Below, piece after piece: positions 1 through 64,000 of a DNA stretch of 64,000 nucleotides (position 1 is the first letter of the stretch; each line of letters begins with the position of its first letter). Location of the stretch: assembly GCA_018268455.1 (NCBI GenBank), contig JAFDWM010000003.1, positions 8,211 through 72,210 of the forward strand. Direction: 5' to 3'. A model generated the notes under the pieces. It had not been told where the DNA came from. It searched no databases and saw nothing but the letters and a program-made list of their open reading frames with translations. Origin of the DNA: Actinomycetota bacterium (GTDB taxonomy: Bacteria; Actinomycetota; Actinomycetes; Actinomycetales; Microbacteriaceae). The translations under genes and the position numbers were made by a program.

Positions 1-549
1 GATCAGGGCCGTCTGTTCACCGTCGTCGGCGCGATGCTGGAGAACCCGGACGATCCGCTGTGGACCAACCCGAAGATCGGCGTCGCCAGCCGCGAGGAGA
101 TGCTCGCGCTGTCGGCGGGGCAGGCGTACGACGAGCTCGCGAAGGCGCAGGGCGCGGATCCGACGCGGTGGCACTGGGGCGAGCTGCACGCGATCACGCT
201 CACGCACCAGACACTCGGCAAGAGCGGCATCGCGCCGATCGAGTGGCTGTTCAACCGCGGCCCGTTCCCGATCGGCGGTGGATCCTCGCTCGTCGACGCC
301 ACCGGCTGGCCGCTGGGCGGTTCGTATGCGGCGACCACCGTGCCGTCGATGCGGATGGTGGTGGATCTCTCCGACTTCGACGCCTCGACGTGGAACCACC
401 TCACCGGCGCGAGCGGTCACGCCTTCGGCCCGCACTACACCGATCAGACGGAGAACTGGTCGAAGGGGCTGCAGTCGCCGTGGCCGTTCTCGGCGAAGGC
501 CGTCGACAGGGCCGCCGTGGACACCCTCGTGCTCGCGCCGAAGGGCTGA
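1..549 (+). CDS. penicillin acylase (penicillin amidase) family protein, C-terminal part; the 5' end lies outside the window
   Basis: The frame is open from nt 1. The translation (...RWHWGELHAITLTHQTLGKSGIAPIEWLFNRGPFPIGGGSSLVDATGW...SMRMVVDLSDFDASTWNHLTGASGHAFGPHYTDQTENW) resembles the conserved C-terminus of the Ntn-hydrolase penicillin amidase family. Confidence 0.8.
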   Translation, partial: DQGRLFTVVGAMLENPDDPLWTNPKIGVASREEMLALSAGQAYDELAKAQGADPTRWHWGELHAITLTHQTLGKSGIAPIEWLFNRGPFPIGGGSSLVDATGWPLGGSYAATTVPSMRMVVDLSDFDASTWNHLTGASGHAFGPHYTDQTENWSKGLQSPWPFSAKAVDRAAVDTLVLAPKG

Positions 550-609
550 GCCCGCGGCACGCCTGCCGCCGACGCCGACGCCGAGGTGTCCGTGCGGCGG
601 TGCCCGCGA

Positions 610-2106
610 TCAAGGCTCCCAGGTGTGCACGGGATCGCCGGCGTGCATGCGCTCCAGATAGTCGGCGAGCATACCGTGCAGCGCCTCTGAGCGCGTCGCA
701 CCGGCGCGCTCGCGGGCGGCGACGTTCTCCCGCTGCCAGACCGCGCCGTTGCGCCCGGTCAGGCAACGCTGCTCGATGACGCCCAGATACCGGTCTCGCT
801 CGGTCGGATCCACTCCGTACGCGTCGAGGCCCTCCGCCGCCGCGGGCAGCAGCCGACGCAGCACCAGCTCGCGCGGGCCGATCCAGCCCACTTCCGGCCA
901 GTACAGGCGCGACTCGATGCCGTCCCGCGCGGCGGAGTGCAGATTCTCCTCGGCGGCATCGAAGGTCATCTGCGTCCACAGCGGACGGTCGGCGGCGGCG
1001 AGCGCCCGCACCAGGCCGTAGTAGAACGCGGCGTCGGCGAGCACGTCGACGATGCTGGGACCGGCCGGCAGCACCCGATTCTCCAGGCGCAGGTGGTAAC
1101 CGCCGCCGGATCCGTCATAGATCGGACGGTTCCACCGGTACACCGTGCCGTTGTGCATGCGCAGCTCCGACAGCGCTGGCGCACCGCCGCGAGCGAGCAC
1201 CTCGAACGGATCCTCGTCGCTGGTCACCGGCAGCAACGCGGGGAAGTACCGCGAGTTCTCCTCGAACAGGTCGAAGATCGACGTCACCCAGCGCTCCCCG
1301 AACCACACCCGCGGGCGCACGCGCTGGTTCTTCAGCTCGACCGAGCGGGTGTCGGTCGCCTGCTCGAACAGCGGGATGCGCGTCTCGTGCCAGAGCGCCT
1401 TCCCGGCGAAGAAGGGCGAGTTGGCGGCGAGCGCGACCTGCACGCCCGCGATCGCCTGCGCGGAGTTCCAGTACGCGGCGAACTCGGTCGGATCCACCTG
1501 CAGGTGCAGCTGAACCGATGTGCACGCGGCTTCGGGCAGGATCGTGTCGCAGACGATGTCGAGCGTCTCCCTGGCGCCGCCGTCGATGAGCGCCGGTCCG
1601 TCCAGGCGCAGTTCGATGTCCTCGCCGCGGGCGGCGAGGATCTGCTGACTGAGCAGGTCGTACCGCGGATCCGCCGACAGCCATTCCCCGGTGAAGTGAT
1701 GCTCGTCGAGAGTCGGCAGCATGCCGATCATGGCGAGCCCGCAGCCGGTGCCGCGCGCCCTCTCGTCAGCCGCGTTCAGCGAGGTTCGCAGTGCCTGCTC
1801 CAGCTCGGTGACGCTGCTCCCGGCGAGCGGCCGGGGCTCGACGTTGATCTCGATGTTGAACTGGGCGAGCTCGGTCTGGAACGCCGGGTCGGCGATCGCG
1901 TCGAGCGCCGCCGCGTTCGCCATCGCCGGGTCGCAGGCCTCGTCGACCAGGTTGAGCTCGATCTCGAGGCCGAGCCGCGGCTCCGACACCTCGAACTGCC
2001 CGTCCGCGAGCATCACGGCGAGCGCATCCAGACAGCGTGCCGTCTTCTCGCGGAACCTGGTGCGGTCCTGCCGCGTGAAGACGCGTTCGTCGACGTGGTC
2101 TCCCAT
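610..2106 (-). CDS. glutamate--cysteine ligase family 2 (GCS2) / carboxylate-amine ligase
   Basis: 498-aa ORF with non-repetitive composition. The N-terminus ...GLEIELNLVDE... and overall length fit actinobacterial GCS2-type ligases. Confidence 0.8.
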   Translation of the reverse strand: MGDHVDERVFTRQDRTRFREKTARCLDALAVMLADGQFEVSEPRLGLEIELNLVDEACDPAMANAAALDAIADPAFQTELAQFNIEINVEPRPLAGSSVTELEQALRTSLNAADERARGTGCGLAMIGMLPTLDEHHFTGEWLSADPRYDLLSQQILAARGEDIELRLDGPALIDGGARETLDIVCDTILPEAACTSVQLHLQVDPTEFAAYWNSAQAIAGVQVALAANSPFFAGKALWHETRIPLFEQATDTRSVELKNQRVRPRVWFGERWVTSIFDLFEENSRYFPALLPVTSDEDPFEVLARGGAPALSELRMHNGTVYRWNRPIYDGSGGGYHLRLENRVLPAGPSIVDVLADAAFYYGLVRALAAADRPLWTQMTFDAAEENLHSAARDGIESRLYWPEVGWIGPRELVLRRLLPAAAEGLDAYGVDPTERDRYLGVIEQRCLTGRNGAVWQRENVAARERAGATRSEALHGMLADYLERMHAGDPVHTWEP

Positions 2107-2205
2107 GGCGAGAAGCTACTCGACCCGGCGCTGCCGCGTCGAGAGCGGATCCGCGGCGAGGCGCCCGCCTGCCGACAGCCAGTCGCGCCGTCCTACGCTG
2201 GTCAC

Positions 2206-2775
2206 GTGCAGCAGACGACGGTCGACGGGGTGCGGATCGCCTGGGCACGCACAGATCCTGCACCGCTCGGAGCGGACGGCGTGCCCGACCGCAGCGCACC
2301 GGCCGGCAATCGCCGAACCCTCGGGCGGGCGCTGATCACCACCCTGGCGGCCGAGCTCAACCCAGGTTCATCGGTGCGCATCGTGCAACGCTGCGCGGTC
2401 TGCGGCGGACCACACGGGCGCCCGCTGGTGACAGGCGCCGCGCTGATCGCGAGCGTCGCCTACGCGGATCCGTGGGTCGTCGTCGCGGTCACGCCAGAAA
2501 CGCTGCATGCCGCGATCGGCATCGACGCGGAGCGCGACGGAGCTGTCCCAGATCTCACCGCTCTGTTCGGGCCCGCGGATCCGCCCGACCTGCAGGGATG
2601 GACGGCGATCGAGGCGGTGCTCAAGGCCGACGGGCGAGGGATCCTGGCGCCGCCGCAGAACGTCGAGGTCGACAGTTCACGGGGACGCCTGCGGGACGGG
2701 CCATGGTTCACGTTGCATCCGGTACATGACCTTCCCGGCATGATCGTGACGCTGGCGGTCAGCGTGCGGGCGTGA
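2206..2775 (+). CDS. 4'-phosphopantetheinyl transferase (Sfp/EntD type)
   Basis: This is the 3' part of track ORF 937..2775; the upstream part is antisense to the ligase gene. There is an in-frame GTG at 2206. Motifs AIGIDAERDG (GxD..E) and GWTAIEAVLKADGRG (W/F-x-x-x-E-A-x-x-K) are typical of PPTases. Confidence 0.7.
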   Translation: MQQTTVDGVRIAWARTDPAPLGADGVPDRSAPAGNRRTLGRALITTLAAELNPGSSVRIVQRCAVCGGPHGRPLVTGAALIASVAYADPWVVVAVTPETLHAAIGIDAERDGAVPDLTALFGPADPPDLQGWTAIEAVLKADGRGILAPPQNVEVDSSRGRLRDGPWFTLHPVHDLPGMIVTLAVSVRA

Positions 2776-3331
2776 GACCCGCCGCCCACTCATCCACCGT
2801 GAGCACATCGGCCTGACGGGGGAAGACCTTCTCGAGCAGCACGCGGTGCACCTCCGGATCCTGATCCGCGCAGGCGTCCGAGAGCACGGTGAGTCCGAAG
2901 TCGTGATCGGCCGCGTGGCGAACCGTGCTGAGCACGACTCCGCTCGTCGAGACGCCGGCGAGCACGAGATCGGTCGCGTCGAGCCCGCGCAGCAGCACGT
3001 CGAGGTCGGAGGCGAACGCGCCGTACCGCCGCTTGACGACGACGGGCTCTCCGGGCAGCGGCGCGAGAGCGGCGACGATCTGCGTCGCGGCCGCGGTCTC
3101 GGTCATATGCGGGGCCGTGGGCGACTGCCTGATCGCGCCGAAGGCCTTGTTGCGCGCGGCCGCCTCGGGGAAGCCCTCGCGGAAGGCGACACGGACGAAG
3201 ACGACGGGAATGCCGGCGGCTCGAGCGGCGGCGAGGGCGCGCTGCGCGTGCACGATCACGTCGGAGCCGCCCTCGGCATAGCGCCCGGCGATGCCGTTCT
3301 GGAAGTCCATGAGCAGAAGTGCGGTGGTCAT
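2759..3331 (-). CDS. isochorismatase-family cysteine hydrolase
   Basis: MTTALLLMDFQNGI...VVVKRRYGAFASDLDVLLRGLDATDLVLAGVSTSGVVLSTVRHAADHDF matches the isochorismatase-like fold pattern. The start is taken at the internal ATG (MTTALLL); the track ORF extends to 3376. Confidence 0.85.
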   Translation of the reverse strand: MTTALLLMDFQNGIAGRYAEGGSDVIVHAQRALAAARAAGIPVVFVRVAFREGFPEAAARNKAFGAIRQSPTAPHMTETAAATQIVAALAPLPGEPVVVKRRYGAFASDLDVLLRGLDATDLVLAGVSTSGVVLSTVRHAADHDFGLTVLSDACADQDPEVHRVLLEKVFPRQADVLTVDEWAAGLTPAR

Positions 3332-3398
3332 CGCGGGCCCTTCCGAGTTCACAGCAGGGTTATTAGGCAGGTGCAACTGTGCAGTTTAGACTGTTGAT

Positions 3399-3851
3399 AT
3401 GCGCGAGAACGATCCCGCCGCTGATGCATCCGCTGTGAGCGCGCCGCAGACCGCGCTCGACCTGTGGGCTGTCGTCGCGCGGCTGCTCCGCCAGTTCCGC
3501 GAGGTCGGCGCCGATGAGACGATCACCCCGTCGCAGGCCTCGGCGCTGGCCCGGCTCGGCAAGGGCGGCGTCTCGACCGTGAGCGCCCTCGCGAGCGCTG
3601 AGCGGGTGCGCCCGCAGTCGATGGCCGCGACGGTCGAGGCGCTCGAGGCACGGGGGTTCGTCACCCGCACGCCGGATCCGGGTGACGGACGCCGCCAGAT
3701 CATCGAGCTCACCGACTCGGGGCGGGCAAGAGTCGCCGGCCAGCGGGATGCGGCCGCGACCTGGCTCGAGCACGCGCTCACGACCCTCGACCCAGACGAG
3801 CTGCACACGATCTCCTCGGCCACCGCGCTGCTGGAGCGGATGCTGCCGTGA
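3399..3851 (+). CDS. MarR family transcriptional regulator
   Basis: 150 aa with a winged-HTH pattern (ITPSQASALARLGKGGVSTVSALASAERVRPQSMAATVEALEARGFVTRTPDPGDGRRQIIELT). Confidence 0.9.
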   Translation: MRENDPAADASAVSAPQTALDLWAVVARLLRQFREVGADETITPSQASALARLGKGGVSTVSALASAERVRPQSMAATVEALEARGFVTRTPDPGDGRRQIIELTDSGRARVAGQRDAAATWLEHALTTLDPDELHTISSATALLERMLP

Positions 3852-3867
3852 CCCGGACGCTGCCCTG

Positions 3868-5286
3868 ATGCCCGCGTTCGCCCCGCCGATCGGCGGCCCC
3901 GCCCCCGCGGGCCGCTTCGACCGGCGATTGCTCGCGCCGATGATGATCGGCGCGATCCTCAACCCGATCAACACGGCGATCATCGCCGTCGCGCTCACAC
4001 CGATCGGCGTCGCGCTCGGGGCACCCGCCAGCGAGACGGTATGGCTGGTGTCGAGCCTGTACCTCGCCACCGCGATCGGGCAGCCGCTCGTGGGCCGCCT
4101 CGTCGACGTCTTCGGCGTGCGCTCGCTCTTCCTGCTGGGCGCCGTGCTCGTCGCAGCCGCCGGGGCGATCGGCTTGTTCGCTCCGGAGAACCGTGACAGC
4201 ATCTGGTGGCTGGTCGCGGCACGGGTGATCCTGGGACTCGGCACGTGCGCCGGTTATCCCGCGGCGATGCACATGATCCGTGCGGAGGGCGACCGCACCG
4301 GTCTCGCCTCCCCCGCCGGCATCCTCACCCTGCTGTCGGTGACGACGCAGACCATCGCGGTGATCGCCCCGGCGCTCGGCGGCCTGCTCATCGGCGCCTG
4401 GGGCTGGCGGGCGACGTTCGCCGTGAACATCCCGCTCGGGGTCGCGTCGCTGCTGCTGGGCGCACTCTTCTTCCCGCGGCGCACGGGACTGGAGCCCGCG
4501 CCGGAGCACCGTCCGCGCATCGACGGCATCGGGATCCTGCTCTTCGCCATCGGGATGCTGGCGCTGCTGGTGTTCCTGCAGAACATCTCGCCGGCGCTGC
4601 TCTGGCTGCTTGCGGTCGCCCTGTTCGCGGGCGTCGCGTTCGTGTGGTGGGAGCGACGGATCCCGGATCCGTTCATCGACGTGCGCGTGCTCTCCGGCAA
4701 TGTGCCGCTGCTGCTCAGCTACGTGCGCTCGCTGCTGACCGCGACGATCTCGTACACGTTCGTGTACGGCTTCACGCAGTGGCTGGAGGACGGCCGCGGC
4801 CTCACCCCGACGGTCGCCGGGCTCGTGCTGCTGCCAGTGTTCGCGGCGGGTGTCGCGGTCGCGCTCGCGTTCGGACGCCGGCCCGAGGTGGTCTGGAAGC
4901 TGCTGGTCGGATCCACCGCGCAGCTGATCGCCGGACTCCTTGTGCTGTTCATGACCGGATCCTCGCCGATCTGGTTCCTGGTGCTGGCGATGCTGGTGCT
5001 CGGGATCCCGCAGGGGCTGAACAACCTCGCGATCCAGAACGCGCTCTACTACCAGGCCGAGCCCGCGCGCATCGCCTCCTCGGCGGGCCTGCTGCGCACG
5101 TTCTTCTACCTCGGGGCGATCATCTCGGCCGTGATCTACGGCAACGTCTACGGCGCGAGGGCGACGACCGCCGGCCTGCACACCCTGGGCTGGGTCGTCG
5201 TCGGGATCGCCGTACTGTTCCTGCTCATCACCGTGTTCGACCGGTCGCTCGCGCGGATCGGGAGGGGGACGCACACGGCGGGCTGA
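3868..5286 (+). CDS. MFS transporter
   Basis: In-frame ATG at 3868, 17 nt after the MarR stop. The product is polytopic and hydrophobic with MFS-like loops (GRLVDVFGVRSLFLLG). The track ORF start at 3682 overlaps marR and is unlikely. Confidence 0.85.
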   Translation: MPAFAPPIGGPAPAGRFDRRLLAPMMIGAILNPINTAIIAVALTPIGVALGAPASETVWLVSSLYLATAIGQPLVGRLVDVFGVRSLFLLGAVLVAAAGAIGLFAPENRDSIWWLVAARVILGLGTCAGYPAAMHMIRAEGDRTGLASPAGILTLLSVTTQTIAVIAPALGGLLIGAWGWRATFAVNIPLGVASLLLGALFFPRRTGLEPAPEHRPRIDGIGILLFAIGMLALLVFLQNISPALLWLLAVALFAGVAFVWWERRIPDPFIDVRVLSGNVPLLLSYVRSLLTATISYTFVYGFTQWLEDGRGLTPTVAGLVLLPVFAAGVAVALAFGRRPEVVWKLLVGSTAQLIAGLLVLFMTGSSPIWFLVLAMLVLGIPQGLNNLAIQNALYYQAEPARIASSAGLLRTFFYLGAIISAVIYGNVYGARATTAGLHTLGWVVVGIAVLFLLITVFDRSLARIGRGTHTAG

Positions 5287-5357
5287 CCTGTGTCGCACGC
5301 TGTGACGAAGTGGCGATGGGCGCACGTGCTCCGGTAGACCTGAGCCGGAGGCATCCC

Positions 5358-5678
5358 ATGTACACGTCGACGTTCATCTTCGAGGCGAAGCCCTACGATG
5401 CGGAGTTCCACCGGTTCAACGACGAGATCGCCGAGCGTGCGCGGGCGATCCCGGGGTTCCTCGGCGAGGAGGACTGGTACAACGCCGAAATCGGGCTGCA
5501 CTCCGAGGTCTACTACTGGGAGACGCGCGAGGCCATGCAGCAGCTCATCGGGATGCCCGTGCACCGCGAGGCCAAGCGCCTTCATGAGCGCTGGATCGGC
5601 CCGTACCGGGTGGTGATCGGTGAGGTCCTCTCCACCTACGGGCAACCGGGACTCGGGCTCGCCCACGTCCCGGAGTGA
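5358..5678 (+). CDS. antibiotic-biosynthesis-monooxygenase (ABM)-like small protein
   Basis: 106-aa ORF at the 3' end of track ORF 4206..5678, starting MYTSTFIFEAKPYDAEFHRFNDEI... Its size and ferredoxin-like pattern fit the ABM/Dabb superfamily. Confidence 0.6.
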   Translation: MYTSTFIFEAKPYDAEFHRFNDEIAERARAIPGFLGEEDWYNAEIGLHSEVYYWETREAMQQLIGMPVHREAKRLHERWIGPYRVVIGEVLSTYGQPGLGLAHVPE

Positions 5679-5723
5679 GGCTGCCGGAAGCGGAGCGGTC
5701 GGGATCCTCCCGTCCCGGCGAAG

Positions 5724-7106
5724 TCACGGTGTCGCGCGCGGATTCACGTTCAGGGCCTGGGTGATCGGGGCCGGCTCGACGTCGGGGGCGTCCGACGACA
5801 GGGCCGGGAGGGGCGGCAGGGCGAGACCGTCGAGCCAGGCGTCGAAGAACGCCTCCAGACGCCGACCGGCGATCGAGGCCGCAAGCTCACGGAAGTCGGC
5901 CGTGGTCGCCGTGCCGCCCCCGAAGCGCCCCGTCCAGGCGCGGAGGATCCCGAAGAACGTGTCGTCGCCGACGGTGAGCCGCAGGGCGTGCAGCAGCAGG
6001 GCGCCGCGCTTGTAGACCCGGTCGTCGAACATGAGCTCCGGGCCGGGATCCGACAGCCGCAGGTCCTGCGGCTCGGCCGCGAGCGCCGCCCAGTGCCCGA
6101 GCGCCTTGGCGTGCGCGGAATGCGAGCCCTTCGCCTCCGACCAGATCCACTCGGCGTAGCAGGCGAAGCCCTCGTTCAGCCAGATCTCCCGCCAGCGGGC
6201 GACGCCGACGCTGTTGCCGAACCACTGGTGGGCGAGCTCGTGTGCGATGAGGCGCTCCAGGCTCCCCTTGCCGTCGATGTGGTTCGCGCCGAACACACCC
6301 ATGCCTTGCGCCTCGAGCGGGATCTCCAGGTCGTCGGCCGTCACCACGAGGCGATACGACGGCAGCGGATAGGGGCCGAAGGCCTCCGCGAACACGGCCA
6401 TCATGCGCGGCAGCGGAGCGAGATCCGCCTGTGCCCGGGCTGCCAGCGAGGCCGGGTGCAGCACCTGCCCCTCGACACCGGCGAGGTCCATGCCCCGAGC
6501 GACATATTTTCCGATCTGCACCGTCGCAAGGTAGGTGGGCGTGGGCGTCGAGCGCTCGAACACCCAGGTGGTGCGACCACCCTTCGTCGTCGTGGACACC
6601 GGTTCCGCAGCAGCGACCGTGTAGCCGGGGTCCGTCGTGACGGCGAGCCGATAGGTCGCCTTGTCGGAGGGGTGGTCGTTGCAGGGGAACCACGAGGGTG
6701 CGCCGACGGGCTGGGAGGCGACGATCGCGCCGTCCTCCAGCTCCTCCCAGCCGAGCGTGCCCCAGCGCGTGCGGCGCGGGCGCGGAGCCCCACCGTACGA
6801 GACGGTGAGCTCGAACGGATCCCCCGCCGCCAGCCCGCGGCCGAAGGCGACCTTGAGCTTGCGGTCGGTCTGGGTGAAGCCGATGCGGCCGCCCTTGCCC
6901 GCGCCTCCGCGCGGCGACTGCACCTTGGTCGCGCGGAGGCCGACGAGGTCCAGCGAGATCGACTTCGCCGCCTCGAGCATGCGCCCGCGCACGACCGCGA
7001 CGCCGTCCAGCCGATTCGTGCCGAGGCGGTAGTCGATGCTCAGGTCGTAGTGCTCGACGCGGTAGCGGCGGTCGCCACTGTGCGGGGTGTAGTCGTCGGG
7101 GCTCAC
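5724..7106 (-). CDS. M1 family zinc metallopeptidase (aminopeptidase N-like)
   Basis: 460 aa carrying HELAHQWFGN followed by WLNEGFACY, which is the gluzincin HEXXH-(18)-E signature of family M1. Confidence 0.9.
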   Translation of the reverse strand: MSPDDYTPHSGDRRYRVEHYDLSIDYRLGTNRLDGVAVVRGRMLEAAKSISLDLVGLRATKVQSPRGGAGKGGRIGFTQTDRKLKVAFGRGLAAGDPFELTVSYGGAPRPRRTRWGTLGWEELEDGAIVASQPVGAPSWFPCNDHPSDKATYRLAVTTDPGYTVAAAEPVSTTTKGGRTTWVFERSTPTPTYLATVQIGKYVARGMDLAGVEGQVLHPASLAARAQADLAPLPRMMAVFAEAFGPYPLPSYRLVVTADDLEIPLEAQGMGVFGANHIDGKGSLERLIAHELAHQWFGNSVGVARWREIWLNEGFACYAEWIWSEAKGSHSAHAKALGHWAALAAEPQDLRLSDPGPELMFDDRVYKRGALLLHALRLTVGDDTFFGILRAWTGRFGGGTATTADFRELAASIAGRRLEAFFDAWLDGLALPPLPALSSDAPDVEPAPITQALNVNPRATP

Positions 7107-7148
7107 TGTTCCATGCTCACAGATCGCGGGCGTGCGCGCGGGGCGGAC

Positions 7149-10100
7149 TCACTCCGCGTCCTGGTAGCTGCGCACCTTCACCGCACGCCACGGACCGATC
7201 GGGTTGCCGCTCCAGCGGCTGCCGACGGGCACGGTCTCCCCGCGCATGACGAGCGACGCGGGGCCGACTGTCGCATCGGATCCGATCGTCGCGGCGGGCA
7301 GGATCACGCTGTGCGGGCCGAGGGTGGCGCCCGCCTCGAGGGTGACCGTGTCGATGCTCATCACGCGGTCGTGGAAGAGGTGGGTCTGCACCACGCAGCC
7401 GCGGTTGACCGTGGCGCCGTCGCCGAGGGTGACGAGATCGGGCTCGGGCAGCCAGTAGCTGTCGGTCCAGACGCCCTTGCCGATCGTGGCGCCGAGTGAG
7501 CGCAGCCACACGGCGAGCGCGGGTGTGCCCGCCGCCGCGTTCGCGAACCACGGGGCGGCCATCATCTCGGTGAACGTGTCTGCCACCTCGGTGCGCCACA
7601 CGAAGCTCGACCACAGCGGGTGCTCGCCCGGACGGATCGGGCCGACGAAGATCCATTTCGCCGCGGTCGCGAATCCCGCGGCGACGGCGCCGGCGACCAG
7701 CAGCACGAGCCCGGAGAGCACCACCGTCCACCCCAGGCCGAGGCTCGCGGCCAGCGCGGCGAGCGTGAGCAGCACCGCCAGTCCGAGCGCGCAGGTGAGG
7801 ATCACGGGCACGATCCGGCACAGCTCCCACAGGCCCCGGGCGACCCGCAGCGCGGTGCGCGGGCGGTAGGTGCGCTCGAGATCCGACTCGTTCACGACCC
7901 GACGCAGACGTACCGGCGGCGAACCCAGCCAGGAGGAACCCGCCTTCGCCTTGTCGGGCGCGACCGAGAGCACCGCGACGAGGCCGTCCTTGGGCACCTT
8001 GTGCCCGGCGCCCGCCATGCCGGAGTTGCCGAGGAAGGCGCGTTTGCCGATGCGCGCCGCGGCGATCCGCATCCAGCCCCCGCCGAGCTCGTAGGACGCG
8101 ACCATCGTGTCGTCGGCGAGGAAGGCGCCGTCATCGATCGTCGTCATCGACGGGATCAGCAGCACGGTGGAGATCTCCACCTCCTTGCCGACCTTCGCCC
8201 CGAGCAGACGCAGCCAGGTGGGGGTGAGCAGGCTCGCATAGAGCGGGAAGAGCAGGGTGCGGGCGGAGTCGAGCAGGCGCTCGGTGGTCCAGGCCTGCCA
8301 GGCGATCCGGCCGCGGACCGGATGGATGCCCTCCCGCAGCCCGATCGAGAGCAGGCGGGTCGCGGCCACGACGAGCCCGGCGAACACGAACCCGGTGAGC
8401 AGCACGGCCGGCACCAGCCACGCGGCGAGCGCCGGCAGCGCGGCCGCGAGCGAAGCGGCACCACGCGCGCCCTGCACGAGCAGCAGCGCACCCGCGGCGA
8501 ACGCGAGCACCGGCAGCAGCCCGAGGCCCATGCTCGATGCGGCATATGCCCACAGCCAGCGCCGCGGGGTGGGCGGACGCTCGGGCGCGAGCGGGGCGGA
8601 CTTGCCGCCCACGCGCACCGCGGGAGAGCCGGCCCAGCGCTGTCCGGCGCGCACCCGGCCGAACACGGCGGATCCGGGCGCGACCTCGGCGCCGCGGCCG
8701 ATGCGGGTGCCGGGGGCGAGCGTGCTGCGCGCGCCCACCACCGCTCCCGCCCCGATGCGGATCCCGCCGATGCGCACCGTGTCGCCGTCGATCCAATAGC
8801 CGGAGAGGTCGACCTCAGGCTCGATCGCCGCGCCCCGGCCGATGTCGAGCATGCCGGTCACGGGCGGCAGCGTGTGCAGGTCGACGTCGGGGCCGATCTT
8901 CGCCCCGAGCGCCCTCGCGTAGTAGCTCACCCAGGGCGCGCCGGCGAAGCCGACCGGGTCGATCTGGTGACTCACCTGCTCGGCGAGCCACAGGCGCAGA
9001 TGCACACCGCCGCCGCGCGGGTGGTCTCCGGCCCGCACGCCGACGAGCAGCAGCCGCGCGGCGCCGGCGGCGATCGCCATCCGCCCGAACGGGGTCGCGA
9101 ACACCACGAGCCCGGCGATCAGCAGCCACAGCGGCGCGCTCGGCAGCCACTCGAACCCCGGCACCAGGTGCAGGAACGCGCTGCCGGTGAGCAGCCAGAG
9201 CAGCCAGCGGATCCCGCCGAGCACGAACAGCGGCACCCCGAGCAGAGTCTGGATCCACTGCATCCGCCGCGGCGTCGGACGCGAGGAGTGGAACTCAGCC
9301 GGCTCGTCGTCCTCGTCGCCGGCATCGGCCTCGACGGCGTCGGCCATGCGTCGCAGGCGCGGCAGGTCGTACACGTCGGCCATCGTGAAATCGGGCGCGC
9401 GGGACCGGATCCGGCTCACCAGCTGCGCGGCCGCGAGGGATCCGCCGCCGAGCTGGAAGAAGTCGGCGTCCTCGTCGAGCGGACGGGTGCCGAGCACCGC
9501 GAACCACTGCTCCGCGAGCCAGGCCGCGGTGCCGGTGAGGGTGGAGTCGTCGGCATCCGGATCCGTGAGCGGCCAGGGCAGCGCCGCCTTGTCTACCTTG
9601 CCCGAGGTGCGCACCGGCAGCTCGTCCATGACCGCGAGCAGCGGGATGAGCGGGGCCGGGAGCGTCTCGGCGAGCTCGGCACGCGCGGTCTGCCGCTCGA
9701 ACCCCTCGGTCGGCACCACGTAGCCGACGAGCAGGGGGATCCCGCCCTCGCTGCGCTGCACGACGACGGTCGCCGCCGTGACGGCGGTGAGGTTCTGCAG
9801 CGCGGCCTCGACCTCACCGAGCTCGATCCGCCGGCCGCCGATCTTGACCTGGTCATCGGCGCGGCCCTGGAACACCAGCCCGGCCTGCTCATACCGCACG
9901 AGGTCCCCGGAGCGGTAGGCGCGGTCCCAGCCCAGCGACGGCATCGGCGCGTACTTCTCCGCGTCCTTCACCGGATCCAGATACCGTGCGAGGCCGACGC
10001 CGCCTATCACCAGCTCCCCGGCCTCGCCCTCTGCGACGCGGTTGCCCTCGGCGTCGACGACCGCGAGCTCCCAGCCGTCCAACGGCAGCCCGATCCGCAC

Positions 10101-11108
10101 CGGCTCGCCGGCGCGCAGCGCCTCGCCGTCCATCTGCGCAGCGCACGCGACGACCGTCGCCTCGGTGGGTCCATAGGTGTTCCAGACCTCTCGGTCCTCC
10201 CCGACGAGCCGGGCGGCGAGCTCGGGCGGCAGCGCCTCGCCGCCGAAGATCAGCAGGCGCAGGTTCTCGATCGCGTCCTGCGGCCAGAGCGCCGCGAGCG
10301 TCGGCACCGTCGACACCGCGGTGATGCCGTGCCCAAGCAGCCACGGCCCGAGGTCTTCGCCGGAGCGCATCAGCGCGCGCGGTGCCGGCACGAGGCAGGC
10401 GCCGTAGCGCCACGCCAGCCACATCTCCTCGCAGGAGGCGTCGAACGCGACGGAGAGGCCGGCGAGCACACGGTCGCCGGGGCCGAGCGGCGCCTTCTGC
10501 AGGAACAGGTTCGCCTCGGCGTCGACGAACGCGGCGGCGGCGCGGTGGGTCACGGCGACGCCCTTGGGCACGCCGGTCGAGCCCGAGGTGAAGATGATCC
10601 ACGCATCGTCCTCGGGGGCGGGGCGAGGCACGGCGGTGATCGCGACGGAGTTCGGGTGCGGATCCGCTCCCGCGAACAGCCCGGATCCGCGCACTCCCCC
10701 CACGACATTCGACGGACCCGCGTCGGGGCTCGGCACGAACACCCCGCCCGCGCCGATCACGCCGCGCACCCTCGCCTCGCCGAACACCAGATCCGCCCGC
10801 TCCTGCGGGTCGTCCGCATCCACCGGCACGTACGCCGCACCCGCCGCGAGGGTGCCGAGGATCGCGATGTAGAGCTCGCGATCGCCGGACGGCATGCGGA
10901 TCCCGATCCGGTCGCCCCGCACGACGCCCTGCTCATGCAGGCGCGTGGCGGTGCGCCACACCTGGGCGAGCAGCTCGCCGTAGCTCAGGGCGCCCCGCGC
11001 GTCCTCGATCGCAGAGGCGTCCGGGGAGCGGCGCGCGGTGTCGACGAGGATGTCGATCAGCGTGCGCGGCGGGGCCGCGAGCGCGGCGCGGTCGAGGATG
11101 TCTTGCAT
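7149..11108 (-). CDS. Pls/PosA-family single-module non-ribosomal peptide synthetase (A-T plus three TM-flanked hexapeptide-repeat domains)
   Basis: A-domain cores: IIFTSGSTGVPKGV, NTYGPTEATV, GELVIGGVGLARYL, YRSGDLV, GRADDQVKIGGRRIELGEVE, SGKVDK. Carrier motif: FFQLGGGSLAAAQL. These are followed by three modules, each with paired hydrophobic helices plus a left-handed-beta-helix-like repeat. The start is taken at ATG 11108 (MQDILDRAAL...); the track ORF extends to 11195. Confidence 0.85.
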   Translation of the reverse strand: MQDILDRAALAAPPRTLIDILVDTARRSPDASAIEDARGALSYGELLAQVWRTATRLHEQGVVRGDRIGIRMPSGDRELYIAILGTLAAGAAYVPVDADDPQERADLVFGEARVRGVIGAGGVFVPSPDAGPSNVVGGVRGSGLFAGADPHPNSVAITAVPRPAPEDDAWIIFTSGSTGVPKGVAVTHRAAAAFVDAEANLFLQKAPLGPGDRVLAGLSVAFDASCEEMWLAWRYGACLVPAPRALMRSGEDLGPWLLGHGITAVSTVPTLAALWPQDAIENLRLLIFGGEALPPELAARLVGEDREVWNTYGPTEATVVACAAQMDGEALRAGEPVRIGLPLDGWELAVVDAEGNRVAEGEAGELVIGGVGLARYLDPVKDAEKYAPMPSLGWDRAYRSGDLVRYEQAGLVFQGRADDQVKIGGRRIELGEVEAALQNLTAVTAATVVVQRSEGGIPLLVGYVVPTEGFERQTARAELAETLPAPLIPLLAVMDELPVRTSGKVDKAALPWPLTDPDADDSTLTGTAAWLAEQWFAVLGTRPLDEDADFFQLGGGSLAAAQLVSRIRSRAPDFTMADVYDLPRLRRMADAVEADAGDEDDEPAEFHSSRPTPRRMQWIQTLLGVPLFVLGGIRWLLWLLTGSAFLHLVPGFEWLPSAPLWLLIAGLVVFATPFGRMAIAAGAARLLLVGVRAGDHPRGGGVHLRLWLAEQVSHQIDPVGFAGAPWVSYYARALGAKIGPDVDLHTLPPVTGMLDIGRGAAIEPEVDLSGYWIDGDTVRIGGIRIGAGAVVGARSTLAPGTRIGRGAEVAPGSAVFGRVRAGQRWAGSPAVRVGGKSAPLAPERPPTPRRWLWAYAASSMGLGLLPVLAFAAGALLLVQGARGAASLAAALPALAAWLVPAVLLTGFVFAGLVVAATRLLSIGLREGIHPVRGRIAWQAWTTERLLDSARTLLFPLYASLLTPTWLRLLGAKVGKEVEISTVLLIPSMTTIDDGAFLADDTMVASYELGGGWMRIAAARIGKRAFLGNSGMAGAGHKVPKDGLVAVLSVAPDKAKAGSSWLGSPPVRLRRVVNESDLERTYRPRTALRVARGLWELCRIVPVILTCALGLAVLLTLAALAASLGLGWTVVLSGLVLLVAGAVAAGFATAAKWIFVGPIRPGEHPLWSSFVWRTEVADTFTEMMAAPWFANAAAGTPALAVWLRSLGATIGKGVWTDSYWLPEPDLVTLGDGATVNRGCVVQTHLFHDRVMSIDTVTLEAGATLGPHSVILPAATIGSDATVGPASLVMRGETVPVGSRWSGNPIGPWRAVKVRSYQDAE

Positions 11109-11234
11109 CGGGTTCCGTTCGAACGGCTGCACACAGGGCGCGTGCGCGCTCAGGGTACCGCGGGCCGGGAAACAGCGGGTGAAGCGACCGCGCACCGCGC
11201 CTGCCGCCTGCGACCGTGCATCGTGGCGGATCGC

Positions 11235-11290
11235 TTGACACCCTCGATGTCTCCACTCAGACTGGCCTGATAAGCAAGCGCTCGCTTATC
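11235..11290 (+). promoter_or_regulatory. putative promoter (TTGACA-17 nt-CAGACT) followed by the palindrome GATAAGCAAGCGCTCGCTTATC, upstream of the SDR gene and in the divergent spacer with the NRPS gene
   Basis: TTGACA lies at 11235-11240 and CAGACT at 11258-11263. The 7-bp inverted arms GATAAGC/GCTTATC flank AAGCGCTC at 11269-11290, 18 nt before the ATG. Confidence 0.35.
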
Positions 11291-11307
11291 TCGAGAACGG
11301 ATCCGAC

Positions 11308-12090
11308 ATGACCGACGCCGACGCCCTCCCGCACCGCTTCGAGGGACAGGTCGCGCTGGTCACCGGCGCGAGCCGCGGCATCGGGTTCGCGATCGCGCAG
11401 CGCCTGGTCGCCGAGGGCGCCCGCGTCTGCCTCACCGCGCGCAAGCCGAATCCGCTGGCCGAGGCGGTCGCCGCGCTTCCCGCCGGCCGCGCGATCGGCG
11501 TCGCCGGCGGCAGCGGCGACCCCGCGCATCGCGCCGAGACGCTCGACACGATCGCGCGCGAGTTCGGCGGCCTCGACGTGCTGGTGAACAACGCCGGGAT
11601 GAATCCGGTCGCCTCCCCGCTCGTCGATCTCGACCTCGACATAGCCCGCAAGATCAACGAGATCAACCTGCTCGGCACGCTGGGCTGGATCCAGGGCGCG
11701 GTGCGCCACGAGGCCCTGCAGTTCGCCGCTCGCGGAGGACGCATCATCAACGTCGCCTCGGTCACCGGCTACACCCCGTCCGAGGGGATCGGGATGTACG
11801 GCGTCACCAAGGCCGCACTCATCCACCTCACCCGCACCCTGGCCGTGGAGCTCGGGCCCCGCATCCGCGTCAACGCCGTCGCGCCGGCCGTCGTGAAGAC
11901 GCAGTTCGCCCGCGCCCTGTACGAGGGCAAGGAGGACGACGTGACCGCCGCCTACCCGCTCAAGCGGCTCGGCACCCCGGAGGACGTCGCCGGCGGCGTC
12001 GCCTACCTCGCCTCGGACGACGCCTCCTGGGTCACCGGGCAGACCGTGACGCTCGACGGCGGGCTTCTCTCGGCGGGTGGCGCCGCTTGA
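11308..12090 (+). CDS. SDR family oxidoreductase (FabG-like)
   Basis: VALVTGASRGIGFAIA (TGxxxGxG), NNAG and YGVTKAAL (YxxxK); 260 aa. Confidence 0.9.
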   Translation: MTDADALPHRFEGQVALVTGASRGIGFAIAQRLVAEGARVCLTARKPNPLAEAVAALPAGRAIGVAGGSGDPAHRAETLDTIAREFGGLDVLVNNAGMNPVASPLVDLDLDIARKINEINLLGTLGWIQGAVRHEALQFAARGGRIINVASVTGYTPSEGIGMYGVTKAALIHLTRTLAVELGPRIRVNAVAPAVVKTQFARALYEGKEDDVTAAYPLKRLGTPEDVAGGVAYLASDDASWVTGQTVTLDGGLLSAGGAA

Positions 12091-12106
12091 GCGCACTGCC
12101 CCGAGC

Positions 12107-12493
12107 TCAGCCGGCCGGCGGGGTGCGCTTCGAGTCGGCGAGTTCGTCGACGACGAGCGAGCGCTCGTCGATCGTGCGGTTGCGGTAGGCCTGGCGTCCG
12201 ACCATGTGCGCCGACAGCGGAGCGGTGGCGAACTGCATCAGCACCACCGGCGCGACCAGCAGCAGACCCAGCAGGATCCCGATCACCGAGCGCTGCGACA
12301 GCGCGATCGCCAGGCAGATCAGCAGCAGCCCGAGCACCTGCGGCTTGGTCGCGGCATGCAGCCGGTTGGGCACGTCACGCAGCCGCAGCAGCCCGATCGC
12401 GGCGATGAGGCACAGCAGCGCGCCGATCAGCACGAGCACCCAGACGGTGACGTCGACGACGGCATCGGGGATCCGCCACTCGAACACGTTCAT
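12107..12493 (-). CDS. mrpG: Na+/H+ antiporter subunit G
   Basis: 128 aa with three hydrophobic helices. It is the last gene of the mrp operon and carries the motif LHAATKPQVLG typical of MnhG/PhaG. Confidence 0.85.
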   Translation of the reverse strand: MNVFEWRIPDAVVDVTVWVLVLIGALLCLIAAIGLLRLRDVPNRLHAATKPQVLGLLLICLAIALSQRSVIGILLGLLLVAPVVLMQFATAPLSAHMVGRQAYRNRTIDERSLVVDELADSKRTPPAG

Positions 12494-12536
12494 CGCTTCC
12501 CTCTCCCCTCTGGGCCCGGCACGGTCTCGTCGGCGC

Positions 12537-12809
12537 TCATGACGACGGCGTGTTGTCGCGGCGCGCGACGTAGCGCGCGACCGAGATGGATCCGAACACG
12601 CCCACCGCCGCGACGACGATCAGCACGGGCAGCGTGCGGGTGTGATGGTTGATGGCCATGTCGGCGCCGAGCACGCACATGACCTCGGTGAGCAGCACGT
12701 CGGCCGCGACGGCGCGGTCGAGGATCGACGGGCCGAGCACGATGCGGATCACCGCGAGCACCGCGGCGACCGCGAACACGATGAGCACGACCAGCAGCAG
12801 CGGATTCAT
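12537..12809 (-). CDS. mrpF: Na+/H+ antiporter subunit F
   Basis: 90-aa membrane protein (MNPLLLVVLIVFAVAAVLAVIRIVLGPSILDRAVAADV...). Its ATG at 12809 overlaps the mrpE stop, and its position in the operon fits. Confidence 0.8.
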   Translation of the reverse strand: MNPLLLVVLIVFAVAAVLAVIRIVLGPSILDRAVAADVLLTEVMCVLGADMAINHHTRTLPVLIVVAAVGVFGSISVARYVARRDNTPSS

Positions 12810-13453
12810 CGCTCCCCCTCCCCCGGCGACCGATGCGATCGGCCGGATCCATCCGAGCGCCCCGATCCCGCGAACGCGGCTCCGGCGGAGGCGCCCGCAC
12901 GCTGATCCGCGCGCAGGGCGGCAGCCTGCGCCGGCGACCCGAGCGCCCGCACGATCCGCCGCTCCCAGCGCAGCACGTCGGCGCGTTGCCGCTCCACGTC
13001 GCCGAGCGAGCGCACGCCGATCACGTGCAGATAGAGCGTGCGGCGATCGCGATCGGCCTCGACGACGAAGGATCCGGGGATCAGCGAGGCCGTGACCGCG
13101 ACGTGCGTCATGACGAGGTCGTCGGCGTAGCGCAGCGGCACCGCGATGATCGCGGCGCCCGGTGCGCGGCGCGGATCCAGCACCTGCCAGGCCACGCTGA
13201 GCGAGCCGTGCACGACCGCGGCGAGGAACTGCACGACCAGCACCGCCGCCCACCACACGTTGATCCGCCCGGACAGCTCGATCGTCGGAAGCCGGAACAC
13301 CCGCGTCACGAACAGCGCCGCGGCGACGCCGGTCACGAACGAGAGCGCCGTGAACTGGCCCCACAGCATCATCCACAGCACGATCAGCCAGAGCAGGAAC
13401 GGCAGCTGCACGCCGATCTCGCGCCAGATGCTGCGCTTGGTGCCGGGGCTCAT
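12806..13453 (-). CDS. mrpE: Na+/H+ antiporter subunit E
   Basis: The start ATG 13453 overlaps the mrpD stop (ATGA). It has N-terminal TM helices and fits MnhE. The C-terminus is longer than usual (Ala/Gly/Ser/Arg-rich). Confidence 0.8.
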   Translation of the reverse strand: MSPGTKRSIWREIGVQLPFLLWLIVLWMMLWGQFTALSFVTGVAAALFVTRVFRLPTIELSGRINVWWAAVLVVQFLAAVVHGSLSVAWQVLDPRRAPGAAIIAVPLRYADDLVMTHVAVTASLIPGSFVVEADRDRRTLYLHVIGVRSLGDVERQRADVLRWERRIVRALGSPAQAAALRADQRAGASAGAAFAGSGRSDGSGRSHRSPGEGER

Positions 13454-15009
13454 GACGACCCCTCGTCCTGGGTCAGCATGTCCAGATGCACCGGCTCGAG
13501 CAGGTGCGCGCCGATCCGGTCGCACAGCTCGTAGATGGGTCCGGCGAACACCGTCAGCGACAGGGTCACGGCGACCATGCCGCCGGTCGCGAACGTCATG
13601 ATGGTCGGGATTCGACGGCGCTCCTGCTGCTCGTCGGCGGCGGGCGCGCTGCCGAGGTGCGCGATGCGCTCGGCGTCCTCCGGCGCGTCGCCCTCCTTCT
13701 CGCGCCAGAACGCGAGGTTCCAGGCGCGCATGAGCGCGTACAGCGTGAGCAGCGACGTGAGCACGCCGCCCGCGATGAGCACCCAGATGAGCGGCGTCGC
13801 CACCTGCGCCGCGGCCTGGAACAGGGCGAACTTGCCGATGAATCCGGAGAACGGCGGGAGTCCGCCGAGGTTGATCGCCGGCACGAAGTAGAGCACGGCG
13901 ATCACCGGCGCCGCCTTCATGAGCCCGCGCACCTTCAGGATCGACGTGCTGCCGGCGCGGCGCTCCACGAGCCCGACCGCGAGGAACAGGGTGGTCTGCA
14001 CGATGATGTGGTGCACGATGTAGTACACCGTGGCGCCGACGGCCGCCGGGGTCACGATCGCCAGCCCGAACACCATGTAGCCGACGTGACTGACCAGCGT
14101 GAACGACAGGATCCGCTTCAGCTCCGCCTGCGCGACCGCGCCCAGGATGCCGATGACCATCGTGGCGAGCGCCACGATCATCAGCAGCGTGTTGACGCTG
14201 GAGTCGTTGAAGAGCTGCGTCTCGGTGCGGATCAGCGCGTACACGCCCACCTTGGTGAGCAGGCCCGCGAACACCGCCGTCACCGGGGCCGGCGCGGTCG
14301 GATACGAGTCGGGCAGCCAGAACGACATCGGGAACACAGCCGCCTTGATCCCGAACGCGACCACGAGCATGAGGTGCAGCACGAGCTGCGTGCTGGGCGG
14401 GATCTCGGTGATCCGCTCGGCGATCTGGGCCATGTTCACGGTGCCGAGCGCCGCGTAGATGAGCGCGATCGCGACGAGGAACAGCACCGAAGACACCAGC
14501 GAGACGACGATGTAGACGGCACCCGTGCGGATCCGCGATTCGGTGCTGCCCAGCGTGATCAGCACGTACGACGCGACCAGCAGGATCTCGAAGCCGACGT
14601 AGAGGTTGAACAGGTCGCCGGCGATGAACGCGTTGAAGATGCCCGCCGCGAGGATCAGGTACGACGGGTTGAAGATCGAGATCGGGGTCTCCTCCGCCCC
14701 ATCCGCGGCGCCCTGACCGACCGAGAACAAGAGCACCGCGACGAGCACGATGCTGGAGACCAGCACCAGCAGCGCGGCCAGCCGGTCGACGTAGAGCACG
14801 ATGCCGAAGGGGGCCGGCCAGCCGCCGACCATCACGGCGATCGGCTTCGTGCGGTCGACCACCACGAGCAGCGTCGCGGCGATCACCGAGACCGATGCGA
14901 GGGTCGCCACCGAGACGATCACCTGCACCCGGTTGTTACGACCGAAGGCGAGGGTGACGGCGGCACCGAGCAGCGGCAGGGCGACCAGCAGCGGGACGAG
15001 GGCGTTCAT
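13450..15009 (-). CDS. mrpD: Na+/H+ antiporter subunit D (NuoN/NuoM-like)
   Basis: 519-aa polytopic protein resembling proton-pumping NDH-1 antiporter-like subunits; its position in the operon fits. Confidence 0.9.
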   Translation of the reverse strand: MNALVPLLVALPLLGAAVTLAFGRNNRVQVIVSVATLASVSVIAATLLVVVDRTKPIAVMVGGWPAPFGIVLYVDRLAALLVLVSSIVLVAVLLFSVGQGAADGAEETPISIFNPSYLILAAGIFNAFIAGDLFNLYVGFEILLVASYVLITLGSTESRIRTGAVYIVVSLVSSVLFLVAIALIYAALGTVNMAQIAERITEIPPSTQLVLHLMLVVAFGIKAAVFPMSFWLPDSYPTAPAPVTAVFAGLLTKVGVYALIRTETQLFNDSSVNTLLMIVALATMVIGILGAVAQAELKRILSFTLVSHVGYMVFGLAIVTPAAVGATVYYIVHHIIVQTTLFLAVGLVERRAGSTSILKVRGLMKAAPVIAVLYFVPAINLGGLPPFSGFIGKFALFQAAAQVATPLIWVLIAGGVLTSLLTLYALMRAWNLAFWREKEGDAPEDAERIAHLGSAPAADEQQERRRIPTIMTFATGGMVAVTLSLTVFAGPIYELCDRIGAHLLEPVHLDMLTQDEGSS

Positions 15010-15581
15010 CGCGGCTCCTCCCCCGTGCTCTCCCCCGTGCTGCGGCCGCCGTCCGTGTCGGTCTGGTCGGGTGCAGCCGGCACCGGCCGGTCCACGGGCG
15101 CGTCGTCGACGAGGCCGGCGAGATCCTTCGCATGCAGCACTCGGATCGGCGCGGTCGCGACGCCCACGAAGTCTGTCGTCGCGTCGTCGTCCTCGAGGTC
15201 GACCTCGTCATCCATGAGGTCTTCCTCGATCTCCGTGCGCTCGCGCAGCGCGATGTCGGCCTCGTCGTCCTCGACGGTGTCGGCCTGGCCGAGCTGCCAC
15301 GAGCGGTAGATGAGGGCGAGCAGAAAGGCGCTCACCGCGAAGGTGATCACGATCGCGGTGAGCGTGAGCGCCTGCGGAAGCGGATCGCTCACCTCGCCCT
15401 CGGTGCCGTAGAACGGCGCGCGGCCGGGGCGGCCCATCACGATCAGCAGCAGCAGGTTGACTGCGTTGCCGAGCAGCAGGAACCCGATCAGCACCCGGGT
15501 GAGGCTGCGCTCGAGCATCGCGTACACGCCGCAGCCGAACAGCACCGCCATCACGATGATGAGCACGAGGGAGACGTCCAT
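15006..15581 (-). CDS. mrpC: Na+/H+ antiporter subunit C (NuoK-like) with an acidic C-terminal extension
   Basis: MDVSLVLIIVMAVLFGCGVYAMLERSLTRVLIGFLLLGNAVNLLLL... This is the last 576 nt of track ORF 15006..18347. The ATG at 15581 overlaps the mrpA stop. Confidence 0.85.
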   Translation of the reverse strand: MDVSLVLIIVMAVLFGCGVYAMLERSLTRVLIGFLLLGNAVNLLLLIVMGRPGRAPFYGTEGEVSDPLPQALTLTAIVITFAVSAFLLALIYRSWQLGQADTVEDDEADIALRERTEIEEDLMDDEVDLEDDDATTDFVGVATAPIRVLHAKDLAGLVDDAPVDRPVPAAPDQTDTDGGRSTGESTGEEPR

Positions 15582-18538
15582 CAGATGTCCACCCCCCTGG
15601 CGCGCATCTCGATGGTCTGCCGGTCGACCTCGGCGCCGAGGCTGCGCAGCACGTCGAGCACGAGTCCGATCACGACGAGGTACACGCCGATGTCGAAGAA
15701 GGTCGAGGTCACGAACTCGAGATGCCCGAGCACCGGGACATCCGCCTCCCACACGGCGCTGCTGAGCGGGGGGAGCCCGAAGAACAGCGGAGCCACGGCC
15801 GCTCCGACGGCGAGGATGAGACCCGCTCCGAGCAGACGCCCGGCGTCGGTGGGCGATGCGGCACCGAGCTCCCAGCGGCCGCCCGCGATGTAGCGCATCA
15901 CCAGCGCCATCCCGGCGACCAGTCCGCCGGCGAAGCCGCCGCCGGGGGCGTTGTGCCCGGCGAAGAGCAGGTAGATCGAGACGACCATGATCGTGTGGAA
16001 CAGGATCCGCACGATCACCTCGAGCAGGATCGAGCGGTTCTCCGGCTTCACGTTGCCGCCGCCGACGAGCCAGGCGCGCGGCGCGGTGTCGCCCGCCGTC
16101 TGCACGCGCACACCCTCGGTGGTCTCCACGAGCGGGATCCGGCGGGCACGCCGCGGCGCCTCCGGAAGGGCCTTCGTGGCGCTGAGCCGGTCGGCCCGGT
16201 GCGTGACGAACACGAGCGAGGCCACGCCGGTTGCGGCCAGCACCAGCACCGACAGCTCGCCCATGGTGTCCCAGCCGCGCAGGTCGACGAGGGCCACGTT
16301 GACGACGTTCCTGCCGTGCCCGAGCTCGTAGGCGAGCTTCGGGAACGCCTCGGAGATGGGATCCTCGACCCGGGATCCGGTGGCGACGATCGCGACCGCC
16401 GCCATCATCGCCCCGGCGGCGACCCCGAGGATCGCGCGCGGCACGCGACCGACCGAGGCGTTGTGCTCCCCCATCCGCGACGGCAGCCGGCGCAGTACGA
16501 GTGCGAAGGTGACGAGCGTGACGGTCTCGACGAGGATCTGCGTGAGCGCGAGGTCGGGCGCCCCGCTGGTGCCGAACAGCACCACCATGCCGAGGCCGGT
16601 GACCGAGACCAGCACGACGCCGGTGTAGCGCTTGCGCGCCCGCACGGCGATGAGCCCGGCGAGGATCATGATCGGCGCGACGACGAGCTGGGTCGGGGTG
16701 TGCCAGGCGCTCAGCTGCGCGTGGGCGGGTCCGCCCAGGATGAGCGCGGTACCCTCGCTCGCGATCACGACGATGAAGATCGTGCCGACGTACACCGGCA
16801 GGGATCCGCGCTGGGTGAACGCGGTGGTCACCACGGAGAGGCGATCGATGCTGCGCATGACCAGGTAGTAGGCGTCCTGCGCGGTGAACCTCGCACGCCG
16901 TGCACGGCTGTCCCAGCCGAGGCGCCGGGTGAGCGGGAACAGCAGCAGCCCGAGTGCGATCGCGCCGACCGACAGGAACAGCGCGGGGGCGAACCCGTGC
17001 CACAGCGCCAGGTAGCCGGTCTCCAGGTCGACGCCGCCGTAGCCCGGCGCCTGGGCGTCGTCGGCGAAGCCCGCCAGCGCGACGCTCACGACCGGCGCGG
17101 CGAGGCCCAGGGCGACAGTGCCCGCGGCGAGCAGCACGGGTGAGACGAGGAAGCCGAAGGGCGGGCGCGGCCATTCCGTATCCGGCATGTATCCGCTCAG
17201 CGTCGCGTGCCGCGGATCCTTCTTCCGCCAGAACGCGCCCCAGAGGAACCGCGCCCCATATGCCGCAGTGAGAATGGATCCGAGGATCACGCCCCCGAGC
17301 GCGACGGCCCCCCAGAACGACCCGCGCAGTGACTCGTCGAAGAGCGCGGCGAGGGTGGACTCCTTGGCGGCGAAGCCGATCGTCGGGGGCACACCCATCA
17401 TGGATCCGACCGCGAGGAAGCCGGCGGTCGCGAGCAGCGGCGCCTGGCGCCCGAGGCCCGAGATCTCCGCCACGTCTCGGGTGGAGAGCTGACGGTCGAT
17501 GACGCCGACGATGAGGAACAGGGACGACTTGAACAGCGCGTGGCTGAGCACGAGCGCGAGGCCGGCGAGGATCGCGTCCGGCGTGCCGTAGCCGAGCACG
17601 ATCGTGAAGAATCCGAGCTGGCTCACGGTGCCGAAGGCGAGGATGCGCTTGAGGTCGGTCTCGCGCAGCGCCTGCACGCCGCCGAGGATCATCGTGAGCA
17701 CGCCCAGCGAGATCGTGATCGGCCGCCAGGGCCCGCTCAGCGCGAACACCGGGGCGAACCGGGCGATCAGGTAGATGCCGGCCTTCACCATGGCCGCGGC
17801 GTGCAGGTACGCGCTCACCGGCGTGGGCGCCGCCATCGCGCCGGGCAGCCAGAAGTGGAAGGGGAAGATCGCCGACTTGCTCAGCGCCCCGACCAGGATC
17901 AGCACGATCGCGGCGTCGATCACCGGCCCGGTGGGTGCGATCTCGAGGATCCGGGACATGCTCGATGTGCCCGCCGCGACGGCGAGGAAGACCACGCCGA
18001 CGAACATCGCGAGGCCACCGAGCGTGGTCACCAGCAGCGCCTGCAGGGCCGCGCGTCGGCTCGCGCCGCGGCGGTGATAATGGCCGATCAGCAGGTAGGA
18101 CAGGATGCTGGTGACCTCCCAGAACATCACCAGCAGCACGAGGTCGTCGGTGGTCACCAGCCCGTACATGGCCCCTGCGAAGGCGAGCAGCACGGCGGCG
18201 AACTGGCCGATCCCCTCTTTGGATCCGCGGAAGTACCACCGGCAGTACAGCAGCACGAGTGCGCCCACGCCGGTCACGATCAGCGCCAGCAGCCAGCTGA
18301 GCTCGTCGAGCCGGAAGCTCAGCGACAGCCCCAGCTGAGGGATCCACGGCATCGATTCGCGCGGCTCGAGGGCCGGGTCATCGGATCCGGCCAGCACTTG
18401 CGGTGTGAGCATCGCGGTGTAGACGAAGGCGGCGGCGGGCACGAGCGCGGCGACCGCGAACGCGCGCGCCCCGATCCACGCCACCAGCAGCGGGAGCAGC
18501 AGGGCGGTGAGGGCGAACAGGGCGAGGAGCGTCAGCAG
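15581..18538 (-). CDS. mrpA: Na+/H+ antiporter subunit A (fused MrpA/MrpB type)
   Basis: Polytopic protein of about 985 aa, NuoL-like. The track start (GTG 18484) truncates a hydrophobic N-terminal helix. In-frame CTG codons at 18538/18535 are preceded by GAGGAGA; see findings. The start is uncertain (18484 or 18538). Confidence 0.85.
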   Translation of the reverse strand: MLTLLALFALTALLLPLLVAWIGARAFAVAALVPAAAFVYTAMLTPQVLAGSDDPALEPRESMPWIPQLGLSLSFRLDELSWLLALIVTGVGALVLLYCRWYFRGSKEGIGQFAAVLLAFAGAMYGLVTTDDLVLLVMFWEVTSILSYLLIGHYHRRGASRRAALQALLVTTLGGLAMFVGVVFLAVAAGTSSMSRILEIAPTGPVIDAAIVLILVGALSKSAIFPFHFWLPGAMAAPTPVSAYLHAAAMVKAGIYLIARFAPVFALSGPWRPITISLGVLTMILGGVQALRETDLKRILAFGTVSQLGFFTIVLGYGTPDAILAGLALVLSHALFKSSLFLIVGVIDRQLSTRDVAEISGLGRQAPLLATAGFLAVGSMMGVPPTIGFAAKESTLAALFDESLRGSFWGAVALGGVILGSILTAAYGARFLWGAFWRKKDPRHATLSGYMPDTEWPRPPFGFLVSPVLLAAGTVALGLAAPVVSVALAGFADDAQAPGYGGVDLETGYLALWHGFAPALFLSVGAIALGLLLFPLTRRLGWDSRARRARFTAQDAYYLVMRSIDRLSVVTTAFTQRGSLPVYVGTIFIVVIASEGTALILGGPAHAQLSAWHTPTQLVVAPIMILAGLIAVRARKRYTGVVLVSVTGLGMVVLFGTSGAPDLALTQILVETVTLVTFALVLRRLPSRMGEHNASVGRVPRAILGVAAGAMMAAVAIVATGSRVEDPISEAFPKLAYELGHGRNVVNVALVDLRGWDTMGELSVLVLAATGVASLVFVTHRADRLSATKALPEAPRRARRIPLVETTEGVRVQTAGDTAPRAWLVGGGNVKPENRSILLEVIVRILFHTIMVVSIYLLFAGHNAPGGGFAGGLVAGMALVMRYIAGGRWELGAASPTDAGRLLGAGLILAVGAAVAPLFFGLPPLSSAVWEADVPVLGHLEFVTSTFFDIGVYLVVIGLVLDVLRSLGAEVDRQTIEMRARGVDI

Positions 18539-18696
18539 GGGCGGTCTCCTCTGGCTCGTCGGTCTCTGCGGCTGAAGCAGGGCGACTCAGGCGGGCGGGT
18601 TCGGATCCAGTTTAGGTGCCGGGCGAGACGCCGATCGAGGCCGGCGCAGCTCAGATCTCCCGGATCCGCGGTGCGCGGGGCTCAGAGCGCGGCGTC

Positions 18697-19785
18697 TCAG
18701 AGCGCGGGGGCGGGTCCCGTGGTCGTGCCCTCGCGGAACGTGCACGAGAAGCGGATCGAGGCGGCCTGCTCGCCCGCGAGCAGCCGCGCCACCGCGTCAC
18801 CCGCCGCACGGCCCTTCTCGACCGCGGGCTGCACGGCCGTGGTCAGCACGTGCTCGCCGAGCCCGTCCACCGCGATGCCGTCGAATCCGGCCACGCTGAC
18901 GTCGTCGGGCACGCGCAGCCCCGCCTCCTCGGCGGCGCGGATGACGCCGGCCGCGAGCAGGTCGCTCTGGGCGATCACCGCCGTGGGCCTGGTCGCCGGA
19001 TCCTCGAACAGCAGACGTCCGGCGATCAGCCCCTCGTCGATCAGGCTCCCGCCCGAGGACACCACCCTGGCCTGCGGGAACACGGCCAGCACGCTGTCCA
19101 GCCGCGCCCGCGTGACCGGTGTCGTGATCGCCGCGATGCGCTCCGGTGAGGCGACGCCGCGCACCCGTCGCAGGTCGAACGGCAGGGTGACCACGGCCAC
19201 GCGCTCGTGCCCGAGCCCGCGCAGGTGCTGCGCGATCTGGGTGGCGGCTTCGGCGTTGTCCAGGTCGATGCGGGGAATGCCCTCGCCGGCGTCGCCCTCG
19301 ATGACGACGACCGGCAGGCCGCGGGCCCGCACCGCCTGCAGCGCGTCCAGCATGCGGGCGCTGCAGCCGATCAGCACGGCGGCGTCGATGGGTGCGGTCG
19401 CGAGCGACGGCCCGGATCCGCCTGCCGCGTCGGTCGACGGATCGTCGCGCAGCAGCAGCACCCCGGTGCCGAGCTCGGCGAGGCCGTCGGTGAGGCCGTC
19501 CATGGTCGCGGTCTTCACGGGATCCAGGAACGCGGTGCGCAGGTGCTCCTCGAGGGCGACCGCGACGATGCCGCTACGGCCCCGGCGCAGCGATGCGGCC
19601 CGAGGATCGGGCCCCGTGTAGCCCAGCTCGGCGGCCGCGGCCTGCACCCGCTCCTTCGTCGCCGCGGCGACCGGAGCCTTGCCGCTGAACACCACGGATG
19701 CCGTCGACGGGCTCACGCCGGCGGCGCGTGCGACGTCGGCGATCGTGGCCCGGCGGCGAGCGCCCGGCAGCGGATCCGTGCTCAT
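18697..19785 (-). CDS. LacI family transcriptional regulator
   Basis: N-terminal HTH ATIADVARAAGVSPSTASVVFSGK followed by a periplasmic-binding-protein-like sugar-binding core; 362 aa. Confidence 0.9.
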   Translation of the reverse strand: MSTDPLPGARRRATIADVARAAGVSPSTASVVFSGKAPVAAATKERVQAAAAELGYTGPDPRAASLRRGRSGIVAVALEEHLRTAFLDPVKTATMDGLTDGLAELGTGVLLLRDDPSTDAAGGSGPSLATAPIDAAVLIGCSARMLDALQAVRARGLPVVVIEGDAGEGIPRIDLDNAEAATQIAQHLRGLGHERVAVVTLPFDLRRVRGVASPERIAAITTPVTRARLDSVLAVFPQARVVSSGGSLIDEGLIAGRLLFEDPATRPTAVIAQSDLLAAGVIRAAEEAGLRVPDDVSVAGFDGIAVDGLGEHVLTTAVQPAVEKGRAAGDAVARLLAGEQAASIRFSCTFREGTTTGPAPAL

Positions 19786-19818
19786 GCTCCGACAGTAACA
19801 TCATCGGGAACACAGGGA

Positions 19819-19832
19819 TCGAATCGATTCGA
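19819..19832. promoter_or_regulatory. perfect 14-bp palindrome TCGAATCGATTCGA, candidate LacI-family operator
   Basis: It lies in the 59-bp divergent spacer between the LacI gene and the MFS gene. It has a central CG and a half-site layout typical of LacI/GalR operators. Confidence 0.45.
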
Positions 19833-19844
19833 TATGCTGTTGAG

Positions 19845-21068
19845 ATGGACACAGCGCTCACCCGATCCCAGTTCGTGCGCTGGCGTATCGCGATCTTCGC
19901 GATCTTCCTCGCCAGCGGACTGTCCATCGCAACCTGGGCATCACGCGTCCCCGACATCAAGCTCACCCTGCACCTCGACAACGCGCAGATGGGCCTGATG
20001 CTGCTGGGCATGGGCATCGCCTCGATCATCGGCATCTCCACGAGCCCGGCGGTCATGGCCCGCACCGGCGCCCGCCTGGGCATGCTGCTGACGATGCTCT
20101 GCTTCGTGCTCGGCATCGTGCTGATCGGGTTCGGCACGAATGTGCTCGGCGCGCTCCCGGTCGTCGTCACGGGCCTCGCGCTGTTCGGGTTCGGCAACGG
20201 ATCCCTCGACGTCATGATGAACGTCGAGGCGACCGCGATCGAGCAGCAGATGGGCCGCACGATCCTGCCGGTGTTCCACGCGTTCTTCAGCTTCGGCACC
20301 GTGATCGGCGCCGGCGTCGGCGCGTTCTTCGTGCACCTCGGCTGGGACGTCTCGACGCACATGTTCGTGATCGCCGCGCTGATCGCCGTGATGGCCGTCG
20401 TGTCGCGGCTCAACGTGCCGGAGCGTGAGGCGACGCTCGATCCGGAGCCGGGGGAGAAGCCGCACTGGCGCGAGCGCGTGCACGCCTCACTCGAGGCCTG
20501 GCGCGAGCCGCGCACCTACTTCCTCGGGATCGTGATGCTGGGCATGTCGTTCGCCGAGGGCGGGGCCAACGACTGGCTCGCGCTCGGCGTCGCGGAGGAC
20601 CATCACGCCGGTGCGACCGCGGGGGCGGCCGCCCTGGCCACGTTCTCCGTCGCGATGACCGTGGTGCGACTGTTCGGCGGCCCGCTCGTCGACAGGTTCG
20701 GCCGCGTCGTCGTGCTGCGCGTGCTCGCGCTCACCGCCGCGGCGGGGATCCTGCTGTTCATCCTCGCCCCGAACACTCCGCTGGTCTTCGTCGGGGCGGC
20801 ACTGTGGGGCATCGGCGCGTCGCTCGGCTTCCCGCTGGGCATGTCCGCGGCGGCCGACGATCCCGCGAAGGCCGCGGCACGCGTGAGCGCCGCGGCCACG
20901 ATCGGGTACGTCGCGTTCCTCGGGGGCCCGCCGGTGCTCGGCTTCGTGAGCGACCACATCGGCCTGCTGAACACGCTGTACGTGCTCGTCGTGCTCGCCG
21001 CCCTGTCCGGCCTGTTCTCGAGCGCGGCCCGCCCGCTGCGCGAGGAGGAGAAGGTGTCCGCGGGCTAG
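19845..21068 (+). CDS. MFS transporter
   Basis: In-frame ATG at 19845 (MDTALTRSQFVRWRIAIFAIFLASG...), about 12 TM segments. The track start at 19698 would overlap the LacI gene. Confidence 0.85.
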   Translation: MDTALTRSQFVRWRIAIFAIFLASGLSIATWASRVPDIKLTLHLDNAQMGLMLLGMGIASIIGISTSPAVMARTGARLGMLLTMLCFVLGIVLIGFGTNVLGALPVVVTGLALFGFGNGSLDVMMNVEATAIEQQMGRTILPVFHAFFSFGTVIGAGVGAFFVHLGWDVSTHMFVIAALIAVMAVVSRLNVPEREATLDPEPGEKPHWRERVHASLEAWREPRTYFLGIVMLGMSFAEGGANDWLALGVAEDHHAGATAGAAALATFSVAMTVVRLFGGPLVDRFGRVVVLRVLALTAAAGILLFILAPNTPLVFVGAALWGIGASLGFPLGMSAAADDPAKAAARVSAAATIGYVAFLGGPPVLGFVSDHIGLLNTLYVLVVLAALSGLFSSAARPLREEEKVSAG

Positions 21069-21077
21069 GCTCTTCGG

Positions 21078-21773
21078 GTGCGTCTCGTCATCGCCCGCTG
21101 CGCCGTGGACTACACCGGCCGCCTCAACGCCCATCTGCCCCTCGCCACGCGTCTGCTCGTGCACAAGGGCGACGGGAGTCTGCTCGTGCACTCCGACGGC
21201 GGCAGCTACAAGCCGTTGAACTGGATGAGCCCGCCGTGCCGCCTCGAGCCGGAGGAACCGGGGGAGGAGGAGGCGTCGGCCGGCGTCGCCGAGGTCTGGC
21301 GGGTGACGCACCAGAAGACGGGCGACGCGCTGCGCGTGCAGATCTACGAGATCCTGCACGACTCCAATCACGACCTCGGCGTGGATCCGGGGCTGCAGAA
21401 AGACGGCGTAGAAGCGGATCTGCAGCGGCTGCTCGCCGAGCAGGTCGACCGGATCGCCGAGGGCGCGACGCTCATGCGCCGCGAGTACCCCACCGCGATC
21501 GGACCGGTCGATCTCATGGTGCGCGACGCGGACGGCGTCGCCATCGCCGTCGAGGTGAAGCGCCGCGGCGACATCGACGGCGTCGAGCAGCTCACGCGCT
21601 ATCTCGAACTCCTCGGCCGGGATCCGCATCTCGCCCCCGTGCAGGGCGTGTTCGCCGCGCAGGAGATCAAGCCGCAGGCCCGCGTGCTCGCCGAGGATCG
21701 CGGGATCCGCTGCCTCGTGCTCGACTACGAGGACATGAAGGGCATCGAGTCCGGAGCCCCGCGCCTGTTCTGA
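21078..21773 (+). CDS. nucS: endonuclease NucS (EndoMS, mismatch-specific)
   Basis: [21 protein letters not shown]...GSYKPLNWM...[33 protein letters not shown]. This is the characteristic NucS N-terminal domain plus a RecB-like nuclease core; 231 aa. Confidence 0.92.
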
Positions 21774-21814
21774 CCGCCGGATCCGCGCCCAGCGCGTCCG
21801 CGGACCGGATCCCC

Positions 21815-21933
21815 GCCCCGTCACCCTCGGTCCGGATCCGTTGCTCGCGCCACCCTCGGTCCGGACCCGTCGCTCCCGTCGCAGAAACCGCTGTCCGCGA
21901 GGCTCAAGAACGACGGATTTCGCGACGGGAACG
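21815..21933. repeat. structured intergenic repeat, copy 1 (prefix CACCCTCGGTCCGGA duplicated, core TCGCTCCCGTCGCAGAAACCG...GACGGATTTCGCGACGGGAACG)
   Basis: Read directly. It contains the imperfect inverted repeat CCCGTCGCAGAAACCG / CGGATTTCGCGACGGG. Confidence 0.75.
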
Positions 21934-21974
21934 GTTGGGGGTGCCTGCCCAGCGCGCCAAGGGTCCGGATCCGC

Positions 21975-22064
21975 GCCCCGTCACCCTCGGTCCGGACCCT
22001 TCGCTCCCGTCGCAGAAACCGTCGCCCGCGGGGCCGAAGAGCGACGGATTTCGCGACGGGAACG
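21975..22064. repeat. structured intergenic repeat, copy 2 (same family as 21815..21933)
   Basis: GCCCCGTCACCCTCGGTCCGGACCC-TTCGCTCCCGTCGCAGAAACCG-...-GACGGATTTCGCGACGGGAACG is nearly identical to copy 1. Confidence 0.75.
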
Positions 22065-22082
22065 AGACCGTACGCTGGAGAG

Positions 22083-22757
22083 ATGCCCGCAGCGCCTTAC
22101 TCCTGCGTCCTCTGGGACGTCGACGGCACGATCGCCGATGCATCGGGCGGGATCCTGCCCCGCCTCGTCGAGGTCTTCACTGCGCACGGCAGGCCGGCGC
22201 CGGCGGCGGACGAGCTCTCGCACTGGATCGGTCCGCCGATGGTCGAGACGTTCCAGGTGCGCGGTGGGATGACCGAGGACGAGGCCGAACGTGCCGTGCA
22301 GCACTACCGCGAACTCGCCGCACGCGACGGCTACGCGGCGGCCGTGCGCATCTACCCCGGCGTCGCCGAGGTGCTGCATGCCCTGCGCGCGGCAGGGATC
22401 CCGCAGGCGACGGCGAGCTCGAAGCCGGAGAACCAGGTGCTCGCGATCCTCGAGCACTACGGACTGATCGACGATTTCGCCGTCGTGGCCGGCGCCCTGC
22501 CCGACGTCCCGGGGCAGCGCGATACCAAGGCCGCGGTGATCGGGCGTGCGCTCGATCGCCTGGCCGAGGCCGGCGTCGACGTGAGCCGTCCGGTGCTGAT
22601 CGGCGACCGGCACCACGACCTCGACGGTGCCGCCGAGCACGGCATCCCGGTGATCTTCGCGAACTGGGGCTTCAGCGAGCCCGGCGAGTCGGAGGGATCC
22701 GTCGCCGCCGTCGACACCGCCGACCAGCTGCTCCCGCTGCTGCTGCCCCGTCCCTGA
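22083..22757 (+). CDS. HAD family hydrolase (phosphoglycolate phosphatase-like)
   Basis: Motif I VLWDVDGTIAD, and later the motifs SSK and GDRHHD; 224 aa. Confidence 0.85.
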   Translation: MPAAPYSCVLWDVDGTIADASGGILPRLVEVFTAHGRPAPAADELSHWIGPPMVETFQVRGGMTEDEAERAVQHYRELAARDGYAAAVRIYPGVAEVLHALRAAGIPQATASSKPENQVLAILEHYGLIDDFAVVAGALPDVPGQRDTKAAVIGRALDRLAEAGVDVSRPVLIGDRHHDLDGAAEHGIPVIFANWGFSEPGESEGSVAAVDTADQLLPLLLPRP

Positions 22758-22804
22758 CCCGCGGTGCCGGGCGGGATCCCGCTCCCCGCTCTGCCGGATG
22801 CTGT

Positions 22805-22880
22805 CCGCGAGACTCCATCTGAGTAACGAGACTGCACCCCTGAGCTGCAGTTTCGCGCCCCAGATGGAGTCTCGCGGTCA
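22805..22880. repeat. nested-palindrome intergenic repeat (CCGCGAGACTCCATCTG ... CAGATGGAGTCTCGCGG)
   Basis: Perfect 17-bp outer inverted repeat with an inner stem GAGACTGCA/CTGCAGTTTC. The 3' 20 nt CAGATGGAGTCTCGCGGTCA are identical to 37368..37387. Confidence 0.8.
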
Positions 22881-22947
22881 AAGAGGGCTGCCACCGGGGG
22901 GAGCGAGCGCGCCGGGAATGGGCAGCGAGTGCCCCGGGAACGAAGAA

Positions 22948-22973
22948 CTCCCCGGGGCCGAAGCCCCGGGGAG
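22948..22973 (-). terminator. intrinsic terminator hairpin downstream of cspA
   Basis: CTCCCCGGGGC-CGAA-GCCCCGGGGAG (11-bp GC stem), 18 nt after the cspA stop. On the minus strand it is followed by TTCTTCGTTCC. Confidence 0.6.
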
Positions 22974-22990
22974 TCAGAAGTCCGTGTCGC

Positions 22991-23194
22991 TCAGAGCGGA
23001 CGGATGTTCTCGGCCTGCAGGCCCTTGGGGCCCTGCGCCACATCGAACTCGACGCGCTGGTTCTCGTCGAGGGAGCGGTAGCCGGAGGATGCAATGGCGG
23101 AGTAGTGCGCGAACACGTCAGCTCCACCGTCGTCGGGGGAGATGAAGCCGAAGCCCTTCTCCGAGTTGAACCACTTAACCGTGCCCTGAGTCAT
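22991..23194 (-). CDS. cspA: cold-shock protein (CspA family)
   Basis: [34 protein letters not shown]... carries the RNP1/RNP2 motifs; 67 aa. Confidence 0.95.
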
Positions 23195-23402
23195 GTACTG
23201 CCTTCTTGCTTGGGCTTACGTCGGCGCAGACGCGCCGACGACCCTAACGCTATCCGAGAGCGGCGTGTTGGCAACACCCCGTGCGACACAGTGACACAAA
23301 CGTTGCACGGAAAATGGAACGGGTCCCCACCGCGGGGGGAGCGATGGGGACCCAAGGACGACCGGAGGGTGCGTCTGGATCAAGCATAACCCATCGGAGA
23401 GA

Positions 23403-23430
23403 ATTTTGTCCCCCATTTGGGGGACAAAAT
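23403..23430. other. perfect inverted repeat ATTTTGTCCCCC-ATTT-GGGGGACAAAAT
   Basis: Read directly. It lies about 210 nt upstream of the cspA start and downstream of the TetR/MFS unit. Its function is unknown (terminator or protein-binding site). Confidence 0.5.
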
Positions 23431-23480
23431 CGCCCCGGGAGGCGTACCATCACAGTACTTCGGAATATTGGGGACGAAGC

Positions 23481-23530
23481 GGCCCCCTCGAGGATCCTGC
23501 TTTTGGGGAGGCGGATCCTTCGAGGGGGCC
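23481..23530 (-). terminator. long hairpin downstream of the TetR gene (candidate terminator)
   Basis: GGCCCCCTCGAGGATCC ... GGATCCTTCGAGGGGGCC, an arm of about 17 bp with one bulge. Confidence 0.4.
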
Positions 23531-23723
23531 ATCACGCACAAGGCCGCCGGTCTCGGGGAAGACCTGTCGCCTCGCTGGGGACGTGTGGCGGAGCGGTCCG
23601 GATCACGTGCGCGTGATCCACACTAGGCACCGCGTCGCAGCGCTGTCCAGGTCGGCGCGGCGCGGCGACCGCAAGCGGCACCGCGAGTCTGAGAGTGCAC
23701 GAGACCGCCGCGGCGCTCCCGGA

Positions 23724-24332
23724 TCAGGATCCGGCGTCGGGATCCGGATCCGCCATCCGCGCGCGGCGCACCTCGACGAGCCCGTCCAGCGCCTGCAGCA
23801 GTCGCTCCGATCCCGGGCGATCCGGCGTGTGCCCCGTGTGCACGAGCACGTTCATCGCCGCGAGCACGAGCGACACCGCGCGCACGGCCTCGTCCCTGTC
23901 GGCGGCGCGCTTCTCGGCGAGCCGGATGAGCTTCTCGCGCACGGATCCCATCCATTGCGAGAAGGCGGGCAGCAGCTCGGGCCGGCGGATGAGCAGGCGC
24001 TTGATCCGCTGACGGTCCATGCCCGCGTCGATCGAGGATCCGACGACGTCGCACAGTGCGGGGACGAGTTCGCCCCGCGCCGCCGTGAAGCGCGCCTCGA
24101 CGTCGGCATCCGCCCCGGATTCGGGGAGATTGAGGGCGGCGGCCGCCTTGGAGGGGAAGTAGTTGAAGAAGGTGCGGGGGGAGACGTCGACGGTCTGGCA
24201 GATCTGCTCGATCGTCGTGCCGTCCAGGCCCTGCTCCTCGACGAGGGCGAGCGCCGCCTCGTGCAGCGCCTGGCGGGTCTGCTGCTTCTTGCGCTCGCGG
24301 CGTCCCTCGACCGCCGGTCCGGCGATGCTCAT
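23724..24332 (-). CDS. TetR/AcrR family transcriptional regulator (module 1)
   Basis: RERKKQQTRQALHEAALALVEEQGLDGTTIEQICQTVDVSPRTFFNYFPSKAAA is a TetR N-terminal HTH; 202 aa. Confidence 0.9.
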   Translation of the reverse strand: MSIAGPAVEGRRERKKQQTRQALHEAALALVEEQGLDGTTIEQICQTVDVSPRTFFNYFPSKAAAALNLPESGADADVEARFTAARGELVPALCDVVGSSIDAGMDRQRIKRLLIRRPELLPAFSQWMGSVREKLIRLAEKRAADRDEAVRAVSLVLAAMNVLVHTGHTPDRPGSERLLQALDGLVEVRRARMADPDPDAGS

Positions 24333-24368
24333 CGTGTGCTCCTCATGAGCCTCATCTCCTCATGCGCG

Positions 24369-24401
24369 GAAGCCGGGGCAGGTGGACCCTGCCCCGGCTT
24401 C
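24369..24401 (-). terminator. hairpin between the MFS stop and the TetR start (module 1)
   Basis: GAAGCCGGGGCAGG-TGGAC-CCTGCCCCGGCTTC, a perfect 14-bp stem 6 nt after the MFS stop codon. Confidence 0.5.
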
Positions 24402-24406
24402 GTCGC

Positions 24407-26485
24407 TCACGCGCTCTGCGTCCTGATCGTACCGGTCTCGGTGACACCGGCGTCGTCGGCCTGCTCCTGCAGCGCGGAGCGCGTGCGCAGCGGCGGCGCC
24501 TTGAAGAACCAGCTCAGCACGAAGGCGAGCATCAGCACGCCGAAGCCGACCCAGTAGATGACGTCGATCGCCTGCGTGAAGCCGACCATGAACGGCTTCG
24601 TCAGCGCGGCATCCGCGCCGTTCAGGAACGAGGTGTCGCTGACCGAGCTGCTGGATCCGCTGGACGCCTTCGAGGTGCCCTTGTCGATCTCCTTCACGAT
24701 GTTCGGCACGAGCTGGTCGACCCAGTGCGTGCGCTGGTCCTTGTTCGACCAGTCCACCGAGACCGTGTCGCCCTTCACCGACGCGTTCGCCTTGTCGGCC
24801 ACCGCCTGCAGCGCGGCGCTCTCGGCGGCGGGTGTCGCCTCGGCCACCTTCTGGTCGATGACGCCCTGCGCGGCGGCCGCGGGAAGCTGCCCGGCGGCGA
24901 CCGCCGCGTTCACGCCCTCGGTGACCTTCTGCGTCACGGCCTGTGCGGCCCCGGCCTTGGCCTGGGTGACGCCCTTGTCGAGCTGCGCCTGGATGTTCTG
25001 CGTCAGCGGCCCCACGATCGGGGTCCACAGCTGCTTCATCACGGCCTTGTTCTGGGGCTTGTCCGCGATGGCGGGATCGAGCGCCGCGTTCAGGGCGGCG
25101 GTGAGGGTGGGCTTGTCGGCCATGCTGTGCACGATGTTGTTGGGCAGCAGGGTGAACAGCACCGAGATCATGATCGCCGTACCGAGCGTTCCGCCGATCT
25201 GGCGGAAGAACTGCGCCGCGCTCGTGGCCACTCCCATGTCGGGGGCGGCGACCGCGTTCTGGCTGGCCATGGTGAGCGACTGCATGAGCTGACCGAGTCC
25301 GAGGCCGACCACGAACATGCCGATCATCATGAACCAGATCGGGGTGGCGGCCGACACGAAGGTCAGCAGCAGGAAGCCGAGCGCGGTGGTCAGCGTTCCC
25401 AGCCGCGGGAAGATGCCGTACCGGCCGGTGCGCGCGGTGATCTGGCCCGCCGCCATCGACGAGGTCATCAGGCCCACGACCATGGGCAGCATCGCGAAGC
25501 CGGACTCGGTGGGCGTCAGGCCCGCCACGATCTGCATGTAGAGCGGGATGGTCATCATCGCGCCGAACATGCCGAAGCCGACCAGCACGCCGATGATGGT
25601 CGCCCAGGAGAACGTGTTGGAGTGGAAGAGCCGGATCGGGATGATGGCATCGTCCTTCATCGCGATCTCGATCAGGATGAAGCCGATCGCGCCGATGCCG
25701 CCGATCACGTAGCAGGCGATCGCGCCGACCGAGGTCCAGCCCCAGGACTGCCCCTGCTCGGCCACGAGCAGCAACGGCACCAGTGCCACGATCACCGCGG
25801 TCGCACCCCACCAGTCGATCCGCGGGCTCTTGTGCTTGCCGACCTTGGGCAGGTGCAGGAACGCGATCACCATGCCGAGCGCGATGATGCCGATCGGCAG
25901 GTTGATGAGGAACACCCAGCGCCAGCCGGCGATCCACAGGATCTCGTGCGCGCCGGCGAAGATGCCGCCGACCAGCGGGCCGATCAGCGAGGAGATGCCG
26001 AACACGGCGAAGAAGTAGCCCTGGTACTTCGCGCGCTCGCGCGGGGCGAGCACGTCGGCCATGATCGCGAGCGGCAACGACATGAGTGCACCGGCGCCGA
26101 TGCCCTGGAAGGCGCGGAAGCCCGCGAGCATCAGCATCGACGTCGAGAACGTCGACAGCACGGATCCGAGGATGAACACCGAGATGCCGAAGATGAACAG
26201 CGGCCGGCGGCCGAAGATGTCGCTGAGCTTGCCGTAGATCGGCACCGAGATCGTCGAGGTGATCATGTAGGCGGTGGTGACCCACGCCTGCTGATCGAGG
26301 CCGTGCAGGTCGTCGCCGATCGTGCGGATCGCCGTGCCGACGATCGTCTGGTCGAGCGAGGAGAGGAACATGCCGGCCATCAGGCCGTAGATGACGAGCA
26401 GGATCTGCCTGTGCGTCATGATCGGGGCGTTGTGCTTGCGCTCGTTGCGCGTCGCCGCTGGTGCGGTGGTGGTGGCGGTGGACAT
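24407..26485 (-). CDS. DHA2-type (14-TMS, EmrB/QacA-like) MFS efflux transporter with a large insert before the last TM (module 1)
   Basis: LSSLDQTIVGTAIRTIGDDL, GKLSDIFGRRPLF and 13 hydrophobic segments are followed by a hydrophilic segment of about 190 aa and a final TM. The start is either ATG 26485 (MSTATTT...) or the track start 26533. Confidence 0.85.
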   Translation of the reverse strand: MSTATTTAPAATRNERKHNAPIMTHRQILLVIYGLMAGMFLSSLDQTIVGTAIRTIGDDLHGLDQQAWVTTAYMITSTISVPIYGKLSDIFGRRPLFIFGISVFILGSVLSTFSTSMLMLAGFRAFQGIGAGALMSLPLAIMADVLAPRERAKYQGYFFAVFGISSLIGPLVGGIFAGAHEILWIAGWRWVFLINLPIGIIALGMVIAFLHLPKVGKHKSPRIDWWGATAVIVALVPLLLVAEQGQSWGWTSVGAIACYVIGGIGAIGFILIEIAMKDDAIIPIRLFHSNTFSWATIIGVLVGFGMFGAMMTIPLYMQIVAGLTPTESGFAMLPMVVGLMTSSMAAGQITARTGRYGIFPRLGTLTTALGFLLLTFVSAATPIWFMMIGMFVVGLGLGQLMQSLTMASQNAVAAPDMGVATSAAQFFRQIGGTLGTAIMISVLFTLLPNNIVHSMADKPTLTAALNAALDPAIADKPQNKAVMKQLWTPIVGPLTQNIQAQLDKGVTQAKAGAAQAVTQKVTEGVNAAVAAGQLPAAAAQGVIDQKVAEATPAAESAALQAVADKANASVKGDTVSVDWSNKDQRTHWVDQLVPNIVKEIDKGTSKASSGSSSSVSDTSFLNGADAALTKPFMVGFTQAIDVIYWVGFGVLMLAFVLSWFFKAPPLRTRSALQEQADDAGVTETGTIRTQSA

Positions 26486-26568
26486 GGCGTTCCTTCGGCG
26501 AGGCGGGACGCCGGGCTCCTCGGCGGCGCTCACGTCGGCTCGGGGAGCGCCGACGTTGGCGCAAGGAT

Positions 26569-26607
26569 GTTGCAGCCCTGCAACTTTACGCGCATCGCAA
26601 GCTTGCG
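26569..26607. promoter_or_regulatory. operator-like motifs upstream of MFS module 1: GTTGCAGCCCTGCAAC and CGCAAGCTTGCG
   Basis: Two palindromes read directly. The same motif pair recurs upstream of module 2 (29580..29615). Confidence 0.45.
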
Positions 26608-26727
26608 TCAGTGCACTTTTGCTATGAGGTTGCTGGGATCTGCGAACGCCGCGGTCGGATCCGGGCGGATCCGCGAACGTCGCAGTCTGATCCGTGCGGA
26701 TCCCGCCGCCTCCGCACGTTCCTCGGC

Positions 26728-27330
26728 TCAGGCCGCGGGGGAGAGCCGTACAGCCCTGGCCGAGACGAGCTGATCGACCGCCTCCAGCAGCCGTGCCGCC
26801 CCGGACCGGTCCCCGCCCGTTGTGCCGTCGTGTGCGATCATGCCGAGCGCAGCCAGGGTGAGGGCGACGGCAGCCATCGCCTCGGCGTCACCCGCGCGCT
26901 CGCGCGCGAGGTCGTAGTACTGCTCGCGCACGCTGCCCATCCACTGCGAGAACGCCGGCATCAGTTCGGGGCGACGCTGCACCAGCGCCTTCATCCGGCG
27001 GCGTTGCTGAGCGTCGTCCATCGAGGCGCCGATGAGCTCGCACAGCACCGGCACCAGCTCTCCTTCGGCGGCGCGGAAGCCCGCGGCCCCCTCGGGCGAG
27101 ATCCCGGTGTCGGGGAGGTCGAGGGCGGCGGCCGCCTTCGACGGGAAGTAGTTGAAGAAGGTGCGCGGCGAGACGTCCACGTCCTCGCAGATCTGCTCGA
27201 CGGTGGTGCCGTCGAGACCCTTCTCGTCGACCAGGCGCAACGCGGCCTCATGCAGCGCCTGCCTGGTCTGCTGCTTCTTGCGCTCGCGGAGCCCGCAGAC
27301 AGCGGTGCGCGGATCCTCGACGTTCGACAT
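26728..27330 (-). CDS. TetR/AcrR family transcriptional regulator (module 2, paralog of 23724..24332)
   Basis: 200-aa ORF at the 3' end of track ORF 26728..29748. RERKKQQTRQALHEAALRLVDEKGLDGTTVEQICEDVDVSPRTFFNYFPSKAAA; ATG at 27330. Confidence 0.9.
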   Translation of the reverse strand: MSNVEDPRTAVCGLRERKKQQTRQALHEAALRLVDEKGLDGTTVEQICEDVDVSPRTFFNYFPSKAAAALDLPDTGISPEGAAGFRAAEGELVPVLCELIGASMDDAQQRRRMKALVQRRPELMPAFSQWMGSVREQYYDLARERAGDAEAMAAVALTLAALGMIAHDGTTGGDRSGAARLLEAVDQLVSARAVRLSPAA

Positions 27331-27346
27331 CTCATTCTCCTCGTCG

Positions 27347-27383
27347 GAGGCCCGGGGCAGGACGGATCCCGCCCCGGCGCCTC
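27347..27383 (-). terminator. hairpin between the MFS stop and the TetR start (module 2)
   Basis: GAGGCCCGGGGCAGG...CCGCCCCGGCGCCTC, an imperfect stem at a position homologous to 24369..24401. Confidence 0.4.
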
Positions 27384-29486
27384 TCAGGCCTTGTGCGTCC
27401 TGATGCTGCCGGTCTCGGTGACACCGGCCTTGTCCGCCTGCTCCTGCAGCGCCGAGCGGGCGCGCAGCGGCGGCACCTTGAAGAACCAGGTCAGTACGAA
27501 CGCGAGCAGGATCACGCCGAGGGCGACCCAGTACAGCACCACGATCGAGTCGATGAAGCCCACCATGAACGGCTTCGACAGCTTCGGGTTCGCGCCGGTG
27601 AGGAACGACGTGTCGCTGATCGAGCTGCTCGAGGATCCGGCTGCCGCCGAGTCCTTCTTCTTCATCTGCTCCTGCAGCGTCGGCACCAGCTGGTCGACCC
27701 AGTAGCTGCGCTGTGCCTTGTCCGCCCAGTCCACGGCGACCGTGTCGCCCTGCACGCTGGCGTGCGCCTTCTCGGCGACCGCCTTCAGCACCTGCTCGTG
27801 CGCGGCAGCCTCCGCGGCGGGCGTCGCCTCGGCGACCTTTTGCGCGATCACCGTCGGGGCCGCGGCCTGGGGCAGCCGGCCCGCGGCCACCGCCTGGTTC
27901 ACACCCTCGGTGACCTTGGCGGTCACGGCCTCGGCGGCGGCGGCCTTGGCCTTCGCGTCGCCCTCGGCCAGGCCCTTGTCGAGCTGGGACTGGATGGTGG
28001 TCTGGATCGGCCCGGTGATCGGCGTCCAGAGCTGCTTCATGATCCGGGCGTTCTCGGCCTTCGACGCCTCGGCCGGGTCGAGTGCCGTGCCGAGTGCCGA
28101 GGTGAGCGTCGCCTTGTCCTCGGTCGCGTGCAGGATGTTGGCCGGCAGCATTCCGAACAGCACCGAGATCATGATGGCCGTACCCAGGGTTCCGCCGATC
28201 TGACGGAAGAAGGTGGCGGCGCTCGAGGCGACGCCCATCTCGTGCGGCTCGACCGCGTTCTGGCTGGCGAGCGTGAGCGGCTGCATGAGCTGGCCGAGGC
28301 CCAGGCCCAGCACGAACATGCCGAGGTAGATCTCCCACAGCGGGGTCTCGTACCGGATCATCGTGAGCGTGAAGAAGCCGATCGCGGTGAACAGTGATCC
28401 GGTGACCGGGAAGATGCGGTACCTCCCGGTCTTCGCCGTGATCTGACCGGAGGCGAGCGACGCGATGATGAGGCCGACGATCATCGGCAGCATCGACAGG
28501 CCGGACTCGGTGGGGTTCAGGCCGAGCACGATCTGCATGTAGAGCGGGATGGTCATCATCGCACCGAACATCGCGAAGCCGACGAGCACGCCGATGATGG
28601 TCGCCATCGAGAAGGCGCCGGAGCGGAAGAGCTTCAGCGGGATGATGGCGTCTTCCTTCATGAGCGCCTCGATCACGATGAACGCCACGAGGCCGACGAG
28701 GCCGGTCGCGTAACAGGCGATCGCGGCTGCGCTGGTCCAGCCCCACTCGCGACCCTGCTCGGCGACGAGCAGCAGCGGGACGAGCGCGACGACGACCGCG
28801 GCCGCACCCCACCAGTCGATCCGCGGGCCCTTGTGCTTGCCGACCTTCGGCAGATGCAGGAACGTGATCACCATGAACAGGGCGAACAGGCCCAGCGGGA
28901 TGTTGATGAGGAACGTCCAGCGCCAGCCGTCGATCCAGAGGATCTCGTCGGCACCGGCGAACAGGCCGCCCACGAGCGGTCCGACGACGGTCGCGATGCC
29001 GAACACGGCGAAGAAGTAGCCCTGGAATTTGGCGCGCTCGCGAGGAGCGAGGATGTCGCCCATGATCGCCAGCGGCAGCGCCATCAGCGCACCGGCGCCG
29101 ATGCCCTGGAACGCGCGGAACCCGGCGAGCATCAGCATCGACGTCGAGAACGCCGAGGCGACGGATCCGAGGATGAAGATGACGATGCCGAGGATGAACA
29201 GCGGGCGACGGCCGAAGATGTCGCTGAGCTTGCCGTACAGCGGCACGCTGATGGTCGACGTGATGAGGAACGCGGTCGTCACCCACGCCTGCTGCTCGAG
29301 GCCGTGCAGGTCGTCGCCGATCGTGCGGATCGCGGTGCCGAACACGGTCTGCGCGAGCGACGACAGGAACATGCCGCTCATCAGGCCGTAGATCACGAGC
29401 ATGATCTGCTTGTGCGTCATGATCGGCTTCGACGAGCTCTCGGCGACCGGCGTCACGGTATCGAGGGTGTCGGTGGCTGCGGACAT
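27384..29486 (-). CDS. DHA2-type MFS efflux transporter with a large insert (module 2, paralog of 24407..26485)
   Basis: Long blocks match module 1 exactly or nearly so (LMLAGFRAFQGIGAGALM, FLHLPKVGKHK.PRIDWWGA, TIPLYMQIV.GL.PTESG). The start is taken at ATG 29486 (MSAATDTLD...). Confidence 0.85.
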   Translation of the reverse strand: MSAATDTLDTVTPVAESSSKPIMTHKQIMLVIYGLMSGMFLSSLAQTVFGTAIRTIGDDLHGLEQQAWVTTAFLITSTISVPLYGKLSDIFGRRPLFILGIVIFILGSVASAFSTSMLMLAGFRAFQGIGAGALMALPLAIMGDILAPRERAKFQGYFFAVFGIATVVGPLVGGLFAGADEILWIDGWRWTFLINIPLGLFALFMVITFLHLPKVGKHKGPRIDWWGAAAVVVALVPLLLVAEQGREWGWTSAAAIACYATGLVGLVAFIVIEALMKEDAIIPLKLFRSGAFSMATIIGVLVGFAMFGAMMTIPLYMQIVLGLNPTESGLSMLPMIVGLIIASLASGQITAKTGRYRIFPVTGSLFTAIGFFTLTMIRYETPLWEIYLGMFVLGLGLGQLMQPLTLASQNAVEPHEMGVASSAATFFRQIGGTLGTAIMISVLFGMLPANILHATEDKATLTSALGTALDPAEASKAENARIMKQLWTPITGPIQTTIQSQLDKGLAEGDAKAKAAAAEAVTAKVTEGVNQAVAAGRLPQAAAPTVIAQKVAEATPAAEAAAHEQVLKAVAEKAHASVQGDTVAVDWADKAQRSYWVDQLVPTLQEQMKKKDSAAAGSSSSSISDTSFLTGANPKLSKPFMVGFIDSIVVLYWVALGVILLAFVLTWFFKVPPLRARSALQEQADKAGVTETGSIRTHKA

Positions 29487-29579
29487 AGGGGGCCTTCCGG
29501 AGGGGGATGACGGGCGGAACGGCATGGGGATCCGCCCGCGGACTCCATCGATCGACGCGAGCGCCGACACCGGCGCAAA

Positions 29580-29615
29580 CTTGCAACGGTGCAAGATTAC
29601 ACCTTTGCAAGCTTT
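29580..29615. promoter_or_regulatory. operator-like motifs upstream of MFS module 2: CTTGCAACGGTGCAAG and TTTGCAAGCTTT
   Basis: Read directly. Order and spacing are the same (within 1 nt) as 26569..26607. Confidence 0.45.
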
Positions 29616-29645
29616 CATGCACGCACGGTTCCGCGCGCCGCAGCG

Positions 29646-30044
29646 TCACCGCCCGGCGAAGCGCGCCCTGGCCTCCTCGGTGTGCGGGGTGTAGACGTTG
29701 ACGCGGTTGCCGTCGGGGTCGGCGAGCATCATGGCCCGGTTGCCCCACGGCATCGTCGTCGGCTCCTGCAGCACGGGCACCCTGTCACCGATCCGCGCAC
29801 GTTCCGCGTCGACGTCGTCGACCTGGAACTCGATGATGGCGCTGGCATTCGAGGCGACGGTCAGTCCGGTGCCGGGAAACAGCGGGAGCGTGGCGTCACC
29901 GCCGAGGGCGAGCGTTCCGGACGACGTCACGAGCTCGGCGAAGACCGGATTGGGTCGCTGGAACGTCCCGCCCGTGACGAGCTCGTAGAACTGCACCAGT
30001 TCGTCGAGGCGGCCGGTGATGAGGCGGATGGAGGCGAGTTTCAT
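29646..30044 (-). CDS. VOC family protein (glyoxalase/bleomycin-resistance fold)
   Basis: 132 aa (MKLASIRLITGRLDELVQFYELVTG...MPWGNRAMMLADPDGNRVNVY). Confidence 0.85.
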   Translation of the reverse strand: MKLASIRLITGRLDELVQFYELVTGGTFQRPNPVFAELVTSSGTLALGGDATLPLFPGTGLTVASNASAIIEFQVDDVDAERARIGDRVPVLQEPTTMPWGNRAMMLADPDGNRVNVYTPHTEEARARFAGR

Positions 30045-30106
30045 GAACGTCCTTTCGGAAGATGTAAGGTGCCTGATATTATCATCGTGTCGACGGGAGG
30101 ACGACG

Positions 30107-30568
30107 ATGACCGAGGACTTCGGGCGACGACTGCCGTACCTGCTCCGACGGGTCAACGCCGCGCTGTCACAGCGCCTGGACGAGGACCTGCGGCCATTCG
30201 ATCTGACCCAGTCGCAGCTCTCGGCTCTCGCGATCCTCGACGTCGCGCAGCCCGACGGCCTCTCCGGGGCGATCCTCAGCACCCGGTCCGGGGTGACGCC
30301 GCAGTCCATGTCCGCGGCCATCGTCGGCCTCGTGGACCGGGGGCTCGTCGTGCGCACTCCGCACCCTTCGCACGGGAGGATCCTGGAATGCCGCATCACT
30401 CCGGCGGGCATCCGGGTGCTGCAGAACGTGCAGCAGACGACCGCGGCGAGTGATCGATACGATGCGGGGCTCTCCGCCGCACAGCAGGAGCAGCTTCGGC
30501 TCCTGCTGACCGAGATGATGGGCGCTCTCGGCCTCTACCTCCCACCGCCGGTGGATAAGACGTCGTAG
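30107..30568 (+). CDS. MarR family transcriptional regulator
   Basis: 153 aa (LTQSQLSALAILDVAQPDGLSGAILSTRSGVTPQSMSAAIVGLVDRGLVVRTPHPSHGRILE). Confidence 0.9.
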   Translation: MTEDFGRRLPYLLRRVNAALSQRLDEDLRPFDLTQSQLSALAILDVAQPDGLSGAILSTRSGVTPQSMSAAIVGLVDRGLVVRTPHPSHGRILECRITPAGIRVLQNVQQTTAASDRYDAGLSAAQQEQLRLLLTEMMGALGLYLPPPVDKTS

Positions 30569-30626
30569 AGCCCGGCACCGCTGGAGCGACTCGCGCGAGC
30601 CGGCCGCGGCGTCGCTCGCCGCACGC

Positions 30627-31847
30627 TCATGGCTGTACTCCGGTCGAGGAAGGATCCGCCCGTCGCCGGAGCTTCGCGGTCGTGAGGGTGACGACGACGC
30701 ACGCGCCGACGAGTCCGAGGCCGAGCAGCTGCCAGCCGACGACGCTTGTCATCGCGCCGGCGCTGAGCGACCCGATGACCTGGAAGGAACCGGTGATCGC
30801 TTCCGCGATGGGCTGCACTCGCCCGCGTTCCTCCGGACGGTAGGCATGGGCGATCAGGGCGCTGCCTCCGCTGTAGGTGAGGTTCCAGCCCACGCCGATC
30901 GTCAGCATCGCCGTGAGGAACGCCCACTCGGTGGTGCTGAGGGCCGCGACAGCGCCGGCAACGAGGATCAGGGCGATCCCGATGAGGGTGATGGCACGAT
31001 CACCGATCCTGTCGATGATCCGTGCGACGACGAATCCAGGCGCGAACATGCCGACCATGTGCAGCTGGACGGCGAACGCCGCTGCGGCCTCACTGTGGCC
31101 CATCGCCATCCCCGCAATCGGTCCCGCGGTCATCATCGCGTTCATCGTGACCGCAGCGAACGCCGTCGTCAGGACCCCCGCGAGTAAGAGGGGCTGTCGC
31201 CACAGCACTCTCCGGGATCGCCCCGCCGAGGCCGCTGCCGGAACAACCTCGGTGCGCTCGAGTTCGGCGGGGAGCGTCGCGTTCCAGAGCGCGGCGATCG
31301 CCCCGAATACCGCGACCAGAAGATAGCTGGCCACATAGGCCACCGGCAGGAGATTCGCGGTCCAGGTGGCGAGGAACGGCCCGATCAGCGCGGCGACGAG
31401 CCCGCCCGCCAACACCGTCGTGACGGCCGCCGCGCGCGCTCCCTGAGCGGAATCGGCGGCGGCATAGCGGTAGTACCCCGTCGCCGCGCTGTACAGACCA
31501 ATGAGGAACGTGCCCGCGCACAGCAGCCAGAAGGAGCCCCATTGCACCGCCAGCGCCGAGATCAGCCCAGAAGCCACCGCGGCACCGGAGAACAGCACGA
31601 ACGTTTTGCGGTAGCCGAGTCGTCCGATCGTCCGCGATACGACGAAGGTTGACGACAAGGCGCCGACGGCGATCAGACTGAACGGAAGCGTCGCGAGCGC
31701 ATCCGTCGGGGCGAGGTGATGCCCCACGATCCCGGTGAGTGTGAGATCAACGGCACTCCCGAAGACGGCGAGGGCCTGTGCAGGAGCTAATCGACGCGCG
31801 ACCCGAAGGTTCGCATGTCGGGTCGGGATCGTCGTGGAATCGGCCAT
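30627..31847 (-). CDS. MFS transporter
   Basis: About 12 TM segments. The start is taken at ATG 31847 (MADSTTIPT...). The track start at 31880 is a TTG only 8 nt from the divergent gene. Confidence 0.8.
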   Translation of the reverse strand: MADSTTIPTRHANLRVARRLAPAQALAVFGSAVDLTLTGIVGHHLAPTDALATLPFSLIAVGALSSTFVVSRTIGRLGYRKTFVLFSGAAVASGLISALAVQWGSFWLLCAGTFLIGLYSAATGYYRYAAADSAQGARAAAVTTVLAGGLVAALIGPFLATWTANLLPVAYVASYLLVAVFGAIAALWNATLPAELERTEVVPAAASAGRSRRVLWRQPLLLAGVLTTAFAAVTMNAMMTAGPIAGMAMGHSEAAAAFAVQLHMVGMFAPGFVVARIIDRIGDRAITLIGIALILVAGAVAALSTTEWAFLTAMLTIGVGWNLTYSGGSALIAHAYRPEERGRVQPIAEAITGSFQVIGSLSAGAMTSVVGWQLLGLGLVGACVVVTLTTAKLRRRADPSSTGVQP

Positions 31848-31918
31848 GTCATCGATGATCCGGACTCGACTGACGCTCAACCAGTGGCATGAATGACCTT
31901 CTAGCTAAGATTACTGCC

Positions 31919-32887
31919 ATGTCCGCACCCTCCACACCACGCGAGCACGCCCGCCATCGGATCGCGGTGCTCGCCATGGAGCGAGTGCTGCCGATGGAAG
32001 TGGGCATCCCGTTCCAGATCTTCGACCGCGCGGAACTGCCCTACGACGTGGTGCTCTGCGCCCGCCAGGCGGGGCCGGTCGACACCATGAGCGGATGGCA
32101 GCTGATCGCACCGCGGGGGCTTGACGCCCTCGAAACCGCCGACACCGTGATCGTTCCCGCCTTCAGGGAGATCGACTCGATCCCCGAGGACGTCGCACAC
32201 GCGCTGCGTCAAGCCCACGCCCGCGGGGCCCGCATGGTATCCATCTGTGCGGGAGCGTTCGCCCTCGCGAACGCCGGGCTTCTGAATGGACGGCGAGCCA
32301 CGACCCATTGGGCTCACGCCGGGAAGCTCGCGCGGCAGCATCCCGAGATCGTCGTCGATCCTGATGCCCTCTACGTCGACGATGGGGACGTCATCACCTC
32401 GGCGGGAGTCTCCAGCGGGATCGACCTCTGCCTGCATCTGCTGCGCCAGGACCATGGAGCGGCCGTGGCCAACGCGATCGCCCGCGACATCGTCGCCGCA
32501 CCACGACGCGAAGGTGGACAAGCTCAGTTCATACAGCGACCGACCGTCTCCACGAATCAGACGTCGAACCTCGCGCCGACCCTCGAATGGGCACTCGCCC
32601 GACTCGAGCTTCCCCTCACCGTCGCCGACTTCGCGCGGCACGCCAGGATGTCCTCCCGCACGTTCGCGCGCGTCTTCGTCGCCACGACCGGTACCACACC
32701 ACTGAAATGGCTGAACACCGCTCGAGTCGACAGAGCCCGCGAAATCCTCGAAACCAGCGACCTCCCCATCGACCAGTTGGCACCGCTCTGCGGCCTCGGC
32801 ACACCGACCAATCTGCGGGATCACTTCCGGCGCGTCACCGGTACGACACCGACCGCATACCGGCGCACCTTCCGAGCTGACGAGTAG
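31919..32887 (+). CDS. GlxA family transcriptional regulator (DJ-1/PfpI-like domain plus AraC HTH)
   Basis: HRIAVLAMERVLPMEVGIPFQIFD, SICAGAFALANAGLLNGRRATTHW and a C-terminal AraC-type HTH. An alternative ATG lies at 31889. Confidence 0.85.
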   Translation: MSAPSTPREHARHRIAVLAMERVLPMEVGIPFQIFDRAELPYDVVLCARQAGPVDTMSGWQLIAPRGLDALETADTVIVPAFREIDSIPEDVAHALRQAHARGARMVSICAGAFALANAGLLNGRRATTHWAHAGKLARQHPEIVVDPDALYVDDGDVITSAGVSSGIDLCLHLLRQDHGAAVANAIARDIVAAPRREGGQAQFIQRPTVSTNQTSNLAPTLEWALARLELPLTVADFARHARMSSRTFARVFVATTGTTPLKWLNTARVDRAREILETSDLPIDQLAPLCGLGTPTNLRDHFRRVTGTTPTAYRRTFRADE

Positions 32888-32969
32888 GCGAGCGCCCCCG
32901 CGGGATCCCCGCACCGGAACGCCGGCCGACGGCGGCGCGGAGGTCGTCGCCGCGCCGGCCGTCGGGGTC

Positions 32970-33422
32970 TCAGGCGGTGACGCTGATGCTCCACGTCACG
33001 CCGAAGCGGTCCGTCAGCATGCCGAAGCCCGCGCTCCAGGCCGAGGCTGCGAGCGGCTCCACGATCCTCGCGCCGGCGGCGAGTGCATCCCAGAACCCCT
33101 GGAGCTCGTCCAGGCTCCCGGCCCCGACGGAGATGAACATCGCCTGGGTCGTCACCGTCGTGTTGTTCTCGCGTCGGGTCTCGCCACCGCCGATGACCGA
33201 GCCGGCCGTCTCACCGGGGACGTCGTAGCCCATGATGCGGAAGCCGTTCCCGGCGGCGACGAGACCGAACACGACCTTGTCGGATCCGGGGAGCTCGGCC
33301 GGCATCCCGAAGTCGGCATAGGTGCTGAGGACGATCTGGCCGCCGAAGACGGAGTGGTAGAACTCCAGCGCCTGACGTGCGTCGCCGCGGAAGTTGAGAT
33401 GGGGAGTGGTCTGGATGCTCAT
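32970..33422 (-). CDS. VOC family protein (PhnB-like)
   Basis: 150 aa (MSIQTTPHLNFRGDARQALEFYHSVFGGQI...FGVTWSI). Confidence 0.8.
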   Translation of the reverse strand: MSIQTTPHLNFRGDARQALEFYHSVFGGQIVLSTYADFGMPAELPGSDKVVFGLVAAGNGFRIMGYDVPGETAGSVIGGGETRRENNTTVTTQAMFISVGAGSLDELQGFWDALAAGARIVEPLAASAWSAGFGMLTDRFGVTWSISVTA

Positions 33423-33522
33423 GTCTGCTCCTTGATGAGGTGCGGACCGGACGGTCCGGCGGAGCCACTCTCGCAGCGGTACAGGTCAATTTCTGTCCTA
33501 TAGCCGAACTAGTCTCGACGAC

Positions 33523-34518
33523 ATGACGACGACCGCCAGGCTGCTCATGCTCCTGTCGCTGCTGCAGACGCGGCGCGACTGGCCGGGCTCGCTCCTGGCA
33601 TCGCGTCTGGAGATCAGTGATCGCACCGTGCGCCGCGACATCGACCGCCTGCGCGACATGGGATATCGGATCCAGGCCAGGAAGGGGCCGGACGGAGGCT
33701 ACCGGCTCGCGGCGGGGAGTGATCTGCCTCCGCTGCTGTTCGACGATGATCAGGCGGTCGCGGTCGCGATCGCACTGCAGACGTCCGCTGCCGCCGGGGC
33801 GGAGATCGGCGATGCCGCGATCCGCGCGCTCGCGACGATCCGCCAGGTGATGCCCTCGCGGATCCGTCATCGCCTCGACACCCTCGAGGTGACGGCGGTG
33901 CGTCGTCCCGGCGAGGCGCCCCTGCGCAGCGTCTCACCCGACGTGCTCGTGGCCCTGGCAACCGCGATCCGAGCGTGCGAGACGCTGCGCTTCGACTACG
34001 CGGCCCAGGACGCAGCCGAGGGTGACCGCGACCCCACGCCACCGCGCCGCGTCGAGCCGGTGCATCTGGTCACCTCGCAAGGCCGGTGGTATCTCGTGGG
34101 ATGGGATGTCGACCGCGACGACTGGCGTGTGTACCGCGCCGATCGCATCCGTCCGCGCACGCCGAACGGACGACGCTTCACACCGCGCACGGTGCCCGGC
34201 GGCGATGTCGACGCGTACGTGTCGGCGATCTTCAAGGGATCCGATGCGAACGAATGGGCGTGCCGCGGCACGGTGATCCTCGACCTGCCGGCGCGAAGGG
34301 TGCTGCCTTTCGCCGGTGACGGCACCGTCACCGTCGTGGACGAGGAGCGGTGCGCGCTCGAAGCGGGATCCTGGTCCTGGGAGTCGCTCGCCGCATCCTT
34401 CGGGCGCTTCGAGGTCGCCATGGAGGTCGTCGGTCCCCCCGAGCTCGCCGCCGCGTTCGATGCGCTCGCGGCCCGCTACCGGGCGGCAGGGACACCGCGC
34501 CAGGCCCGCATGGTGTGA
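33523..34518 (+). CDS. YafY-family transcriptional regulator (HTH plus WYL domain)
   Basis: LLMLLSLLQTRRDWPGSLLASRLEISDRTVRRDIDRLRDMGYRIQARKGPDGGYRL, later RWYLVGWD; 331 aa. Confidence 0.85.
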   Translation: MTTTARLLMLLSLLQTRRDWPGSLLASRLEISDRTVRRDIDRLRDMGYRIQARKGPDGGYRLAAGSDLPPLLFDDDQAVAVAIALQTSAAAGAEIGDAAIRALATIRQVMPSRIRHRLDTLEVTAVRRPGEAPLRSVSPDVLVALATAIRACETLRFDYAAQDAAEGDRDPTPPRRVEPVHLVTSQGRWYLVGWDVDRDDWRVYRADRIRPRTPNGRRFTPRTVPGGDVDAYVSAIFKGSDANEWACRGTVILDLPARRVLPFAGDGTVTVVDEERCALEAGSWSWESLAASFGRFEVAMEVVGPPELAAAFDALAARYRAAGTPRQARMV

Positions 34519-34551
34519 TCGTCCTCGCGCTCGGGGAAGAGGTGATCCGGT

Positions 34552-35322
34552 TCACTCCCCGCCAGGTGACGGCGACGGCCGCGCGTGCGCTCGCGCAGGG
34601 GCGTGGTCGCTGATCCGATCCAGCCACTCGGTGAGAAGGTTGCGCTCATTCGGCGTCAGGGGGTTCAGCTCGGTGGCCGCGGCGGCACGCAGCGCGTTCG
34701 CCGCCGGAAGGATGCCGGCATCCGCGGGTGGTTCGGTCTCGGTCAGAATCGAGCGGCAGACGGCGTCGAACATGGCGTCGGCGATCTGCGTCGTGCGCTC
34801 ATCGGGCGGGAGGGCGAGGGTTGCCAGGACCGCACCGGTGCCACCGGCATGAATGAGCCGCACCGCGTCGTCCTCGCCGACGCGGAGGCGCTGAGCGGCG
34901 GCCAGTCGTCGCACGCGGGCGACGAGGACGGCGATTCCCGCGCGGACGGCGGGTGAGGTCGTCGCCCGTGCGGGGTCACTCAGCAGCACGAAGAGGTCGG
35001 GGTTGGCCAGCCCGAACCGGATCTGCGCCTGCCACCCTGCGCGCAGGTCTTCGAGCGGATCCATCACGGCATCCAGCGCGTTCTCGGCGTCGGTGACCTT
35101 GGTGGTCACGTAGGCGGCCATGACATGCTCGGCCACCGCGTCGAGCAGACCATCCTTGTCGCCGAAGAGGCGGTAGATGGTGGGCGGCTGCACGCCGGCG
35201 GCTTCCGCCACGCCGCGCGTGGTCACCGCCGCAACACCTTGCTCCTGGAGCAGCAGGGCGGCCTGCGCGATGATCCTCGATCGGTTCTCCGCCCGGGGGG
35301 AAGCCTCGGCCACGTCGTCCAT
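34552..35322 (-). CDS. TetR family transcriptional regulator
   Basis: [45 protein letters not shown]; 256 aa. Confidence 0.85.
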
Positions 35323-35326
35323 GAAT

Positions 35327-35375
35327 CAATGATAACGAATCATTGCTATCGATGTGTTTCCGTTGATAACATCAA
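35327..35375. promoter_or_regulatory. two AT-rich palindromes (CAATGATAACGAATCATTG and TTGATAACATCAA), candidate TetR operators
   Basis: Read directly in the AT-rich 80-bp divergent spacer between the TetR gene and the NmrA-like gene. Confidence 0.45.
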
Positions 35376-35402
35376 ATCCGAATCAATGAAAGGACCACGA
35401 TC

Positions 35403-36260
35403 ATGATCGTCATCACGGGTGCGACCGGCGCACTGAATGGTGCCACCGTCGACCATCTTCTGGAGCGCGTGCCCGCTCGCGAGATCGCCGTCGCGGTGCG
35501 CGACCCCGCAAGGGCGCAGCGGTTCGCAGACCAGGGCGTCGAGGTGCGCCGCGCCGACTACGCCGATCCGGCTTCGCTGCCCCTCGCGTTCGACGGCGCC
35601 GACCAGCTGCTCCTGGTGTCCGCCAGTGACCCCGGCGTCGACCCCATCCCGCTGCACAGGCAGGCCGTCGACGCCGCCGTGCAGGCGGGGGTGGGCCGGG
35701 TGCTGTACACCAGTCACCAGGGCGCGAACCCCGACAGTCCGTTCATCCCCGCCCGCAACCACGCCGCGACCGAACGGCTGCTGGCCGAATCCGGGCTCGC
35801 GTGGACGGCGCTGCGCAACGGGTTCTACGCGCACAGTCTGGGCTGGCTGCTCGGGCGCTGGCGCGACACCGGCACGATCGCCGTGCCCGCCGACGGTCCG
35901 GTGTCATGGACCGCTCGGGAGGACTCCGCGGAGGCAGCGGCCGTCATCCTGGCGTCCCGCGGCGCCTACGACGGTCCGACGACCCTGACCGCCTCCTCCG
36001 CACCGACCTTCCAGGACATCGCCGTGATGGCCGGCGAGATCGCCGGGCAGACGGTCACGTGCGAGGACGTCGGCGAGCAGGCCTGGCTGAACGCCCAGAT
36101 CGGCGCGGGACAGGACGAGCGCCTGGCTCGCTTCACCCTGGGCATCTTCCAGGCCGCGAATCAGGGCATGTTCGCCACCGTCGACCCCCTGCTGGCCACC
36201 CTGCTGGGCCGCGAACCTCTCACCATCGCGGACGTGCTGTTCCAGCCCGTCGCCCGGTAG
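35403..36260 (+). CDS. NAD(P)H-binding NmrA-like/atypical SDR oxidoreductase
   Basis: MIVITGATGALNGATVDHLL (GxxGxxG); 285 aa. Confidence 0.85.
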   Translation: MIVITGATGALNGATVDHLLERVPAREIAVAVRDPARAQRFADQGVEVRRADYADPASLPLAFDGADQLLLVSASDPGVDPIPLHRQAVDAAVQAGVGRVLYTSHQGANPDSPFIPARNHAATERLLAESGLAWTALRNGFYAHSLGWLLGRWRDTGTIAVPADGPVSWTAREDSAEAAAVILASRGAYDGPTTLTASSAPTFQDIAVMAGEIAGQTVTCEDVGEQAWLNAQIGAGQDERLARFTLGIFQAANQGMFATVDPLLATLLGREPLTIADVLFQPVAR

Positions 36261-36283
36261 CAGGACACGCATCCGTGCGTGCC

Positions 36284-36328
36284 GAAGGGCCGTGACCCGA
36301 ACGCCTTGCGTTCCGATCACGGCCCTTC
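36284..36328. terminator. hairpin between convergent genes (GAAGGGCCGTGA ... TCACGGCCCTTC)
   Basis: Perfect 12-bp inverted repeat with a 21-nt loop, lying between the stops at 36260 (+) and 36400 (-). Confidence 0.45.
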
Positions 36329-36399
36329 ATGGTCATCGATGCGGAAGAGATCAGCGCCGATCGGCAGCGACGGGCGATGTCAGAAGATGGCGGGCGGTG

Positions 36400-36861
36400 T
36401 CAGCGCGTGTGGATCAGGCGGAAACGCTCGCAGACGACGGGCATGTCGGGTTCGAACCCGCGCGGGTTCTCAGAGTGCTCGCGCCAGAACCGCTCGTGGA
36501 TGTCGCGCCAGGCCTGCAGAGTGCGATCGCCCTCACCCTCGGAGAATGCGTGCTCCGCATCGACCTGATCGAACGGCACGATGCGGATCGACAGGGTCTC
36601 GATGACGGCCCGCGGTGCACCGGCGCCGTCGAGGATGATGCTGAGCTCGCCCTTCTGCGGGAGCGGATCCCCTGTCGCGTCGTAGTCCCAGAGCGACGAT
36701 GCGGTGCCGGTCTTCACACCGTCCAGTACGAGCGCAAGCAGTCCGTCGGCCTGCTCCTCGCTGGCGCCGAAACCCCAGGCCTCGGGAAGCGCCGCGGGCA
36801 GACCGGGCAGCGCAGTGCGTACCGAGTTCCAGTAAGCGACGATCTCAGTGGTCCTGTCCAC
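36400..36861 (-). CDS. ASCH domain-containing protein
   Basis: 153 aa. ...WGFGASEEQADGLLALVLDGVKTGTASSLWDY...FDQVDAEHAFSEGEGDRTL..WR..H..FW is typical of ASCH/PUA-like proteins. Confidence 0.8.
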   Translation of the reverse strand: MDRTTEIVAYWNSVRTALPGLPAALPEAWGFGASEEQADGLLALVLDGVKTGTASSLWDYDATGDPLPQKGELSIILDGAGAPRAVIETLSIRIVPFDQVDAEHAFSEGEGDRTLQAWRDIHERFWREHSENPRGFEPDMPVVCERFRLIHTR

Positions 36862-37106
36862 AGCGACACCCTAACCGCCGCACGGGACGGTGGCCGAGGC
36901 GGCGGAAACGGGATCCGGCAGCGGTCTTCTAGCTGATGCCGTGACTCTGCGAGTGGCCGCCGTGCAAGCCGAGGCGATCCCGGGTGCCATCGACGCGAAC
37001 CCGCCAGGCGCAGCGCATGTGGGCCGACCGGCGCGACACCCTCGGCGAGCGCGTCGCGATCACCGTGCCCTGAAGCCCGGGGTTGCCGCCCGCCCGCTGG
37101 AACGAC

Positions 37107-37139
37107 GAAGGTCCCGGATCCGTCGGATCCGGGACCTTC
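37107..37139 (-). terminator. hairpin immediately downstream of tRNA-Leu
   Basis: GAAGGTCCCGGATCCG-T-CGGATCCGGGACCTTC, 7 nt after the tRNA 3' end. Confidence 0.5.
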
Positions 37140-37145
37140 ACTCTG

Positions 37146-37229
37146 TGCGCGAGGGGGGACTTGAACCCCCACGCCCTTGCAGGCACTGGCACCTGAAGCC
37201 AGCGCGTCTACCTATTCCGCCACTCGCGC
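37146..37229 (-). tRNA. tRNA-Leu (anticodon CAG)
   Basis: The reverse complement reads GCGCGAGTGGCGGAATAGGTAGACGCGCTGGCTTCAGGTGCCAGTGCCTGCAAGGGCGTGGGGGTTCAAGTCCCCCCTCGCGCA. It has a 7-bp acceptor stem, the anticodon loop TTCAGGT, a long variable arm and a GTTCAAGTC T-loop. CCA is not encoded. Confidence 0.9.
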
Positions 37230-37311
37230 ATGTCGGCCCTGTCGAACCAACCTCCCGAGCGTATCACGGCCGCACCGGCTCCCCGTACCGCCCGCCGACC
37301 CGCCCCCTCCT

Positions 37312-37387
37312 CCGCGAGACTGCACCGGAGCGTCGAGACTGCGCTATTCCCCTGCAGTCTCGCGACTCAGATGGAGTCTCGCGGTCA
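37312..37387. repeat. nested-palindrome intergenic repeat, second copy of the family at 22805..22880
   Basis: CCGCGAGACTGCA...CGAGACTGCG-CTATTCCC-CTGCAGTCTCG...CAGATGGAGTCTCGCGGTCA. The last 20 nt are identical to 22861..22880. Confidence 0.8.
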
Positions 37388-37490
37388 CACTCGCTGGGCC
37401 AGGCCGAGGGGATCCACGCGCGCGGCCGAGGGGATTATTCAGGGCAGGTGGCTACGATGTCGGTACCGATCGGTGAGCCATGGGAGCCCA

Positions 37491-38219
37491 GTGGGACTAC
37501 TAGACAGCTTTGAGAAGGGTCTCGAGCGCGCTGTGAACAGCGCGTTCGCGAAGACCTTCCGCAGCGGCATCCAGCCCGTGGAGATCGCTTCGGCTCTTCG
37601 CCGTGAGATGGATACGAAGGCCGCGGTCGTCAGCCGTGACCGCATCATCGTGCCCAGCACCTTTCTCGTGCACCTGAGCGGCGAGGACGCCACTGCCATG
37701 CACGGCCTCGGATCCGCCCTCGTCGACGAGCTGCACGGACTGGTCAAGGACCACGCCCGCGCACAGGGCTACAGCTTCGCCGGTCCCGTGGACATCGCGC
37801 TCGAGGCCGACGACCGCCTCGCCACCGGCACGGTGCGCGTGGAGTCGAGCTCCACGAAGTCCACCGGCCGAGTCACCTGGCAGGCCGTGATCACGGTCGG
37901 CGGCACCCGCCACCCGCTCACCAAGGCGCGCACCGTGATCGGCCGCGGATCCGACGCCGACATCACGATCGGCGACGCGGGCTCGAGCCGCAAGCACGCT
38001 GAGGTGCTCTGGGACGGCGATCACGCGATGCTGCGGGATCTGGGATCCACGAACGGCACCAAGCTCAACGGCCAGCGCGTGCGCGAGGCCCAGCTCGCCA
38101 GCGGTATGGTCATCTCGATCGGCCGCACCGATCTCGCGTTCGAGGTCGTGCCGGTCTCGCAGCCCGGTCGCAGCGGCCGCGGCGACGGCGCCACTCGCGC
38201 GTTCGGGGTGAACCCGTGA
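37491..38219 (+). CDS. fhaA: FHA-domain protein FhaA (DUF3662 N-terminal domain plus C-terminal FHA)
   Basis: In-frame GTG at 37491 gives VGLLDSFEKGLERAVNSAF..., the typical FhaA N-terminus. The C-terminal FHA domain reads TVIGRGSDADITIGDAGSSRKHAEV...LGSTNGTKLNG. Synteny with fhaB-pstP-rodA-pbpA supports the call. Confidence 0.85.
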   Translation: MGLLDSFEKGLERAVNSAFAKTFRSGIQPVEIASALRREMDTKAAVVSRDRIIVPSTFLVHLSGEDATAMHGLGSALVDELHGLVKDHARAQGYSFAGPVDIALEADDRLATGTVRVESSSTKSTGRVTWQAVITVGGTRHPLTKARTVIGRGSDADITIGDAGSSRKHAEVLWDGDHAMLRDLGSTNGTKLNGQRVREAQLASGMVISIGRTDLAFEVVPVSQPGRSGRGDGATRAFGVNP

Positions 38220-38734
38220 GCGAACTGACCCTGCTCCTGCTGCGCATCGGCTTCCTCGTGCTGATGTGGTTCTTCGTGTTCGCGGTCGTGTACTCGCTGC
38301 GCGCCGACCTGTTCGGCGTGCGCGTGCGCAAGATGCCGCAGGCCGAGGCGGCCGCGGCATCGGCGAAGCCCGCCCCTGCGGCCGCGCCCGCCAAGCCGAG
38401 GGCGGCGCCGAAGAGCAAGCCTGGCGGCCCCGCCACCACGTCGACGGTCAGCAAGCTCGTGATCACCTCTGGCCCGAAGGCGGGCCTCGAGGTGCCGCTG
38501 GGCACCGAGCCGATGTCGATCGGCCGCTCCAGCGAATCGGGCCTCGTCATCCGCGACGATTACACCTCCAGCCACCACGCCCGCCTGCTGCTGTGGGGCG
38601 ACCAGTGGATGGTGCAGGATCTCGACTCCACGAACGGCACCTTCCTGGACGGCGAGCGCGTGGGCACCCCCGTCTCGGTGGCCATCGGCGCATCGATCAA
38701 GGTCGGCGCCACGACGTTCGAGCTGCGGGCGTAA
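38216..38734 (+). CDS. fhaB: FHA-domain protein FhaB (FipA-like) with an N-terminal TM
   Basis: The start overlaps the fhaA stop. It has a TM helix and then an FHA domain (MSIGRSSESGLVIRDDYTSSHHARL...LDSTNGTFLDG). Confidence 0.85.
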   Translation: MSELTLLLLRIGFLVLMWFFVFAVVYSLRADLFGVRVRKMPQAEAAAASAKPAPAAAPAKPRAAPKSKPGGPATTSTVSKLVITSGPKAGLEVPLGTEPMSIGRSSESGLVIRDDYTSSHHARLLLWGDQWMVQDLDSTNGTFLDGERVGTPVSVAIGASIKVGATTFELRA

Positions 38735-38742
38735 CCGCGGAC

Positions 38743-39989
<1,247 letters not shown>

Positions 39990-39993
<4 letters not shown>

Positions 39994-41372
39994 CCGCCAC
40001 CGCCCCCGAGGTACAGGCCGACACCGGCGTGCTGCGCGCCCTGCGCCGCATCCGCGGCGGCCAGACTCAGCGCAACCGCGAGCTCTGGCTGCTGCTGTTC
40101 GCCCTGGTCATCGCCGGCAGCGCGCTGACGCTCGTGCAGCTGGGCGCCCTGCATGCGGTCGACCCGATGATCCTGCTGATCGGCGGCGGCCTCGCCGTGC
40201 TCGTGCTGGCGCTGCACGTCGTGCTGCGCTTCGTCGCGAGCGACGCGGATCCGTTCGTGCTGCCGATCGCGACCCTGCTCACCGGGATCGGCATCGCCGA
40301 GATCTACCGGATCGACATCGCGAACCACGACACCGGCTGGGAGGCGTCGTCGAACAAGCAGCTGATGTGGATGGCGATCTCGGTGCTCGGCACCATCGCG
40401 CTGATCGTGCTGCTGCGCAACTACCGGGTGCTGTACCGCTTCACCTACATCTCCGGCCTCGCCGGCATCGTGCTGCTCGTGCTGCCGTTCGTGCCGGGGC
40501 TGCGCGCCGACGCGAACGCCGACGTGTGGATCTCGATCGGCGGGCTCGGCTTCCAGCCCGGTGAGCTCGCGAAGATCTTCCTCGCGATCTTCTTCGCGGG
40601 CTACCTCGTGCGCACCAGGGAGAGCCTTTCCAGCGTCGGCAAGCGGTTCGCCGGCATCACCTGGCCCCGCATGCGCGAGCTCGGGCCGGTCATCGTGGTG
40701 TGGCTGACCTCGCTCGCGATCATCGTCGCCCAGCACGACCTCGGCACGGGCGTGCTGATCTTCGGCATGTTCATCGTGATGCTCTACGTCGCCACCGGCA
40801 AGACCAGCTGGGTGCTCATCGGCGTCGTCGGCGTGGTCGTCGGCATCGCGGTCGTGTCGCAGTTCCTCACCTACGTGCAGAACCGCTTCAACACGTGGAT
40901 CAACGCCTTCGACCCCGCCCTCATGGAGGACCAGAGCTACCAGCTCACGCAGGGCATCTTCGGCCTCGCCCACGGCGGCCTGCTCGGCACCGGCCTCGGC
41001 CAGGGCCGCCCGCAGATCACGCCGGTCGCGGAGAGCGACTTCATCATCACCAGCCTCGGCGAGGAGCTGGGCCTGATCGGCCTGTTCGCGATCCTCTGCC
41101 TGTACATGGTGTTCGTTAGCCGGGGTCTGCGCATCGGCGTGGCCGGCCAGGACGACTTCGGCAAGCTGCTCGCCGTGGGTATCTCGTTCACGATCGGACT
41201 GCAGGTGTTCATCATGGTCGGCGGCGTCACCCGGGTGATCCCGCTGACCGGCCTCACCACGCCGTTCCTCGCCGCCGGCGGCTCGTCGCTGGTCGCGAAC
41301 TGGCTCATCGTGGGCCTGCTGCTGCGCATCTCCGACGGCGTGCGCCGACAGCCTCGCGTGGTGATCGGATGA
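39990..41372 (+). CDS. rodA: FtsW/RodA/SpoVE family (SEDS) peptidoglycan polymerase
   Basis: The ATG at 39990 overlaps the pstP stop. It is a polytopic protein with FQPGELAKI and ESDFIITSLGEELGLIG motifs. Confidence 0.9.
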
Positions 41373-41388
41373 GGGACGAGGTGAGCAG

Positions 41389-42846
41389 ATGACCAAGGAG
41401 CTGAGACGGATCAGCATCCTCGTGCTGGTCATGTTCCTCGCGCTGTTCGGCTCGGTGAGCTGGATCCAGGTCGTGCAGGCCGACGCGCTCGGGCAGAACG
41501 AGGCGAACCGCCGCACCCAGCTGGACAGCTACGAGATCCAGCGCGGATCCATCATCGCCGGCGGATCCCCGATCGCGACCTCCGTGCCGTCGAACGACAT
41601 GTACTCGTTTCAGCGGGTATACACGGATCCGCAGATGTGGGCGGCCGTGACCGGCTACTACAACCCCGTGCTGGGCACCGCGACCGGCATCGAGAAGGCC
41701 ATGAACAGCGAGCTCAGCGGCACCGGCGGCTCGCAGTTCCTGTCGTCGATCGAGCGCATCATCTCGGGTCAGCCGCAGAAGGGCGCCAACGTCCAGCTCA
41801 GCCTGAACCCGGCGGCGCAGAAGGCGGCCTACGACGCCCTGCAGGGCCTGAACGGCGCCGTCGTCGCGATCGAACCGAAGAGCGGCCGGATCCTGGCACT
41901 CGTCTCCACTCCGGGCTTCGACACGAACACGCTCGCCGTGCACAACGGCAAAGAGGTGAACTCGACCTACGACGCGCTGGTCGCGGATCCGAGCAAGCCG
42001 CTCTCGAATCGCGCCATCGCCGGCAACCAGAACCCGCCCGGCTCCACCTTCAAGCTCGTCGTGGCCACCGCGGCGCTGGATTCCGGCAAGTTCACGATGC
42101 AGTCGACCTTCCCCAATCCCGCCGCGTACACGCTGCCCGGAACCACCGCGGCCGTGCACAACGCCTGGGGCGGCACCTGCGGCGACGGCCCCACCGTGAC
42201 GCTCGCCGATGCGATCCGGCTCAGCTGCAACATCCCGATGGCCGAGCTCGCCGTGCAGCTCGGAGACGACCCGATCCGGGCCACGGCGGAGAAGTTCGGC
42301 TTCGGCACGCAGTTCGCACTGCCGCAGCTGTCCGGCGTCTCCACCTACCCGAAGAGCCTGTCGCCCGACCAGACCGGCCTCACCGGCTTCGGCCAGGGCG
42401 ACGTGCGCGCCACCCCGCTGCAGATGGCGCTGGTCGCCGCCGGGATCGCCAACAACGGCGTGGTGATGAACCCGCACATGGTCGATCGGGTCGAGGCCGA
42501 TGATCTCTCCGTGCTGAAGCAGTTCGACCGCACCCAGTTCCGCCAGGCGATGACCGCGGATCAGGCACGCGCATTGACCGCCGCCATGCAGGCGTCAGTC
42601 TCAAGCGGAGCCGCGCAGGGTGCAAGAATAGACGGTGTCGACGTGGCCGGTAAGACGGGCACCGCGGAGAACGGTGACAGCGATCCCTACACGCTGTGGT
42701 TCACCGGATTCGCGCCCGCTTCGAACCCGGAGATCGCCGTGGCGGTCGTCGTCGAAGACGGCGGTGGTCAAGGACAGTCCGGATCGGGTGATGCGATCGC
42801 ATCACCGATCGCCAAGAAGGTCATGGAGGCGGTGCTGAACAGATGA
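41389..42846 (+). CDS. pbpA: class B penicillin-binding protein (transpeptidase)
   Basis: N-terminal TM; the STFK, SCN and KTGTAE motifs were read directly; 485 aa. Confidence 0.9.
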
Positions 42847-44588
42847 GGCCGACGCAGGGTGTGCATTTCGGCGGTCGCTACGAGCTGCAGTCGCGGATCG
42901 CTATCGGCGGCATGGGCGAGGTGTGGGAGGCGACCGACCACGTCATCGGGCGAACCGTGGCGATCAAGATCCTCAAGGACGAGTACATGGGGGATCCGGG
43001 CTTCCTCGAGCGCTTCCGCGCCGAGGCCCGGCACGCCGCGCTCGTGAACCATGAGGGGATCGCGAGCGTCTTCGACTACGGCGAGGAGAACGGATCCGCC
43101 TACCTCGTCATGGAGCTCGTGCCCGGCGAGGCGCTGTCCACCATCATCGAGCGCGAGGGATCCCTCAGCGCCGACAAGACCCTCGACATCGTCGCGCAGA
43201 CCGCGTCGGCGCTGCAGGCCGCGCACGCCGCGGGCCTGGTGCACCGCGACATCAAGCCCGGCAACCTGCTGATCACGCCGGACGGCCGGGTGAAGATCAC
43301 CGACTTCGGCATCGCCCGCATCGCCGATCAGGTGCCGCTCACCGCCACCGGACAGGTGATGGGCACCGTGCAGTACCTGTCACCGGAGCAGGCGTCGGGT
43401 CACGCCGCCTCGCCCGCCACCGACATCTACTCGCTGGGCATCGTGGCGTACGAGTGCCTGGCCGGGAAGCGTCCGTTCACGGGCGAGTCGCAGGTCGCGA
43501 TCGCGATGGCGCAGATCAACGACGCCCCGCCGCCGCTGCCCGCGACCGTGCCGCAGCCGGTGCAGAACCTCGTGATGGCGATGATCGCGAAGAAGCCGGC
43601 CGACCGCCCCTCGTCGGCCGCGACCGTGGCCCGCGCCGCTCAGGCGCTGCGCCGCGGCGACCTGAACTCGGCCGCGATCGCCGTGCCGGCGATCGTCGCG
43701 GGAGTCGTCGGCTCGGTCGCGACGGCCGGCGGCGACGACGCGATGACGCAGCTGCTCGGCGCCACCCAGGGCGCCACCACGATCATGCCGACCACGGCGC
43801 AGCTGCCGACGGAGGCCGCGCAGGGTGACGAGGGCCCGAAGAAGAAGAAACGCAGCCCGTGGACGGTGCCGCTGATCGCGCTCATCGCGCTGCTCGTACT
43901 GGTGCTCGGCGCCACGGTGTGGGCGCTGCTGGCGAACCAGGGCAACGCGGGTCCGGTGCAGACCTCGACCCCGCCGCAGACCACGCAGCCTCCGCAGACC
44001 AAGACCCCCACCCCGACGAAGACCCCCGGGGTGGCCATCGGGTCGCTGGGCCTGATCGGCAAGACCTGCGACGACGCCGTCGCCGTGCTCAAGCAGAACC
44101 ACCTGGACGGCACCTGCTCGACCGGCGACCACGCGCCCGACGCCCAGCACGTCGGCCTGGTGCAGCGCACCGACCCCAGCGGCGGCAACGTGCCGACCGG
44201 CACGGTCGTGAAGCTCACCGTGTACGGCGACATGGTCTCGGTCGGCGCGCCCGACTCTCCGCCGACGCTCGGCGGGCCCGCCGTGGCCGGCAAGACCGTG
44301 CAGTTGAGCTGGGCCGGGTACGTGTGCCCGAGTGGCACCGGAAACGTCGTCGGCTACAACGTCACACTCACCAACGCGACGTTCCCGGGGGCGGGATCCC
44401 AGCAGGGCTTCAACGCCAGCACGCTGAGCGCCGAGATCTCGGTCGCCAACCAGCCCGGATCCCAGGTCACCGCGACCTACACGGCGCTGTGCGGCGACGA
44501 GAAGCGTGAGACCGGGGCATCCCCGCAGATGGCGCAGACGATCGAACCGTCCTCGACGCCGGCACCGACACCGACGCCGACGCCCTGA
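42843..44588 (+). CDS. Ser/Thr protein kinase (pknA position) with TM and an extracellular PASTA-like plus Ig/Fn3-like region
   Basis: The start overlaps the pbpA stop (ATGA). Kinase motifs are [31 protein letters not shown] and SPEQ. After the TM ([25 protein letters not shown]) comes an extracellular segment of about 215 aa. Confidence 0.85.
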
Positions 44589-44620
44589 CGGGAATTGCGA
44601 TCCGGGGGGACCGCAGGAGC

Positions 44621-46372
44621 ATGACAGACAGAGACAGAGGGGGGCCATCCGTGTCGACGAGCACGCGCGTCATGGCGGGCCGCTACCGGGTCGATGACCT
44701 GATCGGCCGTGGCGGCATGGCGCAGGTGCACCGTGGGTACGACCTGACCCTCGGCCGCGACGTCGCGATCAAGATCCTCGACCGCGAGCTGGCCCGCGAC
44801 GCCGCCTTCCGCACCCGGTTCCGGATGGAGGCGCAGGCCGCGTCGCGGATGTCGCACCCCACGATCGTGCGGGTCTACGACGCCGGCGAGGATCCGTCGG
44901 CCGAGGCCGGCGGGACGACGGCCGAGCCTGTGCCGTTCATCGTCATGGAGCTCGTGCGCGGCGAGCTGCTCAAGGACGTCATCGCCCGCGGGCCGGTGCC
45001 GACCGCCGACGCCGTGCGGTATGCGGACGGGATCCTCGAGGCGCTCGAGTACTCGCACCGTGCCGGAGTCGTGCACCGCGACATCAAGCCGGGCAACGTC
45101 ATGATCACTCCCTCCGGCGCGGTGAAGGTGATGGACTTCGGCATCGCCCGCGCCGTCTCCGACTCGTCGTCGACGGTCGCCGAGACGACCCAGATCATCG
45201 GCACCGCGGCGTACTTCTCGCCCGAGCAGGCCAAGGGCGAGCAGGTCGACGCACGCACCGACCTGTACTCCACGGGTGTCGTGCTGTACGAGATGCTCAC
45301 CGGCCGGCAGCCGTTCCGCGGCGAGTCGCCCGTCGCCGTCGCCTATCAGCATGTGAGCGAGACGCCGCTGCCGCCCAGCGAGGCGCACGACGACGATCAC
45401 CCCGCGCCCGAGCTCGACCGGATCCGCGCCCTCGAGCCGGTCGTGTTGCGCGCGATGGCCAAGGATCCGTTCCAGCGCTTCCCCGATGCGCGCTCGTTCC
45501 GCACCGCGCTGGCCGGCTCGGCGACCGGATCCGTGCCGACCAAGAGGCAGCTGCACTCTCTCACCAGCGAGCTGTACGGCCCCAACCCGCGGCATGCGCA
45601 GGAGACCGCGCGCACGCTGCGTCAGCTCTCCAGCGACACCACGATGACCCGCACGCAGTCCGGGCCGCCGGTGGCGTGGATCTGGGCCGGCGTCGCGCTG
45701 CTCATCGTGCTGCTCGCCTCGGTGCTCATCTGGGTCGTGACCATGAAGCCGGCCAGCGGCGTCCCCGACGCAGGCCGCACTGTGCCGAACGCGGTCGGCC
45801 AGACCTACGAGACGGCGGTCTCTCTGCTGAGCCGCGAGGACCTGCGGGCGATCCGGATCGACCAGGCCGACGCCACCGTCGACAAGGGCAAGGTCATCAG
45901 CACGGATCCCGCGGCGGGCAGCCAGCTCGACAAGGGTCAGTCGGTGACCGTCTACGTCTCCTCCGGCGCGTCGGAGGTGACCGTACCGGCGCTCGTGGGG
46001 CTCAGCGCGACCGCCGCGAAGGATGCGATCGGAAAGGCCGGCCTGCAGCTCGGTACGGTGACCCAGCGGAACGATCCGCAGACCCAGCACGACATCGTGC
46101 TGTCCTCCAGCGTGGCGGCCGAGACGAAGGTCGCTCCAGGCACGGTGGTCGATCTCGTCGTCGCCAGCGGCGTCGTGACGCTCAACGACCTCACCGGCTG
46201 GACGGTCGATGCGGCGACTCAGGCGCTGCAGCAGGCCGGTCTCACCGCCAACCCGGTGCAGAATCCGAACTGCAAGGCCACGGATCCGAAGACCGTCGCC
46301 TCGATGTCGGCGGCACCCGGTGATGTTCCCGTGCAGTCGACCATCGACCTGACGGTCTGCACCGGGAAGTAG
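44621..46372 (+). CDS. pknB: Ser/Thr protein kinase PknB with three PASTA repeats
   Basis: Kinase motifs are [34 protein letters not shown] and SPEQ, followed by a TM and three PASTA-like units of about 65 aa. The start may be 44621, GTG 44651 or ATG 44672. Confidence 0.9.
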   Translation: MTDRDRGGPSVSTSTRVMAGRYRVDDLIGRGGMAQVHRGYDLTLGRDVAIKILDRELARDAAFRTRFRMEAQAASRMSHPTIVRVYDAGEDPSAEAGGTTAEPVPFIVMELVRGELLKDVIARGPVPTADAVRYADGILEALEYSHRAGVVHRDIKPGNVMITPSGAVKVMDFGIARAVSDSSSTVAETTQIIGTAAYFSPEQAKGEQVDARTDLYSTGVVLYEMLTGRQPFRGESPVAVAYQHVSETPLPPSEAHDDDHPAPELDRIRALEPVVLRAMAKDPFQRFPDARSFRTALAGSATGSVPTKRQLHSLTSELYGPNPRHAQETARTLRQLSSDTTMTRTQSGPPVAWIWAGVALLIVLLASVLIWVVTMKPASGVPDAGRTVPNAVGQTYETAVSLLSREDLRAIRIDQADATVDKGKVISTDPAAGSQLDKGQSVTVYVSSGASEVTVPALVGLSATAAKDAIGKAGLQLGTVTQRNDPQTQHDIVLSSSVAAETKVAPGTVVDLVVASGVVTLNDLTGWTVDAATQALQQAGLTANPVQNPNCKATDPKTVASMSAAPGDVPVQSTIDLTVCTGK

Positions 46373-46378
46373 TGCTGC

Positions 46379-46552
46379 TCAGCCCCCGGTCGGCGACGGC
46401 TCGATGCTGACGTCGCCGGGGGAGATGAGCGGGCTCACCCACGGGAACACCCAGAACAGCAGCGCGTACAGCACCGCCGCCAGCAGAGCCATCAGGATCA
46501 GCACCCGCAGCCACCACGGGCCGGGCAGGATCCGCCAGAGCGCCGCATACAT
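46379..46552 (-). CDS. small hypothetical membrane protein (57 aa), below the ORF-track size cut-off
   Basis: Hand translation gives MYAALWRILPGPWWLRVLILMALLAAVLYALLFWVFPWVSPLISPGDVSIEPSPTGG. The ATG abuts the sortase stop codon, and there is one clear TM helix. Confidence 0.45.
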   Translation of the reverse strand: MYAALWRILPGPWWLRVLILMALLAAVLYALLFWVFPWVSPLISPGDVSIEPSPTGG

Positions 46553-47338
46553 TCAGCTCACCGCCGTCAGGGACGCCGGTTCGCCCAGTGCACGGGGCTG
46601 GAAGCCCTCGAAGACGCCGTAGGCGATGATCCGCTCGGCGAGTGAGTACAGCGGCGAGCATGCCGTGAGAGTGATGTATGGCCGCCCGGCCGGTGCCTCC
46701 GGCATCTGCGGCACCGGATCCAGCACGTCCACGCTGTCCGGCGTCACGTACTCCAGCGTGCGGAACCGGTAGGTGTACCAGCCTTGCGCGGTCTCGATCA
46801 CGATGGCGTCTCCGATATGCAGCCGGTCGAGCTGGTTGAACGGCTTTCCCCAGGTGGTGCGGTGCGCGGCCATCGAGAAGTTGCCCGCCTGCCCGGGCAT
46901 GCCCGCGTACGGATAGACGCCGATCCAGCCGTGATCCAGCGTGTCCGCGCGCGTGACGCCTCCGGCGATCTGCACGTTGTAGTCGGATCCCCACCGCGGC
47001 ACCCGCAGCTGCGCGCCCCACGGCACGCCGTTCTCGGGCGGGGCCATCACGGGCGGCGTGTACTGTACGGGGCGACCGTCGACACCGGATCCGTCCTCGA
47101 TCGGCGGCCGGGCGGGCGCCGGCTCCTTCGCCCACGCCTGGGAGATCTGCTGGCCCTTCTCGTTCGAGGCCGCACTCATGATGAGGTCTCCGATCCACAT
47201 CTGCCACGCGACGAACAGCAGCACGATCGCACCGGCGGTGAGCAGCAGCTCTCCGAGCACACTCGTGACGGTCACCGGGCGACGAGCGCCGGATCGGCGC
47301 GGGATTCCGCGCCCCGTGGCGTCCCGGGCGTCGATCAT
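46553..47338 (-). CDS. class E sortase
   Basis: N-terminal TM, a catalytic TLTAC (TLxTC) motif and a conserved His region. The position next to crgA/pknB is typical for actinobacterial SrtE. Confidence 0.85.
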   Translation of the reverse strand: MIDARDATGRGIPRRSGARRPVTVTSVLGELLLTAGAIVLLFVAWQMWIGDLIMSAASNEKGQQISQAWAKEPAPARPPIEDGSGVDGRPVQYTPPVMAPPENGVPWGAQLRVPRWGSDYNVQIAGGVTRADTLDHGWIGVYPYAGMPGQAGNFSMAAHRTTWGKPFNQLDRLHIGDAIVIETAQGWYTYRFRTLEYVTPDSVDVLDPVPQMPEAPAGRPYITLTACSPLYSLAERIIAYGVFEGFQPRALGEPASLTAVS

Positions 47339-47427
47339 GCCGCGATCCTACCGAGCCCGGGTCTGCGCACGTCGTCGGCGACGTCGGCGCCCCGTGAAGC
47401 GCCGGGGCTCATGGGTAGACTGGGCGC

Positions 47428-47667
47428 ATGGCACGATCCCGCAAGTCCGAAGACGTCGAAGCCCCGAAGGCGGAGGGCGACGCCGCCCCCAACGCCGTGT
47501 GGTTCAAGCCGGTCATGATCGGCTTCATGCTGCTGGGACTGGCGTGGATCCTGGTGTTCTACATCACCGGCATGCAGTACCCGATCCCGGGTCTGCAGTC
47601 GTGGAACCTGCTGATCGGTCTGGGCATCGCCCTGATCGGCTTCCTGATGACCACCCGCTGGCGCTGA
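47428..47667 (+). CDS. crgA: cell division protein CrgA
   Basis: 79 aa with two TM helices (WFKPVMIGFMLLGLAWILVFYIT...WNLLIGLGIALIGFLMTTRWR). Confidence 0.9.
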   Translation: MARSRKSEDVEAPKAEGDAAPNAVWFKPVMIGFMLLGLAWILVFYITGMQYPIPGLQSWNLLIGLGIALIGFLMTTRWR

Positions 47668-47686
47668 CCCGCCCCGACCGCTCTCC

Positions 47687-47718
47687 GAGAACGCCCCCGC
47701 CTGCGCGGGGGCGTTCTC
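47687..47718 (+). terminator. intrinsic terminator downstream of crgA
   Basis: GAGAACGCCCCCGC-CTGC-GCGGGGGCGTTCTC (14-bp stem), followed by GCGTTTCGG. Confidence 0.6.
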
Positions 47719-47767
47719 GCGTTTCGGATCCATTCCGGACCCATTCCGGATCCGGAATCTCGCAGGC

Positions 47768-47852
47768 TTATCCCCCGTTCCGCCGAGTTATCCACACTCT
47801 GGGGAGGACTTTGCACACCGCCTCCCCGAAGTTATCCACAGATCTATCCCCA
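47768..47852 (+). promoter_or_regulatory. cluster of DnaA-box-like 9-mers, all in the same orientation
   Basis: TTATCCACA lies at 47788-47796 and 47832-47840 (the exact E. coli consensus). TTATCCCCC lies at 47768-47776 and CTATCCCCA at 47844-47852. Confidence 0.5.
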
Positions 47853-47948
47853 CCTGGGGAGAATTACACGGGTGTGATTCACGCCGGCCCGGATACGCCG
47901 CAGGCCCCCGCCGAAGTGAGGGCCTGCGGATGAGGACTGCGGGCGAGG

Positions 47949-48839
47949 TCAGTGCCCGGCGGTGATGAGCAGCGGCGGCACGATCGCCACCACCGCCAGC
48001 AGCACGACCGTGAGGGCCGACACGAGGCCGATCCACCAGAACCGGGAGCTTGTGCGGCCGCCCGTGCGCGCATAGATGAGGCCGATCAGCCCGCCGACGA
48101 CCGCGCCGCCGACGTGCGCCTCCCAGGCGATCCCCGGCACGATGAACCCGTATGCGAAGTTGATCGCGAGCACGACCAAGGCGCCGACGATGTTGCCACC
48201 GAGGTGACGGGCGATCACGATGAGCGCGACGAACACGCCGAAGATCGCCCCCGACGCCCCCACCGTGGGCTGCGCCGGCGCGATCAGCGCCATGGCGACG
48301 GATCCGCCGAGGCCGCTCACGAGATACAGCGTGAGGAACTTCGCGCGGCCCAGCAGCGGCTCGAGCTGCTGTCCGACCATCCACAGGGCGAGCATGTTGA
48401 GGCCGAGGTGGATGAGGCCGCCGTGCACGAGCAGCGCGGTGAGCATGCGCCACGGCTCGAACGGCAGTCCGGACAGCGACGGATACAGATACGCGCCGGC
48501 GAACTGCAGCGCACCCGTGAGCGGTCCGCCGATCCCCGGCACCAGCTGCAGCAGGCTGACCGCCGCCGTGATCGCCATGATCACATACGTGACTACGGGG
48601 CGACCGCCGACGGCGGTCAGGGAGCGCGCGCCCCAGCGCCGGTTCGCGCGGCGCTGGGCCGGCGTCTGGTCGCGGCGCTGCTGCTGCATGCACTCCGGGC
48701 AGATCACGCCGACCGGCGCTTGCGTCTGACACTCCGGGCAGATGGTGCGCATGCACCGCTGGCACAGCACGAAGCTCTGCCGCCCGGGGTGGCGATAGCA
48801 GAAGTTGTCGGGATTCGCGTGGAACTCCGGTGTCGTCAT
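47949..48839 (-). CDS. rhomboid family intramembrane serine protease with an N-terminal zinc-ribbon
   Basis: CYRHPGRQSFVLCQRCMRTICPECQ (Cys4), then TM segments with HLGLNMLALW and GASGAIFG (GxSG). The start is taken at ATG 48839. Confidence 0.85.
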   Translation of the reverse strand: MTTPEFHANPDNFCYRHPGRQSFVLCQRCMRTICPECQTQAPVGVICPECMQQQRRDQTPAQRRANRRWGARSLTAVGGRPVVTYVIMAITAAVSLLQLVPGIGGPLTGALQFAGAYLYPSLSGLPFEPWRMLTALLVHGGLIHLGLNMLALWMVGQQLEPLLGRAKFLTLYLVSGLGGSVAMALIAPAQPTVGASGAIFGVFVALIVIARHLGGNIVGALVVLAINFAYGFIVPGIAWEAHVGGAVVGGLIGLIYARTGGRTSSRFWWIGLVSALTVVLLAVVAIVPPLLITAGH

Positions 48840-48873
48840 GCGTCTGCTCCGGAGTCCTCGCGCGGATCCGGGG

Positions 48874-49431
48874 TCAGTTGGCGACGATGTCGACGGACTG
48901 CAGCACCACGTCCTCGACGGGACGGTCTCCCGCACCGGTGCGCACGGCCGCGATCTCGTCGACGACGGCCTTGGAGGCCTCGTCGGCGACCTCGCCGAAG
49001 ATCGTGTGCTTTCCCTGCAGCCAGGGGGTCGGGTCGGTGGTGATGAAGAACTGCGAGCCGTTGGTGCCCTCGGCCTGACCGGTGATGGCGTTGCGGCGCA
49101 GGCCGGCGTTCGCCATCGCGAGCACGTACGGCTCGTTGAAGTTCAGCTCGCCGTGGATCTCGTCGTTGAAGGTGTAGCCGGGGCCGCCGACGCCCTGGCC
49201 GAGCGGGTCACCGCCCTGGATCATGAAGTTGGGGATGATGCGGTGGAAGATGACGTCCTTGTACAGGGCGCCCTCGCCGGGCTTGCCGGTCGCAGGGTGC
49301 GTCCAGGATCCGGTGCCGTCGGAGAGTTCGACGAAGTTCTTCACCGTGCGGGGAGCGTGGTCACCGTAGAGGTTGATGACGATGTCTCCGTGGTTGGTGT
49401 GCAGCGTGGCGACGTGAGTGGCGTGAGGCAT
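48874..49431 (-). CDS. ppiA: peptidyl-prolyl cis-trans isomerase (cyclophilin type)
   Basis: HTNHGDIVINLYGDHAPRTVKNFVEL, FHRIIPNFMIQGGDP, GSQFFIT and HTIFGEV. The start is taken at ATG 49431. Confidence 0.92.
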   Translation of the reverse strand: MPHATHVATLHTNHGDIVINLYGDHAPRTVKNFVELSDGTGSWTHPATGKPGEGALYKDVIFHRIIPNFMIQGGDPLGQGVGGPGYTFNDEIHGELNFNEPYVLAMANAGLRRNAITGQAEGTNGSQFFITTDPTPWLQGKHTIFGEVADEASKAVVDEIAAVRTGAGDRPVEDVVLQSVDIVAN

Positions 49432-49541
49432 GCGTCTATTCTCGCATCGGATCCCAGGAAGTTCTCCGACGCACACCCGTCACACAGGACCTCGTCTGGC
49501 AAGATGGGAGATCCGAACCCCGTTTCGATTGGGAGGGCATC

Positions 49542-50051
49542 GTGGGCCTGAGCCGCAAGCGTCAGAAGGAACTCCGTCAGCTCCAGGGCGAAGCCGCAAA
49601 GCTGTGGGCCGCCCAGCAGGTCGTGGCAGGGGAAGCCGTGGGCGTCGCCCGCGAAGCCGGCCGCCAACTGGACAACTTCCGGCGAGAGCAGGTCGTCCCC
49701 GCCGTGCAGGACGTCTACGAGCACCGCGTGGTGCCGGCCGTCGACCGGGGCGTCAAGTTCTCCCGCGACGTCGTCGACAACCGGGTCATCCCCGCCGTCG
49801 GCGGCGTGATCGGATCCGCGCTCACCGCGTGGGACATCGCCAACTCCAAGCGCGCCGGCGGCTCGACCGCCCCCCGCGCGGTGGTCACCGTCGCGCCCGA
49901 GCCCCGCAAGGGCCTCGGCATCGGCGCGATCATCGCCCTCGTGCTCGGCGCCGCCGCCGCCGTGGGTGTGCTCGTCGCCGCCTGGCAGGCCCTGCGTGCG
50001 GATGACGAGCTCTGGGTCGCGGACGACCCGCTGAGCGCCCCCGAGGCGTGA
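49542..50051 (+). CDS. hypothetical membrane-anchored protein with three V(V/I)PAV repeats
   Basis: GTG start preceded by GGGAGGG. Charged helical N-terminus, three short repeats and one C-terminal TM (GIGAIIALVLGAAAAVGVLVAAW). Confidence 0.6.
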   Translation: MGLSRKRQKELRQLQGEAAKLWAAQQVVAGEAVGVAREAGRQLDNFRREQVVPAVQDVYEHRVVPAVDRGVKFSRDVVDNRVIPAVGGVIGSALTAWDIANSKRAGGSTAPRAVVTVAPEPRKGLGIGAIIALVLGAAAAVGVLVAAWQALRADDELWVADDPLSAPEA

Positions 50052-50548
50052 GCACCGAGACCCCCTCGATGTCCGGCGGATCCGTCGGACATGAGCGCGT
50101 GCGCGACGCCGCCGCGGCACGAGGCCTCGACATCGAGATCCTCCAGCGTCCGGCGGCGAACAGCCTGCGCGAGGCCGCGGCGCTGCTCGGCCTCGAACCC
50201 GGTGGCATCGTGAAGACCCTCGTGGTCAAGCGCAGCGACGACACCTTCCTGTTCGCGCTGATCCCCGGCGGGCGCAAGATCAGCTGGCCGAAGCTGCGCG
50301 CCGTCGTCGGCGTGAACCGGCTGAAGCTGCCGGAGGCGGACGTGGCGCTGGCGGCGACCGGGTACGAGCGCGGCACGATCGTTCCGATCGGCAGTACGAC
50401 CGACTGGCCGGTGTTCGCCGACGAGTCGATCCGCGGGCAGCGCATCGCGATGGGCGCGGGTGCGCACGGCTACAGCCTCTTCGTCGACGCCGACGCCCTG
50501 ATCGACGCATACGGCGCGACGGTCGCCGACATCTCCGACCCGGAGTGA
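50048..50548 (+). CDS. YbaK/EbsC-family aminoacyl-tRNA deacylase domain protein
   Basis: The start overlaps the upstream stop (GTGA). ...IVKTLVVKRSDDTFLFALIPGGRKISWPKL...GYERGTIVPIG...; 166 aa. Confidence 0.8.
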   Translation: MSTETPSMSGGSVGHERVRDAAAARGLDIEILQRPAANSLREAAALLGLEPGGIVKTLVVKRSDDTFLFALIPGGRKISWPKLRAVVGVNRLKLPEADVALAATGYERGTIVPIGSTTDWPVFADESIRGQRIAMGAGAHGYSLFVDADALIDAYGATVADISDPE

Positions 50549-50579
50549 CCGCGACCCGGCGTCGCGGTAGCATCCGGGC

Positions 50580-51065
50580 ATGTCGGATGCGCTGGATGAA
50601 TGGTCGGAGTTCCACGTCGCGATGCTGGGCGCCACGGCCGCACTCGCGGGACTCGTCATCGTCGCCGCGAGCGTCAACATCGACAAGATCGTGGCCGCCA
50701 GGGCGCTGACCGCACGCCTCGGCGCGGCGATCGCCTGCCTCGTCCTCGCGATCCTCACCTCGGGCATCGCCCTGATCCCGGACATCGGATCGCTCTGGTT
50801 CGGCGTGCTTGTGCTGATCTTCACCGCCGGCGCCACGGGGTTCCAGGTGCACGCGGCGCGCACGCTGCGGCAGGACCCGGGTCACGGCAGCATCGCCCTG
50901 CGAGCCGCCCTCGGGTTCCTTCCGCTGGCCGCGTACGCCGCGGCAGGCGTGCTGCTACTGGCCGGTCTGCCCGCAGGGCTCCTGCTCGCGGCTGCCGGTT
51001 CCCTGCTCGCCCTCGTCGTGGTGATCGTGATCTCGTGGATCGCCCTGGTCGAGGTGCTGCGCTGA
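50580..51065 (+). CDS. hypothetical integral membrane protein
   Basis: 161 aa with 4-5 hydrophobic helices and good coding-like composition. No family was recognised. Confidence 0.6.
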   Translation: MSDALDEWSEFHVAMLGATAALAGLVIVAASVNIDKIVAARALTARLGAAIACLVLAILTSGIALIPDIGSLWFGVLVLIFTAGATGFQVHAARTLRQDPGHGSIALRAALGFLPLAAYAAAGVLLLAGLPAGLLLAAAGSLLALVVVIVISWIALVEVLR

Positions 51066-51066
51066 C

Positions 51067-51495
51067 TCAGCCGGTGAGGCCCGCCATGCGCAGCGCGATG
51101 TCGACCAGCCGCACCCGCTGCAGACCCGGCACCTCTTCGAGCCGGTACCAGGCCGCCATGTCGGTGGACCCGTTCTTCTCGAATCGCAGCCGCCCGCCGA
51201 CGATTCGGGCGCGGTAGACGATCCGCAGGGTGTGCAGCGGATCCGTCGCGCCCTCGGTCACGCGGCGCTTCGCGGGGATCACCCGGGAGTGGATCCCGAG
51301 CAGCTCCTCGATCACCACCCGGTAGCCGGTCTCCTCCGCCACCTCGCGGCGCGCGGCGACCTCCGGATCCTCGCCGTCCTCCAGACCCCCGCCCGGCATC
51401 GTCCACGACACCCGGCGGCCCTCGGTCCAGCGCGCCAGCAGCACACGCCCCTCGTCGTCCTCGACGACGGCGTAGGCCGCGACACGCAGATCCAT
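51067..51495 (-). CDS. NUDIX hydrolase
   Basis: The Nudix box GGGLEDGEDPEVAARREVAEETG was read directly; 142 aa. Confidence 0.85.
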   Translation of the reverse strand: MDLRVAAYAVVEDDEGRVLLARWTEGRRVSWTMPGGGLEDGEDPEVAARREVAEETGYRVVIEELLGIHSRVIPAKRRVTEGATDPLHTLRIVYRARIVGGRLRFEKNGSTDMAAWYRLEEVPGLQRVRLVDIALRMAGLTG

Positions 51496-51634
51496 GACTT
51501 CACCCTAGCCAGCGCCGGCAGGCCCGCGGAGCGCAGGGCGGATCCGATCGATCAGTTCTGAAGAAGCGCGGGGTGCTGCGCGTTCCTAGGCTGATGATCG
51601 TCCCCGTCACCGGGACCCACGACAGGAGGATGAC

Positions 51635-52093
51635 ATGTCTGAGAGCACCGCCCCGAGCCTGACCACCGAGGAGCGCGCCGCCGTGAAGGAGGCCACGAAG
51701 GAGAGCCGCACGCGCGCCGCGCGCACGAAGATCTCCCCGGCGGAGGCACGCGCCGCCGGCGAAGCCGACGTCCTGGCCAAGATCGCTGAGATGGACGACG
51801 AGGACGGCGCCCTCGCCACGGCGCTGCACCGTCTCGTCGCCGAGAACGCGCCGCACCTCGTCCCGCGCACCTATTACGGCATGCCGGCCTGGGCCAACGA
51901 GGCCGGCAAGGTGGTGTGCTTCTTCAAGCCGAAGGCGAAGTTCAAGGTGCGCTACGCGACCTTCGAGTTCGAGTGGCCCGCACAGCTCGACGACGGTGCG
52001 GTGTGGCCGACGTCGTATGCGGTGACCTCGCTCGGTGCGGCCGAGCTGGCGTTCCTCGGCGAGCGCATCCGCACGGCGGCTCCGGCCGCGTGA
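51635..52093 (+). CDS. DUF1801 (YdhG-like) domain protein
   Basis: 152 aa (...LHRLVAENAPHLVPRTYYGMPAWANEAGKVVCFFKPKAKFKVRYATFEF...). Confidence 0.7.
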   Translation: MSESTAPSLTTEERAAVKEATKESRTRAARTKISPAEARAAGEADVLAKIAEMDDEDGALATALHRLVAENAPHLVPRTYYGMPAWANEAGKVVCFFKPKAKFKVRYATFEFEWPAQLDDGAVWPTSYAVTSLGAAELAFLGERIRTAAPAA

Positions 52094-52138
52094 GTTCGAG
52101 CGGATCCGGTCGCCGGCGTCCCCGGGTGACCGGATCCG

Positions 52139-53002
52139 TCACTCGCCGCGCAGATGCGCGGCGGTGAGCTCGGCCATCTCGTCATCGCTGAGCTCGTCCA
52201 GGCTGCGCGACTCGCGCTTGTCCATCCGGATCCAGCGCATCATCAGGATCACCAGGATCGGCACGTCGACGATCTCGGCGATGAACCACAGGAAGTCGCC
52301 GGAGAGATGCTGGTCGTGCAGGGGGTTCGGGAACCAGCCCGGCATCCCGGGGACGACCCGCGTGACGCCATCGAGCACGCTGTCGTTCAGGCGCAGCAGG
52401 ATCCCGGGGATCGCGTCCAGCAGCAGCTCCACGAACGCGAACAGGAACTCGGCGACGATGAAGAGCCCCGTGCGCAGCACCGTGTGCGCGGCCATCGGAA
52501 GCACCATAAGCAGGCCGAGCACCGGCACCAGCACGCTGGTCAGCCCCTGCGCGACCGGGCTCATCCGCAGGGTCGCGGCGAGCGGGGTGAAGAACACCGC
52601 GAACACCAGGCAGGTGAACACCGGCGCCATGATCGCGTTGCCGAAGAACTTCGCGAGCCATGAGCGCAGGAACCCGTTCACCCGGGCCCGCGGCCGCGCG
52701 GAGAGCACGGCGCGCGCGAGCGATACCGGGCGACCGAGCGTGAGCAGCACCGGCACCACGAACAGCAGCAGCGCGATGCGGGTCGTGAAGGCCCAGCGGA
52801 TCTGCGTGCTCCAGGTGCCGAGGAACCCGAACGACACCCAGGCATAGGATCCGAGCCCTAGCAGCAGGAACATCAGGGTGAGTCGCAACGGCCAGCGGTG
52901 CCCTCGGCGACGCAGCACCAGCACCCCGCCGAGGTACAGCGCGGCGGCCACGATGAGCACCCCCAGAGCCACGGGATCCAGGCTCCAGGTGCTGAGGAAC
53001 AC
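52139..53002 (-). CDS. cytochrome c oxidase assembly protein (caa3 CtaG-like membrane protein)
   Basis: This is the 3' 864 nt of the 877-aa track ORF. An in-frame GTG at 53002 gives VFLSTWSLDPVALGVLIVAAALYLGGVLVLRRRGHRWP..., the typical family N-terminus, with about 7 TM. The upstream part of the track ORF is Arg/Pro-rich and antisense to pepQ. Confidence 0.7.
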   Translation of the reverse strand: MFLSTWSLDPVALGVLIVAAALYLGGVLVLRRRGHRWPLRLTLMFLLLGLGSYAWVSFGFLGTWSTQIRWAFTTRIALLLFVVPVLLTLGRPVSLARAVLSARPRARVNGFLRSWLAKFFGNAIMAPVFTCLVFAVFFTPLAATLRMSPVAQGLTSVLVPVLGLLMVLPMAAHTVLRTGLFIVAEFLFAFVELLLDAIPGILLRLNDSVLDGVTRVVPGMPGWFPNPLHDQHLSGDFLWFIAEIVDVPILVILMMRWIRMDKRESRSLDELSDDEMAELTAAHLRGE

Positions 53003-53350
53003 GGGGATGGGCGGCGTAGCGGCTCCTGTCGGGCGGTGCGGACATCCGGCGTTCGGGCGCCGGGCCGTGCCGACGTTACGCCCGGCCGCTATGGGCCCGG
53101 TGGGATCCGGGTGGCCCGTGGTGTCCGAGTCCGGATCCGGCCGAGTGCGCCAACGGCGCTGTTCCTCGGTCGAGTGCACGAACGGCGCTCTTCCCCGCCA
53201 ATCCAATCGTCTGGGCCGGACGGGCGACGCAGCGGATCCGGCGGACGATTGATGACGGGACCGTGGCGGACGCGACGGTTCATCTCGATCTCGGAATATG
53301 CCTCCCCGGAGCCCTGGCGCGGCCCGGCCGGGCGGACGTAGCGTGGAGGG

Positions 53351-54475
53351 GTGAGCACCCCCTTCCCCGCCTCCGTGTACGCCGCCCGTCTCGATCGCGC
53401 CCGCGCCCTGACCGCCGAGGCCGGGCTCGATGCGATCATCGTCGGTGCCGGGCCCGACCTCACCTATCTCGTGGGCGTCGAGGGCGACACGATCGAGCGG
53501 CTGACCGCGCTCGTGATCCCGGCCGAAGGCGCGCCGACCATGGTGGTGCCGCGCATGGAGCTCGCGAAGGTGCGCGACACCGCGGTCGGCTCGCTGGGTC
53601 TGGCGGTATCGGACTGGGTCGACGGCGAGGATCCGTACGCCCTCGTGACCGCGGCGACCGGATCCGTCTCCCGCTTCGGGGTCTCCGATGCGCTGCCGGC
53701 GCTGCACGTGGTCCCGCTGACCGAGCGCCTGGGCGCACGGCCCGAGCTCGCGACGCCCGTGCTGCGCGAGAGCCGCATGATCAAGGATGCCGCGGAGATC
53801 GCCGAACTGCGCCGCGCCGGTGACGCGATCGACGCCGTGCATCGCCGCGTGCCCGGGCTGCTGCGCGCCGGCCGCACTGAGCGCGAGGTCGCCGCCGACA
53901 TCGCGACCGCGATCATCGAGGAGGGGCACCGCACGGTCGAGTTCGTGATCGTGGCGTCCGGGCCCAACGGCGCGGACCCGCATCATGAGGTGTCGGATCG
54001 CGTGATCGAGCGCGGCGACATCGTGGTGGTCGACATCGGCGGCGCGGTGCCGAGCGGCTACAACTCCGACAGCACCCGCACCTATGCGGTGGGCGAGCCC
54101 GATCCCGAGGCCGCACGCCGCATCGCGGTGCTCGTACGCGCCCAGCAGGCCGCGGTCGACGCGGTGCGCCCCGGCGTGACCGCGGAGCAGGTCGACGCCG
54201 CCGCCCGCGACGTGCTCGCCGCGGAGGGCCTGGCCGAGGCGTTCCTGCACCGCACCGGCCACGGCATCGGCGTGACCACGCACGAGGAGCCGTACATCGC
54301 GCCCGGCAACGACCTCCCGCTGCGCGAGGGCATGGCGTTCAGCATCGAACCGGGCATCTACTTCCCCGGATCCTGGGGCGCCCGCATCGAGGACATCGTC
54401 GTCGTCACCGCCGACGGCTGCGTGAACCTCGACACCACCCCGCACGAGCTGACGGTGGTGGCGGCCGCGGACTGA
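53351..54475 (+). CDS. M24 family metallopeptidase (Xaa-Pro dipeptidase/aminopeptidase P-like)
   Basis: The pita-bread metal-ligand pattern (DIGG...D...HRTGHGIG...E..PG...EDIVVV) was read directly; 374 aa. Confidence 0.9.
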   Translation: MSTPFPASVYAARLDRARALTAEAGLDAIIVGAGPDLTYLVGVEGDTIERLTALVIPAEGAPTMVVPRMELAKVRDTAVGSLGLAVSDWVDGEDPYALVTAATGSVSRFGVSDALPALHVVPLTERLGARPELATPVLRESRMIKDAAEIAELRRAGDAIDAVHRRVPGLLRAGRTEREVAADIATAIIEEGHRTVEFVIVASGPNGADPHHEVSDRVIERGDIVVVDIGGAVPSGYNSDSTRTYAVGEPDPEAARRIAVLVRAQQAAVDAVRPGVTAEQVDAAARDVLAAEGLAEAFLHRTGHGIGVTTHEEPYIAPGNDLPLREGMAFSIEPGIYFPGSWGARIEDIVVVTADGCVNLDTTPHELTVVAAAD

Positions 54476-54515
54476 GCCGGCCGCCGTCGGAGCTCCCTCT
54501 CCACGCTCACCGCGA

Positions 54516-54596
54516 CCCAACTTCGGAGCGCGGATCCGACACGCCGTGCCGTGTGTCCATCCGCACGGCGTGTCGCCGCTCTGCTCCGAAGTTGGG
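54516..54596. repeat. 81-nt double-palindrome intergenic element (CCCAACTTCGGAG...GACACGCCGTGC...GCACGGCGTGTC...CTCCGAAGTTGGG)
   Basis: Outer 13-bp and inner 12-bp perfect inverted repeats, lying between convergent genes. A second copy is at 61174..61253. Confidence 0.8.
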
Positions 54597-54662
54597 CGCG
54601 CGGATCCGCCCGCACGGGCCCGCTGGAAGTCCGCAGGGGCGGATCCGGTGGGGGAGACCGCC

Positions 54663-55520
54663 TCAGTGCGTGCGGTCGAGGGCCTCGGGGATGTCGACGC
54701 GCCACGACGACGGCGCCTCCGACGCGGGGGCTGCGGGGAGCACGCCCTCGCCGTCGGGGTGCGGGATCGCATCCAGCAGCGCCTCCGTGTACGGATGCAC
54801 CGGGTTCGCCCACACCACCGGCGTCGCGCCCGACTCGACGATCCTGCCGCGGTACATCACGGCGACGCGGTCGGCCATCAGCCGCACCACGGAGAGGTCG
54901 TGCGAGATGAACAGCATCGCCGCGCCCGACGCCACGCACAGCTCACGCATCATGGCGGCGACCGAGGCCTGCGCCGACGCATCCAGCGCCGAGATCGGCT
55001 CGTCGGCGACGATGAGGTCGGGCTTCGCGGCGAGCGCCCTGGCGATCGCGACGCGCTGACGCTGCCCGCCGGAGAGCTGGTACGGGTAGCGGTTCTCCAG
55101 CGCCGGGGCGAGGCCGACCGCCTTCAGCCAGTGCGCAGGATCCTCGCTGTCGACGCCGCGGGCGCGAGCCGCGCGGGACCCCTCCGCGATCTGCTGCGCC
55201 ACGCGGATCCGCGGGTTCAGCGAGGAGTTCGGATCCTGGAAGACCATCTGGATCGCCGTGAGCTCCTTCGGCCGTGTGCGCAGGCCGAGCGGCTGCACCG
55301 GCCGGTCGCGGTACAGCACGGTGCCGGCCGCGGGCTTCTCCATGCCGATCACGGCGCGTGCCGTGGACGACTTGCCGCAGCCGCTCTCGCCGACCAGGGC
55401 GAGCACTTCGCCCGCGCCGATGTCGAAGCTGACGCCGTCGACGGCGCGGAACGACGTGCGCCCGCCGTACTCGACGGCCAGCGAGTCCACGTGCAGGACG
55501 GGCGCGCTCGACGCGGTCAT
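54663..55520 (-). CDS. peptide ABC transporter ATP-binding protein (DppF/OppF-like)
   Basis: Walker A GESGCGKSS, signature LSGGQRQRVAIARAL, Walker B LIVADEP; 285 aa. Confidence 0.9.
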   Translation of the reverse strand: MTASSAPVLHVDSLAVEYGGRTSFRAVDGVSFDIGAGEVLALVGESGCGKSSTARAVIGMEKPAAGTVLYRDRPVQPLGLRTRPKELTAIQMVFQDPNSSLNPRIRVAQQIAEGSRAARARGVDSEDPAHWLKAVGLAPALENRYPYQLSGGQRQRVAIARALAAKPDLIVADEPISALDASAQASVAAMMRELCVASGAAMLFISHDLSVVRLMADRVAVMYRGRIVESGATPVVWANPVHPYTEALLDAIPHPDGEGVLPAAPASEAPSSWRVDIPEALDRTH

Positions 55521-56386
55521 GACAGCTCCCCCTCGGTCGTGTCGGCAGACGGATCCTCGCCGCCGCCGCTCGTCGCCGGTTCGTCGACGAGCGAGTCCTG
55601 CGCGTCGGGCATCGCATCGAGCAGCTCCCGCGTGTACGGGTGCTGCGGATCCTGGAAGATCTGCTGCCGGGACCCCGCCTCGACGATGAGACCTCCGCGC
55701 ATCACGGCGACCTCGTCGGCGATGGCGCTCATCACGCCCAGGTCGTGCGTGACGAGCAGCACGGCGAGGTCGCGCTCGGTGGCAAGGTCGCGCAGCAGAT
55801 GCAGGATCCCCGCCTGCACGGTCACGTCGAGCGCGGTCGTCGGCTCATCGGCGAGCAGCACCTCGGGCTCGCAGGCCAGGGCGATCGCGATCGCGATGCG
55901 CTGCCGCTGCCCGCCGGAGAACTGGTGCGGGTACTTCTGCAGCGCCTCCTCCGGGTTCGGCACGCGCACCAGCGCGAGCAGCTCTGCCGCCCGCTTCCGG
56001 GCGTCGGCACGTGACAGCTTCAGATGCGTGCGGATCCCATCGGCGAGCTGCGATCCGACGGTGATCTGCGGGTGCAGGCTGGCCGACGGATCCTGGAACA
56101 CCATCCCGATGCGCTTGCCGCGCACGTGCCGGTAGGCCTTGCCGGTCATGCCGACCAGCTCGGTGTCACCGCCGAGGATGACGGATCCGGACGCCGTGCC
56201 GCCGGCCGGCAGCAGGCCGAGGATCGCCATCGCGGTCATGCTCTTGCCGGATCCGGATTCTCCCGCGAGACCCTGGATGCGGCCGGGCACGAGATCGAGC
56301 GAGATGCCCTTGACCACCTCGGTGCGGTTGCGCTTGCCCTGCCCGAGCTCGACGCGCAGGTCGCGGATCGCCAGTGCGGCGCTCAC
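55517..56386 (-). CDS. peptide ABC transporter ATP-binding protein (DppD/OppD-like)
   Basis: An in-frame GTG at 56386 overlaps the permease stop. Walker A GESGSGKSM, signature FSGGQRQRIAIAIAL, Walker B LLADEPTTALD; 289 aa. Confidence 0.9.
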   Translation of the reverse strand: MSAALAIRDLRVELGQGKRNRTEVVKGISLDLVPGRIQGLAGESGSGKSMTAMAILGLLPAGGTASGSVILGGDTELVGMTGKAYRHVRGKRIGMVFQDPSASLHPQITVGSQLADGIRTHLKLSRADARKRAAELLALVRVPNPEEALQKYPHQFSGGQRQRIAIAIALACEPEVLLADEPTTALDVTVQAGILHLLRDLATERDLAVLLVTHDLGVMSAIADEVAVMRGGLIVEAGSRQQIFQDPQHPYTRELLDAMPDAQDSLVDEPATSGGGEDPSADTTEGELS

Positions 56387-57309
56387 TCGGCCACCTCCCC
56401 GGTCGCAGCGGCGGCGGAGACCGCGGTGGGCGCCTCCGCCTCGCGCTCGCGCGCGGCGAGCGGGTCGAGGGCGTCGCGTAGCGAGTCGCCGATGAAGTTG
56501 AACGCCATCACGATGCTGAGGATCGCGAGGCCCGGGAAAAGGCCCAGCCACCAGGCGGAGGTGTTCTGCATGGCGGCGGCGATCATCGTGCCCCATTCCG
56601 GCGTCGGCGGCTGTGCGCCGAGGCCGAGGAACGACAGGCCGGACAGCAGCAGGATCGCGGTGCCGATGTCGAGCGAGGCCAGCACCAGCACGGGCCCGGC
56701 GATGTTCGGCAGCACGTCGCGCAGCAGCGAGCGCACCGGGGAGGATCCGAGCAGCCGGCCGGCGATCACGTAGTTCTGCGTGCGCAGGCCCAGCACCAGC
56801 GACCGGGTGATGCGGGCGTAGGGGGGCCAGGCCACGATGATTCCCGCGATCACGGCGTTCATGATCGAGGGGCCGAGCGAGGCGGCGATGACCATGGCCA
56901 GGATCACGGTCGGGAACGCCATCACCATGTCGGTGATGCGCATGAGAACCTCGTCGACCCAGCCGCCGAGGTAGCCCGCGACCGCGCCGATGATCGTGCC
57001 GATGATCATGGCGCACACCACGAGCATGAGCGCCAGCGGGATCGTGGTCTGCGCGCCCAGCAGCAGCCGGGAGAACACGTCGCGACCGTTCACGTCGGTG
57101 CCCATGATCGCCTCGCCGCTCGGCGCGGCCAGGCGCGGCAGGTCCTGCGCGAGGGGGTCGTGCGGTGCGATCCAGGGCGCGAGGATCGCGACCACGATCC
57201 AGACCAGGGCGATGAGCGTGCCCACGATCGCCAGCGGGGTGCGCCAGGCGCGGGGCAGCAGCGGCCGGCGGCGCTTGGGCGCCAGCTTCTCCGGGACGAT
57301 GAGATTCAC
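56383..57309 (-). CDS. peptide ABC transporter permease (DppC/OppC-like)
   Basis: A GTG at 57309 overlaps the upstream stop. It has 6 TM segments and a BPD-transporter EAA-like loop; 308 aa. Confidence 0.9.
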   Translation of the reverse strand: MNLIVPEKLAPKRRRPLLPRAWRTPLAIVGTLIALVWIVVAILAPWIAPHDPLAQDLPRLAAPSGEAIMGTDVNGRDVFSRLLLGAQTTIPLALMLVVCAMIIGTIIGAVAGYLGGWVDEVLMRITDMVMAFPTVILAMVIAASLGPSIMNAVIAGIIVAWPPYARITRSLVLGLRTQNYVIAGRLLGSSPVRSLLRDVLPNIAGPVLVLASLDIGTAILLLSGLSFLGLGAQPPTPEWGTMIAAAMQNTSAWWLGLFPGLAILSIVMAFNFIGDSLRDALDPLAAREREAEAPTAVSAAAATGEVAE

Positions 57310-58373
57310 GACAGCCTCACTCGCGGGTCCAGGACGCCGTAGAGCACGTCGACGACGAGGTTGATGACGAGGTAGATCACGCCGACCACCAGGCCGACGC
57401 CGGTCACGGCCAGCAGATCGAGGTTCTTCGACGCGTTGTAGGCGTAGGTGCCCAGGCCCGGCCACGCGAACACGGCCTCGACCAGCACGGTGCCGGAGAG
57501 CAGACTGCCGAACGCGATGCCGACGAGGGTGAGGATGGGCAGCGCCGCCCCGCGCAGCACGTAGCCGACGACGACCCGGCGTCCGCTCAGACCCTTGGCC
57601 CGCGCCGCCCGGGCGTAGTCCATGTCGAGCACCTCGAGCACCGAGGTGCGCACGAAGCGGGTGAGGGTCGCGATCGTGAACAGGCTCAGCACGAGCACCG
57701 GCAGGGCCAGGTGGCTGGTCGCGTCGAAGAAGCCGACCGAGTCGCCGTTGAGCAGGTAGTCGATCGTGTAGAACCCGGTGATGCGGGGCGGGGGAGTGAT
57801 CGTCGGGGAGATCCGCCCAGATCCGCTCACCCAGTGCAGGTTCATGAAGAACAACTGGTAGCAGAGGATCGCCATCCAGAACGTCGGAATGCTGAGCCCG
57901 ATCAGGGTGACCACGCGCACCACCTGGTCGGTGGCCTTGCCTCGGCGGTAGGCGGCGAGCGTGCCGAGCACGATCGCGACGGCGAGGCTGACGATGATGG
58001 CGTAGAACGCGATCTCACCCGTCGCGGGGACCGCCTTCGCGAGATCGTCGGAGATCGGGCGCCCCGTGGTCATCGAGGTGCCGAAGTCGCCGCGCAGCAG
58101 GTTGCCGACGTAGAGGAAGAACCGGATCCACACCGGCTGGTCGAGTCCGTACTTCTCGCGGAAGGCGGCGACCGTGGCCGGGTTCGACGAGGCGCCCTCA
58201 CCGAGGGCTGCGCGCACCGGGTCGCCGGGCACGATCACGGTGAGGGAGAAGGTGACCAGCACGATCCCGAACAGCAGGATCACGCTCGTCACGGCCCTGC
58301 GGGCGAGGAAGCGCAGCAGCGTGTGCTGCGCCTGCCGCGTCCTGCGGGTGGCGATGGCTTGGGTCTCGGACAC
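57306..58373 (-). CDS. peptide ABC transporter permease (DppB/OppB-like)
   Basis: GTG at 58373 (VSETQAIATRR...). LLRFLARRAVTSVILLFGIVLVTFSL is the typical family N-terminus; 355 aa. Confidence 0.9.
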   Translation of the reverse strand: MSETQAIATRRTRQAQHTLLRFLARRAVTSVILLFGIVLVTFSLTVIVPGDPVRAALGEGASSNPATVAAFREKYGLDQPVWIRFFLYVGNLLRGDFGTSMTTGRPISDDLAKAVPATGEIAFYAIIVSLAVAIVLGTLAAYRRGKATDQVVRVVTLIGLSIPTFWMAILCYQLFFMNLHWVSGSGRISPTITPPPRITGFYTIDYLLNGDSVGFFDATSHLALPVLVLSLFTIATLTRFVRTSVLEVLDMDYARAARAKGLSGRRVVVGYVLRGAALPILTLVGIAFGSLLSGTVLVEAVFAWPGLGTYAYNASKNLDLLAVTGVGLVVGVIYLVINLVVDVLYGVLDPRVRLS

Positions 58374-58447
58374 AGGGCGCTTCCGGCTCGTCGGGAGAGG
58401 GAATGGTGCTGCGGGGCCGGATCCGCGTGGATCCGGCCCCGCAGGGC

Positions 58448-60043
58448 TCACTTCGCGGGGTGCAGTGTGCGAAGGTCGAGGGTCCAGGTCACGTTGTACT
58501 CAAGACCGGCGACCTTGTCCGAGCTGGCGAGGTTGATGCCCGGCACGATCAGCGGCACGAACGGGCCGGACTCCTGCATCGCCTTCGCGTAGTCGCTGAA
58601 CGCGGTGTTGCGGGCGTCGACCGTCGTGGCGTTCTGCGCCTTGGTCACCAGATCGGCGATGGCGGGGTCGGCCTCGGCCGTCCAGCCGGCGCGCAGGCCC
58701 ACCTTCTGGCCCGGGCCGAACGGCAGGAACGAGGAGGTGTCGGCGTAGTCCGGGCCCCAGTACCAGAGCGAGAACGCCTCCTGCGCCTTGACGTACGGCT
58801 GCACCTCGGTCGCGAACGGCGCGGGGGCCAGGCTCGCGTTGATGCCCGCGGCCTTGAGCTGCTCCTGCACGCGCTCGGCGACGGGGGTGAACTCGACGCC
58901 GCCGACCGGGTTGTCGTTCGGGAACTGCAGCTTGATGGCCTCGCCGTTGTAGCCCGACGCGGCCAGCGCCTCCTTGGCCTTGGCGAGATCCTGCTTCACA
59001 CCGGTCTTGTTCGCACCGGGGAACATCGGCGGGATGACGCCGGTCGCCTGCTCGGATCCGGCACCGGCGAGCTCGAGGAGCTTCGGGTAGTCGAGCGCGT
59101 AGCGCACGGCCTCGGCGAACTTCGGGCTCGCGGTGACGCCGCCCACGTTCTTGTCCTGGTTGATCAGCAGGAACAGGGTCTCGGCCGACGGGGCCGAGTT
59201 CACCGTGAAGCCGTCGCCGAGGTTCTTCACCTGGTCGCCGGAGAGGTCGACCGCCACGTTGGAGTCGCCGCCCTTGAGGTTGGTCAGCTGGGTGGACGAC
59301 TGCGAGATGTTGCGCACGACGATCTTGTCGTAGGCGGGCTTGTCGGTGCCGTCGTACTTGTCGTTCTTCACCAGCACCACCTGGGTGGTGAGATCGAGCG
59401 ACTGCAGCTTGTACGGGCCGGAACCCGCGGAGTTCGCGTCGAGCCAGCTCTTCGCGGCGTCCTTCTCGTCGGTCGTGCCGCCGTTCTTCTCGACGAGCTT
59501 CGAGTTGAGGATCGCGAGCGACGGGTTGGTGACGATCGCCGGCAGCTGCAGCGACGGGGTCTTCGTGCTCAGCGTGACGGTCTTGTCGTCGACCTTGGCG
59601 ACCGTGATCCCGGTCATCAGGAAGTTCGCCTTGGAGTCGGTGATGCCGGCGACGCGGTCGAGCGAGAACACGACGTCATCCGCGGTGACGGGAGTGCCGT
59701 CGGAGAACGTGCGGCCGTCCTGGATCGTGAAGGTGAACTCGGTCGCGTCGGCGTTCTGCTTCATGGTCGCGAGATCGGGCTTCGGGGTGCTCGAGTCGGA
59801 GCCCTGGAAGGTGAGCAGCGTGTCGTACACGGCGTGCAGCACCATGTTGCCGGTCGGCACGTAGTTGCGGCCCGGGTCGCCGGTCTCGAGCGAGAACGCG
59901 GTGTCGACCACGAGCGTGCCACCGGTGGAACCGGATCCGGAGCTGTTCGAGTTGTTCGCGGAGTTGCCGCCGGAGCAGCCCGCGAGGGCGATGGCGGCGA
60001 CGGCGATGAGCGCAGCGGCCGCGTGGCGGTAGGAACGTGCCAC
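58448..60043 (-). CDS. ABC transporter substrate-binding lipoprotein, family 5 (peptide/nickel)
   Basis: Signal peptide with lipobox LAGCSGG; 531 aa; first gene of the operon. Confidence 0.9.
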   Translation of the reverse strand: MARSYRHAAAALIAVAAIALAGCSGGNSANNSNSSGSGSTGGTLVVDTAFSLETGDPGRNYVPTGNMVLHAVYDTLLTFQGSDSSTPKPDLATMKQNADATEFTFTIQDGRTFSDGTPVTADDVVFSLDRVAGITDSKANFLMTGITVAKVDDKTVTLSTKTPSLQLPAIVTNPSLAILNSKLVEKNGGTTDEKDAAKSWLDANSAGSGPYKLQSLDLTTQVVLVKNDKYDGTDKPAYDKIVVRNISQSSTQLTNLKGGDSNVAVDLSGDQVKNLGDGFTVNSAPSAETLFLLINQDKNVGGVTASPKFAEAVRYALDYPKLLELAGAGSEQATGVIPPMFPGANKTGVKQDLAKAKEALAASGYNGEAIKLQFPNDNPVGGVEFTPVAERVQEQLKAAGINASLAPAPFATEVQPYVKAQEAFSLWYWGPDYADTSSFLPFGPGQKVGLRAGWTAEADPAIADLVTKAQNATTVDARNTAFSDYAKAMQESGPFVPLIVPGINLASSDKVAGLEYNVTWTLDLRTLHPAK

Positions 60044-60123
60044 GACTTCCTCCTCATTGAGAGAACTGGACGGGTCAGAAGACCTGATCGGGTTTTGCTG
60101 GCACTCTATCCGAGAGATGGGTC

Positions 60124-60139
60124 CGATTTCGATAAATCG
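60124..60139. promoter_or_regulatory. AT-rich inverted repeat CGATTTCGATAAATCG in the divergent Lrp / ABC-operon spacer
   Basis: Read directly. The arms are CGATTT/AAATCG, and it lies 29 nt upstream of the Lrp ATG. Confidence 0.3.
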
Positions 60140-60167
60140 ATTGTCACGCTTCCGTCACTACGGCAAT

Positions 60168-60752
60168 ATGTCCAGCATGACTGAGGAACCGCGGCCGGTC
60201 TCTGGACGATCCGCACCCGTGCTCGACCAAATCGCGTACGACATCCTTCGCGCGCTGCGCCGCAACGGCCGGATCTCCATCGCCGCACTCGCGCAGGAGG
60301 TGGGGATCTCCCGGGCGAGTGCCTACTCGCGGGTGGAGTCACTCAGCCGCGCCGGCATCATCACCGGGTACACCGCCGAGGTCGACACGACAGGGCTCGG
60401 GCTGGGAGTCAGCGCCCTCGTGTTCTGCACCGTGCAGCCGCAGTCCTGGACGGCGTTCCTGCATGCGATCGGGGAGATGCCCGATGTCGAGTCCGCACGC
60501 GTGATGACGGGCGAGCACGACGTCATGCTGATCGTGCGCAGCACCGACATGGAGTCGATGCAGTCGCTGGTGATCGGCGCGATCGCGAACATGCCCGAGG
60601 TCACCAAGGTCGAGACGGCGATCGTGATGGGTGAGGTGTTCCGGCGCCCGTTCGTGCTCCCCGACGAGATCCCGCACCGGGATCCGATCGGCGTTGACAG
60701 CGGCCTGATGCGGTTCACCCGCACCGATCAGAGCCGCAGCACCCGGGTCTGA
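60168..60752 (+). CDS. Lrp/AsnC family transcriptional regulator
   Basis: LDQIAYDILRALRRNGRISIAALAQEVGISRASAYSRVESLSRAGIITGY followed by an RAM/ASNC domain. ATG at 60168 (or 60177). Confidence 0.85.
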   Translation: MSSMTEEPRPVSGRSAPVLDQIAYDILRALRRNGRISIAALAQEVGISRASAYSRVESLSRAGIITGYTAEVDTTGLGLGVSALVFCTVQPQSWTAFLHAIGEMPDVESARVMTGEHDVMLIVRSTDMESMQSLVIGAIANMPEVTKVETAIVMGEVFRRPFVLPDEIPHRDPIGVDSGLMRFTRTDQSRSTRV

Positions 60753-60777
60753 TCGTCGGCGAGCAGTCAGCCTGGTT

Positions 60778-60811
60778 CGCGCTCAGACCTGCAGCGCGCT
60801 CAGACCTGCAG
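60778..60811. repeat. perfect tandem duplication of a 17-bp unit (CGCGCTCAGACCTGCAG x2)
   Basis: Read directly. It straddles the stop codon of the minus-strand gene 60800..61141. Confidence 0.85.
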
Positions 60812-61141
60812 GCAGACGCTGACGTGATCCACGCCGTCGACGGCGAAGTCCTCGACGAGCCGGATCCGCCCGTCGTCCGCACGCTCCGCCCGGCTGGTGG
60901 CGTCGCCGCGCACGATCGCGCCATCCTCGACCAGCGCATGGGCGAACGAGATCCGCACCTCGGCGTCGAACACCTCGCCCACGAAACGACCCTCGGTCAC
61001 GGTGTCACCGGTGTACTCGCCCCAGACCAGGCGCCCGTCCTGGTGGTAGTCGAAGGTCGTCGGCGCGATCGGGTCGACCTCGCTCGCGGTCGAGGACACC
61101 ATGGCGAAGCGCAGCCCGTCGAGGGCGAGGGGGGAAGGCAT
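60800..61141 (-). CDS. hypothetical protein (113 aa)
   Basis: Coding-like, non-repetitive sequence (FDYHQDGRLVWGEYTGDTVTEGRFVGEVFD...). No family was confidently recognised. Confidence 0.55.
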   Translation of the reverse strand: MPSPLALDGLRFAMVSSTASEVDPIAPTTFDYHQDGRLVWGEYTGDTVTEGRFVGEVFDAEVRISFAHALVEDGAIVRGDATSRAERADDGRIRLVEDFAVDGVDHVSVCLQV

Positions 61142-61173
61142 GACGACGAGTATGGACCCGCGAGCCGGATCCG

Positions 61174-61253
61174 CCCAACTTCGGAGTTCGTGGCCGACAC
61201 GCCGTACGGAGCACGGATCCCCCGGCGTGTCGGCCCGCAGCTCCGAAGTTGGG
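61174..61253. repeat. second copy of the CCCAACTTCGGAG...CTCCGAAGTTGGG double-palindrome element
   Basis: CCCAACTTCGGAG-TTCGTGGCC-GACACGCCG-...-CGGCGTGTC-GGCCCGCAG-CTCCGAAGTTGGG. Confidence 0.8.
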
Positions 61254-61345
61254 GTCGGCGCGGGGGCCGGCGGATCCCGGCGCGGAATCTATTAACAGGT
61301 TCATCCACATGTGGATTACTCGACCCTATGGAAAATTCGAGAGGA

Positions 61346-62167
61346 TCAGGAGATTCTGCTGAACAGCCTGTTGCCTCCGGCGGCGAGTGCCGCGCCGACC
61401 GCGAGGATGGCGGATCCGCCGCCGGCGTAGGCGATCTGCAGGTGGCTGCCGTGGTTCTCGACCGTGATGAAGATCACCACGAACGCGATCGCCGAGACCG
61501 CCGCGCTCACCCCGGCGACCCACCACAGCGCACCGAGCGAGCGCACCGGCTGCGCGGGTTCCGGCACCCGCCGGAGCAGCAGCGCGATCCCGCCCAGGCA
61601 GCCACATGCCGCAACAAGCATGAAGGCGGCGACGACGTCGCTGGGCCGGTGCCACTGCTGGATCACGAGCCCGATCCCCGTCGCCACGGCGACCGCGCCG
61701 CCGATCAGCGCCGCCAGCGGACGCCAGCGGGGCGTGCTCACGAGGAAGACCGCGAAGCCCGCGGCAGCCGCGACCGTCGCATGCCCGGACGGGAATGAAT
61801 TACCCAGCAGGTCGGTGGCTCCGGTCTCCGCACGCACCAGGAACACGTGCTTGGCGAGCTCGGCGGCCGCGACCGCGACCACGCCGACGGCGAGCGCGAC
61901 CACGAGATGCGTGAAGCGCCGGGTGACGACGCCGATGATCACCGTGAGCAGGATCCCGCCGCCGATCGCGACGAGCGGGACCGTGCCGAGGATCATGCCG
62001 GTGAGGCGGTAGATCGCGTCGTGCTGCGACGAGGCGCCGACGAACGCGCGCTCGTCGACGATCTGGCCGACGTAGGTGCCGACGAAGAACAGGTACGTCG
62101 CGATGAACGCGATCGCGAGCCCGAGGGCCGCGAGCGCGAACGGCGTCGCTGTTCGTCTCCTCGTCAC
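61346..62167 (-). CDS. PAP2 superfamily phosphatase (membrane)
   Basis: The PAP2 motifs SFPSGHA and WHRPSDV were read directly; about 6 TM; 273 aa. Confidence 0.8.
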   Translation of the reverse strand: MTRRRTATPFALAALGLAIAFIATYLFFVGTYVGQIVDERAFVGASSQHDAIYRLTGMILGTVPLVAIGGGILLTVIIGVVTRRFTHLVVALAVGVVAVAAAELAKHVFLVRAETGATDLLGNSFPSGHATVAAAAGFAVFLVSTPRWRPLAALIGGAVAVATGIGLVIQQWHRPSDVVAAFMLVAACGCLGGIALLLRRVPEPAQPVRSLGALWWVAGVSAAVSAIAFVVIFITVENHGSHLQIAYAGGGSAILAVGAALAAGGNRLFSRIS

Positions 62168-62174
62168 CCGTCCA

Positions 62175-62795
62175 TCATGCAGGCTCGACCTGTGCGGCGC
62201 CCGGCCTGGCGCTGTGCTTCGGGCGGGCGGAGTCCAGCAGCGGCAGCGCGATGTGCACGAGCGGGCCGATGCCGAGCGCGAACACCACCGTGCCGATGCC
62301 GACGGTACCGCCGAGCAGCCAGCCGATCACCAGCACTGTGAGCTCGACGCTCAGCCGCGCGGCCCAGATCGGCCAGCCCAGGCGCTCGTGCATGCCCGTC
62401 ATGAGGCCGTCGCGTGGCCCCGGCCCGAACCGCGCCCCGATGTAGAGTCCGCTGGCGATCGCGACGACCACCACAGCCGCCAGGAGCACCAGCACCTGTG
62501 CGAGCAGGCCCTCCGCCGGCGGCACGACCGTGATCGTGGCCTGGATGGCCGTGCCCACGAGCAGCACGTTCAGCACGGTGCCGACGCCGGGACGCTGACG
62601 CAGCGGGATCCACAGCAGCAGCACCAGCAGGCCGACGATGTTGGTGATCCAGCCCACGCCGATGCCGGTCCGGGCGGCGAGTCCCTCGGCGAACACGGTC
62701 CACGGGTCGACGCCCAGGCCGGCGTCGATCATGAGCCCGCAGCCGAACCCGTACAGCGCGAGCCCGATGAGCAGTTGCAGCATCCGTCGTGTCAT
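62175..62795 (-). CDS. YczE/YitT-like membrane protein
   Basis: 206 aa with 5-6 TM (LLIGLALYGFGCGLMIDAGLGVDPWTVF...). It is divergently paired with a MocR-type regulator, a common arrangement. Confidence 0.7.
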   Translation of the reverse strand: MTRRMLQLLIGLALYGFGCGLMIDAGLGVDPWTVFAEGLAARTGIGVGWITNIVGLLVLLLWIPLRQRPGVGTVLNVLLVGTAIQATITVVPPAEGLLAQVLVLLAAVVVVAIASGLYIGARFGPGPRDGLMTGMHERLGWPIWAARLSVELTVLVIGWLLGGTVGIGTVVFALGIGPLVHIALPLLDSARPKHSARPGAAQVEPA

Positions 62796-62856
62796 GGATC
62801 CATGATGCGGGAGAACTGGCCTGTTGAGACCAGTCCAATCGCTTTATGCTGGCCCC

Positions 62857-64000
62857 ATGGACTCCCGGCTCTCCGCCCGTGCCCTCGTCGAGCTGCTCGG
62901 CCTCTGGCGCACCAGCGACCCTGCCTTCGCGGCGCTGGCGGACGGGATCCGCCTGCTCTGCCTGGACAACCGGATTGCACCGGAGACGGCGCTGCCCGCC
63001 GAGCGCGAGCTCGCGACGGCGCTCGGAGTGAGCCGCACCACGGTCGCGGCCGCCTACGGCAGTCTGCGCGGCACCGGGCACATCCTGAGCCGGCAGGGCT
63101 CGGGCAGCGTCACCCGGCCGCTCGGGCGCACGGCGTCCAACCGCTGGTTCGACCGCGGCGGCATCGACCTGCAGCAGGCGAGCCCGCCGGCCTGGCCGGG
63201 GCTTCCGGGCGTGATCGCCGAGGCCGCGGCCGGGGCGACCGCCCTCGTCTCGCGCTCCGGCTTCGACATCCTGGGCCACGTCGAGCTGCGGGCCGCGATC
63301 GCCGACCGGTACACGCACAACGGTCTCCGCACGGATCCGGACCAGATCATGGTCACCACCGGCGCGCAGCACGCGCTGGGGCTCATCGCCCGCACCCTGC
63401 TGCGCCGAGCCGACCGGGTGCTCATCGAGACGCCGAGCTACCCGCACGCGATGGAGACGTTCCGGCATGCCGGAGGGCGACTCGTGGGTGTACCGGTCGA
63501 CGCGGCGCACGGCTGGGACCTCGACCGTGCCGCGCAGGCCTTCGCCCGCACCCGGCCCGTGCTGGCCTACCTCATGCCCGAGTTCCAGAACCCGACAGGC
63601 CGACGGATGACCGCCGCGGAGCGGGCGGCGTTCGAGTCGGCGGCCGCCGATGCCGGATCGGCGTTGCTCATCGACGAGACCACAGCCGACCTCGCGATCG
63701 ACGATCTGCCGCCGCTGCGCCCACTCGGGGCCGACGACGAGGCGACCATCCGGGTCGGATCCCTCGGCAAGAGCGTGTGGGGCGGGCTGCGGATCGGGTG
63801 GATCCGTGCCGGCGATGACCTGATCCGGCGCCTGCGCGCGGCCCGCCCGGCCCAGGACCTGGGCACGCCCGATCTGGAGCAGGCGATCGCGACCCGCGTG
63901 GTGGGGCTGCTCGACGAGATCCTCCCGCAGCGTGCCGCCCTGCTGCGCGCCGGCCGTGACACACTCACCGCCGCGCTCGCCCGCGAGCTGCCCGAGTGGA
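62857..64000 (+). CDS. MocR-family regulator (GntR HTH fused to a PLP-dependent aminotransferase-like domain); the 3' end lies outside the window
   Basis: This ORF is not in the track because it has no stop in the window. Hand translation from ATG 62857 gives MDSRLSARALVELL...LPAERELATALGVSRTTVAAAYGSLRGTGHILSRQGSGSVT, then ...VTTGAQHALGLIARTLL...ETPSYPHA...NPTGRRM...GSLGKSVWGGLRIGWI. Confidence 0.85.
   Translation, partial: MDSRLSARALVELLGLWRTSDPAFAALADGIRLLCLDNRIAPETALPAERELATALGVSRTTVAAAYGSLRGTGHILSRQGSGSVTRPLGRTASNRWFDRGGIDLQQASPPAWPGLPGVIAEAAAGATALVSRSGFDILGHVELRAAIADRYTHNGLRTDPDQIMVTTGAQHALGLIARTLLRRADRVLIETPSYPHAMETFRHAGGRLVGVPVDAAHGWDLDRAAQAFARTRPVLAYLMPEFQNPTGRRMTAAERAAFESAAADAGSALLIDETTADLAIDDLPPLRPLGADDEATIRVGSLGKSVWGGLRIGWIRAGDDLIRRLRAARPAQDLGTPDLEQAIATRVVGLLDEILPQRAALLRAGRDTLTAALARELPEW

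Follow-up and report, generated by a model that had tools for sequence, protein, structure and literature searches.

A lineage-specific excess of the hexamer GGATCC in Microbacterium, following a one-base change in a word favoured across the genus

Microbacterium has a hexamer that is iterated genus-wide, and GGATCC is one local form of it; most members of the genus favour GGATGC/GCATCC. A single one-base change of that word, at the base of the clade formed by M. azadirachtae and M. resistens, gave GGATCC, and GGATGC/GCATCC afterwards decayed to expectation there. The pressure behind the excess targets the exact six-letter word, a pattern that points to a putative word-specific DNA-recognition system. 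The window studied here, that is, the whole stretch of 64,000 bases that was analysed, is part of a Microbacterium chromosome near oriC, and it was compared with 80 congeneric loci; its features are collected in Table 1.

The over-representation of GGATCC in the window was confirmed under several models. The word occurs 193 times, or 3.0/kb at 70.1% GC, which is 8.96 times the zero-order expectation and agrees with the roughly ten-fold excess reported in a preliminary description of this DNA, whose local counts (12 in positions 1-2,900 and 13 in 60,001-64,000) were exact. Words containing GATC generally lie 4-9x over zero-order expectation in the window. A maximal-order Markov model, suggested earlier as a check, also places the count far from expectation (112 expected, observed/expected 1.72, z ~7.6), and this is the highest Markov z among all hexamers in the window. 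When synonymous codons were permuted inside genes, so that proteins and codon usage were kept, 37.5 +/- 4.7 coding copies were expected and 145 were found (3.9x, z ~23), ranking GGATCC first of 4096 hexamers. These coding copies are distributed 54/44/47 over the phases GGA-TCC, xGG-ATC-Cxx and xxG-GAT-CCx, as the earlier claim of occurrence in all three frames had it, while CGATCG, a codon-usage-driven word, falls 94% in one phase. The base before the word is C in 116/193 cases (60%) and the base after it is G in 107/193 (55%), matching the C-GGATCC-G flanks already noticed. The sequence contexts of the sites are diverse. Spacing along the window cannot be told from random (CV 1.08 vs 0.99 +/- 0.07).

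Table 1. Positions of the features discussed, in window coordinates.
Feature	Position	Strand	Details
Dispersed GGATCC copies	1..64000	.	145 inside called genes, 48 outside
Long intergenic hairpin	23481..23530	.	one GGATCC per arm, at 23492 and 23513; -42.1 kcal/mol predicted
TetR-family gene	23724-24332	-	TetR_N match; 3' end contains 23727..23751
Three GGATCC (23727, 23740, 23746)	23727..23751	-	coding; two abut as GGATCCGGATCC
Non-syntenic accessory island adjoining tRNA-Leu	29646..36717	.	lower GC at third codon positions
Hairpin GGTCCCGGATCC-GTC-GGATCCGGGACC	37110..37136	-	stem holds two GGATCC (37116, 37125); -30.9 kcal/mol predicted
tRNA-Leu(CAG)	37145-37229	-	
Conserved genes fhaA, fhaB, pstP, rodA, pbpA, pknA, pknB and genes just downstream	37533..50548	.	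Pfam matches
Perfect 16-nt palindrome ATTCCGGATCCGGAAT	47743..47758	.	convergent intergenic spacer; half-length 8
Hairpin	52100..52139	.	stem starts and ends with CGGATCCG; -32.0 kcal/mol predicted
Inverted-repeat element, copy 1	54517..54595	.	~80 bp, intergenic; arms CCAACTTCGGAG / CTCCGAAGTTGG; -52.7 kcal/mol predicted
Hairpin GCGGGGCCGGATCC-ACGC-GGATCCGGCCCCGC	58412..58442	-	-33.2 kcal/mol predicted
Inverted-repeat element, copy 2	61175..61252	.	81% identical to copy 1

Within Microbacterium the excess is lineage-specific. GGATCC reaches 1.5-2.8/kb in loci of the M. azadirachtae clade and ~1.1/kb in the sister M. resistens, with which that clade is monophyletic in a neighbour-joining tree of 13 proteins, and 0.42/kb pooled (range 0.14-0.75), the chance level, in the remaining 67 loci. 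The pooled clade density is 2.40/kb, a 5.7x difference from those 67 loci (z 65), and CGGATCCG is 10x as frequent in the clade as in the other loci. The largest excess lies in short intergenic DNA, the place where a further check had been proposed: the density in spacers of 20-300 bp is 7.8/kb for the window, 4.4/kb across the clade and 0.32/kb in other Microbacterium. The pressure appears to be genome-wide; it is equal on both strands and independent of frame, transcription direction and spacer type. The codon null and the congener loci together bear out the proposal of a lineage-specific, DNA-level process beyond codon and dipeptide effects, and the interpretation in the preliminary description is, overall, partly supported.

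The switch of word is evident from the same codon-preserving null. In the outgroup, GCATCC (2.0x, rank 1) and GGATGC (2.6x, rank 2) lead, and GGATCC is unremarkable (1.07x, rank 1054); in the clade, GGATCC ranks first at 4.0x, with GGATGC at 1.08x and GCATCC at 0.89x. In the clade, depletion (0.42x) affects the exact precursor hexamer GGATGC/GCATCC alone and spares GCATCG, GCATCA and CCATCC. GGATGC/GCATCC is non-palindromic and one base away from GGATCC, and its orientations are balanced (1384 vs 1487, no strand skew). That other Microbacterium prefer this non-palindromic word in a similar way weakens the earlier stress on palindromes and restriction. The accessory island, which has orthologues in 0/80 of the Microbacterium loci, bears the word signature typical of other Microbacterium: it holds GGATCC at just 1.41/kb (P=0.002 for a low count, Poisson test) and GGATGC/GCATCC at 1.84/kb vs 0.70/kb elsewhere in the window. 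Since this recently acquired DNA lags, the word pressure works over time on resident DNA.

The pressure was gauged at each position of the word, and 13 genes from the conserved region were compared site by site with the 80 loci. At positions 1, 2, 3, 4 and 6 the log odds in the clade exceed those in the outgroup by 2.0-2.7, corresponding to odds of ~8-15-fold per testable position for any base change, alike for transitions and transversions. One-off variants of GGATCC stand at 1.2-1.35x at the outer positions and ~1x at the inner ones relative to other Microbacterium. Such exact-word, position-uniform specificity argues that a protein recognises the double-stranded hexamer, and we infer that its position-5 specificity changed from G to C. 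The pressure also forces the use of rare codons and brings about amino-acid replacements of a conservative kind. Within the clade, 90% of Asp residues in G_GAY_CC are written GAT (baseline 11-19%) and Gly-Ser is encoded GGA-TCC in 38% (3% expected), and the outgroup shows the same for its own word, with GAT in 64% of Asp in G_GAY_GC and GCA-TCC in 14.5% of Ala-Ser (2% expected). The earlier statement that disfavoured codons are forced thus holds for the overriding of codon preference but not for TCC, which is not disfavoured (30% of Ser). At 19/31 clade-specific sites in the conserved genes the peptide differs from that of the outgroup; these sites lie 1 to 6 substitutions from the commonest outgroup hexamer, and GGATCC sites trace to precursors 2 or 3 substitutions off, amino-acid changes included. 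Rare-codon GGATCC sites are retained among clade members at 0.48-0.65, vs 0.02-0.38 for look-alike words.

We tentatively favour, at somewhat below an even chance, a methylation-linked process like that of cyanobacterial HIP1. A resident DNA methyltransferase, probably an orphan, would mark the favoured word; marked words would be preferentially kept or created in repair or recombination, or their density would be selected, and the word would thereby rise far over mutational equilibrium. Support for the methylation link is indirect. In cyanobacteria, alternative iterated palindromes follow the specificity of the resident methyltransferase (PMC4390886). Like HIP1, GGATCC is a GATC-centred short palindrome at 2-3 copies per kb, is found in all frames of coding DNA as well as in non-coding DNA, overrides codon and amino-acid preference, tolerates one-off variants chiefly at outer positions, and is lineage-specific, with the word swapped for another in individual lineages. 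HIP1 differs in being a cyanobacterial octamer with observed/expected of 15-300x, whereas GGATCC is a hexamer at 4-9x in an actinobacterium, with a putative cognate methyltransferase. Two further differences count against the favoured reading: known HIP words are palindromic but ancestral GGATGC is not, and HIP1 is reported to be quasi-periodic whereas GGATCC spacing is random.

Lytic phages of Microbacterium bear on the methylation link as well. Three genomes of 41-50 kb hold 0, 0 and 0 copies of GGATCC where 14-17 are expected; GGATCC-specific restriction-modification enzymes, and with them methyltransferases, are thus probably in circulation within Microbacterium. GGATGC is not avoided (264 observed vs 210 Markov-expected, 1.26x), which counts against the link, since only an orphan methyltransferase could then act on GGATGC. 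Restriction-site avoidance resembles the present case in that it concerns palindromic hexamers, and these phages avoid GGATCC and many others, but the host clade is opposite in sign, with GGATCC strongly enriched. Also against a methylation link, a Pfam search covering 40/59 called genes gave no methyltransferase, restriction-enzyme or Vsr gene in the window; a BamHI endonuclease family search has no Microbacterium among the 120 matches listed; and no methylome data came to light. We also know of no settled route from methylation to a raised word frequency, even for HIP1.

The main rival to the methylation link is a DNA-uptake-like drive, in which an uptake or recombination protein would prefer word-bearing fragments, and recurrent import of DNA from the same species, followed by recombination, would enrich the word through molecular drive and give the clade a "dialect" of its own. 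We consider this unlikely, although several features recall the DUS of Neisseriaceae and the USS of Pasteurellaceae. There, too, both strands are equally over-represented (PMC3630211, PMC7371117), as the two orientations are here, and the word lies within genes and in terminator hairpins; in Microbacterium it occupies every frame, amino-acid changes included, and is enriched in intergenic DNA and terminator-like hairpins. The one-base switch between related clades parallels the one-base dialects of Neisseriaceae (PMC3630211), and the island, low in the resident word and high in a foreign dialect, parallels acquired islands without the resident dialect, such as the ICEs of Neisseriaceae that were detected through its lack (PMC7371117). 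HIP1 itself is now proposed as an uptake signal (bioRxiv 10.64898/2026.06.24.733823). On the other side, just 6-8 bases are informative here vs 9-12 in DUS/USS, own DNA would be favoured only ~6-fold over foreign high-GC DNA, and GGATCC is ~3x as dense as DUS/USS. DUS/USS systems further differ from Microbacterium, where competence, a receptor and uptake bias would be hypothetical; to our knowledge, natural transformation is unreported for the genus.

A little less probable again is that some abundant protein of the chromosome, such as a nucleoid-associated factor, binds the word and that natural selection keeps its sites dense. This would account for the exact-word specificity with even pressure per position, for denser sites where constraint is lower and for retention exceeding that of look-alike words. 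It accords poorly with random spacing, neither regular nor clustered, and with the finding that promoters, terminators and gene ends are not preferred; a fixed monomer or dimer would not readily pass from an asymmetric site to a symmetric one, and no candidate protein was identified.

A context-dependent mutation or repair bias, for example NucS-dependent mismatch repair, would need no word-recognising factor, and we regard it as improbable. NucS is encoded within the window (21078-21773), the pressure appears genome-wide and is strand-symmetric with the acquired island lagging, and the weak GGATGC excess in lytic phages of GGATGC-type hosts would fit host-imposed machinery. Such a bias should, however, shift families of related words, and the exact hexamer alone rises; transitions equal transversions at five positions, and sequence-context effects of polymerase or repair would hardly yield a one-base switch from one preferred word to another.

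The mechanism put forward in the preliminary description, in which a cytosine methyltransferase specific for GGATCC is coupled to a very-short-patch endonuclease of Vsr type that turns near-cognate T:G mismatches into GGATCC, fares poorly and is very improbable. E. coli Dcm/Vsr is a precedent for an over-represented methylated word, biased repair being able to over-represent a methyltransferase target, and GGATCC-specific restriction-modification is probably present in the genus. The Dcm/Vsr signature in E. coli is CCWGG up and CTWGG/CCWAG down; its depletion of T:G neighbours and its restriction to transitions were tested here and are absent (GGATTC/GAATCC 0.84x and GGATCT/AGATCC 1.23x vs other Microbacterium). 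The chief lost precursor involves a C-to-G transversion, pressure is equal over positions, sites were made via multi-step, non-synonymous routes, and a second system would be needed to explain why other Microbacterium favour GGATGC. Finally, the poor performance of zero-order expectations in high-GC coding DNA could suggest that the excess is artefactual, produced by codon or dipeptide usage, by high GC or by a mobile element present in repeated copies; this reading has a negligible chance of being correct and is refuted by the 3.9-4.0x that a protein- and codon-preserving null leaves, by congeners of equal GC and codon usage without the excess, and by the intergenic maximum.

Copies of GGATCC are present at all four places singled out at the outset (37107-37139, 23481-23530, 47743-47758 and 23727-23751), the last of which had been taken as non-coding and instead falls inside a TetR-family gene, at its 3' end. 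The building of the word into hairpins does not exceed chance, as pairs <=30 bp apart number 16 vs 16.7 expected under random placement; hairpins that hold two copies, being no commoner than chance, are a by-product of density and self-complementarity. One of them, 9 nt downstream of the tRNA-Leu(CAG) 3' end, is probably the terminator of that gene. Another sits between the solute-binding-protein and permease genes of an ABC transporter operon (58412..58442), and a third (52100..52139) in the 45-bp convergent spacer at 52094-52138, which contains 2 copies. Arms of the inverted-repeat element have 4 matches vs 0.14 expected, and GGATCC flanks copy 1 at 54532 and 54602. Site contexts and the alignment of the element copies show that the GGATCC sites are not carried by a mobile repeat; in the two copies the word falls in different alignment columns, so it arose in situ and was not element-borne.

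The hexamer GGATCC occurs 193 times, by scripted count, in the 64,000 bases of the window, which is 70.1% GC. This density of 3.0/kb is 8.96 times the zero-order expectation and bears out the roughly ten-fold excess given in the preliminary description, whose hand counts of 12 copies at 1-2,900 and 13 at 60,001-64,000 were exact. Against a maximal-order Markov model, under which 112 copies are expected, the excess is 1.72x (z ~7.6), the largest of any hexamer in the window; because the GGATC and GATCC pentamers are themselves swollen by GGATCC, this ratio is too low as a measure of the effect. The 59 genes called by third-position GC content, which make up 86% of the window, hold 145 of the copies, with the other 48 lying outside called genes. 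As had been claimed, every reading frame is used, the coding copies being divided 54/44/47 among the phases GGA-TCC, xGG-ATC-Cxx and xxG-GAT-CCx. When synonymous codons were shuffled within genes, so that proteins and codon usage were kept, 37.5 +/- 4.7 coding copies were expected in the window, an excess of 3.9x (z ~23) that ranks GGATCC first for enrichment among the 4096 hexamers. The C-GGATCC-G context remarked on earlier is also present (60% of the window's copies are preceded by C and 55% followed by G), and the information beyond the hexamer amounts to 0.13 bits at -1 and +1, with 0.14-0.32 bits at -1, +1 and +2 for the one-off word GGATGC.

The window carries the actinobacterial gene cluster fhaA, fhaB, pstP, rodA, pbpA, pknA and pknB, adjoining a tRNA-Leu, and its RodA shares no more than 92% identity with those of the genomes compared, the best match being Microbacterium azadirachtae. 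A set of 80 Microbacterium loci, each consisting of rodA with ~10 kb per side where the contig allowed (~1.5 Mb in total), is cleanly divided by GGATCC density. Loci L001-L011, in which RodA is at least 86% identical and which include M. azadirachtae and M. panaciterrae, have 1.5-2.8 copies/kb, and two M. resistens loci have 1.1-1.2/kb, compared with 0.14-0.75/kb, about the zero-order expectation, in the remaining 67 (the outgroup). Pooled density in the window and L001-L011, hereafter the clade, is 2.40/kb vs 0.42/kb in the others (5.7x, z 65), the clade sample being only ~270 kb drawn from the window and the surroundings of rodA; the pooled frequency of CGGATCCG in the clade is 10x that in the other loci. 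When 13 concatenated proteins are placed in a neighbour-joining tree, one clade unites L001-L011 and M. resistens with the window. Because GC content and codon usage are alike genus-wide, the excess is not one common to the relatives. The comparison with related lineages suggested in the preliminary description thus yields congeners with matching composition that lack the GGATCC excess, so shared codon usage is no explanation. Together with the synonymous-shuffle null, these same-composition congeners rule out an artefact of codon usage, dipeptides or GC content.

Compared with the rest of the genus, the clade shows strong depletion of just one word, GCATCC/GGATGC, which is one substitution from GGATCC and falls to 0.91/kb vs 2.15/kb in the others (0.42x; 0.30x in M. 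resistens). Among the 67 outgroup loci (within L012-L080), this is the top over-represented hexamer pair, at 1.47x the Markov expectation (z 14.6) and 3.1x the zero-order expectation. The depletion is restricted to the exact hexamer, as GCATCG (0.92x), GCATCA (0.87x) and CCATCC (1.06x) show in the clade, and since only exact GCATCC/GGATGC shifts, avoidance of GCATC (SfaNI-type) or GGATG (FokI-type) is ruled out as the driver.

Enrichment of the two words in coding sequence under the codon-preserving null
Group	GGATCC	GGATGC	GCATCC
Clade	4.0x (rank 1, z 39.5)	1.08x	0.89x
M. resistens	2.6x (rank 3)	0.55x (3 observed/5.4 expected)	1.02x
Outgroup	1.07x (rank 1054)	2.6x (rank 2, z 38)	2.0x (rank 1, z 40)

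Codon choice reflects both words. Clade members encode Asp by GAT in 90% of G_GAY_CC contexts vs a baseline of 11-19%, and 38% of their Gly-Ser pairs are GGA-TCC vs 3% expected; in the outgroup, where two rare codons, GAT and GCA, carry the GGATGC/GCATCC excess, GAT accounts for 64% of Asp in G_GAY_GC and 14.5% of Ala-Ser pairs are GCA-TCC vs 2% expected. The phases of GGATCC in the clade (200/138/188) contrast with those of CGATCG, a codon-usage-driven word found 94% in one phase. A genus-wide iterated hexamer has therefore changed by one base, once, from GGATGC to GGATCC. As the old word has fallen to codon-usage equilibrium, the pressure must be active and ongoing. The GGATGC excess is weaker in the M. 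oxydans/paraoxydans subclade than in other outgroup loci, and no replacement third word was found in that subclade. The clade has AGATCT at 2.2x its outgroup frequency (z 9.8), a word that stands at expectation in the window under the codon-aware null (13 observed vs 12.5, 1.04x); with AGATCC at only 1.23x, RGATCY is ruled out as the real target. GATC words apart from GGATCC are ~1.2x up in the clade.

The pressure targets DNA, not proteins or RNA. In 20-300 bp spacers, GGATCC reaches 4.4/kb in the clade and 7.8/kb in the window vs 0.32/kb in the outgroup, irrespective of whether a spacer is convergent, divergent or tandem, and this density, along with the 3.9-4.0x excess under the codon-preserving null, upholds the DNA-level process proposed earlier. 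Both strands are equally affected, with 1384 GGATGC and 1487 GCATCC (48:52) in loci oriented alike near oriC. At synonymously variable positions, the odds of the GGATCC-forming base in context relative to baseline were compared between clade and outgroup, and the log-odds differences are 2.7, 2.5, 2.4, 2.6 and 2.0 at positions 1, 2, 3, 4 and 6 (8-15-fold); the alternatives at these five positions span transitions and transversions, and the pressure is about equal. It is also specific to the whole word, the one-off neighbours of GGATCC being ~1x in the clade relative to the outgroup (1.2-1.35x for outer positions, 0.75-1.09x for inner ones). Thirteen conserved genes contain 31 clade-specific sites, at which the commonest outgroup hexamer is one (8 sites), two (10), three (9) or more (4) substitutions away, and at 19 of these sites the peptide also differs from the outgroup (for example GT/GG/GA/GR to GS, V to I, DA to DP and E to D). 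Arithmetic on codon-context counts puts Gly-Ser at +21% and Asp-Pro at +12% per coding kb in the clade, a DNA-level pressure thus measurably altering protein composition. Pairwise retention in the clade, from a small and phylogenetically non-independent sample, is 0.48, 0.72 and 0.65 by phase, where hexamers overall reach 0.48 and rare-codon look-alikes 0.02-0.38, a hint that sites may be maintained among clade members.

No regular spacing was found in the one 64-kb window (gap CV 1.08 vs 0.99 +/- 0.07 for random placement), a test that is blind to periods of 10-90 kb, and the GGATCC sites appear to evolve independently of one another. The larger GGATCC hairpins are stable, at a predicted -31 to -53 kcal/mol. 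The four motif-rich places listed in the preliminary description all hold the copies ascribed to them, but 23727-23751, taken there as non-coding, lies within the 3' end of a TetR-family gene. The idea that the word is built into hairpins fails on numbers, two-copy hairpins being no commoner than chance (16 pairs of sites at most 30 bp apart in the window vs 16.7 expected). Because spacing is random and the pair count is as expected, such hairpins are the product of a dense self-complementary word in GC-rich stems. One of them, beside tRNA-Leu(CAG), is probably the terminator of that gene. An inverted-repeat intergenic element (predicted hairpin -52.7 kcal/mol) is present twice with no Rfam match at either copy, and in the alignment the GGATCC columns differ between the two. 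A mobile repeat of the REP/MITE type is ruled out as carrier by these differing columns and by diverse flanks that lack an extended consensus. Three direct copies of GYCACCCTCGGTCC, each adjoining a GGATCC, occupy the spacer downstream of nucS.

Features of the window, with positions and strands
Feature	Position	Strand	Details
nucS (NucS/EndoMS mismatch endonuclease)	21078-21773	+	
Direct copies of GYCACCCTCGGTCC	21820-21993		
Accessory island	29646-36717		tRNA-Leu side
Hairpin with 12-bp stem	37110-37136		two GGATCC; 9 nt past the tRNA-Leu(CAG) 3' end
tRNA-Leu(CAG)	37145-37229	-	
Inverted-repeat element, copy 1	54517-54595		~80 bp; arms CCAACTTCGGAG / CTCCGAAGTTGG; copies 81% identical
Inverted-repeat element, copy 2	61175-61252		as copy 1

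The accessory island has an orthologue in 0 of the 80 Microbacterium loci, a lower third-position GC content, and genes for MarR, MFS, glyoxalase, WYL/HTH, TetR, NmrA and ASCH proteins. GGATCC is sparser in it than elsewhere in the window (1.41/kb vs 3.21/kb, P=0.002) and GGATGC/GCATCC denser (1.84/kb vs 0.70/kb). No att-like direct repeat of at least 13 bp was found for the island. On its word content, it looks like a recent import from a GGATGC-type Microbacterium relative, and, judged from this island, the build-up of the word takes time.

The closest known phenomena are the HIP1 palindrome of cyanobacteria and the DUS/USS dialects. HIP-type palindromes resemble GGATCC in showing an excess under both codon-aware and Markov models (3.9-4.0x and 1.72x for GGATCC, the clade sample being ~270 kb near rodA or in the window) and in occurring in all frames and in non-coding DNA, overriding codon and amino-acid preference. 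Tolerance of outer-position variants is likewise similar to that of cyanobacterial HIP1; HIP1 differs in its quasi-periodic spacing, the GGATCC gaps being random in the 64-kb window. Polar words such as Chi and KOPS/SRS are strongly strand-skewed, unlike GGATGC:GCATCC at 48:52, and GGATCC, as a palindrome, cannot be polar. We found no literature report that either GGATCC or GGATGC is over-represented in Microbacterium or elsewhere among Actinobacteria, nor any Microbacterium methylome.

A protein that reads the double-stranded hexamer, and whose specificity has changed, is inferred to impose the word. By analogy with cyanobacteria, a methylation-linked, HIP1-like process is the favoured mechanism. 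The alternative iterated palindromes of cyanobacteria track the specificity of resident methyltransferases (PMC4390886). A Pfam scan of 40 window genes turned up no methyltransferase, restriction enzyme or Vsr gene, the sole DNA-repair gene seen being nucS, and the best 120 of 740 matches contained no Microbacterium homologue of the BamHI endonuclease. NucS/EndoMS is the actinobacterial stand-in for MutS/MutL and, to our knowledge, nucS is universal in Actinobacteria; tying it to the word bias would be pure speculation.

The chief alternative, a molecular drive resembling that of DNA uptake sequences, would accommodate the dialect switch from GGATGC to GGATCC, the signature of the island and an ancestral word that is not a palindrome (PMC3630211, PMC7371117). 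DUS/USS share with the Microbacterium words a strand-equal over-representation and clade dialects, and their scarcity in recently acquired DNA is seen for GGATCC in the one island. The motif is short for that purpose, however: DUS/USS have an extended motif of 9-12 nt and GGATCC has only its 0.13 bits at -1 and +1. We also know of no natural competence in Microbacterium. A chromosomal protein whose binding sites are under selection, or a pure mutational context bias, is possible and fits less well. The methyltransferase coupled to Vsr-type repair proposed in the preliminary description is ruled against, because T:G-derived words are not depleted (GGATTC/GAATCC 0.84x, GGATCT/AGATCC 1.23x) and the pressure, rather than being a creation bias confined to C/T transitions, is equal at five positions, transversions included.

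A broader proposal, tentative and in our judgement somewhat unlikely, is that Microbacterium has a new 'watermark' system, in which a DNA-recognising factor with switchable specificity (GGATGC to GGATCC) drives or selects its own six-base word chromosome-wide. Candidates for the factor are an orphan methyltransferase and a component of the machinery for recombination, uptake or NucS repair; palindromy would be incidental, and the system would be the first of the HIP/DUS kind in Actinobacteria. If so, the switch and the decay of the old word would be a natural experiment through which phyletic profiling could find the reader protein. Iterated genomic words (HIP1 in cyanobacteria, DUS in Neisseriaceae, USS in Pasteurellaceae) have gone without explanation for decades. 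The GGATCC case extends these to another phylum, and it offers a single, clean change of one base between sister clades and a pressure whose strength, ~10-fold odds per position, can be measured. The one-base switch is its most useful property, making the responsible factor findable, since the M. azadirachtae/M. resistens clade and the other Microbacterium should differ in whether they have the gene or in its specificity-determining region. In clade genomes GGATCC also offers an inexpensive way to recognise recent acquisitions, and BamHI would cut unmethylated clade chromosomes roughly once per 330-400 bp.

Phages of the genus show the reverse of the clade's enrichment. Five lytic Microbacterium phages of 41-50 kb, namely Ilzat, Dismas, KaiHaiDragon, Fireman and Hyperion, whose hosts M. 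foliorum and M. paraoxydans are GGATGC-type or weak-type, contain 5, 0, 0, 0 and 11 GGATCC, respectively, vs 14-17 expected at zero order. Many other palindromic hexamers are also missing from the five, and the cluster EC phages KaiHaiDragon and Fireman additionally lack ACGCGT, AGGCCT, CAGCTG, CCATGG and CCCGGG. Such palindrome loss is the usual picture of restriction avoidance. It implies that GGATCC-specific restriction-modification probably circulates in Microbacterium, where GGATCC methyltransferases plausibly exist. GGATGC/GCATCC is not avoided by the phages (264 observed vs 210 Markov-expected and 158 zero-order expected) and is thus no restriction target in those hosts.

Hyper-abundance of GGATCC may recur in other lineages. 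A scan of IMG/VR viral contigs that required two nearby CGGATCCG returned a dispersed GGATCC excess of 6-14x zero-order in the unrelated contigs L188, L170, L172, L124 and L185. L188 (67% GC) has 38 GGATCC in 14.8 kb, one 57-bp match to a Microbacterium phage and no protein match, and L170, which resembles proteobacterial phages (siphoviruses), has 24 in 11.5 kb. L172, L124 and L185 are 47% GC, and L172 carries a tandem array in which spacings alternate between 11 and 22 bp.

Follow-up and report, generated by a model that had tools for sequence, protein, structure and literature searches.

[quoted passage not shown] We consider it highly probable that its product makes epsilon-PL, an antimicrobial polymer, that the gene shares a transcript with one for a PldII-type peptidase, and that a nearby Sfp-type 4'-phosphopantetheinyl transferase (PPTase) serves the enzyme (Table 1). 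The original prediction had described the gene as an orphan with no assignable product. Neither part of this description could be maintained. Genes of this type are widespread in Microbacterium and in Actinobacteria and are already recognized by standard annotation pipelines, including those of NCBI and antiSMASH. In one Microbacterium genome antiSMASH reported a NAPAA cluster whose similarity to that for epsilon-PL was scored as 100% (PMC11869465), and Microbacterium is among the genera with lysine-coded Pls homologs (PMC8117764). A demonstrated product for any Microbacterium Pls enzyme was not found in the literature searched.

Table 1. Features of the pls locus in the window; AF2, AlphaFold2.
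Feature	Coordinates	Strand	Evidence
pls, Pls-type single-module membrane NRPS, 1,319 aa	7149..11108	-	Intact ORF; TIGR02353, TIGR01733; stop codon 7149-7151
Adenylation (A) domain, aa 1-515	9564..11108	-	Pfam AMP-binding and AMP-binding_C; best PDB match 7WEW
Thiolation (carrier) domain, aa 530-592, attachment Ser557 in FFQLGGGSL	9333..9521	-	Pfam PP-binding, E 1.7e-9
Unit 1, TM1-TM2 hairpin and C1 left-handed beta-helix, aa 613-850	8559..9272	-	Hydropathy, repeat alignment, AF2 model
Unit 2, TM3-TM4 hairpin and C2, aa 851-1088	7845..8558	-	Hydropathy, repeat alignment, AF2, Pfam Hexapep
Unit 3, TM5-TM6 hairpin and C3, aa 1089-1319	7152..7844	-	Hydropathy, repeat alignment, AF2, invariant columns
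pldII-like M1 zinc metallopeptidase, 460 aa	5724..7106	-	Pfam Peptidase_M1 and Peptidase_M1_N; HELAH-x18-E motif
Divergent Sfp-type PPTase, 189 aa	2206..2775	+	Homolog profile against Sfp (1QR0), synteny

The longest possible reading frame of pls would open at a GTG at 11195; we placed the start at the ATG at 11108 because the homolog consensus begins with MQ..LDR. All peptide strings quoted in the original prediction were found in the translation. Its assignment to the Pls/PosA type, with an A and a T domain followed by three membrane-separated acyltransferase-like domains, was correct, and its proposal of iterative amino acid homopolymer synthesis is likewise supported. Pfam detected AMP-binding at aa 23-375 (E 5e-63), AMP-binding_C at 432-504, the PP-binding domain and a Hexapep match in the region of unit 2, and reported no condensation, epimerization or thioesterase family for the protein. 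The C-terminal part (aa 619-1304) matched positions 2-695 of the 695 in the NCBIfam profile TIGR02353 (Pls/PosA family NRPS) with 733.9 bits (cutoff 423.1), and TIGR01733 was matched with 340 bits (cutoff 317).

That pls is a silent or decaying relic without a product is very improbable, as the reading frame is intact over 1,319 codons and matches both family profiles over their full length. Its GC3 of 0.93 is typical of expressed genes in the window, the carrier residue Ser557 (invariant in 203/203 aligned homologs) and the A10 lysine Lys504 are both retained, and all family-wide invariant residues are kept except for one substitution, G1045A. Moreover, more than 120 Microbacterium homolog clusters, mostly annotated as Pls/PosA family NRPS where they are named, are 72-93% identical to the window Pls, and such identity across many species indicates purifying selection. 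A sigma-70-like promoter was not found upstream of pls, which would fit a relic; however, the scanner is ill-suited to actinobacteria of 70% GC. Also in favor of silence, the Pls of Corynebacterium variabile was undetectable in whole-cell proteomics of its native host, which made no epsilon-PL (PMC8117764), and the window pls may likewise be silent under laboratory conditions.

The substrate was approached through the 10-residue specificity code, which reads DAESIGTVVK (aa 223, 224, 227, 266, 287, 289, 311, 319, 320, and 504). This is identical to the lysine codes of the Pls enzymes of Streptomyces albulus (PMC10522769, Supplementary Table 2) and C. variabile (PMC8117764, Data Set S3). It was kept in 120/120 close homologs and in 79 of 82 actinobacterial loci, the other three having DAESIGTVIK. 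The best PDB match of the A domain was 7WEW, the A domain of the epsilon-PL synthase (E 2e-173), and the pocket segments of the two are identical. As the code equals those of characterized lysine-polymerizing enzymes, and as the pairing of pls with pldII is a published signature of epsilon-PL synthetases, the product can be assigned as a lysine polymer, most likely epsilon-PL.

Another cationic homopolymer (delta-poly-L-ornithine, poly-Dap, poly-Dab, epsilon-poly-beta-lysine, or one as yet unknown) is a very improbable product, even though the Pls/PosA family contains enzymes for all the named ones. Codes can mislead in this family, since PosA was first predicted to activate lysine while its substrate proved to be ornithine (PMC10522769); position 2 of the PosA code, however, is Met. 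In the window Pls all 10 positions match experimentally confirmed lysine enzymes, while the codes for Orn (DMEHNGTVSK), Dab (DFECLSAVTK), Dap (DFEYVGTVTK), and beta-Lys (DGESVSVVNK) (PMC10522769) differ at 4-6 positions, one of them position 2, which selects chain length. Precursor genes for Dap, Dab or beta-lysine (dat, ask, aminomutase) are absent from the locus, and the pls-pldII operon sets epsilon-PL synthetases apart from Dap and Dab synthetases (PMC8117764). Family relationships point in the same direction. Among 69 full-length representatives of 50%-identity clusters, all that reach 33% identity or more in the C-terminal domain carry DAES(I/V)GTV(V/I)K, and Orn, Dap/Dab, and beta-Lys type codes occur only at 32% or below. 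In a neighbor-joining tree of family representatives the window Pls and the S. albulus-type Pls fell into one 3-member clade, with the ornithine-, Dap/Dab-, and beta-lysine-coded enzymes much more distant.

The C-terminal ~700 aa consist of a unit that occurs three times in tandem; in every copy a TM helix pair leads into a left-handed beta-helix. The three-fold repeat and the paired helices proposed originally were thus borne out: pairwise alignment of the units gave 29-30% identity (z = 14-25 against shuffled sequences), and Kyte-Doolittle hydropathy located six hydrophobic segments in three pairs (~621-641/654-681, 856-882/884-925, and 1092-1125/1126-1155). Long helices in an AlphaFold2 model of aa 600-1319 coincide with these segments; in unit 1, helices 614-646 and 660-687 precede the beta-helix strands. 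As each TM pair brings the chain back to the same side, the prediction places every soluble domain on one membrane face. Across 71 diverse family members the invariant polar residues are confined to C2 (R967, E978, D999, N1028) and C3, where the invariant residues are E1174, E1222, D1224, H1243, D1247, and R1248 (QTHLFHDR). Such a distribution, with E978, D999, and N1028 in C2 and D1224, H1243, and D1247 in C3, suggests that there is one active site, located where C2 and C3 meet.

The M1 peptidase gene shares the strand of pls and follows it after 42 nt, and no terminator-like site was found between the two. Its position, noted already in the original prediction, matches that of pldII: an M1 homolog directly follows pls in 69/80 actinobacterial loci, including an S. 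albulus-type locus (Streptomyces sp. MspMP-M5) whose peptidase at this position is 40% identical to that of the window. Like PldII, the window protein is an M1-family zinc metallopeptidase of ~460 aa (pldII 1,404 bp), and it is most likely a PldII-type, putative polylysine-degrading enzyme. Published work ties PldII to self-protection and product chain length. Unlike the S. albulus-type peptidases, which carry a Tat/Sec-like leader (RRxLxRGAAL...AATAA), the window protein and most non-Streptomyces homologs are leaderless; judged by hydropathy and eye, they have neither a signal peptide nor a TM segment. Turnover or self-protection may therefore proceed differently here.

The missing leader also bears on where the polymer acts. 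Instead of being primarily a secreted antimicrobial, it might belong to an intracellular or cell-associated cycle of synthesis and turnover formed by synthetase, leaderless and apparently cytoplasmic peptidase, and PPTase, for example as a lysine/nitrogen reserve or an envelope-associated polycation, with a logic like that of cyanophycin synthetase and cyanophycinase. The very broad conservation of the pls-peptidase pair (at least 596 matching stretches among species-representative genomes), the predicted location of all soluble Pls domains on one membrane face, and the lack of native epsilon-PL secretion by C. variabile (PMC8117764) are in line with such a cycle. Nevertheless, we regard it as unlikely: when S. 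coelicolor expresses the C. variabile ortholog, epsilon-PL of 26-35 residues is released into the culture (PMC8117764), the leader was judged by hydropathy and eye only, and storage granules or cell-bound polylysine were not reported in the literature searched.

The PPTase assigned originally at 2206-2775 was confirmed by profile analysis and synteny. The ORF alone gave a sub-threshold Pfam ACPS match (E 0.004); its homologs are annotated as 4'-PPTase family, and a profile of 25 of them matched Sfp nearly over the full length (E 4.8e-6). It carries the motifs GIDAE and WTAIEAVLKADGRG. In other Microbacteriaceae (M. pygmaeum, M. oleivorans, and Conyzicola nivalis) its homolog sits right beside the pls-M1 pair and is convergent with it. 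The PPTase probably activates the Pls carrier domain. The idea of a self-contained locus that includes export by a MarR-MFS-ABM unit was not supported. The MarR-MFS block is an insertion that is not conserved: it is missing from this place in M. pygmaeum, M. oleivorans, and Conyzicola and from each of the 80 more distant loci. For the "ABM" ORF no family match was significant.

For epsilon-PL synthesis by the window Pls we propose the following course. The PPTase would convert Ser557 into the holo form, and the A domain would adenylate L-lysine, the substrate indicated by the identical code, and load it as a thioester. The three beta-helix segments carried by the six TM helices would pack on the cytoplasmic face as one pseudo-trimeric acyltransferase-like body, in which the epsilon-amino group, either of free lysine or of the unbound growing polymer, may attack the Lys-S-carrier thioester at the suggested C2/C3 site. 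By orthology, one residue would be added per cycle and the chain would never be held covalently; this mode of synthesis is established for the S. albulus Pls. Hydrolysis of the polymer by the M1 peptidase would serve self-protection or turnover. Epsilon-PL of roughly 10-35 residues is expected as the product, its exact length and its epsilon versus alpha linkage not being readable from the sequence.

The closest characterized system is the Pls of S. albulus NBRC 14147 (BAG68864; A domain PDB 7WEW), which has the same length, the same A-T-(TM2-C)x3 architecture, and the same Stachelhaus code. Its chain-length-controlling residues W646 and L883 correspond to W654 and L887 in the window Pls, and an M1 peptidase gene directly follows pls in both loci. 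In the A domain the window Pls is 59% identical to the 7WEW sequence and ~61% to the MspMP-M5 Pls, an S. albulus-type proxy whose A domain is 94% identical to that of S. albulus; full-length identity to this proxy is 52%. The window differs in its three C-terminal units, only ~44-53% identical to those of S. albulus-type Pls, in the leaderless partner peptidase, and in the dedicated PPTase gene nearby. The C. variabile Pls (WP_014008652) is similarly distant from the S. albulus type (51%), both it and the window Pls being coryneform/non-Streptomyces actinobacterial enzymes, and its 34-residue pocket signature, read by eye, differs only in the last residue. The two come from different orders (Mycobacteriales and Micrococcales, respectively) and were compared via the S. 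albulus Pls.

PosA, the delta-poly-L-ornithine synthetase of Acinetobacter baumannii, shares the architecture and the TIGR02353 domain, and in its published AlphaFold model (PMC10522769) six membrane helices accompany three left-handed beta-helices packed together, as in our model. While Met at position 2 of its code selects the shorter ornithine (PMC10522769), the window Pls has Ala, and representatives with PosA-type codes reach only ~28-32% identity to the window C-terminal domain. No co-transcribed neighbor genes were reported for posA (PMC10522769). Beyond the family, the best Foldseek matches of the modeled C-terminal domain were trimeric left-handed beta-helix acyltransferases (3FTT, 8VR7, and 7RA4; probability ~1.0, E ~1e-4), among them galactoside and maltose O-acetyltransferases, the serine acetyltransferase CysE, and sugar N-acetyltransferases. 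The likeness extends to the hexapeptide repeats picked up by Pfam, although sequence identity is only 13-20%. In contrast to these trimers, the beta-helices of Pls are fused in one chain, split by TM hairpins, and unequally conserved, and the acyl donor is an aminoacyl-S-carrier instead of acyl-CoA.

The locus in the window (GC content 67-74%) is a standard Microbacterium pls-pldII locus of a known kind, and its predicted product is readily assignable. The original prediction described an orphan Pls/PosA-type non-ribosomal peptide synthetase (NRPS) with no assignable product, embedded in a self-contained locus for activation, synthesis, turnover and export. Its reading as a Pls/PosA homopolymer synthetase accompanied by an M1 peptidase and a phosphopantetheinyl transferase (PPTase) stood, while the orphan status, the unassignable product and the export module did not. 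What had been observed in the sequence was confirmed in all respects, and all peptide strings quoted were found in the translation.

Features of the pls locus and its surroundings in the window
Feature	Position	Strand	Remarks
Penicillin amidase family gene, C-terminal part	34-549	+	cut by the window start
GCS2-family carboxylate-amine ligase, 498 aa	610-2106	-	weak matches only, to glutamate-cysteine ligase models
Divergent Sfp-type 4'-phosphopantetheinyl transferase, putative	2206-2775	+	homologue profile, synteny
Isochorismatase	2759-3376	-	between PPTase and peptidase
MarR	3399-3851	+	between PPTase and peptidase
DHA2-type MFS efflux pump	about 3870-5286	+	between PPTase and peptidase
106-aa ORF, originally labelled ABM	5358-5678	+	between PPTase and peptidase
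M1 metallopeptidase, 460 aa	5724-7106	-	42 nt downstream of pls, same strand
pls ORF, intact	7149..11108	-	ATG start; 1,319-aa translation
SDR-family oxidoreductase	11308-12090	+	divergent from pls
Mrp/Mnh-type multisubunit Na+/H+ antiporter operon	12107-18484	-	upstream of pls; MnhA/B fusion of 967 aa and D, E, G subunits
LacI-family regulator	18697-19785	-	after the Mrp/Mnh-type operon
NucS endonuclease	21078-21773	+	
TetR regulator	23724-24332	-	adjoins the TRI12-like MFS transporters
MFS transporter, TRI12-like, unusually long (708 aa)	24407-26533	-	
MFS transporter, TRI12-like, unusually long (744 aa)	27384-29618	-	

Read from the ATG, Pls begins with MQDILDR, a start also seen in the consensus built from 39 homologues. 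An AMP-binding domain was detected at aa 23-375 (Pfam, E 5e-63), TIGR01733 scored 340 bits (NCBIfam; cutoff 317), and the core motifs of the A domain were read from the sequence. A PP-binding domain lies at aa 530-592 (Pfam, E 1.7e-9). Both catalytic residues are present, namely the A10 Lys (K504 in SGKVDK) and the carrier Ser557, which is predicted to be phosphopantetheinylated and was invariant in 203 of 203 aligned sequences. The C-terminal half matched TIGR02353 ("Pls/PosA family non-ribosomal peptide synthetase", NCBIfam) end to end (aa 619-1304, profile positions 2-695 of 695) with 733.9 bits against a cutoff of 423.1. At E <= 0.01 the only Pfam families on Pls were AMP-binding, AMP-binding_C, PP-binding and Hexapep; condensation, epimerisation and thioesterase domains were absent from this search, in agreement with the A-T protein originally described. 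In its domain content the window protein is a Pls/PosA family NRPS.

The three repeated units of a TM pair and a hexapeptide-like segment were recovered as well. Kyte-Doolittle hydropathy gave six hydrophobic segments in three pairs, and the units share 29-30% pairwise identity (z 14-25 SD over shuffles). AlphaFold2 modelling of aa 600-1319 (pTM 0.82, mean pLDDT 79) gave six long helices that coincide with the hydropathy segments, each helix pair being followed by two short helices and then short beta strands. The top Foldseek matches of the modelled domain in the PDB were left-handed beta-helix acetyltransferases (3FTT, 8VR7, CysE; probability ~1.0). The C-terminal domain of Pls is thus modelled as a pseudo-trimeric beta-helix body with six helices. 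PDB searches returned no solved structure of a Pls membrane domain, and a literature search no cryo-EM report on a poly-L-lysine synthetase.

[quoted passage not shown] Its ten Stachelhaus positions read DAESIGTVVK, which falls under the lysine-type code DAESIGTV(V/I)K. The same ten residues form the code of S. albulus Pls, with Lys as experimentally confirmed substrate (PMC10522769 Suppl. Table 2), and are shared by the S. albulus and C. variabile enzymes (PMC8117764 Data Set S3). The codes for Orn (DMEHNGTVSK), Dab (DFECLSAVTK), Dap (DFEYVGTVTK), beta-Lys (DGESVSVVNK) and D-Dab (DFECLSCVSK) all differ from it (PMC10522769 Suppl. Table 2). DAESIGTVVK was kept in all 120 of the 120 Microbacterium-like proteins and in 79 of 82 loci.

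A homologue search with the 7WEW A-domain sequence yielded only truncated proteins (<= 852 aa) and no full-length S. albulus Pls. As a proxy we used Pls of Streptomyces sp. MspMP-M5 (locus L001), found by a scan of genome contigs; it has 1,319 aa, an A domain 94% identical to 7WEW and the same N-terminus as S. albulus (MSSPLLESSFEPSE). Over the full length the window protein is 52% identical to this proxy; C. variabile Pls, 51% identical to S. albulus Pls, made epsilon-PL 26-35-mers in S. coelicolor (PMC8117764). Among 69 full-length cluster representatives, all those at least 33% identical in the C-terminal domain were coded DAES(I/V)GTV(V/I)K, and Orn-, Dap/Dab- and beta-Lys-type codes, from which alone the non-Lys products were read, occurred only at 32% identity or less. 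A distance-based NJ tree of the 69 sequences placed the window protein in a three-member clade together with the S. albulus-type Pls, represented by the 94%-identical proxy, and not with the Orn-, Dap/Dab- or beta-Lys-coded enzymes. Given the identity of the code, the grouping by C-terminal domain and tree, and the overall identity to the S. albulus-type enzyme, the monomer can be assigned and the product is most likely epsilon-poly-L-lysine; the view that no product could be named is not borne out by the Lys code, the 7WEW pocket identity and this grouping.

The best 120 protein clusters were 72-93% identical to Pls over 100% of its length; those named were nearly all from Microbacterium and mostly already annotated as "Pls/PosA family non-ribosomal peptide synthetase". 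At least 600 stretches in species-representative genomes matched the S. albulus Pls A domain, 596 of these being confirmed, with Streptomyces, Amycolatopsis, Mycobacterium, Rhodococcus, Nocardia, Kribbella and Kocuria as well as Microbacteriaceae among the matches listed, and an exhaustive search found 743 clusters (50% identity) matching the Pls C-terminal domain at E <= 1e-30. With such a distribution the gene is no orphan, but neither is it universal: of three Microbacterium genomes from cheese, just one has a Pls homologue (PMC8117764 Data Set S3).

The M1 peptidase predicted directly downstream of pls was supported by Pfam matches (Peptidase_M1, E 4.9e-27; Peptidase_M1_N, E 2.6e-16) and by a zinc site HEXXH-X18-E, read from the sequence as HELAH...WLNE. 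Of 80 actinobacterial loci, 69 have a homologue (40-54% identity) directly after pls, the S. albulus-type locus included. The overlap of the two genes is 4 nt in both M. pygmaeum and M. oleivorans. In S. albulus the gene at this position, pldII, is adjacent to and translationally coupled with pls and required for self-protection; it encodes an endo-type epsilon-PL-degrading metallopeptidase acting outside the membrane (PMC9223678). The pls-peptidase operon is the feature that sets epsilon-PL synthetases apart from Dap and Dab synthetases (PMC8117764). A promoter and terminator scan of positions 5200-11400 gave no hits, the scanner being uninformative at 70% GC.

We compared the N-termini of the window peptidase and of the peptidases at further pls loci (L002 and L004 versus L006-L084). 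Only the S. albulus-type Streptomyces loci have a peptidase with a Tat/Sec-like leader (RRALxRGAALxPLAATAAD); in most non-Streptomyces actinobacterial peptidases the N-terminus is short and hydrophilic and leaves no space for one. This also holds for the window peptidase, in which hydropathy and inspection by eye revealed no secretion leader, the N-terminus being hydrophilic and upstream coding room lacking. This suggests, from sequence, a cytoplasmic M1 peptidase outside the S. albulus clade. As the leader is missing, while PldII works outside the membrane, the Microbacterium peptidase may act in the cytoplasm; a role in turnover or storage would then be conceivable, though we consider it improbable.

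The identity of the putative PPTase was resolved only by a profile built from homologues. As single sequences, the stretches 2206-2775 and 2107-2775 had no significant Pfam, NCBIfam or PDB match, the sub-threshold ACPS match of the former reaching 17.5 bits against a Pfam cutoff of 25. The 25-sequence profile matched Sfp (1QR0, E 4.8e-6, positions 24-195). The motifs G-x-D-x-E and W-x-x-(K)E-A-x-x-K appear as GIDAE and WTAIEAVLKADGRG, with Ile in place of the usual Lys before Glu (WxxKE motif), and the alignment of the 25 sequences shows conservation of D107, E109 (nearly invariant), E136 and K140. Homologues carry the annotation 4'-phosphopantetheinyl transferase; in M. pygmaeum, M. oleivorans and Conyzicola nivalis one directly adjoins pls-M1 and is convergent with it. 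Based on annotation, profile match and synteny, the assignment as PPTase is reasonable. This divergent family also carries an invariant CxxCGGPHG motif (C63, C66, H70), and the Pfam ACPS model misses most of it.

The MarR, MFS and "ABM" genes had been proposed as an export unit. The block of isochorismatase, MarR, MFS and 106-aa ORF was found at this locus only in the window and in a 93%-identical relative; it was linked to pls in none of 80 more distant loci, and at three other Microbacteriaceae loci the PPTase and peptidase genes are immediate neighbours. On these grounds a role of MarR-MFS as dedicated exporter was rejected. The 106-aa ORF was likewise rejected as part of the system, because it had no Pfam match at E <= 0.01, the stretch 5283-5678 gave only a Monooxy_af470-like match at E 0.086 and none in NCBIfam, and a GNAT acetyltransferase gene takes its place in the closest strain. 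Rather than forming an export module, the four genes appear to have been inserted into an ancestral arrangement of pls, pldII and PPTase. The upstream flank of pls also varies between strains: where the window has the SDR gene, the closest relative carries an AbiEi_4-domain gene. The 93%-identical relative (L082) has the same arrangement of Mrp/Mnh-type operon and LacI-family regulator.

The literature already covers Pls-type synthetases with their lysine code, the pls-pldII operon, and the occurrence of these synthetases in coryneform actinobacteria including Microbacterium. Such genes are detected automatically by NCBI (TIGR02353) and antiSMASH (NAPAA rule), leaving little discovery value, and a NAPAA cluster with 100% similarity to epsilon-PL was reported from a Microbacterium genome (PMC11869465). 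The practical value is modest: the locus is another candidate non-Streptomyces source of the food preservative epsilon-poly-L-lysine. The peptidase without leader outside the S. albulus clade could inform why many actinobacteria keep pls. One reading is that polylysine is an intracellular or cell-associated polymer, made and recycled as a lysine/nitrogen reserve or envelope polycation, and not a secreted antibiotic. It draws on the conservation, in Microbacteriaceae and most non-Streptomyces Actinobacteria, of Pls with a leaderless, presumably cytoplasmic M1 peptidase and often a dedicated PPTase, but we consider it improbable.

In S. albulus Pls the A domain adenylates L-Lys, with which the T domain is loaded, and chain length is determined by the enzyme, involving the TM linkers (W646 and L883; PMC8506220). 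The corresponding columns of the window protein hold W654 and L887. Its A domain would adenylate L-Lys and load the T domain as in S. albulus. In the work of Yamanaka et al. from 2008 the C-terminal domain of Pls reportedly transfers lysine to an epsilon-amine, either on free lysine or on the growing chain, which is likewise free, and that of the window protein would pass lysine on to the same acceptors.

Invariant residues were determined across 71 diverse members of the family, with every code type represented. Invariant polar residues were confined to C2 and C3, the soluble segments of the second and third unit (C2: R967, E978, D999, N1028; C3: E1174, E1222, D1224, H1243, D1247, R1248, with the motif QTHLFHDR), and all of them are kept in the window protein; the invariant positions of C1 are only Gly and Pro. 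This confinement suggests a single active site at the C2/C3 interface of the pseudo-trimer and could inform where the active site lies in the unsolved polymerisation domain. If polylysine were an intracellular or cell-associated polymer, the unequal conservation of the units would point to a single C2/C3 site (H1243, D1247, D999, E978) in the pseudo-trimer. In trimeric hexapeptide acyltransferases the active sites lie between subunits, and the proposed C2/C3 interface site of Pls would resemble them.
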